Shown here: positions 1 to 64,000 of the stretch, in pieces
Position numbering within the stretch: position 1 is the first letter of the stretch
How the letters are laid out: the number at the start of each line of letters is the position of its first letter
DNA from: Eledone cirrhosa
Lineage: Eukaryota
Length of the DNA: 64,000 bases
Direction: 5' to 3'
NCBI GenBank assembly: GCA_964016885.1
Contig: OZ024747.1
Coordinates: 34,410,001-34,474,000, forward strand
Translations under genes and position numbers: made by a program
Notes under the pieces: generated by a model
The model's database searches: none
The model's input: only the letters and a program-made list of their open reading frames with translations
What the model was told of the DNA's origin: nothing

Positions 1-807
1 CCTCTTAACTAGTTCGCTAATCCGGTCTCTGTAGGCCTTGCGCGCTGGTAAGGACGCGTTTAGCTTCCAGTAGCCGGGTCCTCGTCTATGAAGCCTATCT
101 AAGTCAAGCACACAGATCACGAATTTGTGGTCCGTGTAGCTGACTATCTTGAATTGTGGACAGCCTATGCTAGACCTATCTATTTCCCTACAAAATACTC
201 TATCTAGATATGATCTGGATGACCCTATGCGGTTTGTCCAAGTCCACATTGGCACATTCGGGAAATCCAATCGGTACCTGTCAGACAGTTCAAAACGCCT
301 GAGCAGGTTGGTGAGGCTCTTGCACCCTCCACCCCTATCCGCTAATCCCACACAGTCCCAGCGTGCATCTAAGATCCCGTTCCAGTCGCCCACTAACACT
401 AAAGAGCGGGACGTTCCAAGAAAGGTCTCCAGACGCCGGAAGAAATCAGGCCGCCCTGCTCCTGTCGGGGCATAGACGGCCACTAGCCTGAAAGCTTGCC
501 CGTCTCCGCTGGTCACGTCCAGCACCACCAGCTTACCCTCTGGGTCCAGGAAGATGGCCCGTATGGCGAGATCCAAACCTCTCCGAAAAAGCACAGCAAC
601 TCCTCCACCCGATCCAGGACGGCTGGGAGATGCGTACACATCGTAGCCGCCGAAGATCGGTGCGAAGGCCCGTGCTTCGGAGATTCTGGTCTCGCTGATG
701 GCCACTACATCTATGTTTAGTGACCTGAGGTCGTTGAGCAGGTGACCCTGCTTCCATGACGACCCCAAGCCACGCGCATTTATGCTGCCTATTCTGAGTG
801 AGGTCAT
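1..807 (-). CDS. LINE ORF2 N-terminus, apurinic-like (APE/EEP) endonuclease domain, partial
   Basis: My translation from ATG at 807 is open to the window edge (269 codons): MTSLRIGSINARGL...DVVAISET...LVAVYAP...VLVGDWNGIL...WTW...SYLDRVF...TDHKFV...GPGYWKLNASL. These are L1/Tx1 endonuclease motifs. It is absent from the ORF track because it has no stop in the window. Confidence 0.92.
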   Translation of the reverse strand, partial: MTSLRIGSINARGLGSSWKQGHLLNDLRSLNIDVVAISETRISEARAFAPIFGGYDVYASPSRPGSGGGVAVLFRRGLDLAIRAIFLDPEGKLVVLDVTSGDGQAFRLVAVYAPTGAGRPDFFRRLETFLGTSRSLVLVGDWNGILDARWDCVGLADRGGGCKSLTNLLRRFELSDRYRLDFPNVPMWTWTNRIGSSRSYLDRVFCREIDRSSIGCPQFKIVSYTDHKFVICVLDLDRLHRRGPGYWKLNASLPARKAYRDRISELVKR

Positions 808-842
808 GTTTAAAATAGAGTGGAAAAGATGGGAAAGACCAC

Positions 843-2939
843 TTACCGTACTTTTGGTAGAGGAGGGATGGTTTTTACATCCCTTTTCACTTGATCGTCT
901 GGTGAAGGGACCGTTGAATCGTCCCTTCGGCTGGTCGTCGGCTCTTCTAAGAGAATGTCTGAATATACTCTTCGATTAATGGTTCCTCCTAGGTCCCTGA
1001 AATCACCAACTGCGTTGGGGAATTTCGTTTTAATGTTTGTGTATTGTTTCTGTGCTATTTTTAGCAGTCTTATGTTAGTTGGCGTTTTGATTGGTGCTGG
1101 TATTATGTAGTCCTGTTGTGAAATGTCTGTGTGTTCAATTATGTAAGTCATTAGTTTCTTGTTGTGTGTATTTATTGCCGTGCATTTGTTTTTCTGGGGG
1201 TGGGGTGTGGTTCTGCTATTTTCTTGTCGTTGTTGCTGGGTGTGTGTGTTTTGTTGTTGTGTTTGCGATGTTGGTGCTTGTGGTGGTGGTGTTGAAGGTG
1301 TTGTTGGCGGTGGGGTTGTCGCCGGTGGTGATGGTGGCGCTAGTGTGGGTGGTGATGGTGTTGGTGTTGTTGCTGCTGTGGGTCTCTTTGCAGTAGACTT
1401 TACCCTTTTCTCATTTCTTTCCTCACTTTTCAAAGGCGACGATGCGCTGCTTCTGCGTTTGTGCCTTCTTACGACCTTTTGCCATCTCTCTCCCACCTCA
1501 CACTCCATGTCTGATTCTGTGAGGTCGGGGAGGGGTACCAACTCCACTCTTTCACTTGTTGTTGTTGGTGATGTTTGCACTGGAGTCTCTGTTGCAGCTG
1601 CATTTGGTATTGCTGTTGTTGTTGTTAGTATTTCCACTGCTGCTGCTGTTTTTGATTTCCGTGGAGTGGGTATGGGTGCCACGGGCCTATCGTTCCTGGT
1701 TGCCGCTTGTCCTGTTGCTGGTAGCCGTGGAGCCGGATTCGGAAGGAGGGGGGTTTTCTCCTTTCTCAGGGTCTTCTCGTTGCAGAAGGCCCTGAGGTGA
1801 GTCTTCGATCCACAGCGAAAGCATTTCGGGCGTTTGCCCTCAACACTTATGGGCAGTTGAGTGCCGTTATCGAAGTCTATCACATCCGGGATAGCTTCGA
1901 TGCACTCCTGGTTGGTTTGGATTAGCATCTCAATGGAGGAGCCGACCCAATCTTCTCTTACTTTTTTCTGTACTTGCAGTACAGTTGTTTTGTCCTCGAT
2001 TCCGACGAGGACAGACGCGGCCAGCCAAGAAGGGGTCATTCCGGGGGGGACGTGGGTCAGTTTGACCCTCACAATTTTTTGCCCACAGTAGGAGGGCACC
2101 AACACCATTTCCTCGCTCCTTAGGGTCACTACTGATTGGGCCTTTGCCTCCTGGGGTGTGGCAAAAAGTACGTCTACGGTGGCATATTTTTTGCCTCGGG
2201 TGATGTGCGTTTTCCGCTGCCACACAGACCCCAAGGCTTTTTGTATTTGGGCCTCTGTGGCTCTTTCCACCCTACGGGATTTTGTACTTACTGTACGGTA
2301 CGTGACCGTACAGTGCTCTTGGGTTTCGAAAAAATTTTTCGCTGCCTTGCAGATTGCTCGGTGTCCGTTCTTTGTCACCATCTTCTTCGCTTCCTCTAAT
2401 TCCTCATTTGTTATGAGGATTGTTTCCAAATTTTTCGCAATACCTGCAAATGAGATTGGTTTTTCTCTGCTGTTGTTGTTGTCGTCAGAGCTGCTGGTAC
2501 TTTTGTTGTTGCTGCAGGTACTACGACTACTGCCTCCGCCGCTGTTGCTGTGGTTGTTGTTGGTGTTGCTGCTGCTAATGCTGTTGTTGTTTATGCTGCT
2601 GGTGATGCTGTTGCGGCTGCTACTGTTGTTTTCATTGTCACTGTTGCTGTTGTTATTACGGCTGCTACTGCTATTATTCCTGACGTCAGACGAATGAACT
2701 GGGTTTTCGTATTTCCCGCACACCTGTTTCGTCGCTGTCGTCGTCGTCGTGGAGAAACCTTGCACGCTTTGCACGAGACTTTTCTTTTCTTTCGTCACTT
2801 GCGAAAGAGAAGGGAGGGAGAGAGACACATTTAAAGAAGGGAGGGAGAGAGACAATCTTCTCTCTGCTGTAGTGATGATTGAGGAAGAAGAAGACGGAAT
2901 GAGTGGGAGTGACGTATGAAATTTCTTTTTGGTAGCCAT
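843..2939 (-). CDS. LINE ORF1 (gag-like nucleic-acid-binding protein, CCHC zinc knuckle)
   Basis: Track ORF 843..2972; first ATG in AAAC-ATG-G context at 2939. Contains the knuckle CFRCGSKTHLRAFC and Ser/Asn- and Pro/Thr-rich linkers, and lies directly upstream of ORF2. Confidence 0.88.
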   Translation of the reverse strand: MATKKKFHTSLPLIPSSSSSIITTAERRLSLSLPSLNVSLSLPSLSQVTKEKKSLVQSVQGFSTTTTTATKQVCGKYENPVHSSDVRNNSSSSRNNNSNSDNENNSSSRNSITSSINNNSISSSNTNNNHSNSGGGSSRSTCSNNKSTSSSDDNNNSREKPISFAGIAKNLETILITNEELEEAKKMVTKNGHRAICKAAKNFFETQEHCTVTYRTVSTKSRRVERATEAQIQKALGSVWQRKTHITRGKKYATVDVLFATPQEAKAQSVVTLRSEEMVLVPSYCGQKIVRVKLTHVPPGMTPSWLAASVLVGIEDKTTVLQVQKKVREDWVGSSIEMLIQTNQECIEAIPDVIDFDNGTQLPISVEGKRPKCFRCGSKTHLRAFCNEKTLRKEKTPLLPNPAPRLPATGQAATRNDRPVAPIPTPRKSKTAAAVEILTTTTAIPNAAATETPVQTSPTTTSERVELVPLPDLTESDMECEVGERWQKVVRRHKRRSSASSPLKSEERNEKRVKSTAKRPTAATTPTPSPPTLAPPSPPATTPPPTTPSTPPPQAPTSQTQQQNTHTQQQRQENSRTTPHPQKNKCTAINTHNKKLMTYIIEHTDISQQDYIIPAPIKTPTNIRLLKIAQKQYTNIKTKFPNAVGDFRDLGGTINRRVYSDILLEEPTTSRRDDSTVPSPDDQVKRDVKTIPPLPKVR

Positions 2940-3150
2940 GTTTTTTTGTTTAAAATGAAATTTTGGGTACAAAACCCCAATAACTGGTTATTTAACCCCG
3001 AAGGGCCAAATAACGGACAGAAAGAACCCTCTCACGAGGAGGAGGGTGTCTTTATCAACAATTTGGTTCAAGTTTTAAACAATTTACAATTGTTTTAACG
3101 GTTAAAAATTACTATACCTTACAGAGCCGAGCCTCCGTCAACCATGGCAT

Positions 3151-3152
3151 TC

Positions 3153-3200
<48 letters not shown>
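3151..3200. repeat. (AAT)n microsatellite between the T2 3' end and the T1 5' end
   Basis: Visible perfect AAT run. Confidence 0.97.
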
Positions 3201-3202
<2 letters not shown>

Positions 3203-4646
3203 TTTCTTTATTAACCACAAGGGTTTACATAAAGTAGACATTAAGGACAGTGCAGGACAATGCAGGACGGTACAAATGGGCATTTCTGCGTGTAAAAAAA
3301 CAAAAACAGAGGATGTAACAAAAATAACAATGAAAATAACAATGAAAAATTCCCCAATAGGGGGGAGACTTCGGAGGGACATTTGTGGAGAAAGCCCAGT
3401 AAAAAGCCACAATGACCCTGACCACCAAGGCAAGTGCCCTCTCCCAGTTTTCCACCTTTAGTTTACAGATATATACTCAGAGTCGGCCCATTCACTCGGG
3501 CCATTCTTGCTTCTCTCACCCATCTTTCAACAAAATGCTGGGAAGAGAGCACTTCCCTCTCTACTCTGATTTTCCTTTTCAAATGAAATTTGAAAAAGTC
3601 AATCAGAGCATCACCGAAGAGGTAAGTGCTCGTCTTCAGCCCTTTCAAACGTGTCCACCATACTATCTCTTTCGCCATGGCCACCAGACAGATAAAAACT
3701 GCCTGCCCTTCCCGGCTAAAGGAGGAGGGCGGGGCAATCCTCACGATGGACTCAGATGATAGCTGGATCCGTCCTAAACGCGACAGCAGGTGTTCGACAT
3801 AAACCCACAAGTCAGCAATTTTCGGACACTGGACGAGTGCGTGCAGGACGGTTTCGTCGCCCTGCGCGCATCTCGGACATGCCCGGCTGACGGCACCTCC
3901 ATGCCTGTAGAGTTTATCCCGAACTTGCAAGGCTCCTCGGTAGCACTGCCAGGCCAGAGATTTCTGGAAGTTGTCCATAGGCCCCGGCCCGAAAGTTCTT
4001 CCGAAGAGATTGGCTAGTTGATTTTCGTCGACGCCTAGAGTTTCCCCAAGTACGTCGTCGCTCTTCCCCTCCACTAATCCTCTATAGAACGCCGAGGTGG
4101 AGTTTCCACCGATCACATTGCCCGATTGGTCGAGGGCTGTGAGCGCCTGAAGACATTCCAGTCTCCAGGCGCTCCCTCTCGGTCTTCGCTTGACCCAGGA
4201 CTGCAGCTCCGTCAAGGAAACGAGCTGGGGAAAAACGCGTCTAGCAAACGGCGACCACACCTGATCACCGTCGAGGAAGAGGTGGAGATGTCGTAGCCTG
4301 AGCGCGTGCCTGCGCATCATCAGCCACGGCATGCCCAGCCCTCCACGTAGCGGGTGTTGACAACAGATGGACCGCCTGACCATCGGAGCACGTCCCTTCC
4401 ACAAAAAGCGAAAGAGCAAACGCTCCAGCGCAGTCAGGCGAGGCTTAGGACAAGGTACGACGGTTAGGCGGTAGCAGATGACAGACGCGATGTACGCGTT
4501 AGCCACCTCCGCTCGACCTTTCAGGGATAGCTTCCTCTCCGCCCATTTCTGGGTGAGAGAAGCCTCCCTGCTCGTCACCTCGTCCCAGTTTTTGTCCGTC
4601 TGGAAGTCCGGACCGAACCAGACCCCTAGCAATTTAACCGGTCCGT
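3201..4646 (-). mobile_element. Tx1/L1-clade LINE copy T2, 5'-truncated (ORF2 C-terminus + 3' UTR)
   Basis: Open frame 3463..4632, then a 3' UTR ending CCCTTGTGGTTAATAAAGAAATC-(ATT)n. Confidence 0.9.
3463..4632 (-). pseudogene. ORF2 C-terminal part (RT thumb region and zf-RVT-like Cys-rich domain), 5'-truncated
   Basis: LGVWF...LSLKGRAEVAN...FLWKG...GGLGMP...CPRCAQGDETVLHALVQC, typical of Tx1/L1 ORF2. Confidence 0.88.
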
Positions 4647-5160
4647 AACGATAACGCCATCACTATAGTCACCGCCGCCACCACCCATCCAACATTGCTA
4701 CCACTATCCCATCACCGCTGCCGCCACTCCTTCATTGCTACCACCGCTATTCCCCGATTACCTTCTGTTAACTTACGAAAGGGGAAGGTGGCGGTATCAC
4801 TAGACAATATTAATAAACAATATTAATATTTAATTTTGGATCAGGAATGTTGGAGTCGAAAAGGAGGAAAATGGCAAAATGACTAAATAGCTAAATAGCT
4901 AAAGATAATTTCACCACCAACACCACCACCACCACTACCACGCTAAAACTCTGGTCAAGTTGCTACAACCTCTATTTCTACTTCAACTTCAACACCATCA
5001 CTACAGTACTACGATCACATCACCACCACCACTGCCTCATTATCGCTACCGCCGCTATTCTCTCCCACTACCTCCAGCTAGGTACTACTAGCACAGCACC
5101 ACCACCACTGCCTCATTATCACTACCGCCGCTATTCTCTCCAACTACCTCCTGCTACATC
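4647..5160. repeat. Degenerate CAC/CTA-rich tandem repeat, including two ~76-bp units at ~5021-5156
   Basis: CACCACCACCACTGCCTCATTATCRCTACCGCCGCTATTCTCTCCMACTACCTCC occurs twice, with related degenerate copies at 4650-4770. Confidence 0.7.
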
Positions 5161-5439
5161 GTAGTGTCCCCACTAAAAGAGGAAGGCATCAAAATATATA
5201 AATAGAGTGAATTGATGACCCGGTCAAAATCAAAAAACCAAAATCAAAATCAAAGCAGCACAGCAACAACGAAAAACGTAAAGAAAAGTAAAATGAAGAG
5301 AAGAACAAACAGACGGACAGAGAAGGGAAGGGAAAAACTAAGTCAGACATTCAAACATTACATTACAATGAAACTTATGCTTATTCATTTTTGGGTGTTT
5401 TTTTGCCTGTTTGTTTGTTTGTTTATTTATGTTCGTCTA

Positions 5440-8400
5440 CAGCGTGATAATGCCACGCAAAAATCACCGGGAGTGACGAAATCACCGGTGGTTATGTAAC
5501 CATGCATTCGCCATTCCTCGATAAGAGTGTTTAAATGTCGAACCTAAATAGTTCGAATAACGGTGAAGTGGAGACTAGAATGTCATGTGACAGACTCTCA
5601 CCCAACAGGTGCTCCCTGGCTCAGCAGCAGGGACCTGGCTTCAACCAAATACTGCTGGTGTCGGAGGAAGAAGAAGAAGGAAATGACCAGAACCAACTGG
5701 ACGAAAAAATGGAATAGAACTGTTATGCAATGTTACCTGAAGAGTAACCCCAAGGAGAAAGGCTATACGAAACGGATGCATAACATTTGGAACGAGATTG
5801 GTCTATTTAAATTAGATGAACAAAAATTGGCCGAGCAGGCTCGGATAATGGGTGATAAGCGAGCTGGAACTGGAGGAACTGAACAGAGAGATTAGCTTGG
5901 AGATGGAGAGTGGAGTATGCCATGCAAACAAGCCAGTGGGAAATGAAGGTGAAGAGGTCGAGAGAACGGAGGAACCATCCGAAGCAGACAATGATCTGAA
6001 TGCTGAAATAAACAATACCTGGAACAGAGATACGGCCACTGAGGAGATGAATGCTGACGGGCTAGGACAAGATTTGGTTGATATCGTAAACTTAGTGGTA
6101 CATGAATTGAACAATGATAGTGGGAAACCTATCAACCTGAGATTTGTAAACAGGAAAAAGTTAAAAGAAACAACAGCTAAGGTAAACAAAGTCATCCCAT
6201 ACCTTGAGGCGAGGAGCCTTCACCCGTGCAACAATATCCTCAAAGCAACAGCAAATACGATGAGGAAATTACTTGGTATAAAAGCGAGAGGAAACAACAA
6301 ACAAGAAAGATCAGAGCCTTGGTGAAAGAAACGACTGAGTGGTCAAATCAGGGAAATGAGAAATGACATTGGAAAGCTTGAGTCCCTACTGAATGGGACA
6401 CTAAAATACATAGACACTCAAAATAGACTGGAAATAAAGTACAAAACTAGGAGGAAAAAGCTAAATAATATCATAGAGGAACTGAAGCAACGCATTGTAG
6501 CAAAGAGTGCACAAATCAGGCGATACTAGAACAGAGTCAGTCAGTATAGACAGAACTGCATCTTTGACAACATCCAGAAGATGCTGTTTGGACAGCTTGA
6601 AGGGAAAGAAAGAGGCAACGACTTGATCCCTGAGGCGGAACAAACTAAAACTTTCTGGAGAGGAATATGGGAGCAGGATGTTAAACATAATGACCAGGCA
6701 GTGTGGATTGAGACAGTACAGACGGAGATTAGTGAACAGGCACTCCAACAAACTGATTTGAGTATCACGGTTGAAACTCTTAAGGGGCAGGCCAAACAAC
6801 TAACCAACTGGAGATCACCAGGCCCAGATGGAGTGCAGGAGTATTGGATTAAAAATATAACATCCCTCCACCCGAAACTGACAACCATGTTCAATGACTG
6901 CTTGATGTAAGGTGAGGTACCAGAGTGGTTGACAAAAGGTACCATAGTTCTGATAATGAAAGACCGAATCCAGGGTAACTATAGACCTATCACATGTCTG
7001 TCCGTAATGTGGAAACTGTTGACAAGCATTATGTCTGAGGAAATCTACCATCACCTCCACACAATCAACTTGTTACCGGACGAACAGAAAGGATGCCGAA
7101 AGAAGTCCCGTGGTACAAAGGACCAGTTACTTATTCATAAGATGGTAATGAGGAATTGCAAGAGGAGACACACTGGTCTTGCCATGGGATGGATAGACTA
7201 CAACAAGGCATTTGACATGGTGCCTCATTCTTGAATCACCAAAGGCCTGGAGATCTTCAGGGTGGCAGATAACATCAGACAGTTGTTGGGCAAAAGTATG
7301 AAGTCCTGGGAAACAGAGTTAACATCAGCTGGAGAATCCTTAGGAAGCGTGAAGATCAAGAGATGTATCTTCCAGGGAGATAATCTGTCCCCTCTGTTGT
7401 TTGTCCCTGCCCTGATGCCCCTGACCAGTATATTGCGAAAAGTGAGAGCAGGATACAGGTTGGGAAAGGGAGGGCTTACCATCAATCACCTCTTCATGGA
7501 CGATCTCAAGCTCTTCGGGAAGAGTGAGAAGGAGTTGGATGTGCTTGTTGACACTGTCCGTATTTTCAGCAATGATATATGTATGCAATTTGGTATTAGT
7601 AAGTGTGGAGTCCTTGTGATGAAGAGGGGTAAATTGAGCAGAAGTAACGGAATCCAGGTACCAACAGGTGAGATGATAAAGGAAATTGACACTGAAGAAG
7701 GATACAAGTATTTGGGTTTTCTGGAGTCTGATGACATTAAGAACAAAAAAATGAAGGAATTGATAAGAACTGAATACATTCGGAGAGTAAGGAGCGTATT
7801 AAAGTCACATCTGAACAGTAGGAATGCCATAAGTGCAGTAAATTCCCGAGCTGTGTCTATTATTAGGTACAGTGCGGGAATTCTGAGATGGAATGTTGCT
7901 GAACAAAAAGAAATGGATAGGAAGACTAGGAAGCTATTGACTATCTACAACATGTTCCACAAGAGGAGTGATGTCGATAGACTCTACCTAAGGAGATCTG
8001 AGGGTGGAAGAGGTCTTATCAGCATAGAGGACTGTGTTCGGATGGAGAAAAACAACCTATACAAATACGTGACCTATAGTAAGGAGCCAATGCTCAGAAC
8101 TGTACTGAAGGAGGGGACAGTAGGCCAGGGGATGTCCAAGGAGGAAATAACATCAAGGAGGAAGAGCAGCCTTAAGGGAAAATCCCTTCATGGTACCTTC
8201 TTTGAGAAAACTGAATTTAGAGATCCACAGACATGGAACTGGTTGAAAGAGGAGACCTTAAAAAGGCTACAGAAGGAATGTTAATGGCTGCGCAAGTGCA
8301 GGCTCTCAAAACGAAGTGGTTGAAACACCATATTTACAAGGAGGAGGCTAGCCCAGTGTGCAGGATCTGTGGAGAGAGAGAGGAGACTCTGGCTCACATT

Positions 8401-9004
8401 GTATCCGAGTGTAAACACCTAGCCCAGACTCACTATAGGGGCTGGAGACATGATGTGATGGGCAGGGTGATCCACTGGCACCTATGCAAAGTAAACAATT
8501 TATCACATTCTGAGAAGTGGTATGAGCATAAGCCAGAGTCGGTGATAGAAAACGATCAGGTGAAGGTGCTGTGGGATTTTAGGATACAGACGGACAAAAA
8601 ACTGTAACACAATAGACCTGACCTGGTGGTCGTGGACAAAGAAAAAAGATCGTGCCTGATTGTGGATTTGGCTTGCCCATTCGACACGAGAGTGCAAGAG
8701 AAGGAGAGGGACAAAATTAACCGATACCAGGACTTAAAGTGGGAGGTAAAAAGGATTTGGAACTGCCATGAAGTCAAAGTGGTCCCGATTGTCATAGGCG
8801 CACTAGGTACTATATCAAAAAGTTTCCAGGGATAGTGAAAGAAAATTGGCCCCTTCACACATTTTGGAACGCTTCAAAAGGCATGCTTGCTGGGAACAGC
8901 AAGAACCCTCCGATACGTCCTGAATATGTGAGGCTGCAGGTAGTGGCTTGATATTCATTTCAACAAACTTTCCAGTTAACTCACATCAATGACTGAGACT
9001 CAAA

Positions 9005-9005
<1 letters not shown>
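5440..9005 (+). mobile_element. R4/Dong-clade non-LTR retrotransposon, family D1, near full length, several stops/frameshifts
   Basis: [78 protein letters not shown] and PDL..D....IVD.ACP (RLE) motifs in successive frames. Ends in (AAT)n. The 5' boundary is approximate. Confidence 0.9.
7262..8284 (+). pseudogene. Reverse transcriptase core fragment of Dong-like D1
   Basis: Track ORF with QGDNLSPLLF, FMDDLKLF and YKYLG; flanked by stops and a frameshift. Confidence 0.88.

Positions 9006-9071
<66 letters not shown>
9006..9071. repeat. (AAT)n shared tail-to-tail by D1 (+) and Tx1 T3 (-)
   Basis: Visible run between the two 3' ends. Confidence 0.97.
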
Positions 9072-9072
<1 letters not shown>

Positions 9073-12000
9073 TTTTCTTTATTAACCACAAGGGTTCACA
9101 TAAAGTAGACATTAAGGACAGTACAGGACAATACAGGACGGTACAAATGGGCATTTCTGCGTGTAAAAAAAAAACGGAGGTTGAAATAAAATAACAAAGA
9201 AAAATTCCCCAATAGGGGGGAGACTTCCAAGGGACATTTGTGGAGAAAGCCCATTGAAAGACCACAGTGGCCCTGACCACCAGGGCAAGTGCCCTCTCCC
9301 AGTTTTCCACCTTTAATTTACAGACACATACTCAGAGAAGGCCCATTCATTCGGGCCATACTTGCTTCTCTCACCCATCTTTCAACAAAATGCTGGGAAG
9401 AGAGCACTTCACTCTCTACCCTGATTTTCCTTTTCAAATGAAATTTGAAAAAGTTAATCAGGGCATCACCGAAGAGGTAAGTGCTCGTCTTCAGCCCTTT
9501 CAAACGTGTCCACCATACTATCTCTTTCGCCATGGCCACCAGACAGATAAAAACTGCCTGCCCTTCCAGGCTAAAGGAAGAGGGCGGGGCAATCCTCACG
9601 ATGGACTCAGCTGATAGCTGGATCCGTCCTACACGTGACAGCAGGTGTTCGACATAAACCCACAAGTCAGCAATGCTCGGACACTGGACGAGTGCGTGCA
9701 GGACGGTTTCGTCGCCCTGCGCGCATCTCGGACATGCCCGGCTGACGGCACCTCCATGCCTGTAGATTTTATCCCGAACTGGCAAAGCTTCTCGGTAGCA
9801 CTGCCAGGCCAGGGATTTCTGGAAGTTGTCCATAGGCCCCGGCCCGAAAGTCCTTCCGAAGAGATTGGCTAGTTGATTTTCGTCGACGCCTAGAGTTTCT
9901 CCAAGTACGTCGTCGCTCTTCCCCTCCACTAATCCCCTATAGAACGCCAAGGTGGAGTTTCCACCGATCACATTACCCGATTGGTCGAGGGCTGTGAGCG
10001 CCTGAAGACATTCCAGTCTCCAAGCGCTCCCTCTCGGTCTTCGCTTGACCCAGGACTGCAGCTCCGTCAAGGAGACGAGCTGGGGAAAAACGCGTCTTGC
10101 AAACGGCGACCACACCTGATCACCGTCGAGGAAGAGGTGGAGATGTCGTAGCCTGAGCGCGTGCATGCGCATCATCAGCCACGGCATGCCCAGCCCTCCA
10201 CGTAGCGGGTGTTGACAGCAGATGGACCGCCTGACCATCGGAGCGCGTCCCTTCCACAAGAAGCGAAAGAGCAACGCTCCAACGCAGTCAGGCGGGGCTT
10301 AGGACAAGGTACGACGGTCAGGGGGTAGTAGATGACGCACACTCGACCTTTCAGGGATAGCTTCCTCTCGGCCCATTTCTGGGTGAGAGAAGCCACCCTA
10401 CTCGTCACCTCGTCCCAGTTTTTGTCCGTCTAGAGGTCTGGACCGAACCAGACCCCTAGCAATTTAACCGGTCCGTCCGTCCAGCGCCCGACGACGCTGT
10501 TGGACGCATGGACCTGCCTCTCCAGGTGCCGAGCTAACCGCCTCGTCTAATTTTCTACCTATTTCCCTCTCTGCTCTATTTTTCTCTATTGCTAAAGCCT
10601 TACTAAACCTAATGGACTCTATTAAAATTGCTCTTTTCAGAGCAAACCACCACTTGCTGTTGACGATGGCCCCCGTCAACGCCCGCTTAACTAGTTCGCT
10701 AATCCGGTCTCTGTAGGCCTTGCGCGCTGGTAAGGACGCGTTTAGCTTCCAGTAGCCGGGTCCTCGTCTATGAAGCCTATCTAAGTCAAGCACACAGATC
10801 ACGATTTTGTGGTCCGTCTAGCTAACTATCTTGAATTGTGGACAGCCTATGCTAGACTTATCTATTTCCCTACAAAATACTCTATCTAGATGTGATCTGG
10901 ATGACCCTATGCGATTTGTCCAAGTCCACATTGGTACATTCGGGAAATCCAATCGGTACCTGTCAGACAGTTCAAAACGCCTGAGCAGGTTGGTGAGACT
11001 CTTGCATCATCCTTCCCTATCCACTAATCCCACAGAATCCCAGCGTGCATCTAAGATCCCGTTCCAGTCGCCCACTAACACTAAAGAGCGGGACGTTCCA
11101 AGAAAGGTCTCCAGACGCCGGAAGAAATCAGGCCGCCCTGCTCCTGTCGGGGCATAGACGGCCACTAACCTGAAAGCTTGCCCATCTCCACTGGTCACGT
11201 CCAGCACCACCAACTTACCTTCTGGGTCCAGGAAGATGGCCCGTATGGCAAGATCCAAACCTCTCCGAAAAAGCACAGCAAGTCCTCCCCCCGATCCCGG
11301 ACGCCTGGGAGATGCGTACACATCGTAGCCGCCGAAGATCGGTGCGAAAGCCTGTGCTTCGGAGATTCTGGTCTCACTGATGGCCACTACATCTATGTTT
11401 AGTGACCTGAGGTCGTTGAGCAGGTGGCCCTGCTTCCATGACGACCCCAAGCCACGCGCATTTATGCTGCCTATTCTGAGTGAGGTCATGTTGAAAAGGA
11501 GTGGAAAAGATGGGAAAGACAACTTACCTTACTTCTCGTAGGGGAAGGACGGTTTTTCCATCCTTTTCACTGCTTGTGGCCTCCTCAGGAAGGATGTCCT
11601 TATAAATACTCCTGGAGAGTGCTTGTCGGAAGTCTCCGATGTCTTTGGGGAATTTTTGTTTTAGTGTCATGTACGTTTTCTGTGTGATGCGAGTGATTTG
11701 TATGTGTGGAGGTGGTGTAAATTTTGGGGTTGTTTTGGGGGTAGTCTTTTTCTGTGATGCTGGTGTTGTGTTGGATGTAGTGTAATAATTGCTTGTTGTT
11801 CAAATTTAATGCTGTGTAGTGTGTATCGTTTTGGTGGTTTTGTTTTGTTTGCGTTTGTTGTGGGTTTGCTTCTGTTTCGCATTTTGGTGACTTTTGTGGT
11901 GTAGGTGATGGTGGTGTTGGAGTTAATGATGGTGATGGTGTTGGTATTTGGGTTGATGGGGTTGGTGATGCTGGTGTGGATGGTGGCATATCTGTCCTAA

Positions 12001-12768
12001 CTTTTTTGTTTCTTAGTTTATTTGTTTCCCTCTGTATTTTGTTTTTGGAGGGGGAAGGAAGAGAATTTTTTCTTTTTTGGTTTCTTTTCTTTTTTCCGGA
12101 TATCGTTTCCCACTCCTCGTCGTCACAATCTGTCTCCAGTTGTGATAGGCCGGGGAGTGGAAAATCCTCCACAGCCGTTAGTTTTGGTTGTGGTGTGGTG
12201 TAGGCGCTGGTGCTAGTTCTGAAGCATTGGGTGGTGGTGGTGTTAGTTTTGCTGGTGGTGGTAGTGGTGTTGGTTTTGCTACTGTTGCTGGGGTTGTTGC
12301 TGTTATAGTTGCTTCTGTTGTTGCTGCTACAGTTGTTGCTGCCATCTCTGCTACTGGTGGTGTTGATGGTTGTGTCACTGGGGTGGGTAGGAGAGGTGGC
12401 CTCAACCTTTTAGCCTGAGGGCAGAAAGCCCTTAGGTGGGTTCCTTCACCACAAACGACACACCTAGGTCTTCTGCTCTCGACAATTACCGTGAGGTGGC
12501 TGCCGTCAGTGAGGTCTATTACCTCTGGGATCTCCTCAATGCTTATTTGGTCCGCTTGGATCAGGAGCTCCATCCCAGATCCGGACCAGTTTTCCTGCTT
12601 TTCTTTTGCTATTGCTATTATTTTCGTGTTGGCTTCGATGCCGGCGAGGACGGCCGCTATTAGCCAGGAAATTTCGATGGCCGGTGGAACGTGGGTCACA
12701 CTGATCTTTACGAGCCTCTGGCCACAATAGCTTGGGACGAGTGTGAAGTCGTCAATTTTTAATGGGGC
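9072..12768 (-). mobile_element. Tx1/L1-clade LINE copy T3 (3' UTR, ORF2 lacking the RT core, 3' half of ORF1)
   Basis: ORFs 9318..10274 (C-terminus), 10464..10802 and 11007..11522 (APE), 12178..12795 (knuckle CVVCGEGTHLRAFC). Internal deletion near 10535. Confidence 0.9.
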
Positions 12769-13490
12769 CATGGCTGCGCAGGAGCAGGCCCTCAAAACGA
12801 AGTGGTTGAAACACCATATTTACAAGGAGGATGCTAGCCCAGTGTGCAGGATCTGTGGAGAGAGAGAGGAGACTGTGGCTCACATTGTATCCGAGTGTAA
12901 ACACCTAGCCCAGACTCAATATAAGGGCTGGAGACATGATGTGATGGGCAGGGTGATCCACTGGCACCTATGCAAAGTAAACAATTTACCACATTCTGAG
13001 AAGTGGTATGAGCATAAGCCTGAGGCGATGATAGAAAACGATCAGGTGAAGGTGCTGTGGGATTTTAGGATACTGACGGATAAGAAACTGGAACAATAGA
13101 CCGGACCTGGTGGTTTTGGACAAGAACAAAAATGGTGCCTGATTGTGGATGTAGCCTGCCCATTCGACACGAGAGTGCAAGAGAAGGAGAGGGAGAAAAT
13201 TAACCGATACCAGGACTTAAAGTGGGAGGTAAAAAGGATTTAGAACTGCCATGAAGTCAAAGTGATCCCGATTGTCATAGGCGCACTAGGTACTATCAAA
13301 AAGAGTTTCCAAGGATGGTTAAAGAAAGTTAGTCCAGCCCTTCCTTTTGGAACACTTCAAAAGGCATGCTTGCTGGGAATAGGAAGAAGCCTCCGATACG
13401 TCCTGAATATCTGAGGCTGCAGGTAGCGGCTTGATATTTATATCAAGAAACTTTCCAGTTAAATAACATTAATGTCTGCAACTTAAAAAC
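12769..13490 (+). mobile_element. Dong-like D1 3' fragment (zinc knuckle, RLE, 3' UTR)
   Basis: AAQEQALKTKW...CRICGEREETVAHIVSEC...RHD; highly similar to 8284-9005. Confidence 0.9.
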
Positions 13491-13504
13491 AATAATAACA
13501 AGAA

Positions 13505-16500
13505 TGGTTTCTTTATTGGCCACAAGGGCTGACACGAGGAAAAACATTAGAGACGTCACAGAACAGTACAGGACGATACACAGTGGGTTTTGGTCGTGTA
13601 AACAGATTATAACGAATTCGAGCTAGAAATCAAAAAAAATTCAAAAGAAGAACACGGCTACCCTGACCACCAGTTTTCTCACTCCTCAGTCTACAGGTGC
13701 ATACATAGAGCAGGCCCGTTAACTCGCACCGGACTCGCCACTTTCACCCACCTTTCAACAAACATACTAGAAAGTGTCCGTCTTCAACCCTTTCAACCTT
13801 GTCCACCACACAATCTCTTTCGCCATGGCCACTTGGCAGATGAAAAATGCCTGCCCTTCCTCCTCTTTAAAGGAGGATGGTGGGGCTATCTGCAGAACGG
13901 ACTCAGCCGATAACAGGATTCATCCTACACGCGGCTGCATATGCTAGACATAGTTCCACATGTCAGCATTCCTCGGGCACTGAACGAGTGAGTGCAGGAC
14001 GGTTTCGTCGCCCTGCGCACATCTCGGACAGGCTCGGCTAACAGCACCTCCATGCCAGTAGAGCTTATCCCGAACCGGTAACGCTCCCCGTTAGCACTGT
14101 CAGGCCAGGGATTTCTGGAATTTCTCCATAGGCCCCTGTCTGAAAGTTCTTTTGAAGAGGGCGAACAGCTGATCGTCTTCGACGCCCAGGGTCTCCCCGA
14201 CAAGGTCATCGCACTTTCCTTCCACTAGCCCTGTATAGAATGCCGAGATTGATGTTCCCCCGATACTAGTGCCCAGCTGGTAGAGCGCTTGGAGACATTC
14301 CAGTTTCCAAGTGCTACCCTCGATCTCTTCTTGATCCAGAGCTGAAACTGATGGACATCATGGATCTGCCTCTCCAGGTCCCAAGCTACAGGCCCACCGA
14401 CCTTTCCTGGTTGATCATTTCTCCTGTCAACGCCACGTATTCGCTTAGTGTAGTGCCGATCGCCTTGATATGTTTGGCCTTCGACACCACTACGGTGACA
14501 CTGTCTGCATATGCTGACACGGATCTTCCGCATCCAAGTTCGCGTGGCATCACCACATGGTCTCCAATTTGTGCAGTAATGGCTCTACAGCCAGAACGTA
14601 GAAGCGGGACGAGAGGGGACAACCCTGGCGGACCGAGCGCATGATGCTGAACTGCTGCAACAGGTGACCATTCACCCTCACAAACATCGAGCAGATACAG
14701 CCCCTAAAAACGGCGCTCACAATCGAGCAGATGTCGCTGTGCATCGCAGCGATGCAGTCCCTAAAAACGGGCCCGAACCCGGCCGACTCAAGGACCGCAG
14801 CCAGGTACCGATGGTCGACCCTATCAAATACTTTAGATTGATCCAAGTTGATCAGGGCCCCGCCACTGCCAGGTTCCTTAACCACCATCTCTATGATGTA
14901 TCGCATAAGTTGGATGTTGTCGTGGATAGATCTCACGGGAAAGGCGCATGTGTGCGCCTCCCCTACCAGATCACCGATGACAAGCACCAATCTCTTTGTT
15001 AATACCCCGGCCAATCATGAACTCTGCGTTTAGCAGAGTTATGGGCTTGAAATTGTCTATAACTTCCCCATGTTCGGGTATTTTCTCAGCAGTGCCCCCG
15101 CTTCCCGGCTCACACAACTAGGAATGATCCCGTTCTGCTGCCAGTTGCAGTAGATATCTGCCAAGAGGTCGCCGAACAAGTCTGGTATGTACGCATAAAT
15201 TACGTAGGGCAGACCCTCCAAACCTGGCAATTTACCCCTCGTGTAGTCAGACATAGCTTCCTGTATTTCACCTGTTGTTATCGGCTGTTCGCAGCACTGC
15301 GACGCAATTGTCGAAAGCCGCGGCAGTCCATCGAGGTATGCACCGAAGTCCATACTCCGATCCGGCCAGCCGCCGCTCCCGAACAATTGAGCAAAGTGCT
15401 TTTGAGAAGCCACACATATCTGCTCGTGGTCGAGCAACATGCGCCCGTTTTGATCAGGCAAAGACCGAATTGTGGCTTTGTTGCCACGTCGCAACAACAC
15501 CCCCCGGGCCCATTGAACAGCTTTCATTCCCTCGTATCTCAGAGCACGCGCTCTAGCTCTAACAACGCATCCTTCATGCTTTGCGATGAAGAATTGGTCG
15601 AGTGCTAATCTGGCCGCAAGCACGTCGATTGCGATGCCTGTCCTAAACGCCTCTTCTAGCTATCTGACTAGCTCTCCCTCTACTCTATTTTCCTCTATCA
15701 CTACTCCTTTGCTAAACCTTATCGATTCTAATCTAATAGCACTTTTCAGGGTAAATCACCACCTGTTGTTGCCGATCGCACCGTCAACGCACGCTTAACT
15801 AATTCGCTAATCCAGTCTCTGTAACCTTTACGCGCCGGCAACTACGCGTTCAGCTTCCAGTAACCGGGCCCTTGCCTATGGAGTCTATCTAAACCAACTT
15901 CAAAGATCACAAATTTGTGGTCCATGTAGTTGGCAATTATAAATTGTGGACAACCTACACTAGCCTTATCTGTTTCCCTACAGAATACCCTATCTAAATA
16001 CAATCTGGATGACCCGATGCGGTTTGCCCATGTCCACATTGGCACATTCGAATAATCTAGTCTATACTTGTCACACAGTTCAAAACGTCTGAGCAGGCTG
16101 TTGAGGCTTTAACACCCTCTCCTCTGTCTACTAACCCCACATAATCCCAGCGTGCATCTAAGATACCGTTCCAGTCGCCCACTAACACTAAAGAGCTGGA
16201 CGTTTCAAGAAAGCTCTCTAGACGTCTGAAAAAATCTGGCCGTCCTGCCTCTGCTGAGGTGTAGGCGGCTACGAGCCTGAAAGTATTGCCTTCGTTGCCG
16301 GTCAGGTCCAGCATCACCGACTTCTCTTCTGCGTTCAGGAAGATGGCCCATATGGCGAGATCCCAGCCTCTCCGAAAAAGCACAGCAACTCCTTTTCCCG
16401 ATCCCGGACTACTGGGAGATGCGTACGCATTGTAGCGGCTGAAGATCGGTGCGAATGCTCGTGCTTCGGTGATTCTGGTCTCGCTGATGGCCACCACATC

Positions 16501-18590
16501 TATGTTTAGTGACCTGAGGTCGTTGAGCAAGTGACCCTGCTTCCGAGATGACCCCAGGCCACGTACATTTATACTGCATATTCTAAGTACGGCCATGCTG
16601 GATGAGGAAACGGGCTAAGTGACAACGGAACACTTACCTTGATCGTGTGGGGAAGGGACAGTAGAACCATCCCTTCGGCTAATCATGGGTGGCTCCAATA
16701 TGATATCGGTATATATTCTTTTGGAGAGTGACCCCCTGAAATCTCCAACTGCTTTGGGGAACTTTTGCTTTAATTGTTTATAGTATTCCAGTTTAATTTC
16801 GACAATTGTAATGTTTTGGGGTAATGTTCTTGGTGTTGGTGGGGTGTGGTAATTTGAGTCTCTAATGTCTGCGTGTTGTTTTATATGTTCCATTAATCAT
16901 TTGTGTGTGATATTTATGGATGTGTATTTTTTTGTTGCTGTTTTCTTGTTGCTGTTGGTATGTGTGCTTTGTTGTGTTTGTGATGTTGCTGTTTTGGTGA
17001 GACTGGTGGTGGTGGTGTGGTTGTTGTTGGTGGTGATGGTGATGGTGGTGGTGTTGATGCAAGTCTCCTTGCAGTCTTTATACTTCTTTCTTTACCTTCG
17101 CTTTTGGAGGGAGAAACTGTGGTATTTTTGCGTTTGTTCATTTAGTTGACAAAAGTTTTCCACTCCTCTGCCGCCTAATACTCCATGTGCGACTATCATA
17201 GGTCTGGGAGGGGTATGAGTTCTACCCTCTCATTTGTTTTTTGTTGTTGTTGTTGTTGTTGGTGGTGGTGGTAGAGCCTGGTCTGCCGTTCTTGGCACAG
17301 GTGCAACTAGTGCAACTGTTTCTGTTGCTGCAGTGTCACAGACGTTGTCTTCCTACTCTCTGTAGAAGCTCCCGACTTTTTCACTGACTGCTCTGTTTCT
17401 GATGGAAGCGATTCCGCTGCTGCTTCTGCTACTGTTACCACAGGTGTTGTTGTTAATACTGCCTGTTATCTTCTGTGGGCAGAAAGCCCAGAGGTGAGAC
17501 TTTGATCCACAGTTGAAGAATTTTGGGCAGCTTCCTTCAACAGATATGGGAGCCATTCCCGAGGTCTATTACGCCGGGAATAGCGCTGATGCAGTCCTCG
17601 TCGGTTTGGATGAGCATCTCCATTCCAATATCGGACCAGTCCTCTCTCCCTAACTTTTGTACCTGCAGAATGGTTCTATCCTCGATGCCCGCAAGAACAG
17701 ACACGACCACCAAGGCATGGGTATGTAGGGCGGGACCTGGATTACCCTGACCGTTGCAATTTTTTTCCCGCAGTAAAACGGGACTAACGTTATGTCGTCA
17801 TTCAGTATAGTCCTCAGTGAGTGTGATTTTGCTTCCTGGATGGTAGCAAAAATGCCTTCTGGATTTGGACCTCGGAGGCTTTCTCCACACGACGTGATTT
17901 CGTGGCAATCGTGCGGTACGACAGTGTGCGTCGCTCTTCTTCCCCCAGGATGTCGGTTGGTGGTTTCAAAGACACTGAAAAATCAGTTCTCGTTACCTTA
18001 TATCTTGCGACCTCCATCTCCTCCTTTGTGATGATTGTTTCTATGTTGCGAGTTATTTTTGCAAAAGAGGTCGTCTCTTTTTCAGTGGCGTCATTGTTGC
18101 CACCACTACTGCTGCTACTGGTCTTGTTGTTGATGCTGGTGCTGTTGTGGTTATTGCCACTGCTACAAACGGTGTCGTTGGTGATACTGCTGCTGCTGCT
18201 ACCACAGGTGTTATTGTTAATACTGCCGCTATGGCTGCTGCTGCTACCTTCTTTGTTGTCAAATGGACCAGCAGCAGTCGCTTCTCGACCGCTGCTTGAT
18301 GAAGAAGAGAAAGAAATGTCTTTTGCCTGACTTTCACTATGTGATGATGAAGAAGACGGAAAGGAAAGCGAGACTTCACGCTGACAGATGATGAAAGAGA
18401 AGTTTGAGAAGGATACCTTGCTGAAGGAGTAATTTTTGTGTGGAGACATGTTAGAGAAACAGACATTTGAATGACGCCATTTTTCTTCTCTCTTTTTTTT
18501 TGGCCGGACGTATTTGCTAAAAGCAAAGTTCAAATTGGAATTTAGCTCCGAATGTCTAAATACCGATTAATTTCGACCACCTCCAGGGAA
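13505..18590 (-). mobile_element. Tx1/L1-clade LINE copy T4, near full length but decayed
   Basis: Fragments with APE (16057..16596), PGLEGLP, LDQSKVFDRVDH, VRQGCPLS, AYADS, and ORF1 (16615-18533). 3' end CCCTTGTGGCCAATAAAGAAAC. Confidence 0.88.
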
Positions 18591-18624
18591 GCGGGGTGTG
18601 TTTAAACGCAAAACAATATAATTT

Positions 18625-19055
18625 TTCTACTTTCAAGGATTACGGTGAGGTTGCTGCCGTCAACGAGGTCTATCACCTCTGGAATCTCTTGGATGTTTTT
18701 CTGGTCCGCTTGTATCAGGAGCTACATTCCAGATCCGGACTAGTTCTCCCGTTTTACTCTTATTACCTCGATCACCTTTCTGTCAGCCTCGATGTCGCTG
18801 AGGACGGCAGCCATCAGGCAGGGTTTTTTAATGGGCTGGAAGCTGGGTCACCCTCACACTCACGAGCCTCTTTCCACAGTAGCTTGGGATTAACGTGAAC
18901 TCGTCACTTTTAAGTAGAGCTATGGAGTGCTCTCTGGCTTCCTGTAGGATGGCAAAGAACACGTCCACGGTCCTATATCATTGTCCACGTCTGATGTGGG
19001 TGTTTTTAGCCCACACATGTCCCAAAGCCTTTGCATCTGGGACTCGGCGTGTTTT
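18625..19055 (-). mobile_element. Tx1 ORF1 fragment T5 (T3-type ORF1)
   Basis: Nucleotide similarity to 12485-12765, e.g. GAGGTCTATCACCTCTGGAATCTC and CCAGATCCGGAC. Confidence 0.7.
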
Positions 19056-19119
19056 TATATTAATGATGCCGTATGATACAATACATAGCTGCCGATGTTG
19101 CATGGTATTTGATGTAGGA

Positions 19120-20975
19120 ATGAGCCTTCGCTGTCGGTCACGTCCAGCACCATCACCTTCCCTTGTGTGTCTAGGAGGATGGCCTGTATAGCGAGATTCA
19201 AGCCTCTCCGAAAAGACACAGCAACTCCATCTCCTGCTCCTGGTCGGCTGGGAGATGCATATACATCGTAGCCGCCGAAGACCGGTGCGAAGGCTAGTGC
19301 TTCGGAAATTGTGGTCTCGCGGATGGCCACCACATCTACGTTTAGTGACTTGAGGTCATTGAGCAGGTGACCCTGCTCCATGACGACCCCATCCACGAAT
19401 AGTTATACTGCCTATTCTAAGTAAGGCCATGTTGGGTGAGGAATAGGATAGGGAAGAAATGATCACTTACCCTGTTTCCGTAGAGAATGGGTGATTGAAT
19501 CGTATATTTGGCTGGTTGTGACACCTCCTTGAGAGGTACACATACTTTTGTCAGCGAATCGCTGAAATCCCCAACCGCGTTGGGAAATTTACTCTTTAAA
19601 TTTTATATTGTTCTACATGTAGTTCAATTACTTGGGAGTTTTGGGTATACTTGATGGGGTTTGTAATGTGTAGTAGTTTCTCTGTAATTCTCGTGTGTAA
19701 TTGTGTGTTTTATCAAATCCTTATTGTCTGATTATGGCAGTGTATTTTTATTGGGGGAGGGGTCTGGTTTTCTTGTTGTTGCTTGTGTGTGTTTTGTTGT
19801 GTTTGTGATGCTGAATTAGTGGTGTCGTGTTTGTTGGTGGTAATGGTGGCGTTGGTGGTGTTTCAGATGGTGGTGGGGGCGGTGTTGCTGCAAGTCATCT
19901 TGCAGAATTTGCTTTCTTTTTTGCTTTCCTCGCTTTTGGATGGTGAAGTTGCGCTGTTTTTTCGTTTGTTTTTGTTGCAGACCGTTTTCCACTTCTCTGC
20001 CGCCTCATACTCCATGTCCAACTGTGAGAGGTCGGGGCGGAGTAGGAGTTCTACTATCTCATATGTTTTTGTTGGTGATGTTGGTGGTTTTGGAGCCTGG
20101 TCTGCCTTTCTTGGCACAAGTGCAACTAGTGCGGCTGTTTCTGTTACTACCACTGCTACGCTGTTTTTTTGTCCTTGTCCTTGGAGTGGGTTCCACGGAC
20201 GTCGTCCTCCTGCGATCTGGTAGAAGGTACCGCCGTCCTCGCTGCCTGCCCAGCTTCTGATGACAGCGGTTCCGGTGTTGGAAGGAGGGGTACCTTCACC
20301 TTTGTTATCTTCCGTCGGCAGTATGCCCTGAGGTGAGACTTCAATCCACACTTGTAGCATTTTAGGCGCCTTCCTTCCAGAGATACGGGAAGTTGGGAGC
20401 CATTTCCAAGGTTTATTACGTCGGGAATAGCTCTGATGCAGTCCTACTCGGTTTGGATGAGCATCTCCATTCCAATACCGCACCAGTCCTCTCTCCCCAG
20501 CTTCTGTACCTGCAGGATGGTCATTTTGTCTTCGATGCTTGCAAGGAGAGAGACGACCAGCCATGACACGGACGTAGGGCGGGACCTGTGTCACCCTGAC
20601 TTTTGCAATTATTTTCCCACAGTAAAATACTATTTCATCACAGACTAAGTTTGTCCAAGAGTCAGATTTTGCGTCCTGGGTGGTATTAAAAGGAACGTCC
20701 ACAGTATCATATTTATTGCCTCGGGTGATGTGAGTTTTCCGTGCCCACACAGTCACTTTTGTATTTGAGCTTCAGTGGCTCCGTCGACACGACGCCATTT
20801 CGTGTCAATTGTGCTGTAAGACACCGTGCGTTGCTCTTGCTCCTCCTTGAATTCAGTTGGAGGTTTTAGGGAGACTGAACAAATTCAATTCTGGTCACCA
20901 TGTGTCCTGCAACAGCCATTTCCTCCTCATTGACTAGGGCATCTTTAAGTTGCATACCTCCGCCGCAAAAAGAGA
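19120..20975 (-). mobile_element. Tx1 copy T6 fragment (ORF1 and first part of APE), decayed
   Basis: QGHLLNDLKSLNVDVVAIRET (19055..19396), THITRGNKYDTVDV and the knuckle region (19863..20756). Confidence 0.85.
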
Positions 20976-21139
20976 TGGGCCTTTTCCTCTGTCATCACAA
21001 TGGTAAATGTCCGACGAGTTTTTATTCTAGAGTCGGATCAGATCGATACAGATCGACCCTTGAGTTTATGAATAGCGAAACGCGCATCGCCAATCAATAA
21101 ACGTAATGAAGGGATAACAAATCTTCCCTGAATTATATA

Positions 21140-21277
21140 TATATATATTTAATATAGAAATTGCATCTACACGACTAGGACTGTCTCATTGGAAGGAAGT
21201 CATCAGCAAAGACGATTTCCTTCGAATGAAACACTTCTATTCCTGTAGAGGCAATTTCTATATTAAATATATATATA
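21140..21277. repeat. Small inverted-repeat element in (TA)n
   Basis: TTTAATATAGAAATTGCATCTACA ... TGTAGAGGCAATTTCTATATTAAA (1 mismatch) around a ~70-bp spacer. Confidence 0.75.
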
Positions 21278-21364
21278 CTTCGCTTTGTATTGTATATCTT
21301 ACTAACTATGGTTACGCCCAATTGAACCCTGGATACACACACGCACCCCCCCACACACACACGC

Positions 21365-21399
<35 letters not shown>

Positions 21400-21574
21400 C
21401 GTAATCTCTGCAGGTGTGTATATAGAGTCACCTTTCTATGAAATAACATAGTGTCTCAGCTAAATTGAAATATATTTCTGTTTCTCTGTACATGTCCCTT
21501 TCTGCGTATCCACTTACCAAATTACCCACCTATCTAAATTTGTATTTCTCTTATATATATAAAAAAAAAAAAAA

Positions 21575-21608
21575 TATATATATATATGTGTGTGTGTGTG
21601 TGTATATG

Positions 21609-21683
<75 letters not shown>
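21575..21683. repeat. (TA)n/(TG)n microsatellite
   Basis: Visible. Confidence 0.95.
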
Positions 21684-21684
<1 letters not shown>

Positions 21685-22316
21685 AAACTGAGGTTGATTG
21701 ATGTTGATGATTACTGACGATTTTTTATAAAAACCCTAGAAAATGTTATTTTTATCATTTCTAAAAATAGCAAAAAAATTATTGATGCTTTGGATAGGGT
21801 CAAATAGAAGTCATTAGACATGCTCAACCAACCGTGACGCCTAAACCAATCAGCTTTAGTAATCTAGTGAAACTACACACCAATTGGTCGAAATACAGTT
21901 TACAAAACTTAGCATTCTGTAGCCCCTTTTTACTGTATATAAGGCACAGAATTTACCCATCTCATTACAGTTGAGAATTGCAAACTTGACTGTCACCACT
22001 GAATATTAACCCGAAGATTGCGAAAGCATGAAAGTACTTGTTGAATTAACATTTAACATTTAATATTCTATCATACTATTTCATTATAATATCATTATAA
22101 TTTTAAAGGACTGTAAATAAAACTAGTAAATCAGACAAAGTTGGGATTACTTTTATTAATATATATATATATATATATGTGTGTAGAAGTTATATTTAAT
22201 TTGCTGGGATACAACAAGCTAATAATTTTATAACTTATATAAAGCACTCAACAAATTTTTGGAGTAAACATACAATATATTAACAAATGGAAACTATATT
22301 TATAAAACCATATTTA

Positions 22317-22377
22317 TTTCATTATACATATTTCAAGGACACCAAAGCAAGTTATGGTGCCCTTTCATCAGATAAAA
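22317..22377 (-). ncRNA. Minimal type-I hammerhead ribozyme motif (Penelope pLTR-like)
   Basis: Minus strand: TTTTAT-CTGATGA-AAGGGCACCA(loop)TGGTGTCCTT-GAAA-T-ATGT-A-TA^ATGAAA. Intact core, 10-bp stem II, 6-bp stem I, 2-bp stem III. Folded by eye. Confidence 0.7.
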
Positions 22378-22642
22378 TATAATATAGATCAGTTTTATAA
22401 ACAAATATTGACATACCCTTAAAGAATGCGACCATATCGGTTGGAATCTCCCGGATGTATATATATATATATATATAATATAAAACGAAAAATCAGTGAA
22501 GCATGTGAACTCAATTTATTGTTTACAATTGTTTCGCTGGCGGATAGCTCGCAAGGCGATCATTGTGTGGATCTGTCTGATTCTGGACACGACTAACTCA
22601 CATCGCCCAGCCGACTAACTCACAAGATATGCAAATGATCAA

Positions 22643-23445
22643 CCATCGTTGCCATTTTGTTCAACACTGACAAAGGAAGGATGAACTAGTTTCTAGCTTA
22701 TTAGCTGTCATCAACACCGTTTATCTTTCTGTCAGTTGATTGAACGTTTGCATGTATATACATTCCTTATGCATATTAACGGCTGAGTAGCCTAATTTGC
22801 ATATATAGTGCGTTAGTCGGCTGTGCGATGTGAGTTAGTAGGCAACGATGGTTGCCGAACACTGTACGCTTAATAATTCGGGCTGTTTGTTTACAAACAA
22901 ACCGAGCATTATAATAAACGTTCGGTAAACCATACGTACATATATATATGTGTGCATGTATGTATGTATATACATACTACTGTACGTCTGTATACATATA
23001 TGTATGTAAGTATACATACTTATATTTGAGTATCAGCCGTACTAAGAGTGAGAAATGAAATTTCATTTTTTTTCATTTATCGTATTCGGTACGCCCAGCC
23101 GACTAACTCACTCAATATGCAAATTAGGCTACTCAGCCGTTAATATGCATAAGGAAAGTATATACTTTCAAACGTTCAATCAACTGACAGGAAGGTATAT
23201 GTGCTGATGACAGCTAATAAGCTAGAAACTAGTTCATCGTTCTTTTGTTGGTGTTGAACAAAATTGCAACGATGGTTGCCGAACACTGTACGGCTAATAA
23301 TTCGGGTTGTTTGTTTACAAACAAACCTACCATTATAATAAAGGTTCGGTAAACCCATATGTACATATATATATGTGTGCATGAATGTATGTATATACAT
23401 ACTACTGTACGTCTGTATACATATATGTATGTACGTATACATCCT
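22643..23445. repeat. Composite inverted + direct duplication (A' B ... A B)
   Basis: 22643-22825 is the reverse complement of ~23092-23275; 22841-23020 is directly repeated at ~23265-23445. Confidence 0.85.
23201..23237 (+). ncRNA. Hammerhead-like motif (short stem I; possibly degenerate)
   Basis: GTG-CTGATGA-CAGCT(AATA)AGCTA-GAAA-CTAG-TT^CAT with palindromic stem III. An inverted partner lies at ~22680-22717. Confidence 0.5.
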
Positions 23446-23468
23446 TTTATATATATATATATATATAT

Positions 23469-23660
23469 ATGTAATCTGAGTTTTTCGAATATTAATAACA
23501 TTCGATTCGTTTGCAATTATGCAAACAAGCCTCAATTTTATAGCCATGTCAGTAGAATGAAGTGTTCATTCTACTGACATGGTTATACATTTGAGGCTTG
23601 TTTGCATAATTGCAAAATAATCGAATGTTAATATTAATATTCGAAAAACTCAGATTACAT
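23469..23660. repeat. Near-perfect palindrome, ~93-bp arms, 3-nt loop
   Basis: ...CATGTCAGTAGAATGAA-GTG-TTCATTCTACTGACATG..., extending to ATGTAATCTGAG/CTCAGATTACAT. Confidence 0.92.
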
Positions 23661-23701
23661 TTATTGTATTCAGCCATGTAGAGCGAAATTTTCTTTATAT
23701 A

Positions 23702-23747
<46 letters not shown>

Positions 23748-23751
<4 letters not shown>

Positions 23752-24890
23752 TAGCAGTGTATCCCGGCGTTGCACGGATAAGAACATTGGTAATAGCACC
23801 TCCAATGAGAAACGTTTATTTGTGAGTGCCTATTAAAAACTCACGAAAATATAGCGACAGGAAACTTGTTTTATTTGGAGAAAATTAAGGAGTTGAAAGT
23901 ACAATTTAGCTGTCTACGTGCATTGTTGAGTCCCTTCTTTTCATACTCCTCTGTTTTGGCCTATTGGAATAAATGTGAAAGAGAAAGTCACAGGTTAAGT
24001 TATCAGAAGGGTCCAGTGCAATAGCAGTAAGGTGTAGGCTATTTACCTCAAACATTTCATTCGCACACTTTTGATTAAGTTACTCTTTCTGTCTATCCCT
24101 GTCGGTGCAGTCCCTTGCGAATTTCTCGCATAGGCCAGTTGCTAAATTTGCAACTAATCCATCTGCCCGATGCAAATGTCCGCCTTCTACGGCTTTTGGG
24201 CGAGGGAGTGGCCAGCAGTACGTTGTTCGGTATTATCACGAAAAGGTGTAGCAGAGAATCCCACGTGAACTAACAGCTCGGGAGGAAACTGCTTACCTCA
24301 AAGATTCATTTGCCATCGTTCTTGTCAATGCGCCGTGTGTTGGTATTTGTTTGTCTACAGTTAGATGAATGGCGCACAAAGGATTAATGTTTATTGGCAA
24401 GAATTGGCAACTGGGCTGGCTTGCCTCGCTTATATTATATATTAAAATAACAGATTAAAGTTTAAGCAAAGAATCGCTGCTTTCATTCTTAACGGGATCT
24501 TCTGAAACTAAAAAAAAACAATCTATGAACGCAGAAGTAAATATTTCGAAAAACGTTGCAACCGAAGGAAAACAGGAAGATTATACTTTGGTTCATGAAG
24601 ACGTTCCCTGGCAATGAACGGAAAATAGCGAACATAATATGTCATCAATGTTTGTCAGAATGTCGTAATGCAGACAGCCAGACATACAGGCATATAAGGG
24701 CGCGACGGAGATCGATAACCAGCGCCTAACACCCCTTTAACAATAGAAAATTGAAAAATAAAACATTCAGTTAATTTCTTTAGACCACATGGAATATATA
24801 AATGCAAGTTTGAAGTCAATGGAGTAGAAATGTGGAATTGTATAGACTTTGAAAAAATGAGGACACACACAGAGACAACTACAGTGTTAT
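23748..24890 (+). mobile_element. Possible non-autonomous Helitron-like (Lep1/HINE-type) element between (TA)n tracts
   Basis: Starts ACTAGCAGTGTATCCCGGCGTTGCACGG and ends AAGTTTGAAGTCAAT...ACACACACAGAGACA...TATATA. Resembles termini of such elements from memory; no coding evidence. Confidence 0.4.
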
Positions 24891-24924
24891 ATATATATAT
24901 ATATATATATGAAGGAAACATAGT

Positions 24925-25680
24925 GCTGTGTTGTTACATGATAAAGTTTATTTAAACATAAAAGAAAAACGCAAGTGGGAGACAAACCCTTCTTCAGTTG
25001 TCTGCTGGAGATTTCAACGCATTAAAGACAATATATCTAACTCGAGTGTGTTAATAAATTGTGCGAGTTATTATGGGGAAAATGGAGAGAGAAACAAATT
25101 AACCAGAAAGGAAAAAAATTAAATTAAACGCATACCGAAAAAGAGGGGAACAGGAGAAACACATGTAACCGGGAGAGAGCGGAGAGGAGAAGTAAAAAAA
25201 CAGCTACCGAACATACGTCCGAGGCTTTTGTTGACGGTGAATTAGGGAGAGCGAAGAAAAATAATTCTGATCTTGGCAAGAGTAGGCGAAAAGATGCAGA
25301 GACGAGAGAGAACGGAAGTATTAGGGGAACAGAGAGAAGGAGAGTAAATGTGAGAGGGAGAAAGAGAAAGGGAGAAAGAAAGGTAAAGAGATAATAGCAA
25401 CTAAGTAAATTGAGAGAAATAGGGAGCTGTGTGGTTACTTGATAAAGTGTATTTTAAAATAAGAGCAAAGCACAAGCGGGGGAAATACCTTCTTCAGCTG
25501 TCTGCTGGAGATGACGCACATTTCAATGCATTAAAGATATTTCTAAGTCTTGTACGTCAATAACTCGTGGACGTTATTGGGGAGAAAAGGAGAGGGAAAA
25601 AAAGAAAAAAAAAAGCAGACAACATATCGAAAAATAGGGGAACGCGAGAAACACATGTATGTATATAAGTAACCAGGGGG
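24925..25680. repeat. Diverged direct repeat (~250 bp x2) with GA-rich spacer
   Basis: CCTTCTTCAG(T/C)TGTCTGCTGGAGAT and GAGAAACACATGTA are shared by ~24925-25175 and ~25427-25680. Confidence 0.75.
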
Positions 25681-25768
25681 GAGAGAGAGAGATGGGAGAA
25701 CGAGAGAAAAAGAGAGAAAGAAAGAAAGGGATATATATTTTTTTCAGTAGATATATATATGTATATAT

Positions 25769-26150
25769 ATTATAAAATAACAGGAGGCTGGACTGGTGTA
25801 ATTCCTTAAAGGTTTATTATACCATGAACATTTCAATGACCGGGTTCAGCATGAATCCGGTGACATCATCAGGTATTCGAAATTTAACAAAGGAATATAA
25901 TCCATGGGGCTGAAATGGCAGAGAGACAAGAAGGCGGCCACACATTTAGCAGTTTCTAGTTCGGTCGGCCGAATGTGTGGTCGCCTTCTTGTCTCTCTGC
26001 CGTTTAGGCCCCATGGATTATATTCCTTTGTTAAATTTCGAATACCTGTTGATGTCACCGGATTCTTACTAAACCCGGTCATTGAAATGATCATAGTATA
26101 ATAAACCTGTAAGGAATTACACCAGTCCAGCCTCTTGTTATTTTATAATA
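25769..26150. repeat. Palindrome, ~180-bp arms, ~24-nt spacer, hammerhead-like motif in each arm
   Basis: 25769-25947 is the reverse complement of 25972-26150 with scattered mismatches. Confidence 0.92.
26042..26099 (+). ncRNA. Degenerate hammerhead motif
   Basis: ATAC-CTGTTGA-...ACCGG/CCGGT...-GAAA-T-GATC-A-TA^GTAT. The opposite arm has the canonical CTGATGA but a mutated cleavage triplet. Confidence 0.55.
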
Positions 26151-26796
26151 ATTAACTCCGTACTCGCACCACTAACTACACAAACGAAGACGGATGAGTT
26201 GCATTACGTCGAGTACTCTCCCTAATATTACATCCAGGTTGACCATACGGAATGACGATTTCTATCCTGTGGAGAACCAACAAACCTAAATTAGTATATA
26301 TATATATATATATATATATATAAGTGGAAGCTTAGTAAAATCGAAACTTTGGCTGTGGCCAAACGAACGACCTACAATTAAGAATGAGCAGCAAAGCACT
26401 CAATAAGGTAGTAGGCCTTAGAGTAATAACATACGTTTAGACATATTGACAAACTGAAAATTACGGTAGGTAAAACTACCCACACAATACCAAAACAACG
26501 AAAAAACTAATCAGGTTAGACAAAATCGAACGATATTTTGCAATACGTCTGATATGTTTCTATGAAATGCGAAATCATCAATCCAACTTACGTAATATGC
26601 AAGTTTGTGGTATTCAATGATCGAACAGAGGATTCAAGTCATCAACAGGTATTTCATTCAATGCCTCAAGCTGGTGTGGAGTGCAATGCCGAACTGCTAC
26701 AAAAGGAAGCATTTAGTGTTTCGTTGTCACGTGTTCCAGCAAGGAGAGAACCTTGGATGTTTGGCGGGCAAATATATATATATATATACACACATA

Positions 26797-26853
<57 letters not shown>

Positions 26854-26998
26854 CCAAAGCTTAATATGGTTCGTTGATTACTCAATGAATACACATTTAC
26901 AATAGATTAAAAGCACTCAACAGTTAGGTTTTCTTGGAGTTTTTAATATTATTCAAAATATTAACAAATGAAAGAGATTCACCTAATCAAAATATATG

Positions 26999-27061
26999 CT
27001 TTATTATATATATTTCAAAGGTACTGTGTTTTTCTTTTCAGTACGTCTTCATCAGATAAAA
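26999..27061 (-). ncRNA. Minimal type-I hammerhead ribozyme motif (left inner arm)
   Basis: Minus: TTTTAT-CTGATGA-AGACGTACTG(loop)CAGTACCTTT-GAAA-T-ATAT-A-TA^ATAAAG. Confidence 0.72.
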
Positions 27062-27202
27062 TATATGATTTTATATATGACATACCGCTCCCGTCTTGAT
27101 TATATAATTCCAGTATTGGCAGTCATTTTGTAATTCCAGTATTGTCAATACTGGAATTGTATAATCAAGACCAGAGCGGTATGTCATATATAAAATCATA
27201 TA

Positions 27203-27264
27203 TTTTATCTGATGAAGACGTACTGAAAAAAACCCACAGTACCTTTGAAATATATATAATAAAG
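27203..27264 (+). ncRNA. Minimal type-I hammerhead ribozyme motif (right inner arm)
   Basis: TTTTAT-CTGATGA-AGACGTACTG(loop)CAGTACCTTT-GAAA-T-ATAT-A-TA^ATAAAG. Intact core and palindromic stem-III loop. Confidence 0.75.
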
Positions 27265-27410
27265 CATATATTGTGATTAGGTGAATATCTTTCATTTGTT
27301 AATATTTTGAATACTATTAAAAACTCCAGGAAAACTTCACTGTTGAGTGCTTTTAATCTATTGTAAATGTGTATTCATTGAGTAATCAACGAACCATATT
27401 AAGATGTGGT

Positions 27411-27449
<39 letters not shown>

Positions 27450-27693
27450 GCCCGCCAAACATCCAAGGTTACTCCCCTTGCTGGAACACGTGACAGCGAA
27501 ACACTAAATGCTCCCTTATGTAGCAGTTCGGCGTTGCACTCCACACCGGCTTGAGGCCTTGAACGAAATACCTGTTGATGTCATGAATCCTCTGTTCGAT
27601 CATTGAATACCACAAACTTGCATATTACGTAAGTTGGATTGATGATTTCGCATTTCATAGAAACATATCGGACGTATTGCAACATATCGTTCG

Positions 27694-27731
<38 letters not shown>

Positions 27732-28729
27732 GGTATCCAATGTAGTTGTGGGGTCTATTCTACATGAAGAACTCGCTGTAATCCATATGTTGAAAATGTT
27801 GTAGGTTAAGACAAATCTCAGAAACCAATAAAACATTAAAAGGAAAAGAAAGTCATGATATAAGTTAAAACAATGAAATAAAAAATCAAGTCATTAGAGA
27901 TATACTTAACTGCTTTAAGATCGTTTCTAGATGGTGATAATACATTATATCTATACTCAGTAATTGATCTATGTAAGTTTACAAACTATCAGATAGAGAG
28001 AATGTTTACTTACATGCATATCACCAGCTGTTTTCAAAAGCAATAATAACTTTATTCAATAATAATTTTACTCCTAATTAGTAGCATGTTAGTAACATGT
28101 CCTTATTTGGAGGTAGTTGAAGAACTAACGAATCAAATTGTTTTTTTTTCATTTGGTGTTAAGATGAAAAGTAATACACTTTAGTTGAGGTCATGACCTT
28201 TGAAAGGAATGGTTGAAGGATGTTAGTAGAGATGGCCTAACAATCTATTAGGAAGGAAGGGGATTGTCAGACTGATAGTTGAATGTATCTGGTATAGTGA
28301 ATTTAAAAGGAATGTCAAAATAAATGGTGATTAGTGTTGTATTGGGATTTAAGGTGTATAGAAATTAATGTTATGGCTACGAAAGATAGTATATTAAGAG
28401 AAGAAAATTATAATAAGATAATGATATATAGTAATACGATAATATACAACTTAACCAACACAATATAGTACGGTGTGGTAAATTGCATTTAGTATAATAT
28501 AGCATATGATACGCTCTAACATATTATTAAGTATGTTTATGTATTAACAATCAAACTCAGAAAAATACATGTTGGTATAGATGAAACACATACATTTCTT
28601 AGTCTACAAAGTGCATATATCCACACTATATATAGAGATAGGTACAGTTATATTGATATCCAACCAAAAATATATATACGTACAAATAGATGCAAACCTA
28701 AATACACATCCACACGTATGCATATAATC

Positions 28730-28886
28730 ATATATATACACATATATATGCATATCTATAACTACACATACACATCCATACCCCATATATACATATACAT
28801 ATATACATATATATACATATATATACATATAAATAATATATATATACATATATATACATATATATAATATATATACATATATATAC

Positions 28887-28947
<61 letters not shown>

Positions 28948-29285
28948 CATACACATATATATATATACAACACACATATATATATATACACATGTCTGAG
29001 TATATGTACACTCCTCCTACATGTGTACATACTCATATATAAACATTCATACACCTATACTCACATATCCACACACACAAACACACACACACATATATAC
29101 ATATATATATATATACATATATATACATCTATATATATATATATATACATATATATACACATATACATACATACACATACACACATACATATACAAGCAT
29201 ATACATATATACATATATACACACACATACATATATATATACACAAATATACACACATATAAATATATTCCTATATCATACATAG
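28730..29285. repeat. Compound (TA)n/(TACA)n/(CA)n low-complexity tract
   Basis: Visible. Confidence 0.95.
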
Positions 29286-29499
29286 ATGTATAATTTTACT
29301 CATGCACTTACGGGTGGTTGTGTATCTTGTTGCCTTTAGTCATTAACGCATAAATCTAAGGAAGCTAAAAGGCAAAAATAAGCATGAAAGCATGTAATTA
29401 GGGGAAATAGGTACTAATAAATATTACTCTATACGGAATTATAGTGAGTTGCTATTTAGAATATGTAATTAGGTTTATAGAATTTAATTAGGTTTATAC

Positions 29500-29855
29500 T
29501 ATTTAAATGTTTTTCGTATACGGTGATTACAGACTATAATAAATTGCTGTCTTTTATTTATTAAATCGTCCTTAGATTTAGTAATTTCCAAGATCTCTCC
29601 TGAACATAATCCGCATTCTTTCCTGTTTCCAAGATATGGAGTTTTTTGTAGAATGGTGTTCCATGATAACTTGAAATCTATTTTTTCTTTCTATAATTAT
29701 TTACCGCTTCAGCTAAAGATGTGGTGTTTGCTAGTTTAGTATTGTTGAAACTACCAGAGTGTGCTTAAAATCTGTTCTTAAATGTGTTTGATGTAGATCT
29801 TATATATGTTTTGTTGGAGTCTGTAGTAGACACAGTGCATTTATGTATAACGAAG
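29500..29855 (-). pseudogene. Penelope-like element GIY-YIG endonuclease remnant (Neptune-like)
   Basis: My translation across breaks: VIHKCTVSTTDSNKTYIRSTSNTFKNRF*AHSGSFNNTKLANTTSLA...FKLSWNTILQKTPY..NRKECGLC..E...NKRQ...CNH. This matches the PLE GIY-YIG/C-terminal pattern. Confidence 0.7.
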
Positions 29856-29991
29856 GAATTGTGGTTACGAACCAGATGGACCATAACGCACCAGAGTACT
29901 CAATACTTAGGGTAGTAGAGTTGGACTAAATATTTTAGTCCAAAAATAGCCGTCGAAACGGCTTGAGCTCTGCCGTCTGGGTCATACCTTT

Positions 29992-29992
<1 letters not shown>

Positions 29993-30076
<84 letters not shown>
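29993..30076. repeat. (TA)n microsatellite
   Basis: Visible. Confidence 0.97.
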
Positions 30077-30719
30077 AGAACAATGGAGTGCTGCGTGGTT
30101 GCACATGGGTTACATATGAATAAAATTAGTCCTTCATCAGTGATCTTCCAACCTTCATTGGTATTTCATCGCTTTAAAAATCATATACCTCTGGTTGGTG
30201 CGAGCAATAACTATATAAAGTTATTGGAACAAGTAATATAGGGTGAAACGAGCGAGACATGTAAACACACACAGATGGTATTGCAACGGAAAGATAGGAA
30301 GAGACAAGTACATGACATTCTGTAAGCTTAAACCTGCTGAATTCATGGACGAGAGATACAGACCACCTGACATGAGTGAGAATAGGATTTCACACAGCAA
30401 GAATAGGATTTCACACAGGCCAAACGGGAGGAAGTAAGAGATGGGCAGAAGCAGAGAGTGAGTGAGCGGAAGTGTGAGGAAGAGGCCAGCCGAGAGAGAG
30501 GGAGTGTGACTGGCAGAGGGGCTAAAAAGAAGGTGAGAGATACAGAGAGAGGGGAAGCAGTAAGAAAGAAACAGACAATCGCAGCTGAGGAAAAAATATA
30601 AATATAAGAAAAGTGGAGTGCTGCGTGGTTGCACATAGCTTACATATGAATAGAATTAGTCCTTCATCAGTGATCTTCCAACTTTCATTGGTATTTCATC
30701 GCTTTAAAAATCATATACC
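30071..30719. repeat. Direct repeat of ~118 bp (30071-30189 and ~30602-30719) around a GA-rich spacer
   Basis: TGGAGTGCTGCGTGGTTGCACAT...TTAGTCCTTCATCAGTGATCTTCCAAC...AAAAATCATATACC occurs twice. Confidence 0.88.
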
Positions 30720-30726
30720 AATAAGT

Positions 30727-31296
30727 ATATATCAATGATATTAATAAATGGAAACTATATTTATGAAACCATATCTATTCTATTATATATAATTGAAGGG
30801 TACCAACACCTTGTTACGCTCTCATCAGATAAAATACAAAGATTGTTTTATAAATATTGACATAACCAGGAATGAGACCTTAAGGGTTCAAGTTCACCTG
30901 GATAGTAAAGGGAAAGAGAGAAAAAGAGAAAAAAGGGAAGAGAGGAAAAAATAAATATTTGAAATTATTTTGATGAATATGCAAATGAGGTTGAGGCGTA
31001 GGGCTGAAATAAACGTTGTTTTCAGACGCTAGGTAGATTTAAATAATTATTAGGATATATATATATATATATATATATACAGGAAGAAGAAAGAAAGAAA
31101 AGCTTGTATTTATATTACTACGATGTACATGAATTTTAAATTCACGTACAACGTAGTAATATGTCAATATTTATAAAACAAACTTTGTATTTTATCTGAT
31201 GAGAGCGTACCAAAGTTTTGGTACCCTTCAAATATATATAATAGAATAAATATGGTTTTATAAATATAGTTTCCATTTATTAATATCATTGATATT
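30727..31296. repeat. Inverted repeat pair (~135-bp arms) of the same family as 22230-22415 and 26851-27412
   Basis: 30727-30864 is the reverse complement of ~31160-31296. It carries a hammerhead-like motif (31190-31246) with CAAA in place of GAAA, and an extra hairpin at 31112-31162. Confidence 0.85.
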
Positions 31297-31401
31297 ATAC
31301 TCCATAACATTCTGCTGGGTACTTCGAATCTGTTATAAATATATTTGTTGAATTACCGATAAATTAAATATCCCTTTGCTTATAAAACAATATATATATA
31401 T

Positions 31402-32965
31402 ATTAGGTGGGTTCCAAACACAACCATTTTTAAGGAACCTTAATTCCATGGTATGTTTCAAATAGTATTTCAAATAAAATATAAGAGAATTAGGGTTATG
31501 TGAACCCCTATACCCCATAATTTTTTATATTAATCATATAATATCTAACACATATATACTAAATTGTTTATGGATATGAAACATTTGATCATATTTCACT
31601 GTAGAAACCTTGTTTAAAACATCTGATGAGTAAATATAGAACAGCATTGAGATATAAGGCAAATGGTAGGTAGGTACACCGCCAACATGGTAAAATTACA
31701 ACTTTTAAATATGTGTTAAATGGATTTTCTTTTAGAAAATGTATACAATTGTTGAATGGTTTTCTTTTGTTTCTCAGATTATTTCAGAGCTAAATGTTAT
31801 TATAATTTTACAAAAATACCTATATAAATTTTAACTGTAATAATTTAACTATACAAAATTATATAATGGCAACTAGAAGTAAAAGCCGTAATTCAGCATT
31901 TGGATTTCCTACAGCAATGACCCCATCAAAGACTGATGCATTTCGACATTATTTATACATAAGAAAACGTGGAGAACGATAAAAAAAAACTTCACACACA
32001 CCTGATTGTTGTTACAGATGTGCAAACAATATGGGACACAATTTCGTTTCCGTAGTTTGAGGGAATAGTCTAAAAATTGAGAGATTGATTGAATCTGCTT
32101 ATAAATTAAACATAATACCTATCAGCAAAGGGGAGATAGTTTTAATAAGAAATTAGAGTTCCATGAAATGTTTGATATATACACCTGCACGTGTTATCAC
32201 AAACAAATAAAAAGATCTGACTGTAGGTGTGACATAAGAATACCAATTATGGAATGAGAATCATTTGTTGGACAGAGGAAAAGATTTAATTAATTAGGGC
32301 CTGTAGATAGAGAAGTAACGCCAGGTAGAAAAATAACCGCAGAAAGAGCCGAAAGGTTTGAAAACAGGAAGGCAAAGATGCGCTTAGACATTTGATCATA
32401 TTTCACTGTAGAAACCTAGTTTAAAACATCTGATGAGTAAAGATAGCAACGACATTGAGATATAAGGCATTGCTTCAACTAGTTATCAGTGCCTAAGTGA
32501 TATTAATGGAGGCAGTTGTGACTCGTGTGACAATGATGATGATGACATCGACTTTGTTCCTGACAGTGAACTGAGAGAAAACCAACTATACAGATTTACT
32601 TATGAGAATCTAACCATCACAGCAGATAGATATCGGATAAGTTGCAGAGTTGCTGCTGCTATTGTTAATGAAGTTTTGAAAGATATAGGAATTTTAACTG
32701 ATACAAATATGCTAGATAAGAAAAACGTTGAAAGAGAAATAAAAAGAATTGGAAAAAACAATATTATAAAAATGAAAACAGAAAATACAAAGCTCGACTG
32801 CATCTGTTTTGATGGCAGAAAGGATAAAACTAAAACAGCAAGAGGGATGGAAAGTACAGAGCACTATGTTATTGTGAAAGAGCCTGGTGATGAGTATTTA
32901 GATCACGTTTCCCAGATAAGGGAACAGCTCGTTACATTGCAGAAGAAATTATTACTTTTTTAATT
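31402..32965 (+). mobile_element. Decayed DNA transposon, transposase remnant (tentatively hAT/hATm-like)
   Basis: MATRSKSRNSAFGFP at 31866; ADRYRISCRVAAAIVNEVLKDIG...CFDGRKDKT...EHYVIVKEPGDEYLDHV (32600-32910). Possible terminus TTAGGTGGGTTCC; no matching right TIR found. Confidence 0.55.
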
Positions 32966-33419
32966 GATTCTGACATTCATTTTTACACCACTCAATTCAG
33001 ATGTAGCGCTCCATTTGCAAATTAAACTTAAAATCTTGAAATGCACATACATCAATTAAAATTCTGTCAAAAGAAATATTACACATATTTCTCTGGAACC
33101 AGACTGGGAATTAAGTTTAAAATAGTACAAAGGATTAATATAGAAGACAATGCATCTTCAAAAGTGAAATACATGCACTTTTGAAAATTTTAAAAAATTT
33201 CCCGACTAAAAATATTCACATATATTTGAAACAATATCTATTTCAATTAATCCGGTACATACTGATCGACAACAATCACAACTTCCAAACTCCTTGAAGA
33301 ACAAACTAAAAATATGTAAATAATCTGTCCACGCAATCAGATAAATACATATGACTTCACGAAAGAAATGTTCACTAATACCATGCATTTTTATCTCACC
33401 GTATTACTAACGCATATCC

Positions 33420-33547
33420 CACCGAGGATAGCTTTGCCTTTCATCCTTACGGAGTCAATGAAATAATTAATGGTCACGTTCTGGGATCGATGTAATTGAC
33501 TTGCTCCAAATTGTTGGCCATGTGCCTAAATTAGAAACCATTATTAA
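33420..33547 (+). mobile_element. Degenerate SINE 3' fragment
   Basis: CTTTGCCTTTCATCCTT...GGCCATGTGCCTAAATTAGAAACCATTATTA, similar to 46325-46508 and 54791-54885. Confidence 0.7.
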
Positions 33548-33664
33548 CGCATAAAAAATCAACATCACCTTAGATTTCATTAACTACCTAAGGCGATTGC
33601 ATCTACCTTCAATATAGTAGATTGACTGTAATAATAAATCACTCATAAGTACTTACTGAAAGTG

Positions 33665-33775
33665 AATAGCGTAGGGATTAGGGAATTGGATTCGCAAAGT
33701 TCAGGTTGCGAGTTCAATTACCCGACAGGGTGGTGCGTTATACCCTTTAGCAAGACATTTTCTTGCTCTTTTTGC
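33665..33775 (+). mobile_element. Degenerate tRNA-derived SINE head
   Basis: B-box-like GGTTGCGAGTTCAATTACC followed by CCCTTTAGCAAGACATTT. Confidence 0.45.
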
Positions 33776-34733
33776 TAGTGGTTCCGATCGGTAGTATCAG
33801 CAATGGAAAGATCAAAGGAAATATTTTTTCTGTGGTCCGATTTGACGAATTCCTTGCCGCTGGTATCTTTTCAAAGGATATGGTATTTATTATATAAGTA
33901 TTACCGACCCAATTTTCATACAACTCTTCCACAAAAATCATAAACATGAGAAAGCAATATACAAGTAGAACTAGAAAAAATGGTTATATGTAATTTAAAG
34001 ATGAAATTATATTCATAAATTAAGAAACATCCACATTCACGCTATGGAATAACATCAAACTCGACATGAATGAGGCACTAAAATTAATTAAAACCACAAT
34101 ACACATTCACTAAGTGTGTTATCATAAATAATCCTTCAGTCTCTAACTCTTTTGTCCAAACAGAAATTCCACCAGAAATGAATATAAGTTGCATTGCATA
34201 TAAGTAAATATAAGTTGAAAATAATTATGCCTTGCAGAAAATCAATAATTCTTTGTTGGCAAACGAATGTGTGGCCCCCACAAAAAATGGTGGCGATACT
34301 ACTGACGTAATCCGTCTTTACATATTACACATAATAAACAGCATGATGTGTAATATTTCTTATATATACACATGCACAGTGATGAAGGCGTGATACAAAT
34401 GAGAGCCACGAACATCCAACACCTAGGCAGATTTAATAAAATCATAATTAAGTTGTATAAAATGTGGAACATAAAATAAAAATTGTTAGTTTTCCTCCAT
34501 AAACGCCAACACATGAAAATACCAAACATGTTGGAAACCAATTTTCCTCATAACATGTATTAAATCCTCTAGCATCTCATACGATGCAATGCGTTTTAAT
34601 AACTCAATAGATGATGTAGCGAAGCTCTATCACGAAGTGACTAAGATATATTATATCAGCAATAACCCCAATTACATCACCAGATGCAAAAGATTATTAA
34701 TTGGACAAGTAAAAGTCTTAAAATGAATATTCT

Positions 34734-34813
<80 letters not shown>

Positions 34814-34824
34814 CATTTCAACAG

Positions 34825-35141
34825 CTAGTTCCTGAATGGTCGAAATGGCGTTTTTTGGAGTAACGTTACACGATAGGCTGCGGAGCTCGGAGATCGGGTA
34901 GAGACGCTATTTCTGCGAAATTGCTCTATCACAGCTCCGATATAACAAAGATGAGGATAGAATGTCTCAGAAAAGAATGACTGGACAGATTTTATGGGAA
35001 AAAACAAACAGCAGGAGATCCAGGGGTACAACCCAAGCAAGATGGTTGAATAACATCGATGAGCTCACCTGATCACGCTTGGGGATTCAGCCGGATTGGT
35101 TGAAGACGGTTCTTCTGACAAGATCACCTGCCCCTCCACGA

Positions 35142-35150
<9 letters not shown>
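34825..35150 (+). mobile_element. RTE-clade LINE 3' remnant
   Basis: Degenerate SQLR...RMSQKRMTGQIL...RRSRG..ARWL..I.EL..SRLGIQP, flanked by microsatellites. Confidence 0.55.
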
Positions 35151-35194
<44 letters not shown>

Positions 35195-35571
35195 CTCTCT
35201 CATTTCTCTCTCTCTCTATCTCTCTCGAGAAGAAGAAGAAGAAGAAGAATTATGCACAATGACTAACTGAAAACTACTTTTGTTTATATATTTGTCTTCT
35301 GAGTTATTTGCAAAACCTGCATAATGTTTCTTTTTTGTAATTTACGAAACTCAGAAATTGCAGCGTTTATTCTGTTAAAAGAAACTCCATTAATTATATT
35401 GCTGTCAGACTGAATGCATTCACTAAATATGTAAATGTTTTTAGCTTGTTAACTTTCTGTCTCTTGAATAAAATATTTAATCATCGAACTTGTGGTTTAA
35501 CATCCTTGTGAACATTTATGTGTGACTGTGTGTGTGGGTGTGCGTATGTATTAATCTACGCGTGTGTACGA

Positions 35572-35619
<48 letters not shown>

Positions 35620-35621
<2 letters not shown>

Positions 35622-35855
35622 AATGCGGGTAAAATTCCCGAGATCCATGGACGAGTTCTCTCCAGCGGTCTCTATCCCTCATTAACGCTGCCATGTCCTG
35701 CGTCTCCACCAGACCAGTGTCTGTCCTTAGGGCATCAACATACGTTAACCTTGGTCTTCCTCTTCTAGTGTGTCCATGTAGCGGCTCCCAAAGGAGTACT
35801 GAGGGCAATGTCAACTCTGGATGTCGGTGAGCATGTCCAGCTAACCTCAGTCTCA
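35620..35855 (-). mobile_element. RTE-clade LINE 3' end fragment
   Basis: RLRLAGHAHRHPE...LLWEP.HG..RRGRPRLTYVD.L..DTG......MRDRDRWR (track ORF 35620..35862). Confidence 0.75.
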
Positions 35856-36827
35856 CACGCACACATATGCATATATATATATATATATGTGCATATGTGT
35901 GCGTGTGAGTATTTATATATACATGTGGGCACGCGTATGTGTGTGTGTGTGAGTGTGTGCGTGTGTATGCACGTGCGTGAGTGTTTAATGTAGATTATAT
36001 CAGCCCCTTCATATTCACCAATGTCATTTACAGCTGCGCCTCTGATAAAATATATGGTTTGTTGAGATGTGTGCATATTCAATAATATAACAAGAACTAG
36101 AAACTACCAGAAACTAGAGGACTGAAATAACTTTGTAAATCTGAATTAATACAATAACCATCCGAAGATGCGTACATTACCAGTATTGCATTTACATATT
36201 TAATATTGCATCGACTATATATTCATATCTTTACAGGTTTCTGTAAGCAAACGTTTATTTTTCTATTCTTATACACAATTTGATTATATATTCTACTTGA
36301 GTTCCAAATATAAAACTTGCAGTTATTAGTCTTTATGCTCACGAAGAACCAGACAGATTAAAATTCTTCATAATTGCATTAGGAAAGTGTAATGGCTATT
36401 TTGGGGATATGAAATATACTTGTGATCTCAAACTGGATACTAATGTCATGGTAAAGACGAATTGTGATATCAATATTAGTTATGATAATACAATTACATA
36501 TTTCAACAGAAAATTCCAAACACGAAGACCTCATGTATCAGTTATCAATCTGGTTCAATCAAAACCCGAAATGTAGTAGTAAAACTTGTAGACAAATGAT
36601 TATGTAGAAACTAATTGTAACTGAGACCAACATTTACTTTCTTAAGAATATTTCGTTCTAAACCATAACATAGCAGCTCTTTTTCTCAGTAGGTTTCTCT
36701 CTTTGTCTTTTCTATTTCTTACACATCATGTCTTTTTCTCTCCGACTCATTCTATCTCTCTTTTCATTTTTAGTCATGCTATTCCGTCCAAGATTCAGTA
36801 ATCTTGACTGAAAATAATTATAAAAAA

Positions 36828-37338
36828 TACAACAGCCAAACTATGGCAATATCACCACCGCCACCACCACCAGCTACCCCATAATACTAATAATTATTAT
36901 TGTTGTATCTCTAATCTCTCTCAAAATGTTTAGTTCAAATATTAAGGAAGAATGTCAACTTCTATATTAAATATAAGTAACAAATCTAAAAGACAAAATG
37001 AAACACAATATCAAAAGAATTACGTATTTAAAACACTTGTGATATAATAATGTTTATTGCAATTGGGACAAAAGGCATCAGCAATTGAGACAACATATCT
37101 GGGAATATAACTCAAATATTTATTCTTCTGGTAAAAATGTTATATTAAAAAAAGAAAATGTTTACAAATGGAAGAAAAGCCCCTCTGCGTCCACTAACTA
37201 CAACAGCCAAATAACGACAATATCACCGCTGCCACCACCACCACCAATCCCATAATAATAATTAGTGTTGTATATCTAAGCCCTCTCAAGATGTTTAGCT
37301 CAACTATTAAGGGAGGATGTCAACTTGTATAATAAATA
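36828..37338. repeat. Diverged direct repeat (~145 bp x2)
   Basis: TACAACAGCCAAA...CAATATCACC...CTCTCAA(A/G)ATGTTTAG...ATGTCAACTT at ~36828-36973 and ~37199-37338. Confidence 0.8.
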
Positions 37339-37649
37339 GTCGAAAAACTTCTGAGCAGAAGCCAGACAAAAACAAACGTAACATCAAAAGAAAAACAAAA
37401 TTCAAAGGTTTTGAAGGCAAAACCCCCTGCCCCACTCGTTGCTATGGCTACGAGCTTAGCGTAGCTGAAATCAAAAACAGCAGCAGCAGCAACAACAACA
37501 CTAGTAACCGATGTTACTGGCCTTGAAAAACAAAAAAGTCAGACATTCAAACATTACAATGACACCCATTCACACCACCACGACTACAACCAGCGAACAA
37601 TGAAAATGATGATTTGTTGATGTTGATGGTGGTGATGCTGATGATAATG

Positions 37650-37965
37650 GTTGTTTCTACTTTTGGAACAGGACCATCGATTGCCACAGTGAATTAATGG
37701 TGCTCTGCCTTGTTGACCCATTAGAAGTGAGGAGCGTGGTTGACCTCGGTGGAATTTGTGCTTAGACCATAAATGGCAGACGCTGATGATAATAATAATT
37801 TGTCTCCTTTTGGTAGGGGGCCAGCGATTGACCTCGGCAGGATTTGTGCTCAGACAATAACCAGTAGATGCTGATGATAATGGTGGTTCTTTCTGCTTTT
37901 GGCACAGGGCTAGTAATTGCCTCAGTGTATTGCCGGGGCTCTGTTTTATCGACTCCGTAAGATAA
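37650..37965 (-). mobile_element. Cluster of old SINE fragments separated by (GAT/AAT)n
   Basis: TTGACCTCGG(T/C)(G/A)GA(A)TTTG twice, plus GTTTCTACTTTTGG and TTTTATCGACTCCG. Confidence 0.6.
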
Positions 37966-38074
37966 TAATAATGACTTATAAAGAAGATTCACATTAGGAA
38001 AACATTAAAAACAGCACAAAGAATAATGATAGATATATGTCACATTAATTGCCGCGAAACATAATTTGTTTCGT

Positions 38075-41000
38075 TCTTATAAAGGTGATGGTGTCACGTT
38101 AAAAACACTGGTGGTGCTGCAACCCAAAATTCATTGATCCTCGATATGAGCGCTTGAATGTCGAACCTAAACAGTTCTAATAACGGTAAAAAGGAGATTG
38201 GAACGTAATGCGAAATACTCTCACCCAGCAGGTGCTCCCTGGCCCAGCAGCAGGGACCTGGCTGTCATCAAATACTGCTGGTGTTGGATAAAGAAAAAGG
38301 AACGAGACAAGCACCAACTGGACAAAATAATTAAATGCAACTGTCATGAAAAGTTACCTGAGGAGTAATCTGGAACGAGATTTGTCTATTTAAATTAGGT
38401 GAACAAAAATTAGCCGGGCAGGCTCGGGTAATAATAACTAATGGATAGATAAGCGAGTTGGAAATGGAGGAACTCAGCAGGGAGATTGAGTTGGAAATAG
38501 AGAGGGGGTATATCAGGTGAATGAGCCAGTGGGAAATGGAGATGAAGAGGTTGAGACATTTGAGGAAGCAACCGAAGCAGACAATGATCTGCATACTGAA
38601 ATAAACATCTGGAACAAAGATACGGCCATTGGGGAAATGATTGCTGACGGGCTAGGGCAAGATTTTGTTGATATTCTGAACTTAGTGGTAGATGAAATGA
38701 ACAATGAAAGTGGAAAACCTATGAACCTAAGATATTTAGAATGGAAAAAGTTAAAAGAAACGACAGCTAAGGTAAACAGGGCCATCCCATACATTGAAGC
38801 GAGGAACCTTCACCAATGCAAAACTATCCTCAAATGCAAGCGCAAATGTGATGAGGAAATTACTTGGTTTAAAAACGAATGAAAACAGCAAACAAGAAAG
38901 ATCAGAGCCTTGGTGGAAGAAATGAGTGAATGGCCAAATCAAGGAAATGAGAAAAGACATCGGAAAGCTTGAGTCTTTACTGAATGGGACATTACAAAAC
39001 ATAGATACTAGAGATAGACTGAAAATAAAATACAAAACTAAGGAAAAAGAGCTAAATGTTATCACAGAGGAACTGAAGCAACGCATAGTAGCAACAAGCA
39101 CGAAGATTAGGTGGTATGAGAAGAGAGTTAGTCAGTATAGACAGAACCGCACGTTTGACAAAAACCATAAGATATTATTTGAACAGCTTGAAGGGAAAGA
39201 AAGAGGTAACGACGTGATCCCTGAGGCTGAACCGACTAAGGCATTCTGGAGGGAATATGGAATATGGGAGCAGGATACTAAACATAATAGTCAAGCAGTG
39301 TGGATTAAGACAGTTAAAATGAAATTAGTGAACAACCACACCAACAACCTGATTTGAGAATCGTAGCTGAAACTCTTAAAAAGCAGGCCCAACTGGAAAT
39401 CACCAGGCCCAGATGTTGTGTAAGCAAATTGGATACAAACTATAACATCCCTCCAACCAAAACTGACAGCCATGTTCAATGACTACTTGGTGTCGGGTGA
39501 AGTACCAGAGTGTTTTCCAAAATGTACCACAGTTCTGGTAATGAATAACCGAATCAAGGGTAATGATGTTACCCACTTCATGCCTATCACATATCTGTCC
39601 GTAATGTGGAGACTATTAAGGAGCACTGTGTCTGAAGAAAATCTACTATCACTTCCACATAAACGACTTGTTACGGGACAAACGGAAAAGATGCCGAAAG
39701 AAGTCCCATGGAACAAAACACCAGTTACTTATTGATAAGATGGTAATAAGGAATTGCAAGAAGAGGCACGTGCAATTTTGCCATGATATGGATAGATTAC
39801 TTAAAAGGCATTCGACATGGCACCACATTCTTGGATAGCCTAAAGACTAGAGATCTTCAAGGTAGCAAAAAAACATCAGACAGCTATTAAGTAAAAGTAT
39901 GAAGTCCTGGGAAACAGAACTAACATCAGGTGGTGAATCGTTGGGAGGCGTGAAGATGAAGAGTAGTAACTTACAATGGGAGAGTTTGTCCCATTTGTTG
40001 TTTGTCCTAACCATCATACCCTTGTCCCTCATATTGCGAAAAGTGAGTACAGGATACAAGCTGGGAAGTGGAGACCTTACCATCAACTACCTCCTCTTCA
40101 TGGACGATCTAAAACTCATTGGGAAAAGAGAGAAGCAGTTGTATGTACTTGTTAACACTGTCCGTATTCTCAGCAATGATATATGTATGGAATTTGGTAT
40201 TAATAAGTGTGGAATCCTAGTGATGAAAAGGGGTAAATTGAACAGAAGCAACGGAATCCAGGTACTAACAGGTGAGATGATAGAAGAGGTAATTGATACT
40301 GAAGTGGGATACAAATAATTGGGTGTTCTGGAGGAAGATGACATCAAGAATAATAAAATGAAAGAATTGATAAGAACTGAGTATATAAGGAGAGTAAGGA
40401 GCGTACTAAAATTACACCTAAATAGTAGGAATGTCATAAGTGCAGTAAATTTCCGAGCTGTGTCTATTATTAGGTACAGTACGGGAATTCTGAAATGGAA
40501 TGCTGCTGAACAAAAAGAAATGGATAAGAAGTCTAGGAAGCTAATGACTACCTACAGCATGTTCCACAAGAGTAGTGATGTTGATAGACTCCACTTAAAG
40601 AGATTTGAATTACTAAGATGTCTTATCAGCATAGAAGAGTGTGTTCACATGGAGAAAAACAGTCTGTACAAATATGTATCTGACAGTAGGGAGCCAATGC
40701 TCAAAGTTGTACTGAAGGTTAAGAAAATAGACCAGGGAATGTCCTAGGGGGAAATGACAAGGAGGAGGAGCAACCTTCATGAAAAATCCCTTCATAGCAC
40801 CTTCCTTAAGAAAACGGAATTCGGAGATCCACAGACATGGATATCCTCAAAAAGAGGAGACCTTAAAAAGCTACAGAAGGAATGCTAATAGGAAGCTCTC
40901 AGAACGAAGTTGTTGAACACACCATATTGACAAAGAGGAGGCTAGCTCACTGTGTAGGATCTGTGGAGAGAGAGGGGGTGACAGTGTATCCGAGTGTAAA

Positions 41001-41587
41001 CAACTAGCCCAGACTCCCTATAAAGGCTGGAGTAATGATACGATAGGAAAGGTGATTCACTAGCATTTATACAAACTAAACAATTTACTACATTCTGAGA
41101 ATAAGCATAATTACTACATTATGAGCATAAGCCTGATAGAAAATTATCAAGTGAAGGTGCTATGGGATTTCAGGATATAAACGGACCAGATATACCAACA
41201 CAATACGCGTCACCTGGTGGTTTTTGACAAGGAAAAATATCGTGCATGATTGTAGATGTAGGCTGCCCATTTGACACGAAAGTGCAAGAAAAGGAAGAGA
41301 AAATTAACCGATACCAGGTTTTAAAGTGGGAGTTATAAAGGATTTGAAACTGCCAAAAATCAACGTCGTACCGATTGTCATAGTAGCACTATGTACGCTC
41401 TCAAATATGTTTCAAGGATGGTTAAAGAACATTGTCCAGCTCCGTTTTTTGGAACACTTCCAAATACATGCATGCTGGAAACAGCAAGAACCGTCCGATA
41501 CGTCCTGAATATCTGAGGCTGCAGGTAGCGGCTTGATATTCATTCCAACAAGAATAACCGTTAAATAATATCAATGACTGAGACTCA
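38075..41587 (+). mobile_element. Dong-like D1 copy, near full length, heavily decayed
   Basis: Colinear with 5440-9005; YLLFMDDLKL, YIRRVRSVL; 3' end GACTGAGACTCAA-(AAT)n. Confidence 0.9.
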
Positions 41588-41606
41588 AATAATAATAAAA
41601 ATAATA

Positions 41607-42810
41607 ATGCCTTCTTTATTAACCACAAGGGTTTACACAAAGTAGACATTAAGGACAGTACAGGACAATACAGGACGGTACAAAAGGGCATTCCTGCGTG
41701 TAAAAAAACAAAAAAACAGGATGTAATAATAGAACAATGAAAAAATTTCCCAATAGGGGGAAAGCTTCCGAGGGACATTCGTGGATGAAGCCCATTAAAA
41801 AAAAACAGTGACCCTGACCACCATGGCAAGTGCCCTCTCCCAGTTTTCCACCTTTAATTTACAGACACATACTTAGAGTAGGCCCATTCACTCGGGCCAT
41901 TCTTGCCTCTCTCACCCATCTTTCAACAAAATGCTGGGAAGAGAACACTTCCCTCTCTACCATGATTTTCCTTTTCAAATGAAATTTGAAAAAGTTAATC
42001 AGGGCAACACGGAAGAGGTAAGTGCTCGTCTTCAGCCCTTTCAAACGTGTCCACCATACTATCTCTTTCGCCATGGCCACCAGACAGATAAAAACTGCCT
42101 GCCCTTTCCGGCTAAAGGAAGAGGGCCGGGCAATCCTCACGAAGGACCCATCTGATAGCTGGATCCGTCCTACACGCGACAGCAGGTGTTCGACATAAAC
42201 ACACAAGTCAGCAATGCTAGGACACTGGGCGAGTGCGTGCAGGACGGTTTCGTCGCCTTGCGCGCATCTCGGACATGCTCGCCTGACGGCACCTCCATGC
42301 CTATAGAGTTTATCCCGAACTGGCAAAGCTCCTCGGTAGCACTGCCAGGACAGGCCAGGGATTTCTGGAAGTTGTCCATAGGCCCCGGCCCGAAAGTTCT
42401 TCCGAAGAGATTAGCTAGTTGATTTTCGTCGACGCCTAGAGTTTCTCCAAGTACGTCGTCGCACTTCCCCTCCACTAATCCTCTATAGACCCTCAAAGGT
42501 GGAGTTTCCAACGATCACATTGTCCGATTGGTCGAGGGCTGTGAGCATCTGAAGACATTCCAGTCTCCAAGCGCTCCTTCTCGGTCTTCGCTTGACCCAG
42601 GACTGCAGCTCCGTCAAGGAGACAAGCTGGGGAAAGACGCGTCTAGCAAACGGAGACCACACCTGATCACCGTCGAGGAAGAGGTGGAGATGTCGTAGCC
42701 TGAGCACGTGTCTGCGCATCATCAGCCACGGCATGCCCAGGCCTCCACAGAGCGGGTGTTGACAGCATATGGACCGCCTGACCATCGGAGCGCGTCCCTT
42801 CCACAAAAAC
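41607..42810 (-). mobile_element. Tx1 copy T7, 5'-truncated (same subfamily as T2/T3)
   Basis: CPRCAQGDETVLH, GGLGMPW; 3' UTR nearly the same as T2/T3. Confidence 0.9.
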
Positions 42811-45800
42811 GATGTTGTTACACCTTGAAGATTTCTACACTGCCATGTACTACACATCAAATAGATCGAATACAGAACAGACATATATCAACTGGTAAAT
42901 GAAACATCCCGTAAACAGAGGCTATATGGACAGTAACAAACTAGCCAATATACGAAGAAATATTGCTAAGGAAATGTTACTAACTGATATAGAAATAGAT
43001 AAGAGCAAGCAGTTAGCACAAAGTCAGCGCAGGGAAAATTAAAACATGTGTCAGTGAAAACGAGGTAGAATGTAACACTTTGAATCCCAGGGTTGGGGCG
43101 GAATCACTGATAACAGAACAAATTAAAGAAAGGATCGAAAAAGTGGAGGGAGTGCATGCTCAAGATGAAACTCAAAATGAAAACAATGAGATCGTAAATG
43201 ATAAAGAAATGAATGAGAATGAACTTGCCAACTTGAAGGATGAAATTATGATCGAATGGATGAAAATGAAGAATCGGACATGGTGGAACGAGACACTCTC
43301 CCTAAAATCCAGAACCTAAACAGAATGAAAAGATAATACACAAGACTAACATAATTCTCAAAAACATTATCATCACAAACAAACTAAACATTACTGATTT
43401 AAATCATCTCTATTATGCATCGGCTAAAGTCACCACTCATTTATGTGGAGTGAAAATGAAAAAACAAATAAATTCCCACAAAAGATCTACTTGGCAAGAG
43501 AACATCAATCGCCAAATAAACCTTCTCCGATCTGACATAGACATTTTCACAAACTACAAAGTAGGTCACCATGTCAACAAAAATAAACTTAGAAAATGGA
43601 AGAGAAAATACAGTATAAAATCAACAAGGGACATAGACATGCTGATAGAAATAATCAAGCAAAAAGTGTCGGCCAAAGCTGCTCGTATAAGGCGTTTGAA
43701 AAACGATCTAGATTCTATAAGGACAATAATATGTTCAAAAACAACAAAAAAACTTCTACAGATAAATTGGCAAGTCAACAATAACTGCTAAATCAATACC
43801 ACCCAAGGAGGAAGTGACAGAAATCTGGGAAAAGGTGTGGGCCGAAAAAGAGGTCATAATATACATGCCCCATCGATAGACAGGCAAATGAAAGATACAG
43901 CTCACCTTGAGGAACAAACATGGGAAAATATAACAGTTGAACAGTTGAACAGTTGCGTTTGGCTCTTAGAAAACCAGCAAATGGAAATCCCCAGGAATAG
44001 ACAAAATACCAAAGTCTCATGAGCTGTTAGCCCAACTTTACGATGAAATAGTTAAGGAGGCAGAAAAGATACCATCATGGCTAGTTAACGGCATTACATT
44101 CCTGCTTCCGAAGAATGATGAGACAAACAATCCCCAAAGTTACAGACCGATAACTAGCTTGACCACAATGTATAACATTTTAAATTCAGTCCTAACTGAA
44201 TGTACATATGACCACCTGATAACAAATGATCTATTTCCCAATGAGCAGAAAGTGTGTAAACGAGGCTCATATGGCTGTAAGGGTCAGCTTTTGGTTAACA
44301 AAATGATACTGGAATATTGTCATAATAGACCCCAAAATCTATCAATTGCTTGGATAGATTATAAAAAAGCATTCGATAGTTTGCCACACAGTTGGATTGA
44401 AAAATGTTTAGAGATTTTCAAAATATCTCCCGTTGTTAGGAGGTCCCTGTCATTCAGTATGACGACATGGAAAACGACACTCCTTTTGAATAGTGAAAAA
44501 AAATTACTGGAAGCTGGAGAAGTTAATATTAATTGTGGAATTTTTCAGGGTGACTCTTTATCACCGCTTTTATTCCGCATCGCACTTGTACCATTAAGTA
44601 AAATGCTCAATGAAACAACACATGGATATAAAGTCTATGACAAAACCATTAATCACTTGTTCTACATGGATGACTTGAAACTATTTGCAAAAAATTATGA
44701 ACAATTATCCACTGTGGAGCAGTTCAATGATGACATTAAAATGGAGTTTAGACTAGATAGATGCGCCAAAGCAACGTTCACCAGAGGAAAGCTGCTGAAA
44801 AGCTCCGACATTAATCTTGATCGGGGGAATGTGATAAGAGAACTTGATCAAGAAGAAACTTACAAATATCTAGGTGTTTGTGAAGGAGACGGAATCAAGC
44901 ACAGGACAATGAGGGAAAGGATAAGCAAGGAATGTTACCTTAGAGTAAGAGCAATCTTAAGAACGGAATTGAATGCAAGGAATAGGATCGATACCATAAA
45001 CAATCTTGCCATACGAGTAGTAACCTACAGTTACAATGTCATCAACTGGTCAAGCACAGAGATCTGTATGCTCGATACAAAAATTAGAAAATTCTTAACC
45101 AAACACAGAATGCATCACCCTAAGGCAGATACAGATATAATATATCTCCCTAGGAAAGAAGGAGGACGTGGTTTAATCCAGTTAGATATTGCGTTGAAAA
45201 CTGCAATAATTGTATCATCAAAATCGTTTTGAAACACGAAAGCATCAAAAGATTATACCCTATTACAAAAGATGAACAAAGATACAGTAATGGACTACGA
45301 ATTTCAAAACTCCCATTTACTGCTGAAATGGAAAACACAGAAAAAGCAAAGCAGGTCAAAGAAAGAACTGCCACAGAAACTGGCTGAGAAGTGGCAAGAA
45401 AAGCCTCTGTATGGAAAATACCCAGAAAGCTAACAATCCTGATGTTGGCAACATTTTAACCTATCAGTGGTTGGCAGCCTCCAGACTGAAATCGGAGACT
45501 GAAGGACTGATTATATCAGCACAAGATCAGTGTCTGCCAACAAAAATATTACCAAGCCAGCATAATAAAAAAATGGATGCAACCCATTATGCCCTGTATG
45601 TAAAAAACAATCAGAGACCATTCATAATATAATTTCAATGTGCAGTCATATAGCTCCAACCGAATACCTAAACAGGCATGACAGAGCTGCACAATACATT
45701 CATTGGATAATGTGTAAGCATTTTGACCTGCCCCATCAAAAGAATTGGTGGGAGCATCAACCACCTTCCATACTTGAAAAAGATCACATCTCAATCTTGT

Positions 45801-46302
45801 GGAACTTTAGCATCCAAACAGACCGAAAAATAGATGCAAATAGACCTGATATAATACTGAAGTACTTTAAAAAGTGGGTATGCGTGCTAACTGATATGTC
45901 CGTTCCAATAGACAAGAATGTATCTATAAAATCATTTGAAAAATCGAGCAAGTATAAGGACCTGGAGATAGAAATTGGAAAAATGTGGAAATTGAGAACT
46001 AAAACAATACCAGTGGTTGTAGGCACTCTAGGAATGATACCTAAGGGGTCTAATGATTATCTATCGCAAATCCGAGGAAACTCGCGTATAGGAGAAATAC
46101 AAAAGATAGTACTAATGGGAACTGCCCATATACTAGGGAAGATTCTGTCAATATAAGTACATAACAAGTCTAAACACCTAAACTTGCATGTGTGTGTATG
46201 TATGTTCTTTCTTGAACCTGGCGGACATTGTTGTCTCCTGAGGTCACTGGTTGTGACTTGGTGATTACTCGTATGAACATAAAGCAAGATAAATGCAACT
46301 GT
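42811..46302 (+). mobile_element. R4/Dong-clade family D2 copy, slightly 5'-truncated, frameshifted
   Basis: WIDYKKAFDSLPH, GIFQGDSLSPLLF, HLFYMDDLKLF, YKYLG (44159..45232); RHD, RPDII, KYKDL (45638..46156). Ends GCAACTGT-(AAT)n. Confidence 0.92.
44159..45232 (+). pseudogene. Reverse transcriptase domain of Dong-like D2
   Basis: Track ORF with RT motifs including YMDD. Confidence 0.9.
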
Positions 46303-46324
46303 AATAATAATAATAATAATAATT

Positions 46325-46508
46325 GTTTCTACTTTAGGCACAAGGCCATCAATTACCCAATGCATTACTGGTACTTTATTTTATCGACCCCATAAGGATG
46401 AAAGGCTAAGTCAACCTCGGCGGGATTTGAACTCAGATAGTAAAGGGACGTAACTATGCTGGAAAGCATGGCGTCCGACCCTCTAGCGATACTGCCAACC
46501 CACCGCCT
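46325..46508 (-). mobile_element. tRNA-derived SINE, full length, in (AAT)n
   Basis: Minus: GGCGGTGGGTTGGCAGTATCG (A box) ... GAGTTCAAATCCC (B box) ... GCCTTTCATCCTTATGGGGTCGATAAAATAAAGTACCAG ... GGCCTTGTGCCTAAAGTAGAAAC-(ATT)n. Resembles the abundant octopus SINE (from memory). Confidence 0.85.
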
Positions 46509-46525
46509 ATATAATGATAATAATG

Positions 46526-49500
46526 ATTTCATTTATTGGCCACAAGAGCAACATATAGGGGACAACACAAAAGACTGGGACAGTGGGGTTTTACAGAAAA
46601 ACCGAGTAAACAATATGAATAACAATAACAAGGTAACAATAAAATTACAAGAATAATTCCCCAATGGGGGGGATGACCACCCAGGATTCGCTCATGTACC
46701 CCACCAATCTTGAACAACCCGACGCTTCGAGAGCTCCCTGGAAAGACATCTCTCTCCTCCTCACCTACAGGAACATAACCAGAATAAGCCCCCTCACACG
46801 GGTCATTCTCGCAACATTCACCCACCTTTCAGCAAATGTACTGAGGGCAGCACTTCTCTCTCCACCCTCACCTTCCTTTCCAAGTGAAACTTTAAAAAGT
46901 TGATGAGGGATTGACCGAAGAGAAATGTGTATGTCTTCAGTCCTTTCAACCTCGTCCACCATACAACCTCTTTCGCAACTGCCACCAGACAGAGGAAAAT
47001 TGCCTGCGCTTCCTGATCAAAAGAAGGCGTCGGGTCGATCTTCACTGTGGATTCGGCAACAGCTGTTCGACATAACTCCACAAGTCAGTAATGCACGGAC
47101 ACTGGACGAATGCGTGCAGAACGGTTTCGTCGCACTGCGTGCATCTCGGGCAGGTCCGTCTGACAGCACATCCGTGCCTGTAGAGTTTATCTCGAACCGG
47201 CAGGGGCCCCCGGTAGCACTGCCATGCGAGGGATTTTTGGAAATTGTCCATCGTCCCCGGCTCGAAAGTCCTCCGGAACAGACTTGTTAGTTCGACGCCC
47301 AGAGCCTTTCCGAATGCGTCGTCGCACTTGCCCATTACTAATCCTCTATAGAACTTGAGGGTGGAAGTTCCACTGACCGCATTGCCCTCCTTGTAGAGAG
47401 AAATGAGTACCTGGCGACCTTCCAGATGCCAGTCACCCAGTCTCGGTCTCTTCTTGACCCAGGACTGCAGCTCAATCAAAAAGATGAGCTGCGGAAATGC
47501 CTGTCTGACAAACGGCGACCACGCCTGTTTACTGTTTAGGCAGAATACCTGGAGATGGGGCTGCCTCATCGCGTGTCTGCGCATCATCAGCCATAGCATG
47601 CCCAGCCCTCCACGTAGTGGTCGCTGGCAGTAAATGGACCGCCTCACCAACGGAACCTGACGCCTCCACAATAATTTGAAGAGGTGGCATCGGACGACGG
47701 CCAGACGTAGCAGATGACGGACGCGATGTACGCGTTCTCCACTTCCGCCCGACCATTCAGTGATAGCTTCCTCCCAATCCATTTCTGGGTGAGACTGGCT
47801 ACCATGCTCATCACCTCGTCCCAATTCTTATCCACCTGGAGTTCTGGCCCAAACCAAACCCGAACAACTGAACCGGTCCGTCCGTCCAGCGCCCAACGAT
47901 ACTGTTGGATGGCATTGACTTGCCTTCTCCAGGTGCCGAGTTGCAAGCCCACCGACTTTTCCATGTTAAGTTTTGCTCCCGTCAAACTTTCATATTTCTC
48001 CAATAAGTTGCCGACCACCTCGATTTCTGAGGTGTCCGACACCATCACGGTGATGTCATCCACATAAGCCGACACAGCCTTTCCGCGTCCCGGTTAAAGC
48101 GGGATACCCTGCTTCCGCTGTAAAAGCTCGAGAGTCAATATGTACAGAAGGGAGGAGAGAGGGCACCCTTGACGAACCGACCGGGAGATCTGAAACAGTT
48201 CCGAGAAATGGCCATTCATTTTGATCACCGAGCAGGTGTCGCTGTGCATTGCAGCGATCCAGCTTCTGTGGACGAGGCCGTAGCCAGCCGCCTTGAGGAC
48301 AGCCTCCAGGTACCGATGGTTGACCCTATCGAAAGCTTTCGATTGATCTTAATTGATCAGAGTCCCACCAAACCAGGTGTACACCCTACCCTCTCTATGA
48401 TGCACCTGGCCAAAATCTTAAACTCTGTATTGAGCAGTGTTATGGGCCTGCTCGTAGGGCAGACTATCGAAATAGGGTGACTTGCACCTCATGCAGCCGA
48501 CAAGGGCATCCTGAATCTCGGCTGAAGTAATCGGCCTTTCTCAGCGCTCGGCGTCGGCCGTCGAGAACTGCCGCAAATCATCGAGGTAGGGACTGAAGTC
48601 CGCAACCGTGTCTTAGACGCCACTTCCCCCGAACAACCGAGCAAAATGGTGGCGAAAGGCCTCACACATCCAGTTGGAATCGCTCAGGTCGTGTCCATCT
48701 CGTTCCGTCAAAGACCTAATCATGGTTTTATTAACACGCTGCGCCTCTGCCATGCGGGCCTATCGAAAATCTTTGGTTCCCTCGTTTCTCAGAGCATGCG
48801 CGTTAGCTCTGACAATGCACCCTTCGTGTTTTGCATTGAAGAAATGGTCTAATGCAATTCTCGCCCCTAGCATGTCAGTTGCACTGCCACTACAAATAGC
48901 CTTGTCTCACGTATCTACCAACTCCCCCTCCTTTCTATTTTACTCTCACGCTACTTCTTTGCTAAACTCTATCGACATTACTCTAATCTCTCTTTTGAGA
49001 GCCCCCCCCCCGCCCTCCATATATTGTTTATGACTTCTCCTGTCAAATGTTTCTTCACTAAATTATTGACCTGGTCTCTGTAAGCGTTAGGTGTCGGAAA
49101 TGACATGTTCAGATTCCAGTAACCAGGTCCTAACCTACGCGTCTTATCTACGTCGACCATACAGATCACAAACTTGTGATCTGAATAGGCGACCGTTTTA
49201 AAACGAGGACAGCTTACACTATTTCTGTCTATTTTGCCAATGAATATCCTGTCTATATACGATCTAGATGACCCTACGCGGTTAGTCCAGGTTCACACTT
49301 GCGCATTAGGGAAATATAGTCGGTACCTGTCAGACAGTTGGAAATGGCGGATCAGATTCTTGAAGCTTTTGACCCCCTGCTCCTATCGGATACTTCCACA
49401 CAGTTCTAGCGTGCGTCTAAGATGCCGTTCCAGTCCCCCGCTAAAAGTAAATGGCGAGACGTATCCAGAAAGGCTTCCAGGTGTCTAAAGAAGTCCGGTA

Positions 49501-51984
49501 GTCCTGCGTCAGTAGAGGCGTAGACGGCCACCAGTCTAAAGGCACCACCTTCGTTATTGTTCACATCCAGGACCACCAACTTCCAGTCCGAGTCCCGGAA
49601 GATCGACCTTACCTCGAGATCCAGGCCTTTCATACACAGCACTGCCACCCCACCACCCATTCCTGGCCGACTAATAGATGCAAATATCTGATAGTCGTCG
49701 ATAATGGGGATCAGGTAGCACATGTCGGAAATCCTGGTCTCGCTTACGGCAATTACATCCATTTCTCGAGACCTGAGGTCGTTGAGCAGGTGACCCTGCT
49801 TCCAGGACGAGCCCAGTGTCGAACATTTAAACTTCCTACTCTTAATACGGCGATGTTGGCAGGTTAAAGAAAGAGAGGAAAGGTTTACTTACCTTCCGGG
49901 CACTTGTGAAGGTCGGGTGGTTCGACCACCATAGTTGGTGGGGTTATTTTGGGGAACCCCTTTAAATGTCTTGAAGTGGGTTTTACGTATCTCTTTGTAT
50001 AAATCATGCGACATTCGTACCAGAACGCGAAATGTGCTCGATTTAAACATGTCCCCCTCTCTTTGTATTTCTTCACTTCGTGCTACGAGGGCCATGAGTT
50101 CTTTGTTGGTCCTCCTGAGGAGCACGAAGTTTTGTATGTTTTGTTGGTGTGATTTTATTTGTTTGTGTGGCAGTGGTGGTGATGATTTTGATGGTGTTGT
50201 TTCGGTTGTGTCTGTGTTTGTTGTGAGTGCGGTGTCTGTGGTTTCAGATGTTTGTGTGGGTACTTGTTCTTGTGTCTGTTTAGGTTATTTGCGTTTGGGG
50301 GATACTGGTAATTGTTATGGGGTGTTGATGTTGGTGTTGACGGGGAGATGTTTGCGATGGAGGTGGCTGCATTTTTTATTGTGGGTCTTTTTGAGGTTTG
50401 TTGAGTTTTTTTTTTTCATTTTGTGTTTCCTTTTTTGTATTTTGGGGGATTTTGGTTTTCCCTCATCTTCACTACTGGTAAATGAGAGTGTCTGTAAGTG
50501 GGTCTGTGTGTGTGTTTATATTTTTATTTATGTGTGTATTTTTTTGCGGGGGGGGGGAGTTGACAACTTTCCACGTTTCTCCCCTGGGTTGTCAATGTTG
50601 GTGGTGGTCTTTCTATTGGTGTTGTTGCTGGTGGTTTTGCCGTTGCTGGTGTTGGTTGTGGTCCTCGCCCCGGCGTCAGCAGCAGTGGGGCCCTTCGAAC
50701 CGTTGCATCTTTAAGCAGTTGAGGTAGGAGGCTCGCAAATGGGTCTTTACTCACAAACAATGCGGCATTTTGCACTCTGTCATAAATTCTATGACCGACC
50801 CATTCTGAAGGCGGATTTGGTCCGGGATTGTCTTCACATTCTCTGGCCTGATCTGGAGAAGTATCTCCAGGTCAAACCCGGACCAGTCTTCTCTGGCAGT
50901 TCCTGTCACTTCTATCGGGAGGGTTTCCGTCCCCTCCACAATCACACATCCCAGAAGCCACCACATGTCAAACCCTGGTGGGATCCTGGGAATGCGGAGA
51001 CGGGCTGTTCTTTTTCCCATGTGGAGAGGTACATTATGATCTTGCTGGTTTGCAAGGTGTCATAGCGTGTTTCATAGCGAGGGCTTCTGACTTAAACAGC
51101 ACCGAAATGATGCCGTATTGTCTGCCCCTCGCTATGTGTTCGGTATCATCTCTGATGCACCTCAGCGTGACGTCGACATCTGCTTGTGCAATTAAAGCAG
51201 CCCTTTTGGTTTGTGTTGAGATGCATCTGTAATGCACCGTTCTGCGCTCCACTGCCTCAATAGCTTCTACCGGGACAGTTAAGTTGGCCCAGGTTTGCTC
51301 TTGCTTGATGAGCTTCCAGGCCTGTGCCAACTTTTCATCTTTATTTGTTAGGTCTATGTTGATGCATGGCCTCTTTTTCGCTGCTGCTGCAGCGAAACCT
51401 TTCTGCCTGTTGTCGTTGGGGGTGTTGTTGTCGTTGTTCTTGTTGGTGTTGTTGTTATCACTGTCACTGTTATCATTGTTGTCTTTGGTGCCATTGTTGT
51501 TCTCGGTGCAGTTGGTATTGTTGCTGTTGGTGTTGTCGGTATTTGTTTTCTTGTTAGTGGTGTTGATATTGTTGTTGCATTTGTCATTTTCTTTGTTATC
51601 TGTATTTCCGTTGTCGCTGTTACTGTTATCTTTTTCAAAATTAGAGTTCTCAGTGTTGTTATCATCGCTGTCTTTGTTCACGTTGTTTGTGGTGGTGCTT
51701 GTTGTATCAATTTCTGTTAATTTCACCGTAGCGCTCATCTCAACTTCTACGTCGTCTTCAGACGACAGCAGAGTGTTTTTTTGTTTTTTTTCTCGATAAT
51801 ATTTTAAAATTTAAAAAAGTTCAAATATTTGGGCCAAATGGCCCAAATATTATACTTTCCCCTTCACAGGGCAAACTTCGAGGGCTTGTATGCCTTACAC
51901 AACAACAAAAAATTAAATAAATAAGTTTTGACAGGTAAATAAATAAACTTACGAGAGCGAGCAAAAAGACGTCCGTTCGGACCC
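46526..51984 (-). mobile_element. Tx1 copy T8, full length, decayed, distinct subfamily
   Basis: ORF1 fragments (51034..51738, 50751..51020), APE (49406..49762), AYVDD (47644..48075), CPRC knuckle. Both ends abut (AAT)n. Confidence 0.88.
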
Positions 51985-52002
51985 AATAATAATAATAATA
52001 AT

Positions 52003-54190
52003 AGTTTCTTTATTGGCCACAAGGTCTAACATTATAAACGGCACAGAACAATATAGGACGATACAAAGTGGGTTTTGGTCGTGTAAATAGCTTATAAGAA
52101 GATAGAAATCGAGATAGAAATAAGAAAAAATTCAAACAACGAAAATTGACCTCCACATCAAGCGCCTTCTCTCAGTTTTCCCACTCCTCAGTCTACAGGC
52201 GCATACTCAGAGCGAGCACGTTCACTCCAACCAGACACGCCGCTTTCACCCACCTTTCAACAAACTTACTAGTGAAGCTTGAAAAAGTTAATCGGGGATT
52301 GGCTGGAGAGGAAAGTGTCCGTATTGCACCTTTCAACCTTGTCCACCACACAATCGCTTTCGCCATGGCCACCAGGCAGATGAGAACTGCTTGCTCATGC
52401 TCCTCTTTAAAAGTGGATGGCGGGGCTATCTGCTACCGTGACAGCAGCTGTTCGACATAGCTCCACAAGAAAGTAATCCTCGGGCACCGAACGAGTGCGT
52501 GCAGGACGGATTCGTCGCACAGCGTCCACCTCAGACAGACTCGGCTGGCAGCGCCTCCGTGCCTGTAGAGCTTATCCCGAACCGCAACACTCCCCGGTAC
52601 CACTGCCAGGCCAGAGATTTCTGGAAGTTGTCCATAGGCCCCGTTCTGAAAGTTCCTTTGAAGAGAGCGAACAGCTGATCGTCTTCTACGCCCAGGTTCT
52701 CTCCGAGAACATCACCGCTCTTTCACTCAACTAGCCCTCTATATAACGCCGAGGAGGATGTTCCACCGATACTAGTTCCAAGCTCATAGAGAGCGGTGAG
52801 CGCTTGGACACATTCTAGCTTCCAAGCGCTATCCCTCGGTCTTTTCCTGATGCAGTACTGCAGCTACGTCAAAGAAACTAGCTGGGGAAAAGTGCGTCTG
52901 GCAAACGGCTACCACACCTGTTCACCGTCAAGGAAGCACCAGAGATGTCGTGCATGTTTAGGCATAATCAGCGATGGTATGCCTAATCCTCCATGCAACG
53001 GGTGTTCACAGCAAATGGGTCGTCTGACCATGGGAGCATGTCCCTTCCACAAAAAGCGGAAGAGAAGGCACTCCATTTTGGTCAGAGTTGGGCGGGGACA
53101 AGGTTCGACTGTCAGGCTGTAGCAGATGACGGACGCGATATACGCATTCGCCACCTTCGCCCGACCTTTCGGCCCATTTCTGGGTGAGAAAGGCCACTCT
53201 GCTCACCACCTCGCACCTGTTTTTCTTAATCTGGAGGTCCGGACCGAACCCCAAGCAATTTAACCGGTCATTCCGTCCAGCGCCCCACTACGCTGTCGGA
53301 CGGCATGGACTTGCCTCTCCAGGTACCGGGCTGCAAGCCCACTGTCTTTTTTTGGTTGATCTTTGCTCCTTTCATCGCTTCGTTCTCCTTGAGGGCGGTG
53401 TCGACCATTTGGACGTGTTTGGTCCTGGACACCACCACGGTGACATCGTTGTCGTAAGCTGACACGGAACTCCTACATCCCATTTCGCATGGGAAACCCC
53501 TCATCGTCTCCAATTTGTCCAGCAACGGCTCGAGGGCCAGTACGTACAAGAGGGAGGAGAGGGGGAAACCATGCCAGACCGAGCGCATGATGCCGAAAGG
53601 CTGCGACAGGTGACCATCACCCTCACAATCGAGCAGATGTCGCTGTGCATCGCAGCGATCCAGCCCCTAACAACGAGCCCGAACCCGGCCGTCTCGAGGA
53701 CCGCAGCCAGGTACCGATGGTCGACCCTATTAAATGCTTTAGATTGATCCAAGTTGATCAGGGCGCCACCTGTGCCAGGTTCCTTAACCACCCTCTCTAT
53801 GATGCATCGCATGGGATAGAGGTGGTCGTGGATGGATCTGTCTGGAATGGTGCATGTCTGCGCCTCTCCCACAAGCGCCAATCTTTTTGATAACACATTG
53901 GCTAACATCTTAAACTCTACGTTTAGCATAGTTATGGGCCTGAAGTTGTCTATAACGTCCCCCTTGTTCGGGTCTTTTCTCAGCAGCGCCACTGCTCCCC
54001 TGCCAACAAAACGGGGAATGCTCCCGTTCTGCTACCAGTTGCAGTAGACATCTGCCAACAGGTCGCCGAACAAGTCTGGCATATTCGCATAAAACTCGTA
54101 GGACAGACCATGCAAAATGGCGATTTACCCCCCGTGTAGTCAGACATCGCTTCCTGTATTTAACCTGCTGTTATCGGCCTTTCGCAGCAA
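52003..54190 (-). mobile_element. Tx1 copy T9, 5'-truncated, decayed (T4-like 3' UTR)
   Basis: NFRPITMLN, LDQSKAFNRVDH (53501..53992); 3' end GACCTTGTGGCCAATAAAGAAAC-(ATT)n. Confidence 0.88.
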
Positions 54191-54758
54191 TTTCTATATC
54201 AGTTAGTAACATTTCCTTAACAATATTTCTTCGTATATTGGCTAGTTTGTTACTGACAATAACCTCTGTTTACGGGATGTTTCTTTTTCCAGTTGATATA
54301 TGTCTGTTCTGTATTCGATCTATTTGATGTGTAGTACATGGCAGTATAGAAATCTTCAAGGACTTATTTAGTCTGTTCCCTTGACCATTTTTCTCTCTTT
54401 TTCTTTGGATACCTTGGTTGTGAGTATGGAGGGTCAACAGTAGGAGTATTCCGGTTAAGGGAGGTCTCCAGCTCCGAAATGATGGGAAGGTTTGAACCAT
54501 TAGCTGATTTTTTTACTCCAGTCTGGTTCCACTATGAGGGACGCGGCCCGTTTTGACCCGGGTGACGGCCGATCCGGTATAAGATTTTATCATTTGACAT
54601 TGGTTTTATTTTGTAGTGTTTTATCCATAACCGCTAAGGTGTAAACATTTCGTGTTACCACTTCTAGGACGAGTGTCAACCAAGACTAGAGGGTCATCCT
54701 CCCCTAGAGACACGGCTATTCCTCGCCGGCCTCCATCTCGGTATTTCTTGTCACGGGG

Positions 54759-54761
<3 letters not shown>
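54191..54761 (-). mobile_element. Dong-like D2 5' end fragment (5' UTR and ORF start)
   Basis: 54191-54360 is the reverse complement of ~42825-42995; the element starts right after the (AAT)n at 54762. Confidence 0.8.
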
Positions 54762-54790
<29 letters not shown>

Positions 54791-54791
<1 letters not shown>

Positions 54792-54885
54792 AGGTTAACT
54801 TTGCCTTTCATCCTTGCGGGGTCGACAGAATAAAGTACCAGTAATACATTGGTTAATTGCTGGCCTTGTGCCAAAAGTAGAAACA
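54791..54885 (+). mobile_element. 5'-truncated SINE inside (ATT)n
   Basis: GCCTTTCATCCTTGCGGGGTCGAC...GGCCTTGTGCCAAAAGTAGAAAC, with ATT runs on both sides. Confidence 0.85.
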
Positions 54886-54905
54886 ATTATTATTATTATT
54901 ATTAT

Positions 54906-55192
54906 TGTTCTGTGAGTCTCAGTCATTGATGTTAGTTAACTGGAATGTTTGTTGAAATGAATATCAAGCCACAGTCTCCTCTCTCTCTCCACAGATCCTG
55001 CACAGTGGGCTAGCCTCCTCCTTGTAAATGTGGTGTTTCAACCACTTCGTTTTGAGGGCCTGCTCTTGCGCAGCCATTAACATTCCTTCTGTAGCCTTTT
55101 TAAGGACTCCGCTTTTCAACCAGTTCCATGTCTGTGGATCTCAGAATTCAGTTTTCTCAAAGAAGGTACTATGAAGGGATTTTTCATGAAGG
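54906..55192 (-). mobile_element. Dong-like D1 3' fragment with internal deletion
   Basis: Reverse complement of ~8175-8385 joined to ~8945-9005. Confidence 0.85.
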
Positions 55193-55449
55193 CTGTATTA
55201 TTATTATTAGTATTATTGTTATTAATATTATTATTATTATTACAGTTGCATTTATCTTGCTTTATGTTCATACGAGTTATCACCAAGTCACAACCAGTGA
55301 CCTCATGAGACAACAAGGTCCGCCATGTTCAAGAAAGAACATACATATTCACACATGCATCTTTAGTGTTTAGACTTGTGATGTACTTATATTGACAGAA
55401 TCTTCCTTAGTATATGGGCAGTTCCCATTAGTACTATCTTTTGTATTTC

Positions 55450-56394
55450 TCATATACGCGGGTTTCCTGGGATTTGCGATATGTAATCATTAGACCCCTT
55501 AGGTATCATTCCCAGAGCGCCTACAACCACTGGTATTGTTTTAGTTCTCAATTTCCACATTTTTCCAATTTCTATCTCCAGGTCCTTATACTTACTCAAT
55601 TTTTCAAATGTTTTTATAGATACATTCTTGTCTATTGTAACAGACATATCAATTAGCAGGCATACCCTCTTTTGAAAGTCTTTCAATATTATATCAGGTC
55701 TGTTTGCATCTATTTTTCGGTCTGTTTGGATGCTAAAGTTCCACAAGATTGAGATGTGATCTTTTTCAAGTATGGGAGGTGGTTGATGCTTCCACCAATT
55801 CTTTTGATGGGGCAGGTCAAAATGCTTACACATTATCCAATGTATGTATTGTGCAGCTCTGTCATGCCTGTTTAGGTATTCGGTTGGAGCTATAGGACTG
55901 CACATTGAAATTATATGGTCAATGGTCTCTGGTTGTTTTTTGCATACACGGCATAATGGGCTGCATCCATTTTTTATTATGTTGGCTTGGTAATTTTTTG
56001 TTGGCAGACACTGATCTTGTGCCGATATAATCAGTCCTTCAGTCTCCGATTTCAGTCCAGAGGATGCCAACCACTGATGGGTTAAAGTTTTGTCAACATC
56101 AGGATTGTTAGCTCGCTCTGGGTATTTTCCATACAGAGGCTTTTCTTGCCATTTCTTAGCCAGTTTCTGTAGCAGTTCTTTCTTTGCAGTTACTTTTACC
56201 TGCTTTGCTTTTTCTGTGTTTTCCATTTCAGCAGTAAATTGGACTTCTGAAATTTGTAGTCCATTACTGTATCTTTGTGCATCTTTTGTAATGGAATATG
56301 ATCTTTTGATGCTTTCGTGTTTCAAAACGAGTTTGATCATCCAATCATGTGATTCCCTTAGATATGTAGATAATCCAATTGATGCAGTTTTCAA
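55450..56394 (-). pseudogene. CCHC knuckle + restriction-like endonuclease of Dong-like D2
   Basis: CxxC-H-C, RHD and PD..D motifs. Confidence 0.9.
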
Positions 56395-56684
56395 CGCAAT
56401 GTCCTCTTTCTTTCCTAGGGAGATATATTCTATCTATATCTGCCTTAGGGTGATGCATTCTGTGCATGGTTAAGAATTTTCGAATTTTTGTATCGAGCCT
56501 ACGGATCTCTGTGCTTGACCAGTTGATGACATTGTAACTGTAGGTTACTACTGGTATGGCAAGCGTGTTTATGGCATCGATCCTATTCCTTGCATTCAAT
56601 TCCGTTCTTAAGATTGCTCTGACTCTGCGGTAACATTCCTTCCTTATCCTTTCCCTCATTGTCTAGTGCTTGATTCCGTCTCCT

Positions 56685-57647
56685 TCACAAACACCTAGAT
56701 ATTTGTAAGTTTTTTCTTGATAAAGTTCTCTTATCACGTTCCCCACGATCAAGATTAATGTCTGAACTCTTCAGCAGCTTTCCTCTGGTGAACGTTGCTT
56801 TGGCGCATTTATCTAGTCCAAACTCCATTTTAATGTCATCACTGAACTGCTTCACAGTGGATAATAGCCCTTGCAATTGTTCCTCATTTTTTGCAAACAG
56901 TTTCAGGTCATCCATGTAGAACAGGTGATTAATGGTTTTGTCATAAACTTTATATCCATGTTTTGTTTCATTGAGCATTTTACTTAATGGTATAAGTGCG
57001 ATGCAGAATAAAAGCGGTGATAAAGAGTCACCCTGAAAAATTCCACAACTAATATTAACTTCTCCAGCATCCAGTGATTTTGTTTTACTATTCAAAAGGA
57101 GTGTCGTTTTCCATGTCTTCATACTGAATGACAGAAACCTCCTGACAACGGGGGATATTTTGAAAATCTCTAAACATTTTTCAATCCAACTGTGTGGCAA
57201 ACTATCGAATGCTTTTTTATAATCTATCCAAGCAATCGATAGATTTTTGTGTCTATTATGACAATCTTCCAGTATCATTTTGTTAACCAGAAGCTGATCC
57301 CTACAGCCATATGAGCCTCGTTTACACCCTTTCTGCTCAATGAGAAATAGGTCATTTGTTATCAGGTGGTCATATGTGTATTCAGTTAGGACTGATGTTA
57401 AAATTTTATACATTGTGGTCAAGCAAGTTATCGGTCTGTAATTTTTAGGATTGTTTGTCTCATCATTCTTCGGAAGCAGGAATGTAATGCCGTTAACTAG
57501 CCATGAAGGTATCTTTTCTGGCTCCTTAACTATTTCATTGTAAAGTTGGGCTAACAGCTCATGAGACTCTGTGAAGGCATTTATCCAAAAGTTTTGTATT
57601 TTGTCTTTTCCTGGGGATTTCCATTTGCTGGTTTTTCTTAGAGCCAA
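56685..57647 (-). pseudogene. Reverse transcriptase domain of Dong-like D2
   Basis: Track ORF with full RT motif series; frameshift before YKYLG. Confidence 0.9.
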
Positions 57648-58185
57648 AAGCGCAACTGTTCAACTGTTATATTTTCCCATGTTTGTTCCTCAAGGTGAGC
57701 TGTATCTTTCATTTGTCTGTCTATCCATGGGGCATGTATGTTATGAACTTTTTCTTCGGCCAGATCTTTTCCCAGAATTCTTGCACTTCTTCCTTGGGTG
57801 GTATTGATTTAGCAGTTATTGTTGACTTACCAATTTTTCTGTAGAAGTTTCTTTGGTTGTTTTTGAACATATTATTGTCCTTATAGAATCTAGATCGTTT
57901 TTCAAAGCGCCTTATACGAGCAGCTTTGGCCGACACTTTTTGCTTGATTATTTCTATCAGCATGTCTATGTCACATGTTGATTTTATACTGTACTTTTTT
58001 TTCAATTTTCTAAGTTTAGTTTGTTTAACATGTTCACCTACTTTATAGTTTGTTAACATTTCTATGTCAGATCGGAGAAGGTTTATTTGGCGATTGATGT
58101 TCTCTTGCCAAGTAGATTTCTTGTGGGAATTCCTTTGTTTTTTCATCTTCACTCCACATAAGTGAGTGGTGACTTTAGCCGATGC

Positions 58186-58250
<65 letters not shown>

Positions 58251-58270
58251 CGTAGTAGTAGTAGTAGTAG
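58186..58270. repeat. (TAT)n(TAG)n microsatellite
   Basis: Visible. Confidence 0.95.
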
Positions 58271-58273
58271 ACA

Positions 58274-58495
58274 TCACCTTTCAGAAATTGTGCTGGGAAA
58301 CATCACTCCTTTCTTTACCCTCACCTTCTTTTCCAAATGAAATTTGCCAAAGCAGTCAGGGATTGTCCGAAGGGAAAAGTGTCTGTCTTCAGTCCTTTCA
58401 ACCTGGTCCACCCTACAACCTTTTTCGCTACTGCCACCAAACAGAGGAAAATTGCCTGCGCTTCCTGGCCAAGGAAACAAAGGTGTATCACCGGA
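58274..58495 (-). mobile_element. Tx1 ORF2 C-terminal fragment T10
   Basis: Similar to 46820-47030 (CAGTCCTTTCAACCT.GTCCACC, CAGAGGAAAATTGCCTGCGCTTCCTG). Confidence 0.75.
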
Positions 58496-58574
58496 CTGAT
58501 GAGCCTTCAATTGTAAGTTGCAGAGAGCAAATATTGCTCAATAATGTCTACGATTTAATAATGTAACTGATATA

Positions 58575-58960
58575 AGATTCCGATTTGAAATATGCCCATA
58601 ATCAATCTTCGAAGGACGAAAATAAGAATAGTAATGTCATCTTAAATAATGCAATAAAAATAAACCAATTAAACGAAATGCAGTCTTATAGATATTAAGC
58701 ATCAACGAACAAGGGATATTGCAACACAAACGATCTATTGAATATATTTCAAGAAGGGATATTACAGATATTTCAAAGAGAGACACATAGAAATTCTAAG
58801 TTAATAGGCATCAACACACACTATGACCGCAAAATAATTTATAGGTATTATGAATTAGCAGGCCTAAGCAGAGCATGTGATATAATAAATGCATTCAAAA
58901 TTTGCGAAAAAACCTTAGGAAAGTATGTTCCTTACAGAACTGAAAATCACTTTTAAAAAC
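58575..58960 (+). mobile_element. Possible very old R4/Dong RT remnant
   Basis: Degenerate QLNEMQSYRY(LG)INEQ and KLIGINT segments recall the YKYLG and AINT motifs. Confidence 0.35.
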
Positions 58961-59219
58961 ATCTACAAAATAAAAATAATACAAATGAATAAGCATTGCT
59001 GTCTCTGACCGATTCGAAGCAAGGGCATATTTGATTTCATAGAAAAAGGAGAAAACTCATCTCTAGAATAGCTGCCAAAATAGCCAAACGCAGTCAAGGC
59101 GTCTTAAGGGATAATTGTAATGATGGCCTTGGTTTCATTGTCCATAAATATGCTTAAAATAAAAGGCAATAGTAGTAATAGGGCCTAGACATGTGCTACA
59201 TAGAACACAATACTAGGAT

Positions 59220-59356
59220 GGTGCTTTCGTTATCGATCTCGAATGGATGAAAGGCAAAATAACCTTCGCAGGATTTGAACTGAGAAAGCAGAGAGCTAAC
59301 ATGAAAGCCGCAAAGCTTTCATTCAATGTTGAAACGACTCTGCCAATTTGTTACCG
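59220..59356 (-). mobile_element. Degenerate SINE
   Basis: TTATCGATCTCGAATGGATGAAAGGCAAA...GGATTTGAACTGAGAA...AACGACTCTGCCAA. Confidence 0.7.
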
Positions 59357-60859
59357 TAATGTTTTGTACAGAGTACAGTGTACAGAGAAGGAATAAATAG
59401 GAAATGAAATAACGCTATTCTGTTGAAAGTTTACGAATATCAATATCGAGAATCGTCCAGGGTGCTAACTTGTACCATTTGCTTTTTGTGATGTGTAATG
59501 AGATCTTCACAAATTATATAGATAGTCGTAAGAATACAGTGAATTTCTGAATACGGAAACATGAGGAAAATCTCCTCTTTATCCATGGATGATACCTATT
59601 CATAGGAACAACTATAAAACGACGCACTTGTTTTATTCGAAACAATATCTGGATTTACTGAAAATGGAGAAATTACTTTAAATTGATAATCGGTGATTTA
59701 TAAGAAGGCAAATGATTAAAAAGAGGTTGAAATATGATGTGATAAAATTACTAGATAAAGAAATCATAAAGCAAGTACGGGAAAGATTAATAGTTGATAA
59801 GGCAAATAATATGGATATAAAGACGAGCTTTCGCAGGAAAAGATGTCGGGTGGTACATATTAAGGTTAAATCTATTTTAGATGGTAAAATATAATCTATG
59901 ACCATTATACGTGGGTAATATCTCATTTAAGATGAATTTTAATATCGACAAATTACAATAATCTTAGATTAGGTGGATAACTTAGAAAATAATTACGGTA
60001 TATCAAATATTATGTAACCAGAATTGGTGTTAAAATCCGCAGGTACCAAATACAATTGAGAGAAATCATTACTAAGAACGTGATTAATGTATCTAGAGCA
60101 TAGAGGGCAGTGTAAAATCGTACATAACAAACATTATAGAGCCAGGTTTAGACGAAACAGAGTTTGGAATCTGGAGAAGGAGTGCCATCAGATATATTTA
60201 AAAGGGAACGTGAAACTAAATAGGGTTGACTTGAACCGTAAGGAAACATTGCAGATACATTTTAGGGAGATGTAATGTACAGATAAAGGTAATTCATGAT
60301 AAATGAAGTTTAATGACTGAGAATGAAGTATCGATCATTCCAGAGAAACAAAGCTTGAGAAAAATATGAAACAGATTTCATGGGTGAAAAACCAACTGAA
60401 TCACCATTGTGTAGAACATGAATAGTAAAGTAGCTCTGCATTCGTTATAATGCCTCAAAATTACACTATATATTTTACAAAATTAACATAAGTATGAAAT
60501 GATTTCATTAATAAGCTACATGTATGTCAAAATCGTTTCATATTTAACATAAAATGTCACCCTCTTATAGAAGGTAAACAAACACAAATAACATATTATT
60601 AACTGAATGGGTTTGCAATAAATAGTAGTTCTTGTACCGAGATTATGGAAAGAAAAATGAGACTGGTTTATAAGGATCTAAAGAAAGACAAATCACATAT
60701 GAGGTGACTAAAAGTGATATTAGTAAAATTGTATTAGAGTTTGTGTATGATATAACAAACTGTTTTAATATTAAAAGGATAATCAAATTCAAAGAGTGTT
60801 TCAAATAGGAAATTGCTTACCATATAATAAAATACCTGGTTGATTAGACTGACTCTGAA

Positions 60860-61360
60860 CAATGATATGCCTACCAGAATTGGTCAAGAATGGATTGCAA
60901 TAAATTCACTATAAAAAGTCTGGAAAGCTCCCATCCCAATATCTACGAAGTACAAAATTTTCAAAGCGACGTTCGAAAGCATCAAACTATATGGATCAGA
61001 ATCATGAACACTCCAAGCTGCTCGTTGAAGGAGACTTGAGAGTTCCTACAGTATTTTGTGGATGGTGTTGAACATATGGCAAGGTCACACTACAAACAAA
61101 ATACTTCATGGTGTTATGTGACGAGTTTCATTGAAAGTTCGATCCCATCGCTTGGCTCTTGCTGGACAGGTTTCCGCCATAATGAGCCTACAGGAAAACT
61201 GCTTCTCTGGTTTTCAGATGCAAAGCGCCGTATAGAGCGTCCGAACATTACACTTAGGACCGTTTTGGTGAAGAAAACTAGCGTCACTGGACGGGATTTT
61301 GCTGCAATGAGAGATGGGGATGTCTGGAACAAGAACATTGTGCATGTATTATCCATAATG
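60860..61360 (+). mobile_element. RTE-clade LINE 3' remnant
   Basis: KVWKAPIPISTKYKIFKATFESIKLYGSES*TL...LAG...LLLW...AAMRDGDVW. Confidence 0.7.
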
Positions 61361-62509
61361 GGGCTTGGCACAACAAGAAGCAACAGAAGAAGAAATTTTC
61401 ACGGGATATGCACAAAATTGCTATTTTTTTAAAGCCCTTAAGAACAGTCCCTTTCATTCTGTAAACCCTGCTAAGAGAAATACATTCTGGATTAATATCA
61501 CCAAATCTCAAACTACAACAGTAATAATAATGGTGCAACATTGGCTGAAACTGTTACCACAACTGTTACCACAACTGTTACAACAAACTGTTACCACAAC
61601 AATTTCTAGAATGATTAAAGTAAGCTTGGCGCTTTGGACATTTTATTCAGCAGCATATCTTGATCAATTGCACGTTATGTTTCCTGTTGTCCAATGAAGT
61701 TTATCATATCAAGTGCTACAATTCATGTAAAGTAATATGCTGTCAACATATTGTGTAAAGTCTATATCATCAACGTGGAAACGAGCAGCGAGATCAGAAT
61801 CTCAAATGCAAAGAAGTGAATATTTGGAGCCAAGCGTCCTTTATTGATCACAGTTGGCCTTCTTATGAAATGCACGACATATTATATCTGGGTGCATTTT
61901 AATTCAACTCAATGCTTCATCTCATTATCAATAAAATAACACTTTCACACATCATTATTAATTTTCTTTTTCAATTTTCGTTTTTCATTTAAAACAACTT
62001 AAGTTATTTTCCCCTCGAAAATTAGATACAAAACTAATTCGTTTAGCTTGGATGAAAACCAGTTCTATCTGCACTAATGACTGAATTGAGAGAATTGGAA
62101 TCGTAAAAATGGAATCCTCTACTTCACACATGTCACAAGCTTTCTAATTGGACAATAAGACAGCGAAGTTAATTCTACTTCAGGCTAAAATACTAAAATT
62201 TATTTTAGATTATATAAGATATATTTATTTTATTGTTTTGTTATATATCTGTTTAGTTATATTTTACATCCATTCTCGATAATGCCTTTTACTTGTTAGC
62301 GTTTGTACGTATGATATGTCTGCAATAATTATATTGAATTTATAATATTGGAACACGGCCAAACACAGGCAGGCATGGGGTGCAGTTGATCGAATTGATG
62401 TCAGTGCAGTATTAAAAGATTCATCCTACTCCGATGTAATGTGAAACAACATCAATCACGCTAATATTTGCATACTGTATATAAGACGATATAATTACAC
62501 ATTTGAACG

Positions 62510-62900
62510 CTCACATCCCAAGATCTACGAAGTGCAAAGTCTTCAAACCTATGGTCGAAACCATCTTACTATATGGTACAGAATGTTGGACTCTCAGTTT
62601 CGCTATCTGAAGGAAACTTGGTGGCCCCTACACCAATACATTACATGTGGTTTTCAACATTTCGCGGTAAAGTCGCGCTTTGAACAAAGATATTTATAGT
62701 GATCTGCCATGAGTTTCATCGTAAGTTTGATCTTGTCACCTGGCTCTTGCTGGTTATGTTTCTAGCCATCATAACTTCTAGGGAAACTGCTTCCATCACG
62801 ACTCTATTAGTTAGGATCACTAGCTTGCCTGGACAGGATCTTCTTGCTGTGATGAGAGATCGGGATGTCCGGAAAAATAACTTTGTGCATACTTCACCTT
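62510..62900 (+). mobile_element. RTE-clade LINE 3' remnant, same family as 60860-61360
   Basis: HIPRSTKCKVFKPMVETILLYGTECWTL...AVMRDRDV. Confidence 0.7.
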
Positions 62901-63402
62901 AGATGGAAAGATAACTCAGGCCAAACCAAGCCAAGCATTTTGGGAAGTGATATAAACATCAGAATCCATTGGATTCAAGTTTTGTATGCCGAGCCCATTC
63001 TTAACACTAACTATTGTTCTGTAAAGTAAGAATGTAACATTTTAAAAGTTGCGAGTTATGAACGGCTAACGTAATGTACTGGCCAAAACGTCAGTGCCCT
63101 AATGTTGTTATCATAGGGAGCAGTTACAAAATTGTTTTAACTATAAAAAGGTACATTGTAGGGTATAATTAACAGGTTTATAAAAGTACATTGGTGGAAT
63201 CAAATATCCGCAGATGAGACGACATAGATTAAAAATTATGTGGGATTAATTTCAGCTGATAACATTTTTCTAACACAAACATAGCGGTGTGCCAATGGGG
63301 AATCTCATTTTATTTTGTGATATTAGGAATGGCAACAAATTAAGTGAGGGTATAAAATGAAAAGCTGAAACATACATACAAAAATACACGGACATGTATA
63401 TG

Positions 63403-63435
63403 CTCTCTCTCTCACACACACACACACACTCACAC

Positions 63436-63508
<73 letters not shown>
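63403..63508. repeat. (CT)n(CA)n(TA)n microsatellite
   Basis: Visible. Confidence 0.95.
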
Positions 63509-63512
<4 letters not shown>

Positions 63513-64000
63513 AAGCAGAAATAACAAAGCAAAAAATAGTACAATAGAAAAAATTATTAGTTTAAGGATTGAAATGATAGGAAAAGATTCTCAGTGTTTT
63601 AGACACAGGCCTACATCAGAAGATAGAATGAGAAATACAAGATAAAATGGAATAACAAAGAGAGAGTAGAGAAATACACGTTTGTATTCCGTCACCCATA
63701 TATGATAATATGTTCACGAAATACCAATGCCATGAGGTATATCTTTCAGGCATATTAATCAATGCTAACTGGGATGAATCAAGTCGCAAAGTGTTTCTCT
63801 GGGGAATCTGTGGTGTGATGGCAATAATAAACAGATTCGTAGGTTTATCAACAAGTATTGATATGGCCTAACGATCATCAAATCATCTAATTGTGACATC
63901 AAAATATTGTTATAGACCACAAATTAATATGGTCTCCAAGAAATCTTAATACAGCAAACATTAATCGATCAATAATCGGGTCAGTAAGTTAAAAGATAAA

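What the first reader, a model, noticed from the sequence alone, without database searches (positions are those of the whole stretch)
841..49892. A perfect 5' splice donor sits at the ORF1 end of every Tx1 LINE copy
Seen: all five ORF1/ORF2 junctions read G|GTAAGT on the element strand: ACG|GTAAGT (846-841), AAG|GTAAGT (11527-11522), AAG|GTAAGT (16637-16632), AGG|GTAAGT (19470-19465), AAG|GTAAGT (49892-49887). The flanks of these subfamilies otherwise differ strongly. Each donor is followed by ~30 pyrimidine-rich nt and then the ORF2 start. In T1, T3 and probably T8 the TAA inside GTAAGT is the ORF1 stop; in T4 the motif is kept in another phase, so it is not just stop-codon context. Known: MAG|GTAAGT is the optimal U1 snRNA site, and copia and EVADE LTR elements splice a gag-only RNA. 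Inference: this LINE family keeps a functional donor to make an ORF1-only RNA, or uses U1 binding to control ORF2 expression or premature polyadenylation. I do not know of this as a described conserved feature of Tx1 elements.
Basis: partly seen in the sequence, partly recalled or inferred. Interest (0 to 1): 0.82.

Follow-up and report, generated by a model that had tools for sequence, protein, structure and literature searches.

The report
LINE splice donor under RNA zipper
A family of jumping genes, likely from an octopus, keeps a textbook splice-donor signal exactly where its first gene ends, predicted to be covered by RNA pairing with the far end of its second gene, which likely lets some transcripts drop the whole reverse-transcriptase gene; one abundant subfamily looks like a re-inserted product of that donor, but no RNA data were available to show splicing.

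Summary
Confirmed: G|GTAAGT is invariant at 5 of 5 ORF1/ORF2 junctions (four lineages; flanks 17% invariant), sits in two reading phases and is the best or joint-best U1 match in each copy. It is not general to Tx1/L1: 0 of 46 distant loci have it. (1) The pyrimidine tract is one arm of a predicted 42-46 bp duplex with the ORF2 stop/3'UTR; it is strong in the T1/T3 lineage (z -5 to -6.5, donor covered) and weak or absent in T8 and T4. (2) T4, T8 and T9 end ORF2 in a TAG whose use as acceptor would put a stop one codon after the junction, in matching phase. (3) T1 is a chimera joined exactly at a parent's GTAAGT and after another parent's CAG, as a retrotransposed splice product would be; a template switch fits too. 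Best reading (0.45): a real, structure-throttled donor that removes ORF2 to give an ORF1-only mRNA. No RNA run was found, so splicing is unproven. The scan already reported the ORF2-as-intron and zipper ideas on other DNA of this genome; the T1 junction and the outgroup test are what this window adds.

The parts
841..849 (-). T1 donor ACG|GTAAGT; TAA is the ORF1 stop (phase 2)
   Evidence: rank 1 of 147 GT sites by U1 pairing; exon -2 is A in 56-62% of summed contig depth, giving AAG|GTAAGT
11522..11530 (-). T3 donor AAG|GTAAGT (phase 2)
   Evidence: tied first of 186 GT sites
16632..16640 (-). T4 donor AAG|GTAAGT (phase 1; ORF1 runs on to a TAG six codons later)
   Evidence: rank 1 of 294
19465..19473 (-). 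T5 donor AGG|GTAAGT (phase 1; ORF1 ends QGK-TGA)
   Evidence: rank 1 of 79
49887..49895 (-). T8 donor AAG|GTAAGT (phase 2, the only open upstream frame)
   Evidence: rank 1 of 289
843..2939 (-). T1 ORF1, intact, 698 aa; RNA-binding core plus CCHC knuckle
   Evidence: named relatives are octopod proteins
1..807 (-). T1 ORF2 start (APE endonuclease), runs off the window
847..890 (-). T1 chimeric join (890|889) and the 43-nt T3-type ORF1 end behind it; upstream is a T4-type ORF1 ending at its donor position
   Evidence: both parental continuations seen as loose ends in public contigs
11570..11572 (-). CAG in the T3 ORF1 end, the acceptor-side context of the T1 join
11469..11528 (-). T3 5' arm of the predicted duplex (donor, pyrimidine tract, ORF2 start)
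9284..9342 (-). T3 3' arm (ORF2 stop at 9318-9320 and first 34 nt of the 3'UTR, including the anti-donor CACTTGCC)
   Evidence: -57.6 kcal/mol, z -5.0; the stop region is the best partner among 581 windows
787..847 (-). T1 5' arm of the predicted duplex
3429..3487 (-). 3' arm in the upstream stacked copy T2 (ORF2 stop 3463-3465, TAA)
   Evidence: with T1: -56.0, z -5.9, best of 738 windows
41814..41886 (-). 3' arm region in copy T6 (ORF2 stop 41859-41861, TAA)
   Evidence: with T1: -57.8, z -6.5
49835..49892 (-). T8 5' arm (weaker duplex; donor mostly unpaired)
   Evidence: -39.8, z -2.2, not the best of 866 windows
46729..46788 (-). T8 3' arm with ORF2 stop TAG (46765-46767), candidate acceptor followed by G-TGA
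   Evidence: rank 3 of 240 AG sites on a crude score; simulated splice gives R-stop
13686..13693 (-). T4 ORF2 stop TAG, candidate acceptor followed by AC-TGA; the anti-donor part of the 3'UTR is missing in this copy
   Evidence: rank 10 of 238; simulated splice gives D-stop; own duplex not significant
52159..52218 (-). T9 3' arm with ORF2 stop TAG (52193-52195) followed by AC-TGA; T4-like lineage
   Evidence: with T5 -52.1 (z -4.4), with T4 -48.5 (z -2.6); acceptor rank only 34 of 148
9157..9181 (-). T3 strong acceptor-like site in the 3'UTR (T tract + CAG), 161 nt after the ORF2 stop
   Evidence: rank 1 of 178
3286..3310 (-). T2 homologous 3'UTR acceptor-like site
   Evidence: rank 2 of 89
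41694..41718 (-). T6 homologous 3'UTR acceptor-like site
   Evidence: rank 1 of 75

Best explanation
The invariant GGTAAGT at the end of ORF1 is likely a working U1 splice donor, and its use is likely throttled by a predicted RNA duplex between the ORF1/ORF2 junction and the ORF2 stop region, so that some transcripts would lose all of ORF2 and become ORF1-only mRNA while the rest stay full length. Shown: the motif, its two phases, the complementarity, the candidate acceptors and the T1 join. Inferred: U1 binds the donor as it is made. When the 3' end appears about 3.4 kb later, either the spliceosome pairs the donor with the AG at the ORF2 stop (T4/T8/T9 type) or in the 3'UTR (T2/T3/T6 type), or the duplex closes and masks the sites. 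The spliced RNA would keep the native AATAAA and tail, end ORF1 within 1-21 codons of the junction, and supply the large excess of ORF1 protein a LINE particle needs. Unspliced RNA would make ORF2 by reinitiation and be the template for new copies. In head-to-tail stacks the donor would sometimes splice into the next copy, which is the likely origin of T1.
For: Invariant in two phases with 17% invariant flanks. Best or joint-best U1 match in every copy. Donor +2 stays T although its duplex partner is G and C would pair about 2 kcal/mol better, also in phase-1 copies where the change is silent. The donor is perfect in T8 and T4, whose own 3' ends barely pair with it (-3.4 and -3.9). Phase match: phase-1 donors with T4/T9 acceptors give D-stop, phase-2 donors with the T8 acceptor give R-stop, crossed pairs run on 20 codons or more. 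The lineage without AG at the stop has the top-ranked acceptor in its 3'UTR (ranks 2, 1, 1). T1 join: 7 contigs (X2) and 6 (X3, same sample) carry the T1-like ORF1 end followed by their own GTAAGT exactly at 890|889, and 5 contigs in three runs carry the T3-type CAG|TG side. Two of 9 distinct complete ORF1 homologs end in DQGK and EGKS, the phase-1 donor pattern; one is an Argonauta protein (DNA not seen). Spacer-only arms pair best with their own lineage's 3' arm in 5 of 5 cases.
Against: No spliced RNA was seen. Contigs of X1, X5 and X6 cross the donor unspliced. No loose end at the donor carries 3'UTR sequence among 19 shown of 91, and neither of the 2 joints starts at the donor, so ORF2-less processed copies are not common. 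Acceptors at the ORF2 stop are modest (ranks 3 of 240, 10 of 238, 34 of 148) and absent in T2/T3/T6. A TAG stop supplies the AG by itself, and the following TGA lies in the purine arm of the duplex, so the regenerated stop is not independent of the zipper. A distant L1 has a start/stop duplex with no GTAAGT (L012, z -4.9), so a zipper can exist without this donor. The T3 internal deletion also joins after an AG with no GT known on the other side, so AG joins arise without splicing. One group of 3-4 contigs shows no GTAAGT in the 30 letters given. Seven of 9 complete ORF1 homologs lack the GK ending and none ends in R, G or W.
Confidence: 0.45

Rival explanations
1. The selected feature is the long-range duplex itself, which controls ORF2 reinitiation or RNA packaging. 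The donor look-alike is a by-product of the stop codon plus pairing with the 3' arm.
For: The duplex is the strongest partner in T3 and T1/T2 in both scanning directions and covers the donor there. L012 has such a duplex without the motif. SART1 needs an RNA structure downstream of its stop-start site (PMC5972666, passages).
Against: The donor is invariant where the partner arm is weak or missing (T8, T4) and where it is not a stop codon (T4, T5). The G-U at +2 is never repaired on the donor side. The T1 join falls at the donor.
Confidence: 0.22
2. U1 binds but splicing is rare. The site suppresses cryptic polyadenylation in the A-rich ORF1 end or holds the RNA in the nucleus.
For: AATAAA/ATTAAA hexamers lie 137-330 nt upstream of the donor in T1, T4 and T8. 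The donor is much better conserved than any acceptor. In EVD, U1 also blocks premature termination (PMC5580714, passages). Suppression of an upstream poly(A) site by the HIV-1 major donor is recalled, not looked up.
Against: Only one AATAAA lies inside ORF2 across T3, T4 and T8, and none in the 846 nt of T1. It does not explain the phase-matched stops or the T1 join.
Confidence: 0.2
3. Shared ancestry plus chance: the motif is a remnant with no present function.
For: Only about four lineages in the window. In the young T1 family most positions are invariant anyway (8 of 171 places vary at 3% or more in X2 and X3).
Against: Lineages are 68-87% identical even in the endonuclease, flanks are 17% invariant, the motif survives a phase change, and the duplex co-varies.
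Confidence: 0.08
4. A 52-55 nt mini-intron from the donor to the first AG after the ORF2 start fuses ORF1 to ORF2.
For: In T1, T3 and T8 that splice is in frame, and a pyrimidine tract lies inside.
Against: Out of frame in T4 and T5. ORF2 has its own ATG. That AG is the Arg codon of a conserved endonuclease strand. No 846-794 joint among about 990 contigs laid, although cis preference (recalled) would make intron-less copies common.
Confidence: 0.05

Closest known systems
Tx1-clade (L1 group) non-LTR retrotransposons, e.g. Kibi, Koshi, crocodilian Tx1 (PMC4494074, passages); L1-Tx1 families listed as recently active in Octopus vulgaris (PMC13282606, passages)
   Same: Two ORFs, CCHC ORF1, APE endonuclease, RT and zf-RVT; copies end in short repeat tails and stack head to tail.
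   Different: The passages seen in these two papers mention no junction donor, ORF2 removal or start/stop duplex; distant L1/Tx1-like loci lack the donor.
Ty1/Copia shGAG splicing, Arabidopsis EVD (PMC5580714, passages)
   Same: Conserved U1-type donor, stop codon shortly after the junction, purpose of making structural protein in excess, dual role of U1.
   Different: LTR element with one long ORF, a short intron around the protease and premature polyadenylation. Here it would be a LINE, the intron would be all of ORF2 and the native 3' end would be kept; the copia case is shown on RNA, this one is not.
Human L1 SpIREs (PMC5860796, passages)
   Same: Retrotransposed copies joined at a donor and an acceptor, as T1 appears to be. 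The paper also warns that a conserved donor can be kept for another reason (a RUNX3 site).
   Different: SpIREs splice within the 5'UTR or into ORF1 and are called dead ends. The T1 join links two subfamilies, keeps both ORFs open and is the dominant form among the contigs laid.
ORF2 by termination-reinitiation in L1 and SART1 (PMC5972666, passages)
   Same: Short spacer, separate ORF2 start; RNA structure near the junction matters in SART1.
   Different: The structure predicted here pairs with a partner 3.4 kb away at the ORF2 stop and covers a splice donor.

Membership tests
Tx1-clade LINE | ORF2 with APE endonuclease, RT and C-terminal zinc domain | tested here: met
   PF03372, PF00078, PF13966, taken from different copies
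Tx1-clade LINE | ORF1 with RNA-binding domains and CCHC knuckle | tested here: met
   No Pfam hit, but the knuckle is visible and the nearest Atlas clusters are zf-CCHC/ZCCHC3-like at 0.91-0.93
Tx1-clade LINE | RT or endonuclease tree places it in Tx1 rather than another L1-group clade | not tested
Tx1-clade LINE | Target-site preference | tested here: inconclusive
   Copies end in (ATT)n tails and abut other copies or R4/Dong-like elements; tail and target were not separated
Copia-type structural-protein-only splicing | Conserved canonical U1 donor | tested here: met
Copia-type structural-protein-only splicing | Conserved acceptor | tested here: inconclusive
   AG at the ORF2 stop in 3 of 6 3' ends; a 3'UTR site in the other 3
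Copia-type structural-protein-only splicing | Stop codon shortly after the junction | tested here: inconclusive
   Simulated only: next codon in T4 and T8, 20 codons later in T3; confounded by the duplex
Copia-type structural-protein-only splicing | Spliced RNA demonstrated | not testable with these tools
   No RNA holder was listed
Copia-type structural-protein-only splicing | LTR element with a single gag-pol ORF and premature termination | tested here: not met
   Two-ORF non-LTR element: works like, not a member
SpIRE (spliced retrocopy) | Join exactly at GT and AG of parental elements | tested here: met
   T1 890|889; the 2-nt AG overlap leaves a template switch possible
SpIRE (spliced retrocopy) | Loss of function, no further amplification | tested here: not met
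   T1 ORF1 is intact and the joined form dominates the contigs laid

The most novel reading that the evidence does not exclude
A LINE clade that treats its whole reverse-transcriptase gene as a regulated spliceosomal intron, switched by a co-evolving 3.4-kb RNA zipper that masks both splice sites, and that creates new successful subfamilies by splicing from one stacked copy into the next (ORF1 swapping by splicing).
Probability: 0.3. Interest if true: 0.87.

Novelty: new variant of a known kind. Interest (0 to 1): 0.62.

Why it matters
How LINEs make far more ORF1 than ORF2 protein is usually explained by poor reinitiation on one RNA. An ORF1-only spliced mRNA would be a copia-like solution reached independently in a non-LTR element, with a simple, testable switch. 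The T1 join would also give a mechanism for the ORF1 swapping seen between LINE subfamilies. Thousands of strong donors in a very abundant family could also trap host transcripts. The test is cheap: one junction search in octopus RNA-seq.

Tried and rejected
No whole genome is held, so no genome-wide copy census. The run search listed 6 holders, none on record as RNA: no RNA holder listed; all four or five runs laid are contigs of unrecorded kind. Donor invariance among contigs is uninformative: 8 of 171 places vary in X2/X3, so seven quiet places are expected about 7 times in 10 (my arithmetic). Word-indexed protein searches with ORF1 found nothing; the full scan did. Related-locus scans were blank with the single endonuclease in metagenomes and with the alignment in viral and prokaryote collections. 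Rfam: 0 matches. The other GGTAAGT hits near these elements are coding by-products: the antisense site at 3622/9477/42018 (TSTYLF codons) and 11218 in the T3 endonuclease (EGKL). A general Tx1 feature was rejected (I gave the script 47 of 78 loci, those whose match starts at residues 1-10; 46 had enough upstream sequence, many are near-duplicates). A general zipper was not shown (12 loci given, 7 with a stop in the contig, 1 ranked first). Local hairpins over the five donors are weak (-2.1 to -6.5). My acceptor score is a crude home-made one. Literature: searches listed no paper whose title or abstract start describes a junction donor, ORF2-as-intron or start/stop duplex in a LINE; the library is open-access only and I read no supplements, where Repbase-type notes could bear on this.
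Full report
Setting. The window is a repeat-rich animal sequence holding decayed and young copies of two LINE types: a two-ORF element with CCHC ORF1, APE endonuclease, RT and zf-RVT, and R4/Dong-like elements (my label, from the protein motifs). Named relatives of both ORFs are Octopus and Argonauta proteins, so the host is probably an octopod. No whole genome was held.

Observation. All five 9-mers are there. GGTAAGT is a run of seven invariant columns where 30 of 173 ORF1-end and 4 of 29 spacer columns are invariant. T1 and T3 are 96% alike in the endonuclease start, the others 68-87%, so this is about four lineages. T1, T3 and T8 have the donor in phase 2, where TAA is the ORF1 stop; T4 and T5 have it in phase 1, reading Q-G-K. 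The distance to the ORF2 start is 38-41 nt. A motif that survives a phase change and a variable distance is an RNA-level motif. By predicted pairing with the U1 5' end (sequence recalled) it ranks first among the GT sites in T1, T4, T5 and T8 and ties for first in T3. Public contigs add little on invariance, because the T1 family is young, but the exon -2 base is A in 56-62% of summed depth, which is the optimal AAG|GT.

Range. Of 78 distant L1/Tx1-like loci I could test 46: one has GTAAGT and six GTRAG in the 100 nt before ORF2, against backgrounds of 1.6% and 10.8%. One, L048, has a good donor of another sequence at -32. So the feature is not general. Among ORF1 homologs, 9 distinct proteins reach the conserved C-terminal box. 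Two end in DQGK and EGKS, as phase-1 copies do, against 1 of 145 other proteins; seven do not. One of the two is an Argonauta model. This hints that the donor is old within octopods, but the DNA was not seen.

The zipper. Earlier notes of this scan on other pieces of the genome pointed to an acceptor at the ORF2 stop and to pairing between the two ends of ORF2. I tested both here. The junction of T3 pairs with its own stop region at -57.6 kcal/mol (z -5.0, 0 of 500 shuffles), and that region is the best of 581 windows. T1 pairs with T2 at -56.0 (z -5.9, best of 738) and with T6 at z -6.5; T5 pairs with T9 at z -4.4. Scanning the other way gives rank 1 for T3, T1/T2 and T5/T9, rank 2 for T8 and rank 5 for T4/T9. 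Against it: T8 with its own end reaches only z -2.2 and is not the best window, and T4 with its own end is not significant, its 3'UTR lacking the anti-donor stretch. Without the donor part, each 5' arm still pairs best with a 3' arm of its own lineage (5 of 5), which points to covariation. The duplex has 42-46 predicted pairs. It joins the pyrimidine tract to the purine-rich start of the 3'UTR and the ORF2 start to the codons before the stop, so it would cover the donor, the ORF2 start and the stop/acceptor together.

Does the zipper explain the donor? Not fully. The anti-donor stretch is strong only in T2/T3/T6 (-9 to -15), weak in T9 and near nothing in T4 and T8, yet the donor is perfect everywhere. 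Position +2 faces a G in all four pairings that cover it, C would pair about 2 kcal/mol better, and in phase-1 copies the change would be silent; T is kept. On the other side, a distant vertebrate-like L1 (L012) has a start/stop duplex (z -4.9, 1 of 7 testable loci) and no GTAAGT, so a zipper may have a job of its own.

Acceptors. T4, T8 and T9 end ORF2 with CTG TAG. Simulated splices give D-stop for phase-1 donors with T4/T9 ends and R-stop for phase-2 donors with the T8 end; crossed pairs run on for 20 codons or more. Both copies that hold their own two ends and an AG (T4, T8) match, and in T8 the spliced and unspliced proteins would be identical. These AGs are modest on my crude score (3 of 240, 10 of 238, 34 of 148), a TAG stop supplies the AG anyway, and the TGA is part of the purine arm. 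T2, T3 and T6 have TAA there. Their best or second-best site is a T tract plus CAG 161-177 nt into the 3'UTR, which would add 20 codons and a stop before the AATAAA. The 52-55 nt mini-intron is in frame in only 3 of 5 copies and no such joint shows in contigs.

The T1 join. T1's ORF1 end holds two homologous units in tandem. The first matches T4 up to the base before T4's donor; the second, 43 nt, is 83% like T3's last 42 nt and begins where T3 has CAG|TG. In public contigs, 7 (X2) and 6 (X3, same sample) follow T1 to 890 and then continue with their own GTAAGT and pyrimidine tract; 3, 1 and 1 contigs (X3, X5, X6) show the T3-type side. So both parents exist and the join sits at GT and AG. Head-to-tail stacks occur in the window (T2 on T1, T9 on T8), so read-through from one copy into the next is plausible. 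This is the only evidence that the donor has ever been used. It is one event, found after the fact; the acceptor context is weak; T1 differs from T3 by one extra G just after the join; the two parents share AG at the join; and a template switch landing at the edge of the paired region would give the same sequence. T3's own internal deletion also joins after an AG with no GT known. Unlike human SpIREs, described as dead ends (PMC5860796, passages), the joined form has intact ORFs and dominates the contigs laid.

What was not seen. No RNA holder was listed. Contigs of unrecorded kind cross the donor unspliced. No loose end at the donor leads into 3'UTR sequence among 19 of 91 shown. A group of 3-4 contigs shows no GTAAGT in the 30 letters given, a possible exception or simply a longer spacer.

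Mechanism and odds. I favour a functional donor with a structural switch (0.45). U1 would bind early; when the 3' arm is made, splicing to the stop or 3'UTR acceptor would compete with closing of the duplex. Spliced RNA would give ORF1 with a short 3'UTR; zipped RNA would stay full length for ORF2 and for copying. Rivals: zipper only (0.22), U1 binding without splicing, for which poly(A) hexamers 137-330 nt upstream in T1, T4 and T8 give some support (0.2), remnant (0.08), mini-intron (0.05).

Known systems. It works like copia shGAG splicing, where a conserved U1 donor and a stop just after the junction give a gag-only mRNA and U1 also blocks early termination (PMC5580714, passages), but it is not a member. 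ORF2 of L1 and SART1 is made by reinitiation (PMC5972666, passages). Tx1 elements are known for target preference (PMC4494074, passages), and L1-Tx1 families are listed as recently active in Octopus vulgaris, in a paper with no occurrence of 'splic' or 'intron' (PMC13282606, passages). A gastropod LINE survey also has none (PMC11203168, passages). Eight searches listed nothing on this arrangement; subscription papers and supplements were not seen.

Verdict. New variant of a known kind; interest 0.62.

Noticed in passing
L012:1830-1885 and L012:5645-5715; L013 near 1420-1485: A vertebrate-like L1 has about 18 predicted pairs between the bases around the ORF2 start and those just after the ORF2 stop (z -4.9, rank 1 of 453 windows), without GTAAGT. 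Its relative L013 has a G-to-A change in the 5' arm that keeps the pairing. The start/stop zipper may recur in other L1 lineages.
   Followed up: partly
L001, L004, L005, L006, L008, L038, the 100 nt before ORF2: Long pyrimidine tracts ending in CAG or AAG shortly before the ORF2 ATG, which look like splice acceptors: a possible ORF2-only or trans-spliced RNA in another L1/Tx1 lineage. In L001 the tract does not pair with the ORF2 stop region.
   Followed up: partly
loose ends at window 890 in runs X2 and X3: The T4-like parent subfamily has an 8-nt perfect inverted repeat of its donor 7 nt downstream, so it could hide the donor in a local hairpin (seen by eye, not folded).
   Followed up: no
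window 10530-10540 (T3): T3 lacks most of the RT through an internal deletion that joins after an AG; no GT is known on the donor side.
   Followed up: partly
window 5479-9071, 38102-41600, 43306-46323, 55221-58270: R4/Dong-like elements with restriction-like endonuclease motifs and (TTA)n tails interleave with the Tx1-like copies; 5479-10262 and 38102-42809 are an 82% identical block holding both element types.
   Followed up: no
window 3153-3200 and 51985-52005: Head-to-tail stacking: the (ATT)n tail of T2 abuts the 5' end of T1 and that of T9 abuts the 5' end of T8, as expected if the element inserts into such repeats.
   Followed up: partly
window 26522-27698, 25768-26150, 23465-23664: Long inverted-repeat (fold-back) sequences of 200-1200 bp, 87-90% self-complementary, in the AT-rich middle of the window.
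   Followed up: no
P0003 (Octopus sinensis tectonic-3-like), P0067, P0076, P0078: Host gene models that contain pieces of this element's endonuclease or ORF1, either exonised fragments or annotation errors.
   Followed up: no

Follow-up and report, generated by a model that had tools for sequence, protein, structure and literature searches.

Splice-born retroelement subfamilies are already known. The SVA_F1 (MAST2) and chimpanzee STK40-SVA subfamilies were formed by splicing (PMC6139936), and among human mRNA/L1 chimeras 6 of 17 end exactly at splice donors, some of them without an acceptor, with both cis and trans splicing proposed as the route (10.1101/2025.02.02.635956). Spliced L1 RNA can itself be retrotransposed, as in the SpIREs (PMC5860796), and RNA ligation before retrotransposition has also been described (PMC6789731). 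In rodents and in the horse, new L1 families have been formed by recombination from co-existing LINE families (PMC5872511).

The locus described here, T1, lies at one edge of a window of 64,000 nucleotides of Eledone cirrhosa DNA (contig OZ024747.1, positions 34,410,001 to 34,474,000). Like the mRNA/L1 chimeras, T1 has a sense 5' partner that ends at a splice donor (in T1 by way of a proxy, the copy T4) and is fused to a LINE, which is near full-length in the mRNA/L1 case. Unlike them, where the partner is a host exon and 17 insertions are concerned, the partner in T1 is the 5' UTR and ORF1 of another LINE, a coding module was replaced, and the product was amplified (10.1101/2025.02.02.635956). 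As with SVA_F1 and STK40-SVA, a single splicing event (for T1, a putative one) founds a retroelement subfamily, but SVAs, which are non-autonomous, acquire a first exon from the host, whereas T1 is of the autonomous two-ORF type and gains an ORF1 (PMC6139936). What sets T1 apart from both cases is that the two partners are LINEs and that the swapped part is the ORF1 module. T1 resembles the recombinant L1 families in being a new family drawn from co-existing LINE families; the horse case, however, lies within ORF2, with splice sites going unmentioned in the accessible text, whereas the T1 joint is out of register and has a doubled tail (PMC5872511). SpIREs are deletions within one element, while T1 joins two families and keeps both ORFs (PMC5860796). 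By anatomy, not by an RT tree, T1 can be likened to Kibi and Koshi of the Tx1 clade, which are two-ORF AP-endonuclease LINEs with microsatellite 3' ends and tandem stacking, although the target of the T1 group is apparently (TTA)n, unlike that of Kibi and Koshi (PMC4494074). No report of splice-mediated ORF1 exchange between LINE families was found in the open-licence literature; the word "splice" is absent from the accessible part of a vertebrate L1 survey (PMC5381506), as are "Tx1" and "splic" from that of an octopus LINE paper (PMC9115989). The new element, not found in the literature searched, would be a LINE-LINE case in which ORF1 is swapped.

Microsatellites and nested non-LTR retrotransposons abound in the window, which is animal DNA. 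The two-ORF LINE group to which T1 belongs is represented by 10 pieces, all 10 on the minus strand, and the features of these copies given below are all on that strand. The ORF1 of T1 (843-2939) is open over 698 amino acids from its ATG, contains a CX2CX4HX4C knuckle and ends with a TAA inside a splice donor motif (841-847). A pyrimidine-rich spacer (808-846) separates it from the 5' part of ORF2 (1-807), whose start codes for an AP endonuclease domain (a PF03372 match that passes the curated cut-off, E 1.8e-15) and which is cut by the window edge. The 5' UTR (2940-3152) adjoins the (TTA)n tail of the copy T2, and contigs of the family reach 3143-3150. The 5' UTRs of T1 (about 3118) and T7 (51952) share a second donor-like sequence: some 30-35 nt in from the 5' end, each has a similar motif whose last letters are CTCT(C)GTAAG. 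The 3' part of T1 lies beyond the window; PF13966 (zf-RVT, at the ORF2 C-terminus) is present in the 3' parts of T2 and T7, and all six 3' ends in the window carry AATAAA and a (TTA)-type tail, some of them decayed. ORF1 had no Pfam match above cut-off, and its nearest feature clusters were zf-CCHC and ZCCHC3-like (0.90-0.93 for T1 ORF1, P0001). A full-library search with ORF1 gave three weak matches, comprising two true relatives (P0006 from Octopus sinensis, and P0004) and one low-complexity false match; the narrower protein searches gave no ORF1 relatives, and a protein search with ORF2 gave a single match, in Argonauta hians (54%). A metagenome scan yielded 153 pattern matches, 0 of them confirmed. 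Judged from its sequence, T1 is an L1/Tx1-type, two-ORF non-LTR retrotransposon of the autonomous type. The Tx1 label is our assumption, made from anatomy rather than from an RT phylogeny.

A conserved feature near the border between the two ORFs is the donor itself. Five ORF1/ORF2 junctions are present in the window (donors at 846 in T1, 11527 in T3, 16637 in T4, 19470 in T6 and 49892 in T7), and each has the motif GGTAAGT, with the exon ending after the first G, about 40 nt before ORF2 (19465-19471 in T6 and 49887-49893 in T7). The motif is invariant in all five copies, compared with 14 of 81 flanking columns. In T1, T3 and T7 the ORF1 stop lies within the motif, which is read in another frame in T4, T6 and the T4-like tail of T1 described below. 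Because the motif thus occurs in two ORF1 phases, the stop codon is not the reason for its conservation, and the motif is kept at the RNA level. As to the partner of the donor, ORF2 ends with a TAG in the context CTGTAG, with a TGA within 1-2 nt, at 13693 in T4, 46767 in T7 and 52195 in T8. If this TAG (in T4, within 13688-13696) is read as an acceptor, an in-frame stop follows immediately in T4 and T7, and the C-terminus in T7 is the same as that of the unspliced ORF1. A predicted splice from the ORF1 donor to the ORF2-stop TAG would therefore yield, in T4 and T7, an ORF1-only message with an immediate stop. In the T1/T3 family, ORF2 ends with TAA in all three copies and the CTGTAG acceptor is absent. 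A T-rich, acceptor-like tract ending in ACACGCAG occurs in the 3' UTR of all three T1/T3-family ends (3286, 9157 and 41694, minus strand). A mini-intron running from the donor to an AG 14 nt into ORF2, which would fuse the two ORFs, was considered and set aside: it is in frame in T1, T3 and T7 but not in T4 and T6. The corresponding skip of 792-846 was not found among the four joints listed from public runs, in which contigs drop rare variants.

The T1/T3 donor has a further peculiarity. The donor, spacer and start of ORF2 in this family are complementary to the family's own ORF2 end (z -4.1 to -6.5 in 6/6 pairs, with 0/300 shuffles; for the T1 spacer, z -4.7 to -6.5). The duplex pairs 846-785 with 3492-3428 in T2, with 9347-9283 in T3 and with the copy ending at 41861, that is, with the last ORF2 codons and the first 35 nt of the 3' UTR. 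The T4 donor-spacer piece gives z values of only -1.1 to -1.7 against T1/T3-family ends, and neither cognate pair reaches significance (T4-T4, z -0.4; T7-T7, z -1.9); the T7 piece reaches z -4.7 against one T1-family end, so the specificity of the duplex is incomplete. The donor of the T1/T3 family is thus predicted to be base-paired to the 3' UTR and masked, and since it is predicted to be paired, its conservation may be partly structural. In our reading, a T4-type donor is likelier to be the active one than a T3-type donor, and donor, spacer and ORF2 would likely have to travel together.

The chimeric nature of T1 was first proposed from the sequence alone, and the strings and coordinates quoted in that sequence-only reading, including the junction at 890/889 and the T3 CAG at 11572-11570, are all present in the window. 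The proposal held that the ORF2 and spacer of T1 are nearly identical to those of T3. This is accurate for the 5' part of ORF2 (96%, 286/297) and for the spacer (37/40), but overstated elsewhere, given that the adjacent ORF1 tail is 83% identical and that synonymous divergence in ORF2 is 9.5% (pS 0.095, pN 0.018). Because of these values, the ORF2 sequences of T1 and T3 appear to have replicated under selection since they split. The proposal also placed the T1 ORF1 with those of T4 and T6, and far from T3. The distance from T3 is confirmed, with 57% identity in central ORF1 (216/377) and 55% in the ORF1 C-terminal domain (135/244); the likeness to T4 and T6 is looser than claimed, at 68% and 64% in central ORF1 and 60% and 53% in the C-terminal block. 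Since the similarity is of this order, T4 must be regarded on sequence grounds as a proxy for, and not the true 5' parent of, T1. Differences in rate do not account for the T1-T3 pattern, because identity between T4 and T6 is 82% in ORF2 and 84% in central ORF1. It falls to 57% in the ORF1 C-terminal domain; the T4-T6 pair forms a second ORF1 mosaic (T4 16638-17960 against T6 19471-20850), with a border in a low-complexity linker, away from the donor. Separate ORF1 and ORF2 trees, suggested as a check, gave no topological incongruence, but with 5-6 copies and support of 32-49 on the key ORF1 nodes they are uninformative. Informative sites for the quartet T1,T3 against T4,T6 number 23:1:2 in central ORF1, 10:0:0 in ORF2 and 11:10:9 in the C-terminal domain. 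As both ORFs give one and the same quartet topology, the signal of chimerism lies in the distances and in a doubled ORF1 tail, not in trees.

The doubled tail consists of two units in tandem. Unit A (890-932) matches T4 16680-16638 at 37/43 positions and ends, in phase 1, at the position of the T4 splice donor. Unit B (847-889) matches T3 11569-11528 at 35/42 positions and begins right after the position of the T3 CAG. T3 has a single tail, running from the CAG (11572-11570) to the donor (11522-11572 in all), and serves as a proxy for the 3' parent; T4 has a single tail and donor (16632-16680, with the donor GT from 16637) and serves as a proxy for the tail of the 5' parent. The remaining 13 of 15 tail pairs are 42-63% alike, and units A and B match each other at just 23/42 positions. 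In 10-nt bins the register of T1 flips abruptly, from T3 (9/10 at 880-889) to T4 (9/10 at 890-899). The last 9 nt of T1 before the joint are identical to T4, in which GTAAGT comes next, and the two proxies share just an AG at the joint, this being the end of the T4-type exon and also the end of the T3-type CAG. Unit B is one base longer in T1 than in T3, which brings the tail back into the T3 frame. T1 is alone among the five junctions in having two tails; the other four are single-tailed. Pairing of units A and B with the 3' region, as a cause of tail conservation, found no support in 12 pairs (z -1.6 to +0.7). The breakpoint thus lies where the earlier proposal had put it, at the donor of one proxy parent and after the CAG of the other, and on this evidence the T1 chimera is real and well delimited.

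Seven of the 24 public runs listed were compared with T1, a contig being counted as bridging if it matched at least 31 letters on each side of 890/889, with counts taken from the contigs listed. The same joint is bridged in at least five of the seven runs. The bridging contigs are records 5 and 6 in X1 (about 86% alike), 4-1470 in X4 (5 differences), 818-2333 in X6 (10 differences), 781-1010 in X8 (1 difference) and 842-1010 in X9 (22 differences, or 13% divergence, without a gap). An assembly artefact as the source of the joint is ruled out by these independent contigs. The low-depth, near-identical contigs in X4, X6 and X8 may be cross-contamination from a high-copy source, and because of this possibility only X1, X7 and the diverged contig of X9 are taken as evidence for the range of the family. 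In X1 the depth is 1.1-2.6 x 10^5 along ORF1, compared with 10-30 for single-place contigs, although depth is not copy number. In X7 none of the eight pieces shown bridges the joint, and the summed depth of 1.2-3.7 x 10^5 over 850-999 shows no dip at the joint and has T1 letters in unit B. The raw reads of X22, of which about 1% were read, gave only 7 low-complexity reads. The diverged X9 contig has T3 letters at four unit-B sites (848, 854, 856 and 877), as expected of a founder that took its unit B from the T3 family, with later change in T1.

Single-tailed elements of the T3 type were also recovered independently of the window, in X8 (record 24) and X9 (record 25). The X9 record has a loose end at 886 that matches the T3 upstream sequence, which places the T3-type CAG context in a second copy and corroborates the breakpoint. 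All four listed joints (774-810 to 900-913) have single-place depth and fit single-tailed A-type elements. A spliced retro-copy at the retained donor would give a loose end before 847, and none was present among the 19 listed of 169 loose ends. Over T1 740-847, six of the eight X7 pieces listed cover ORF2, spacer and donor, and their match breaks off at 847, on the exon side of the donor. The donor-spacer-ORF2 block is thus common to many families with differing ORF1 tails. The doubled tail is derived, going back to one old founding event and then amplified as a family.

The window also provides the arrangement of copies from which hybrid transcripts might arise. The sequence-only reading had invoked head-to-tail arrays, and these are present: both visible 5' ends lie right behind the (TTA)n tail of an older copy, T1 after the (TTA)15 of T2 and T7 after T8. 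T2 (3153-4646) is a 5'-truncated copy of the T1/T3 ORF2 family, 93% identical to the 3' part of T3, with PF13966, and lies head-to-tail upstream of T1. In this window, five of six 3' ends adjoin the TAA/TTA tail of another element or a Tx1 5' end, and three of them meet the 3' end of a different non-LTR element that lies in reverse orientation. Tx1-type (TTA)n ends are found at 3155-3199, 9008-9070, about 13490, about 41590 and 51987-52001; the (TTA)n coincides with the TAA-type tail of a second family on the opposite strand in three cases and precedes a Tx1 5' end in two, and it is likely from these positions that Tx1-type copies target TAA/TTA microsatellites. The second non-LTR family, which looks Dong/R4-like, carries a restriction-like endonuclease motif, and a 3-kb inverted pair of its copies (43411-46323 and 58191-55221, 91% identical) flanks T7 and T8. 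Because stacked copies on the same strand exist, what a read-through model needs is available, although the source pair itself is not in the window.

We lean, with modest conviction, towards a splice-defined origin of the T1 joint, in which a 5' exon was joined, once, to a cryptic CAG in the RNA of a second family. A T4-type donor would be active, and the TAG that closes ORF2 is probably its usual partner. Either in trans or within a transcript that reads through stacked copies, this donor would on one occasion be spliced to the CAG that lies 42 nt upstream of a T3-type donor, and retrotransposition of the hybrid RNA would follow. In the product, donor, spacer and ORF2 of the T3 type would stay together; such a block is predicted to be a requirement, given the pairing of the spacer with the end of its own ORF2. 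The one-base gain would return the added tail to the T3 frame, and the hybrid would then amplify. We slightly prefer read-through in cis to trans-splicing and to the end-joining of a 5' exon that had been set free, and RNA ligation is a possible further route for such an exon. The proposal that splicing caused the joint is thus still the favoured one, in a reduced form: the case suggests a splice origin from one founding event, and the acceptor is weak. As the sequence-only reading had remarked, the pyrimidine tract is poor: pyrimidines make up 44% of the 27 nt that precede the CAG, compared with 67-78% at the other candidate acceptors of these elements.

The main competitor, a plausible one to which we give somewhat less credence, is recombination without splicing. 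A T3-type cDNA truncated 42 nt before the donor would have joined a T4-type sequence via the AG, by nested insertion into a genomic copy or by template switching, and the match to the donor would reflect chance plus selection, in that a joint downstream of the donor would keep an additional, unmasked donor and one lying further upstream would intrude on the ORF1 C-terminal domain. There are seven AGs within the last 70 nt of the T3 exon, and because the AG at the joint is part of a Ser codon common to unit A, T3, T4 and T6, it needs no splicing explanation; the overlap is what microhomology alone would be expected to give. The weak acceptor, the other ORF1 mosaics in the window and the nesting of copies within each other all agree with recombination, recombinant L1 families are common in rodents (PMC5872511), and the predicted duplex between the spacer and the ORF2 end would account for the retention of the T3 donor and spacer without splicing. 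Two points weigh against it. The 3' ends of the T1 family lie in (TTA)n in five of six cases, and not in ORF1 tails. The second is the coincidence that it needs, which was gauged by enumerating out-of-register crossovers between the T4 and T3 tails, within a range, chosen post hoc by the analyst, that took in the final 70 nt of both exons and the T4 spacer. Of 6380 such crossovers, 94 (1.5%) are compatible with the donor and 21 (0.3%) with both donor and AG; with at least 2 nt of microhomology required, 21 of 1008 (2.1%) are donor-compatible. Recombination without splicing therefore requires a coincidence of 1.5-2% in the enumerated range, which by our own estimate might perhaps rise to a 5-15% chance match should selection narrow that range.

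The broader proposal, that splice-mediated ORF1 swapping recurs, is not supported here. On this reading the ORF1/ORF2 border has a built-in joint, at which mis-splicing between stacked copies repeatedly makes new ORF1-ORF2 combinations, T1 being one dominant product. All bridging contigs listed have the same joint, and the T4/T6 mosaic lies away from the donor; we consider a recurrent process of this kind unlikely.

Less probable still is that unit A is a 43-nt T4-type patch, placed by two crossovers between an unrelated ORF1 and a T3-type tail, or alternatively that T4 took its tail from the parent of T1; the exchange of ORF1 and ORF2 would then be a separate step from the doubling of the tail. 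The identity of T1 to T4 does fall, from 34/40 at 890-929 to 24/40 at 930-969 (unit A is 86% like T4, and the domain just upstream only 60%), the left bound of the patch is the AG homologous to that of the T3 CAG, and eight X7 contigs match unit A up to 938 and then differ. However, no 44-nt joint, and no skip of unit A or of unit B alone, occurs among the four joints listed from four runs, and since no listed contig skips unit A, the expected parent with the T1 ORF1 and unit B is unseen.

It is hardly credible that the doubled tail is the ancestral state or goes back to a tandem duplication within the element, T3 and T4 each having lost one unit: the doubled form is old (members 13% diverged) and the quartet topology is uniform, but the similarity of units A and B is at the between-family level and each has a close single-tailed relative, the single-tailed state is the rule in the window, even in the most distant copy (T7), and recurs in the T3-type contigs of X8 and X9, and the older doubled copy is nearer to T3 in unit B.

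Changes of ORF1 or of the 5' end in LINE lineages are usually put down to "recombination", and a donor-exact joint offers a concrete and testable route by which they could occur. Found in an amplified family, such a joint also speaks indirectly for past use of the conserved donor that closes ORF1. If a built-in joint were to exist after all, spliceosomal exon shuffling would drive the turnover of LINE families, with ORF2 framed like an intron. If the T1 joint reflects a single event, it is a neat fossil; if more donor joints are found genome-wide, it would be a mechanism of family turnover.
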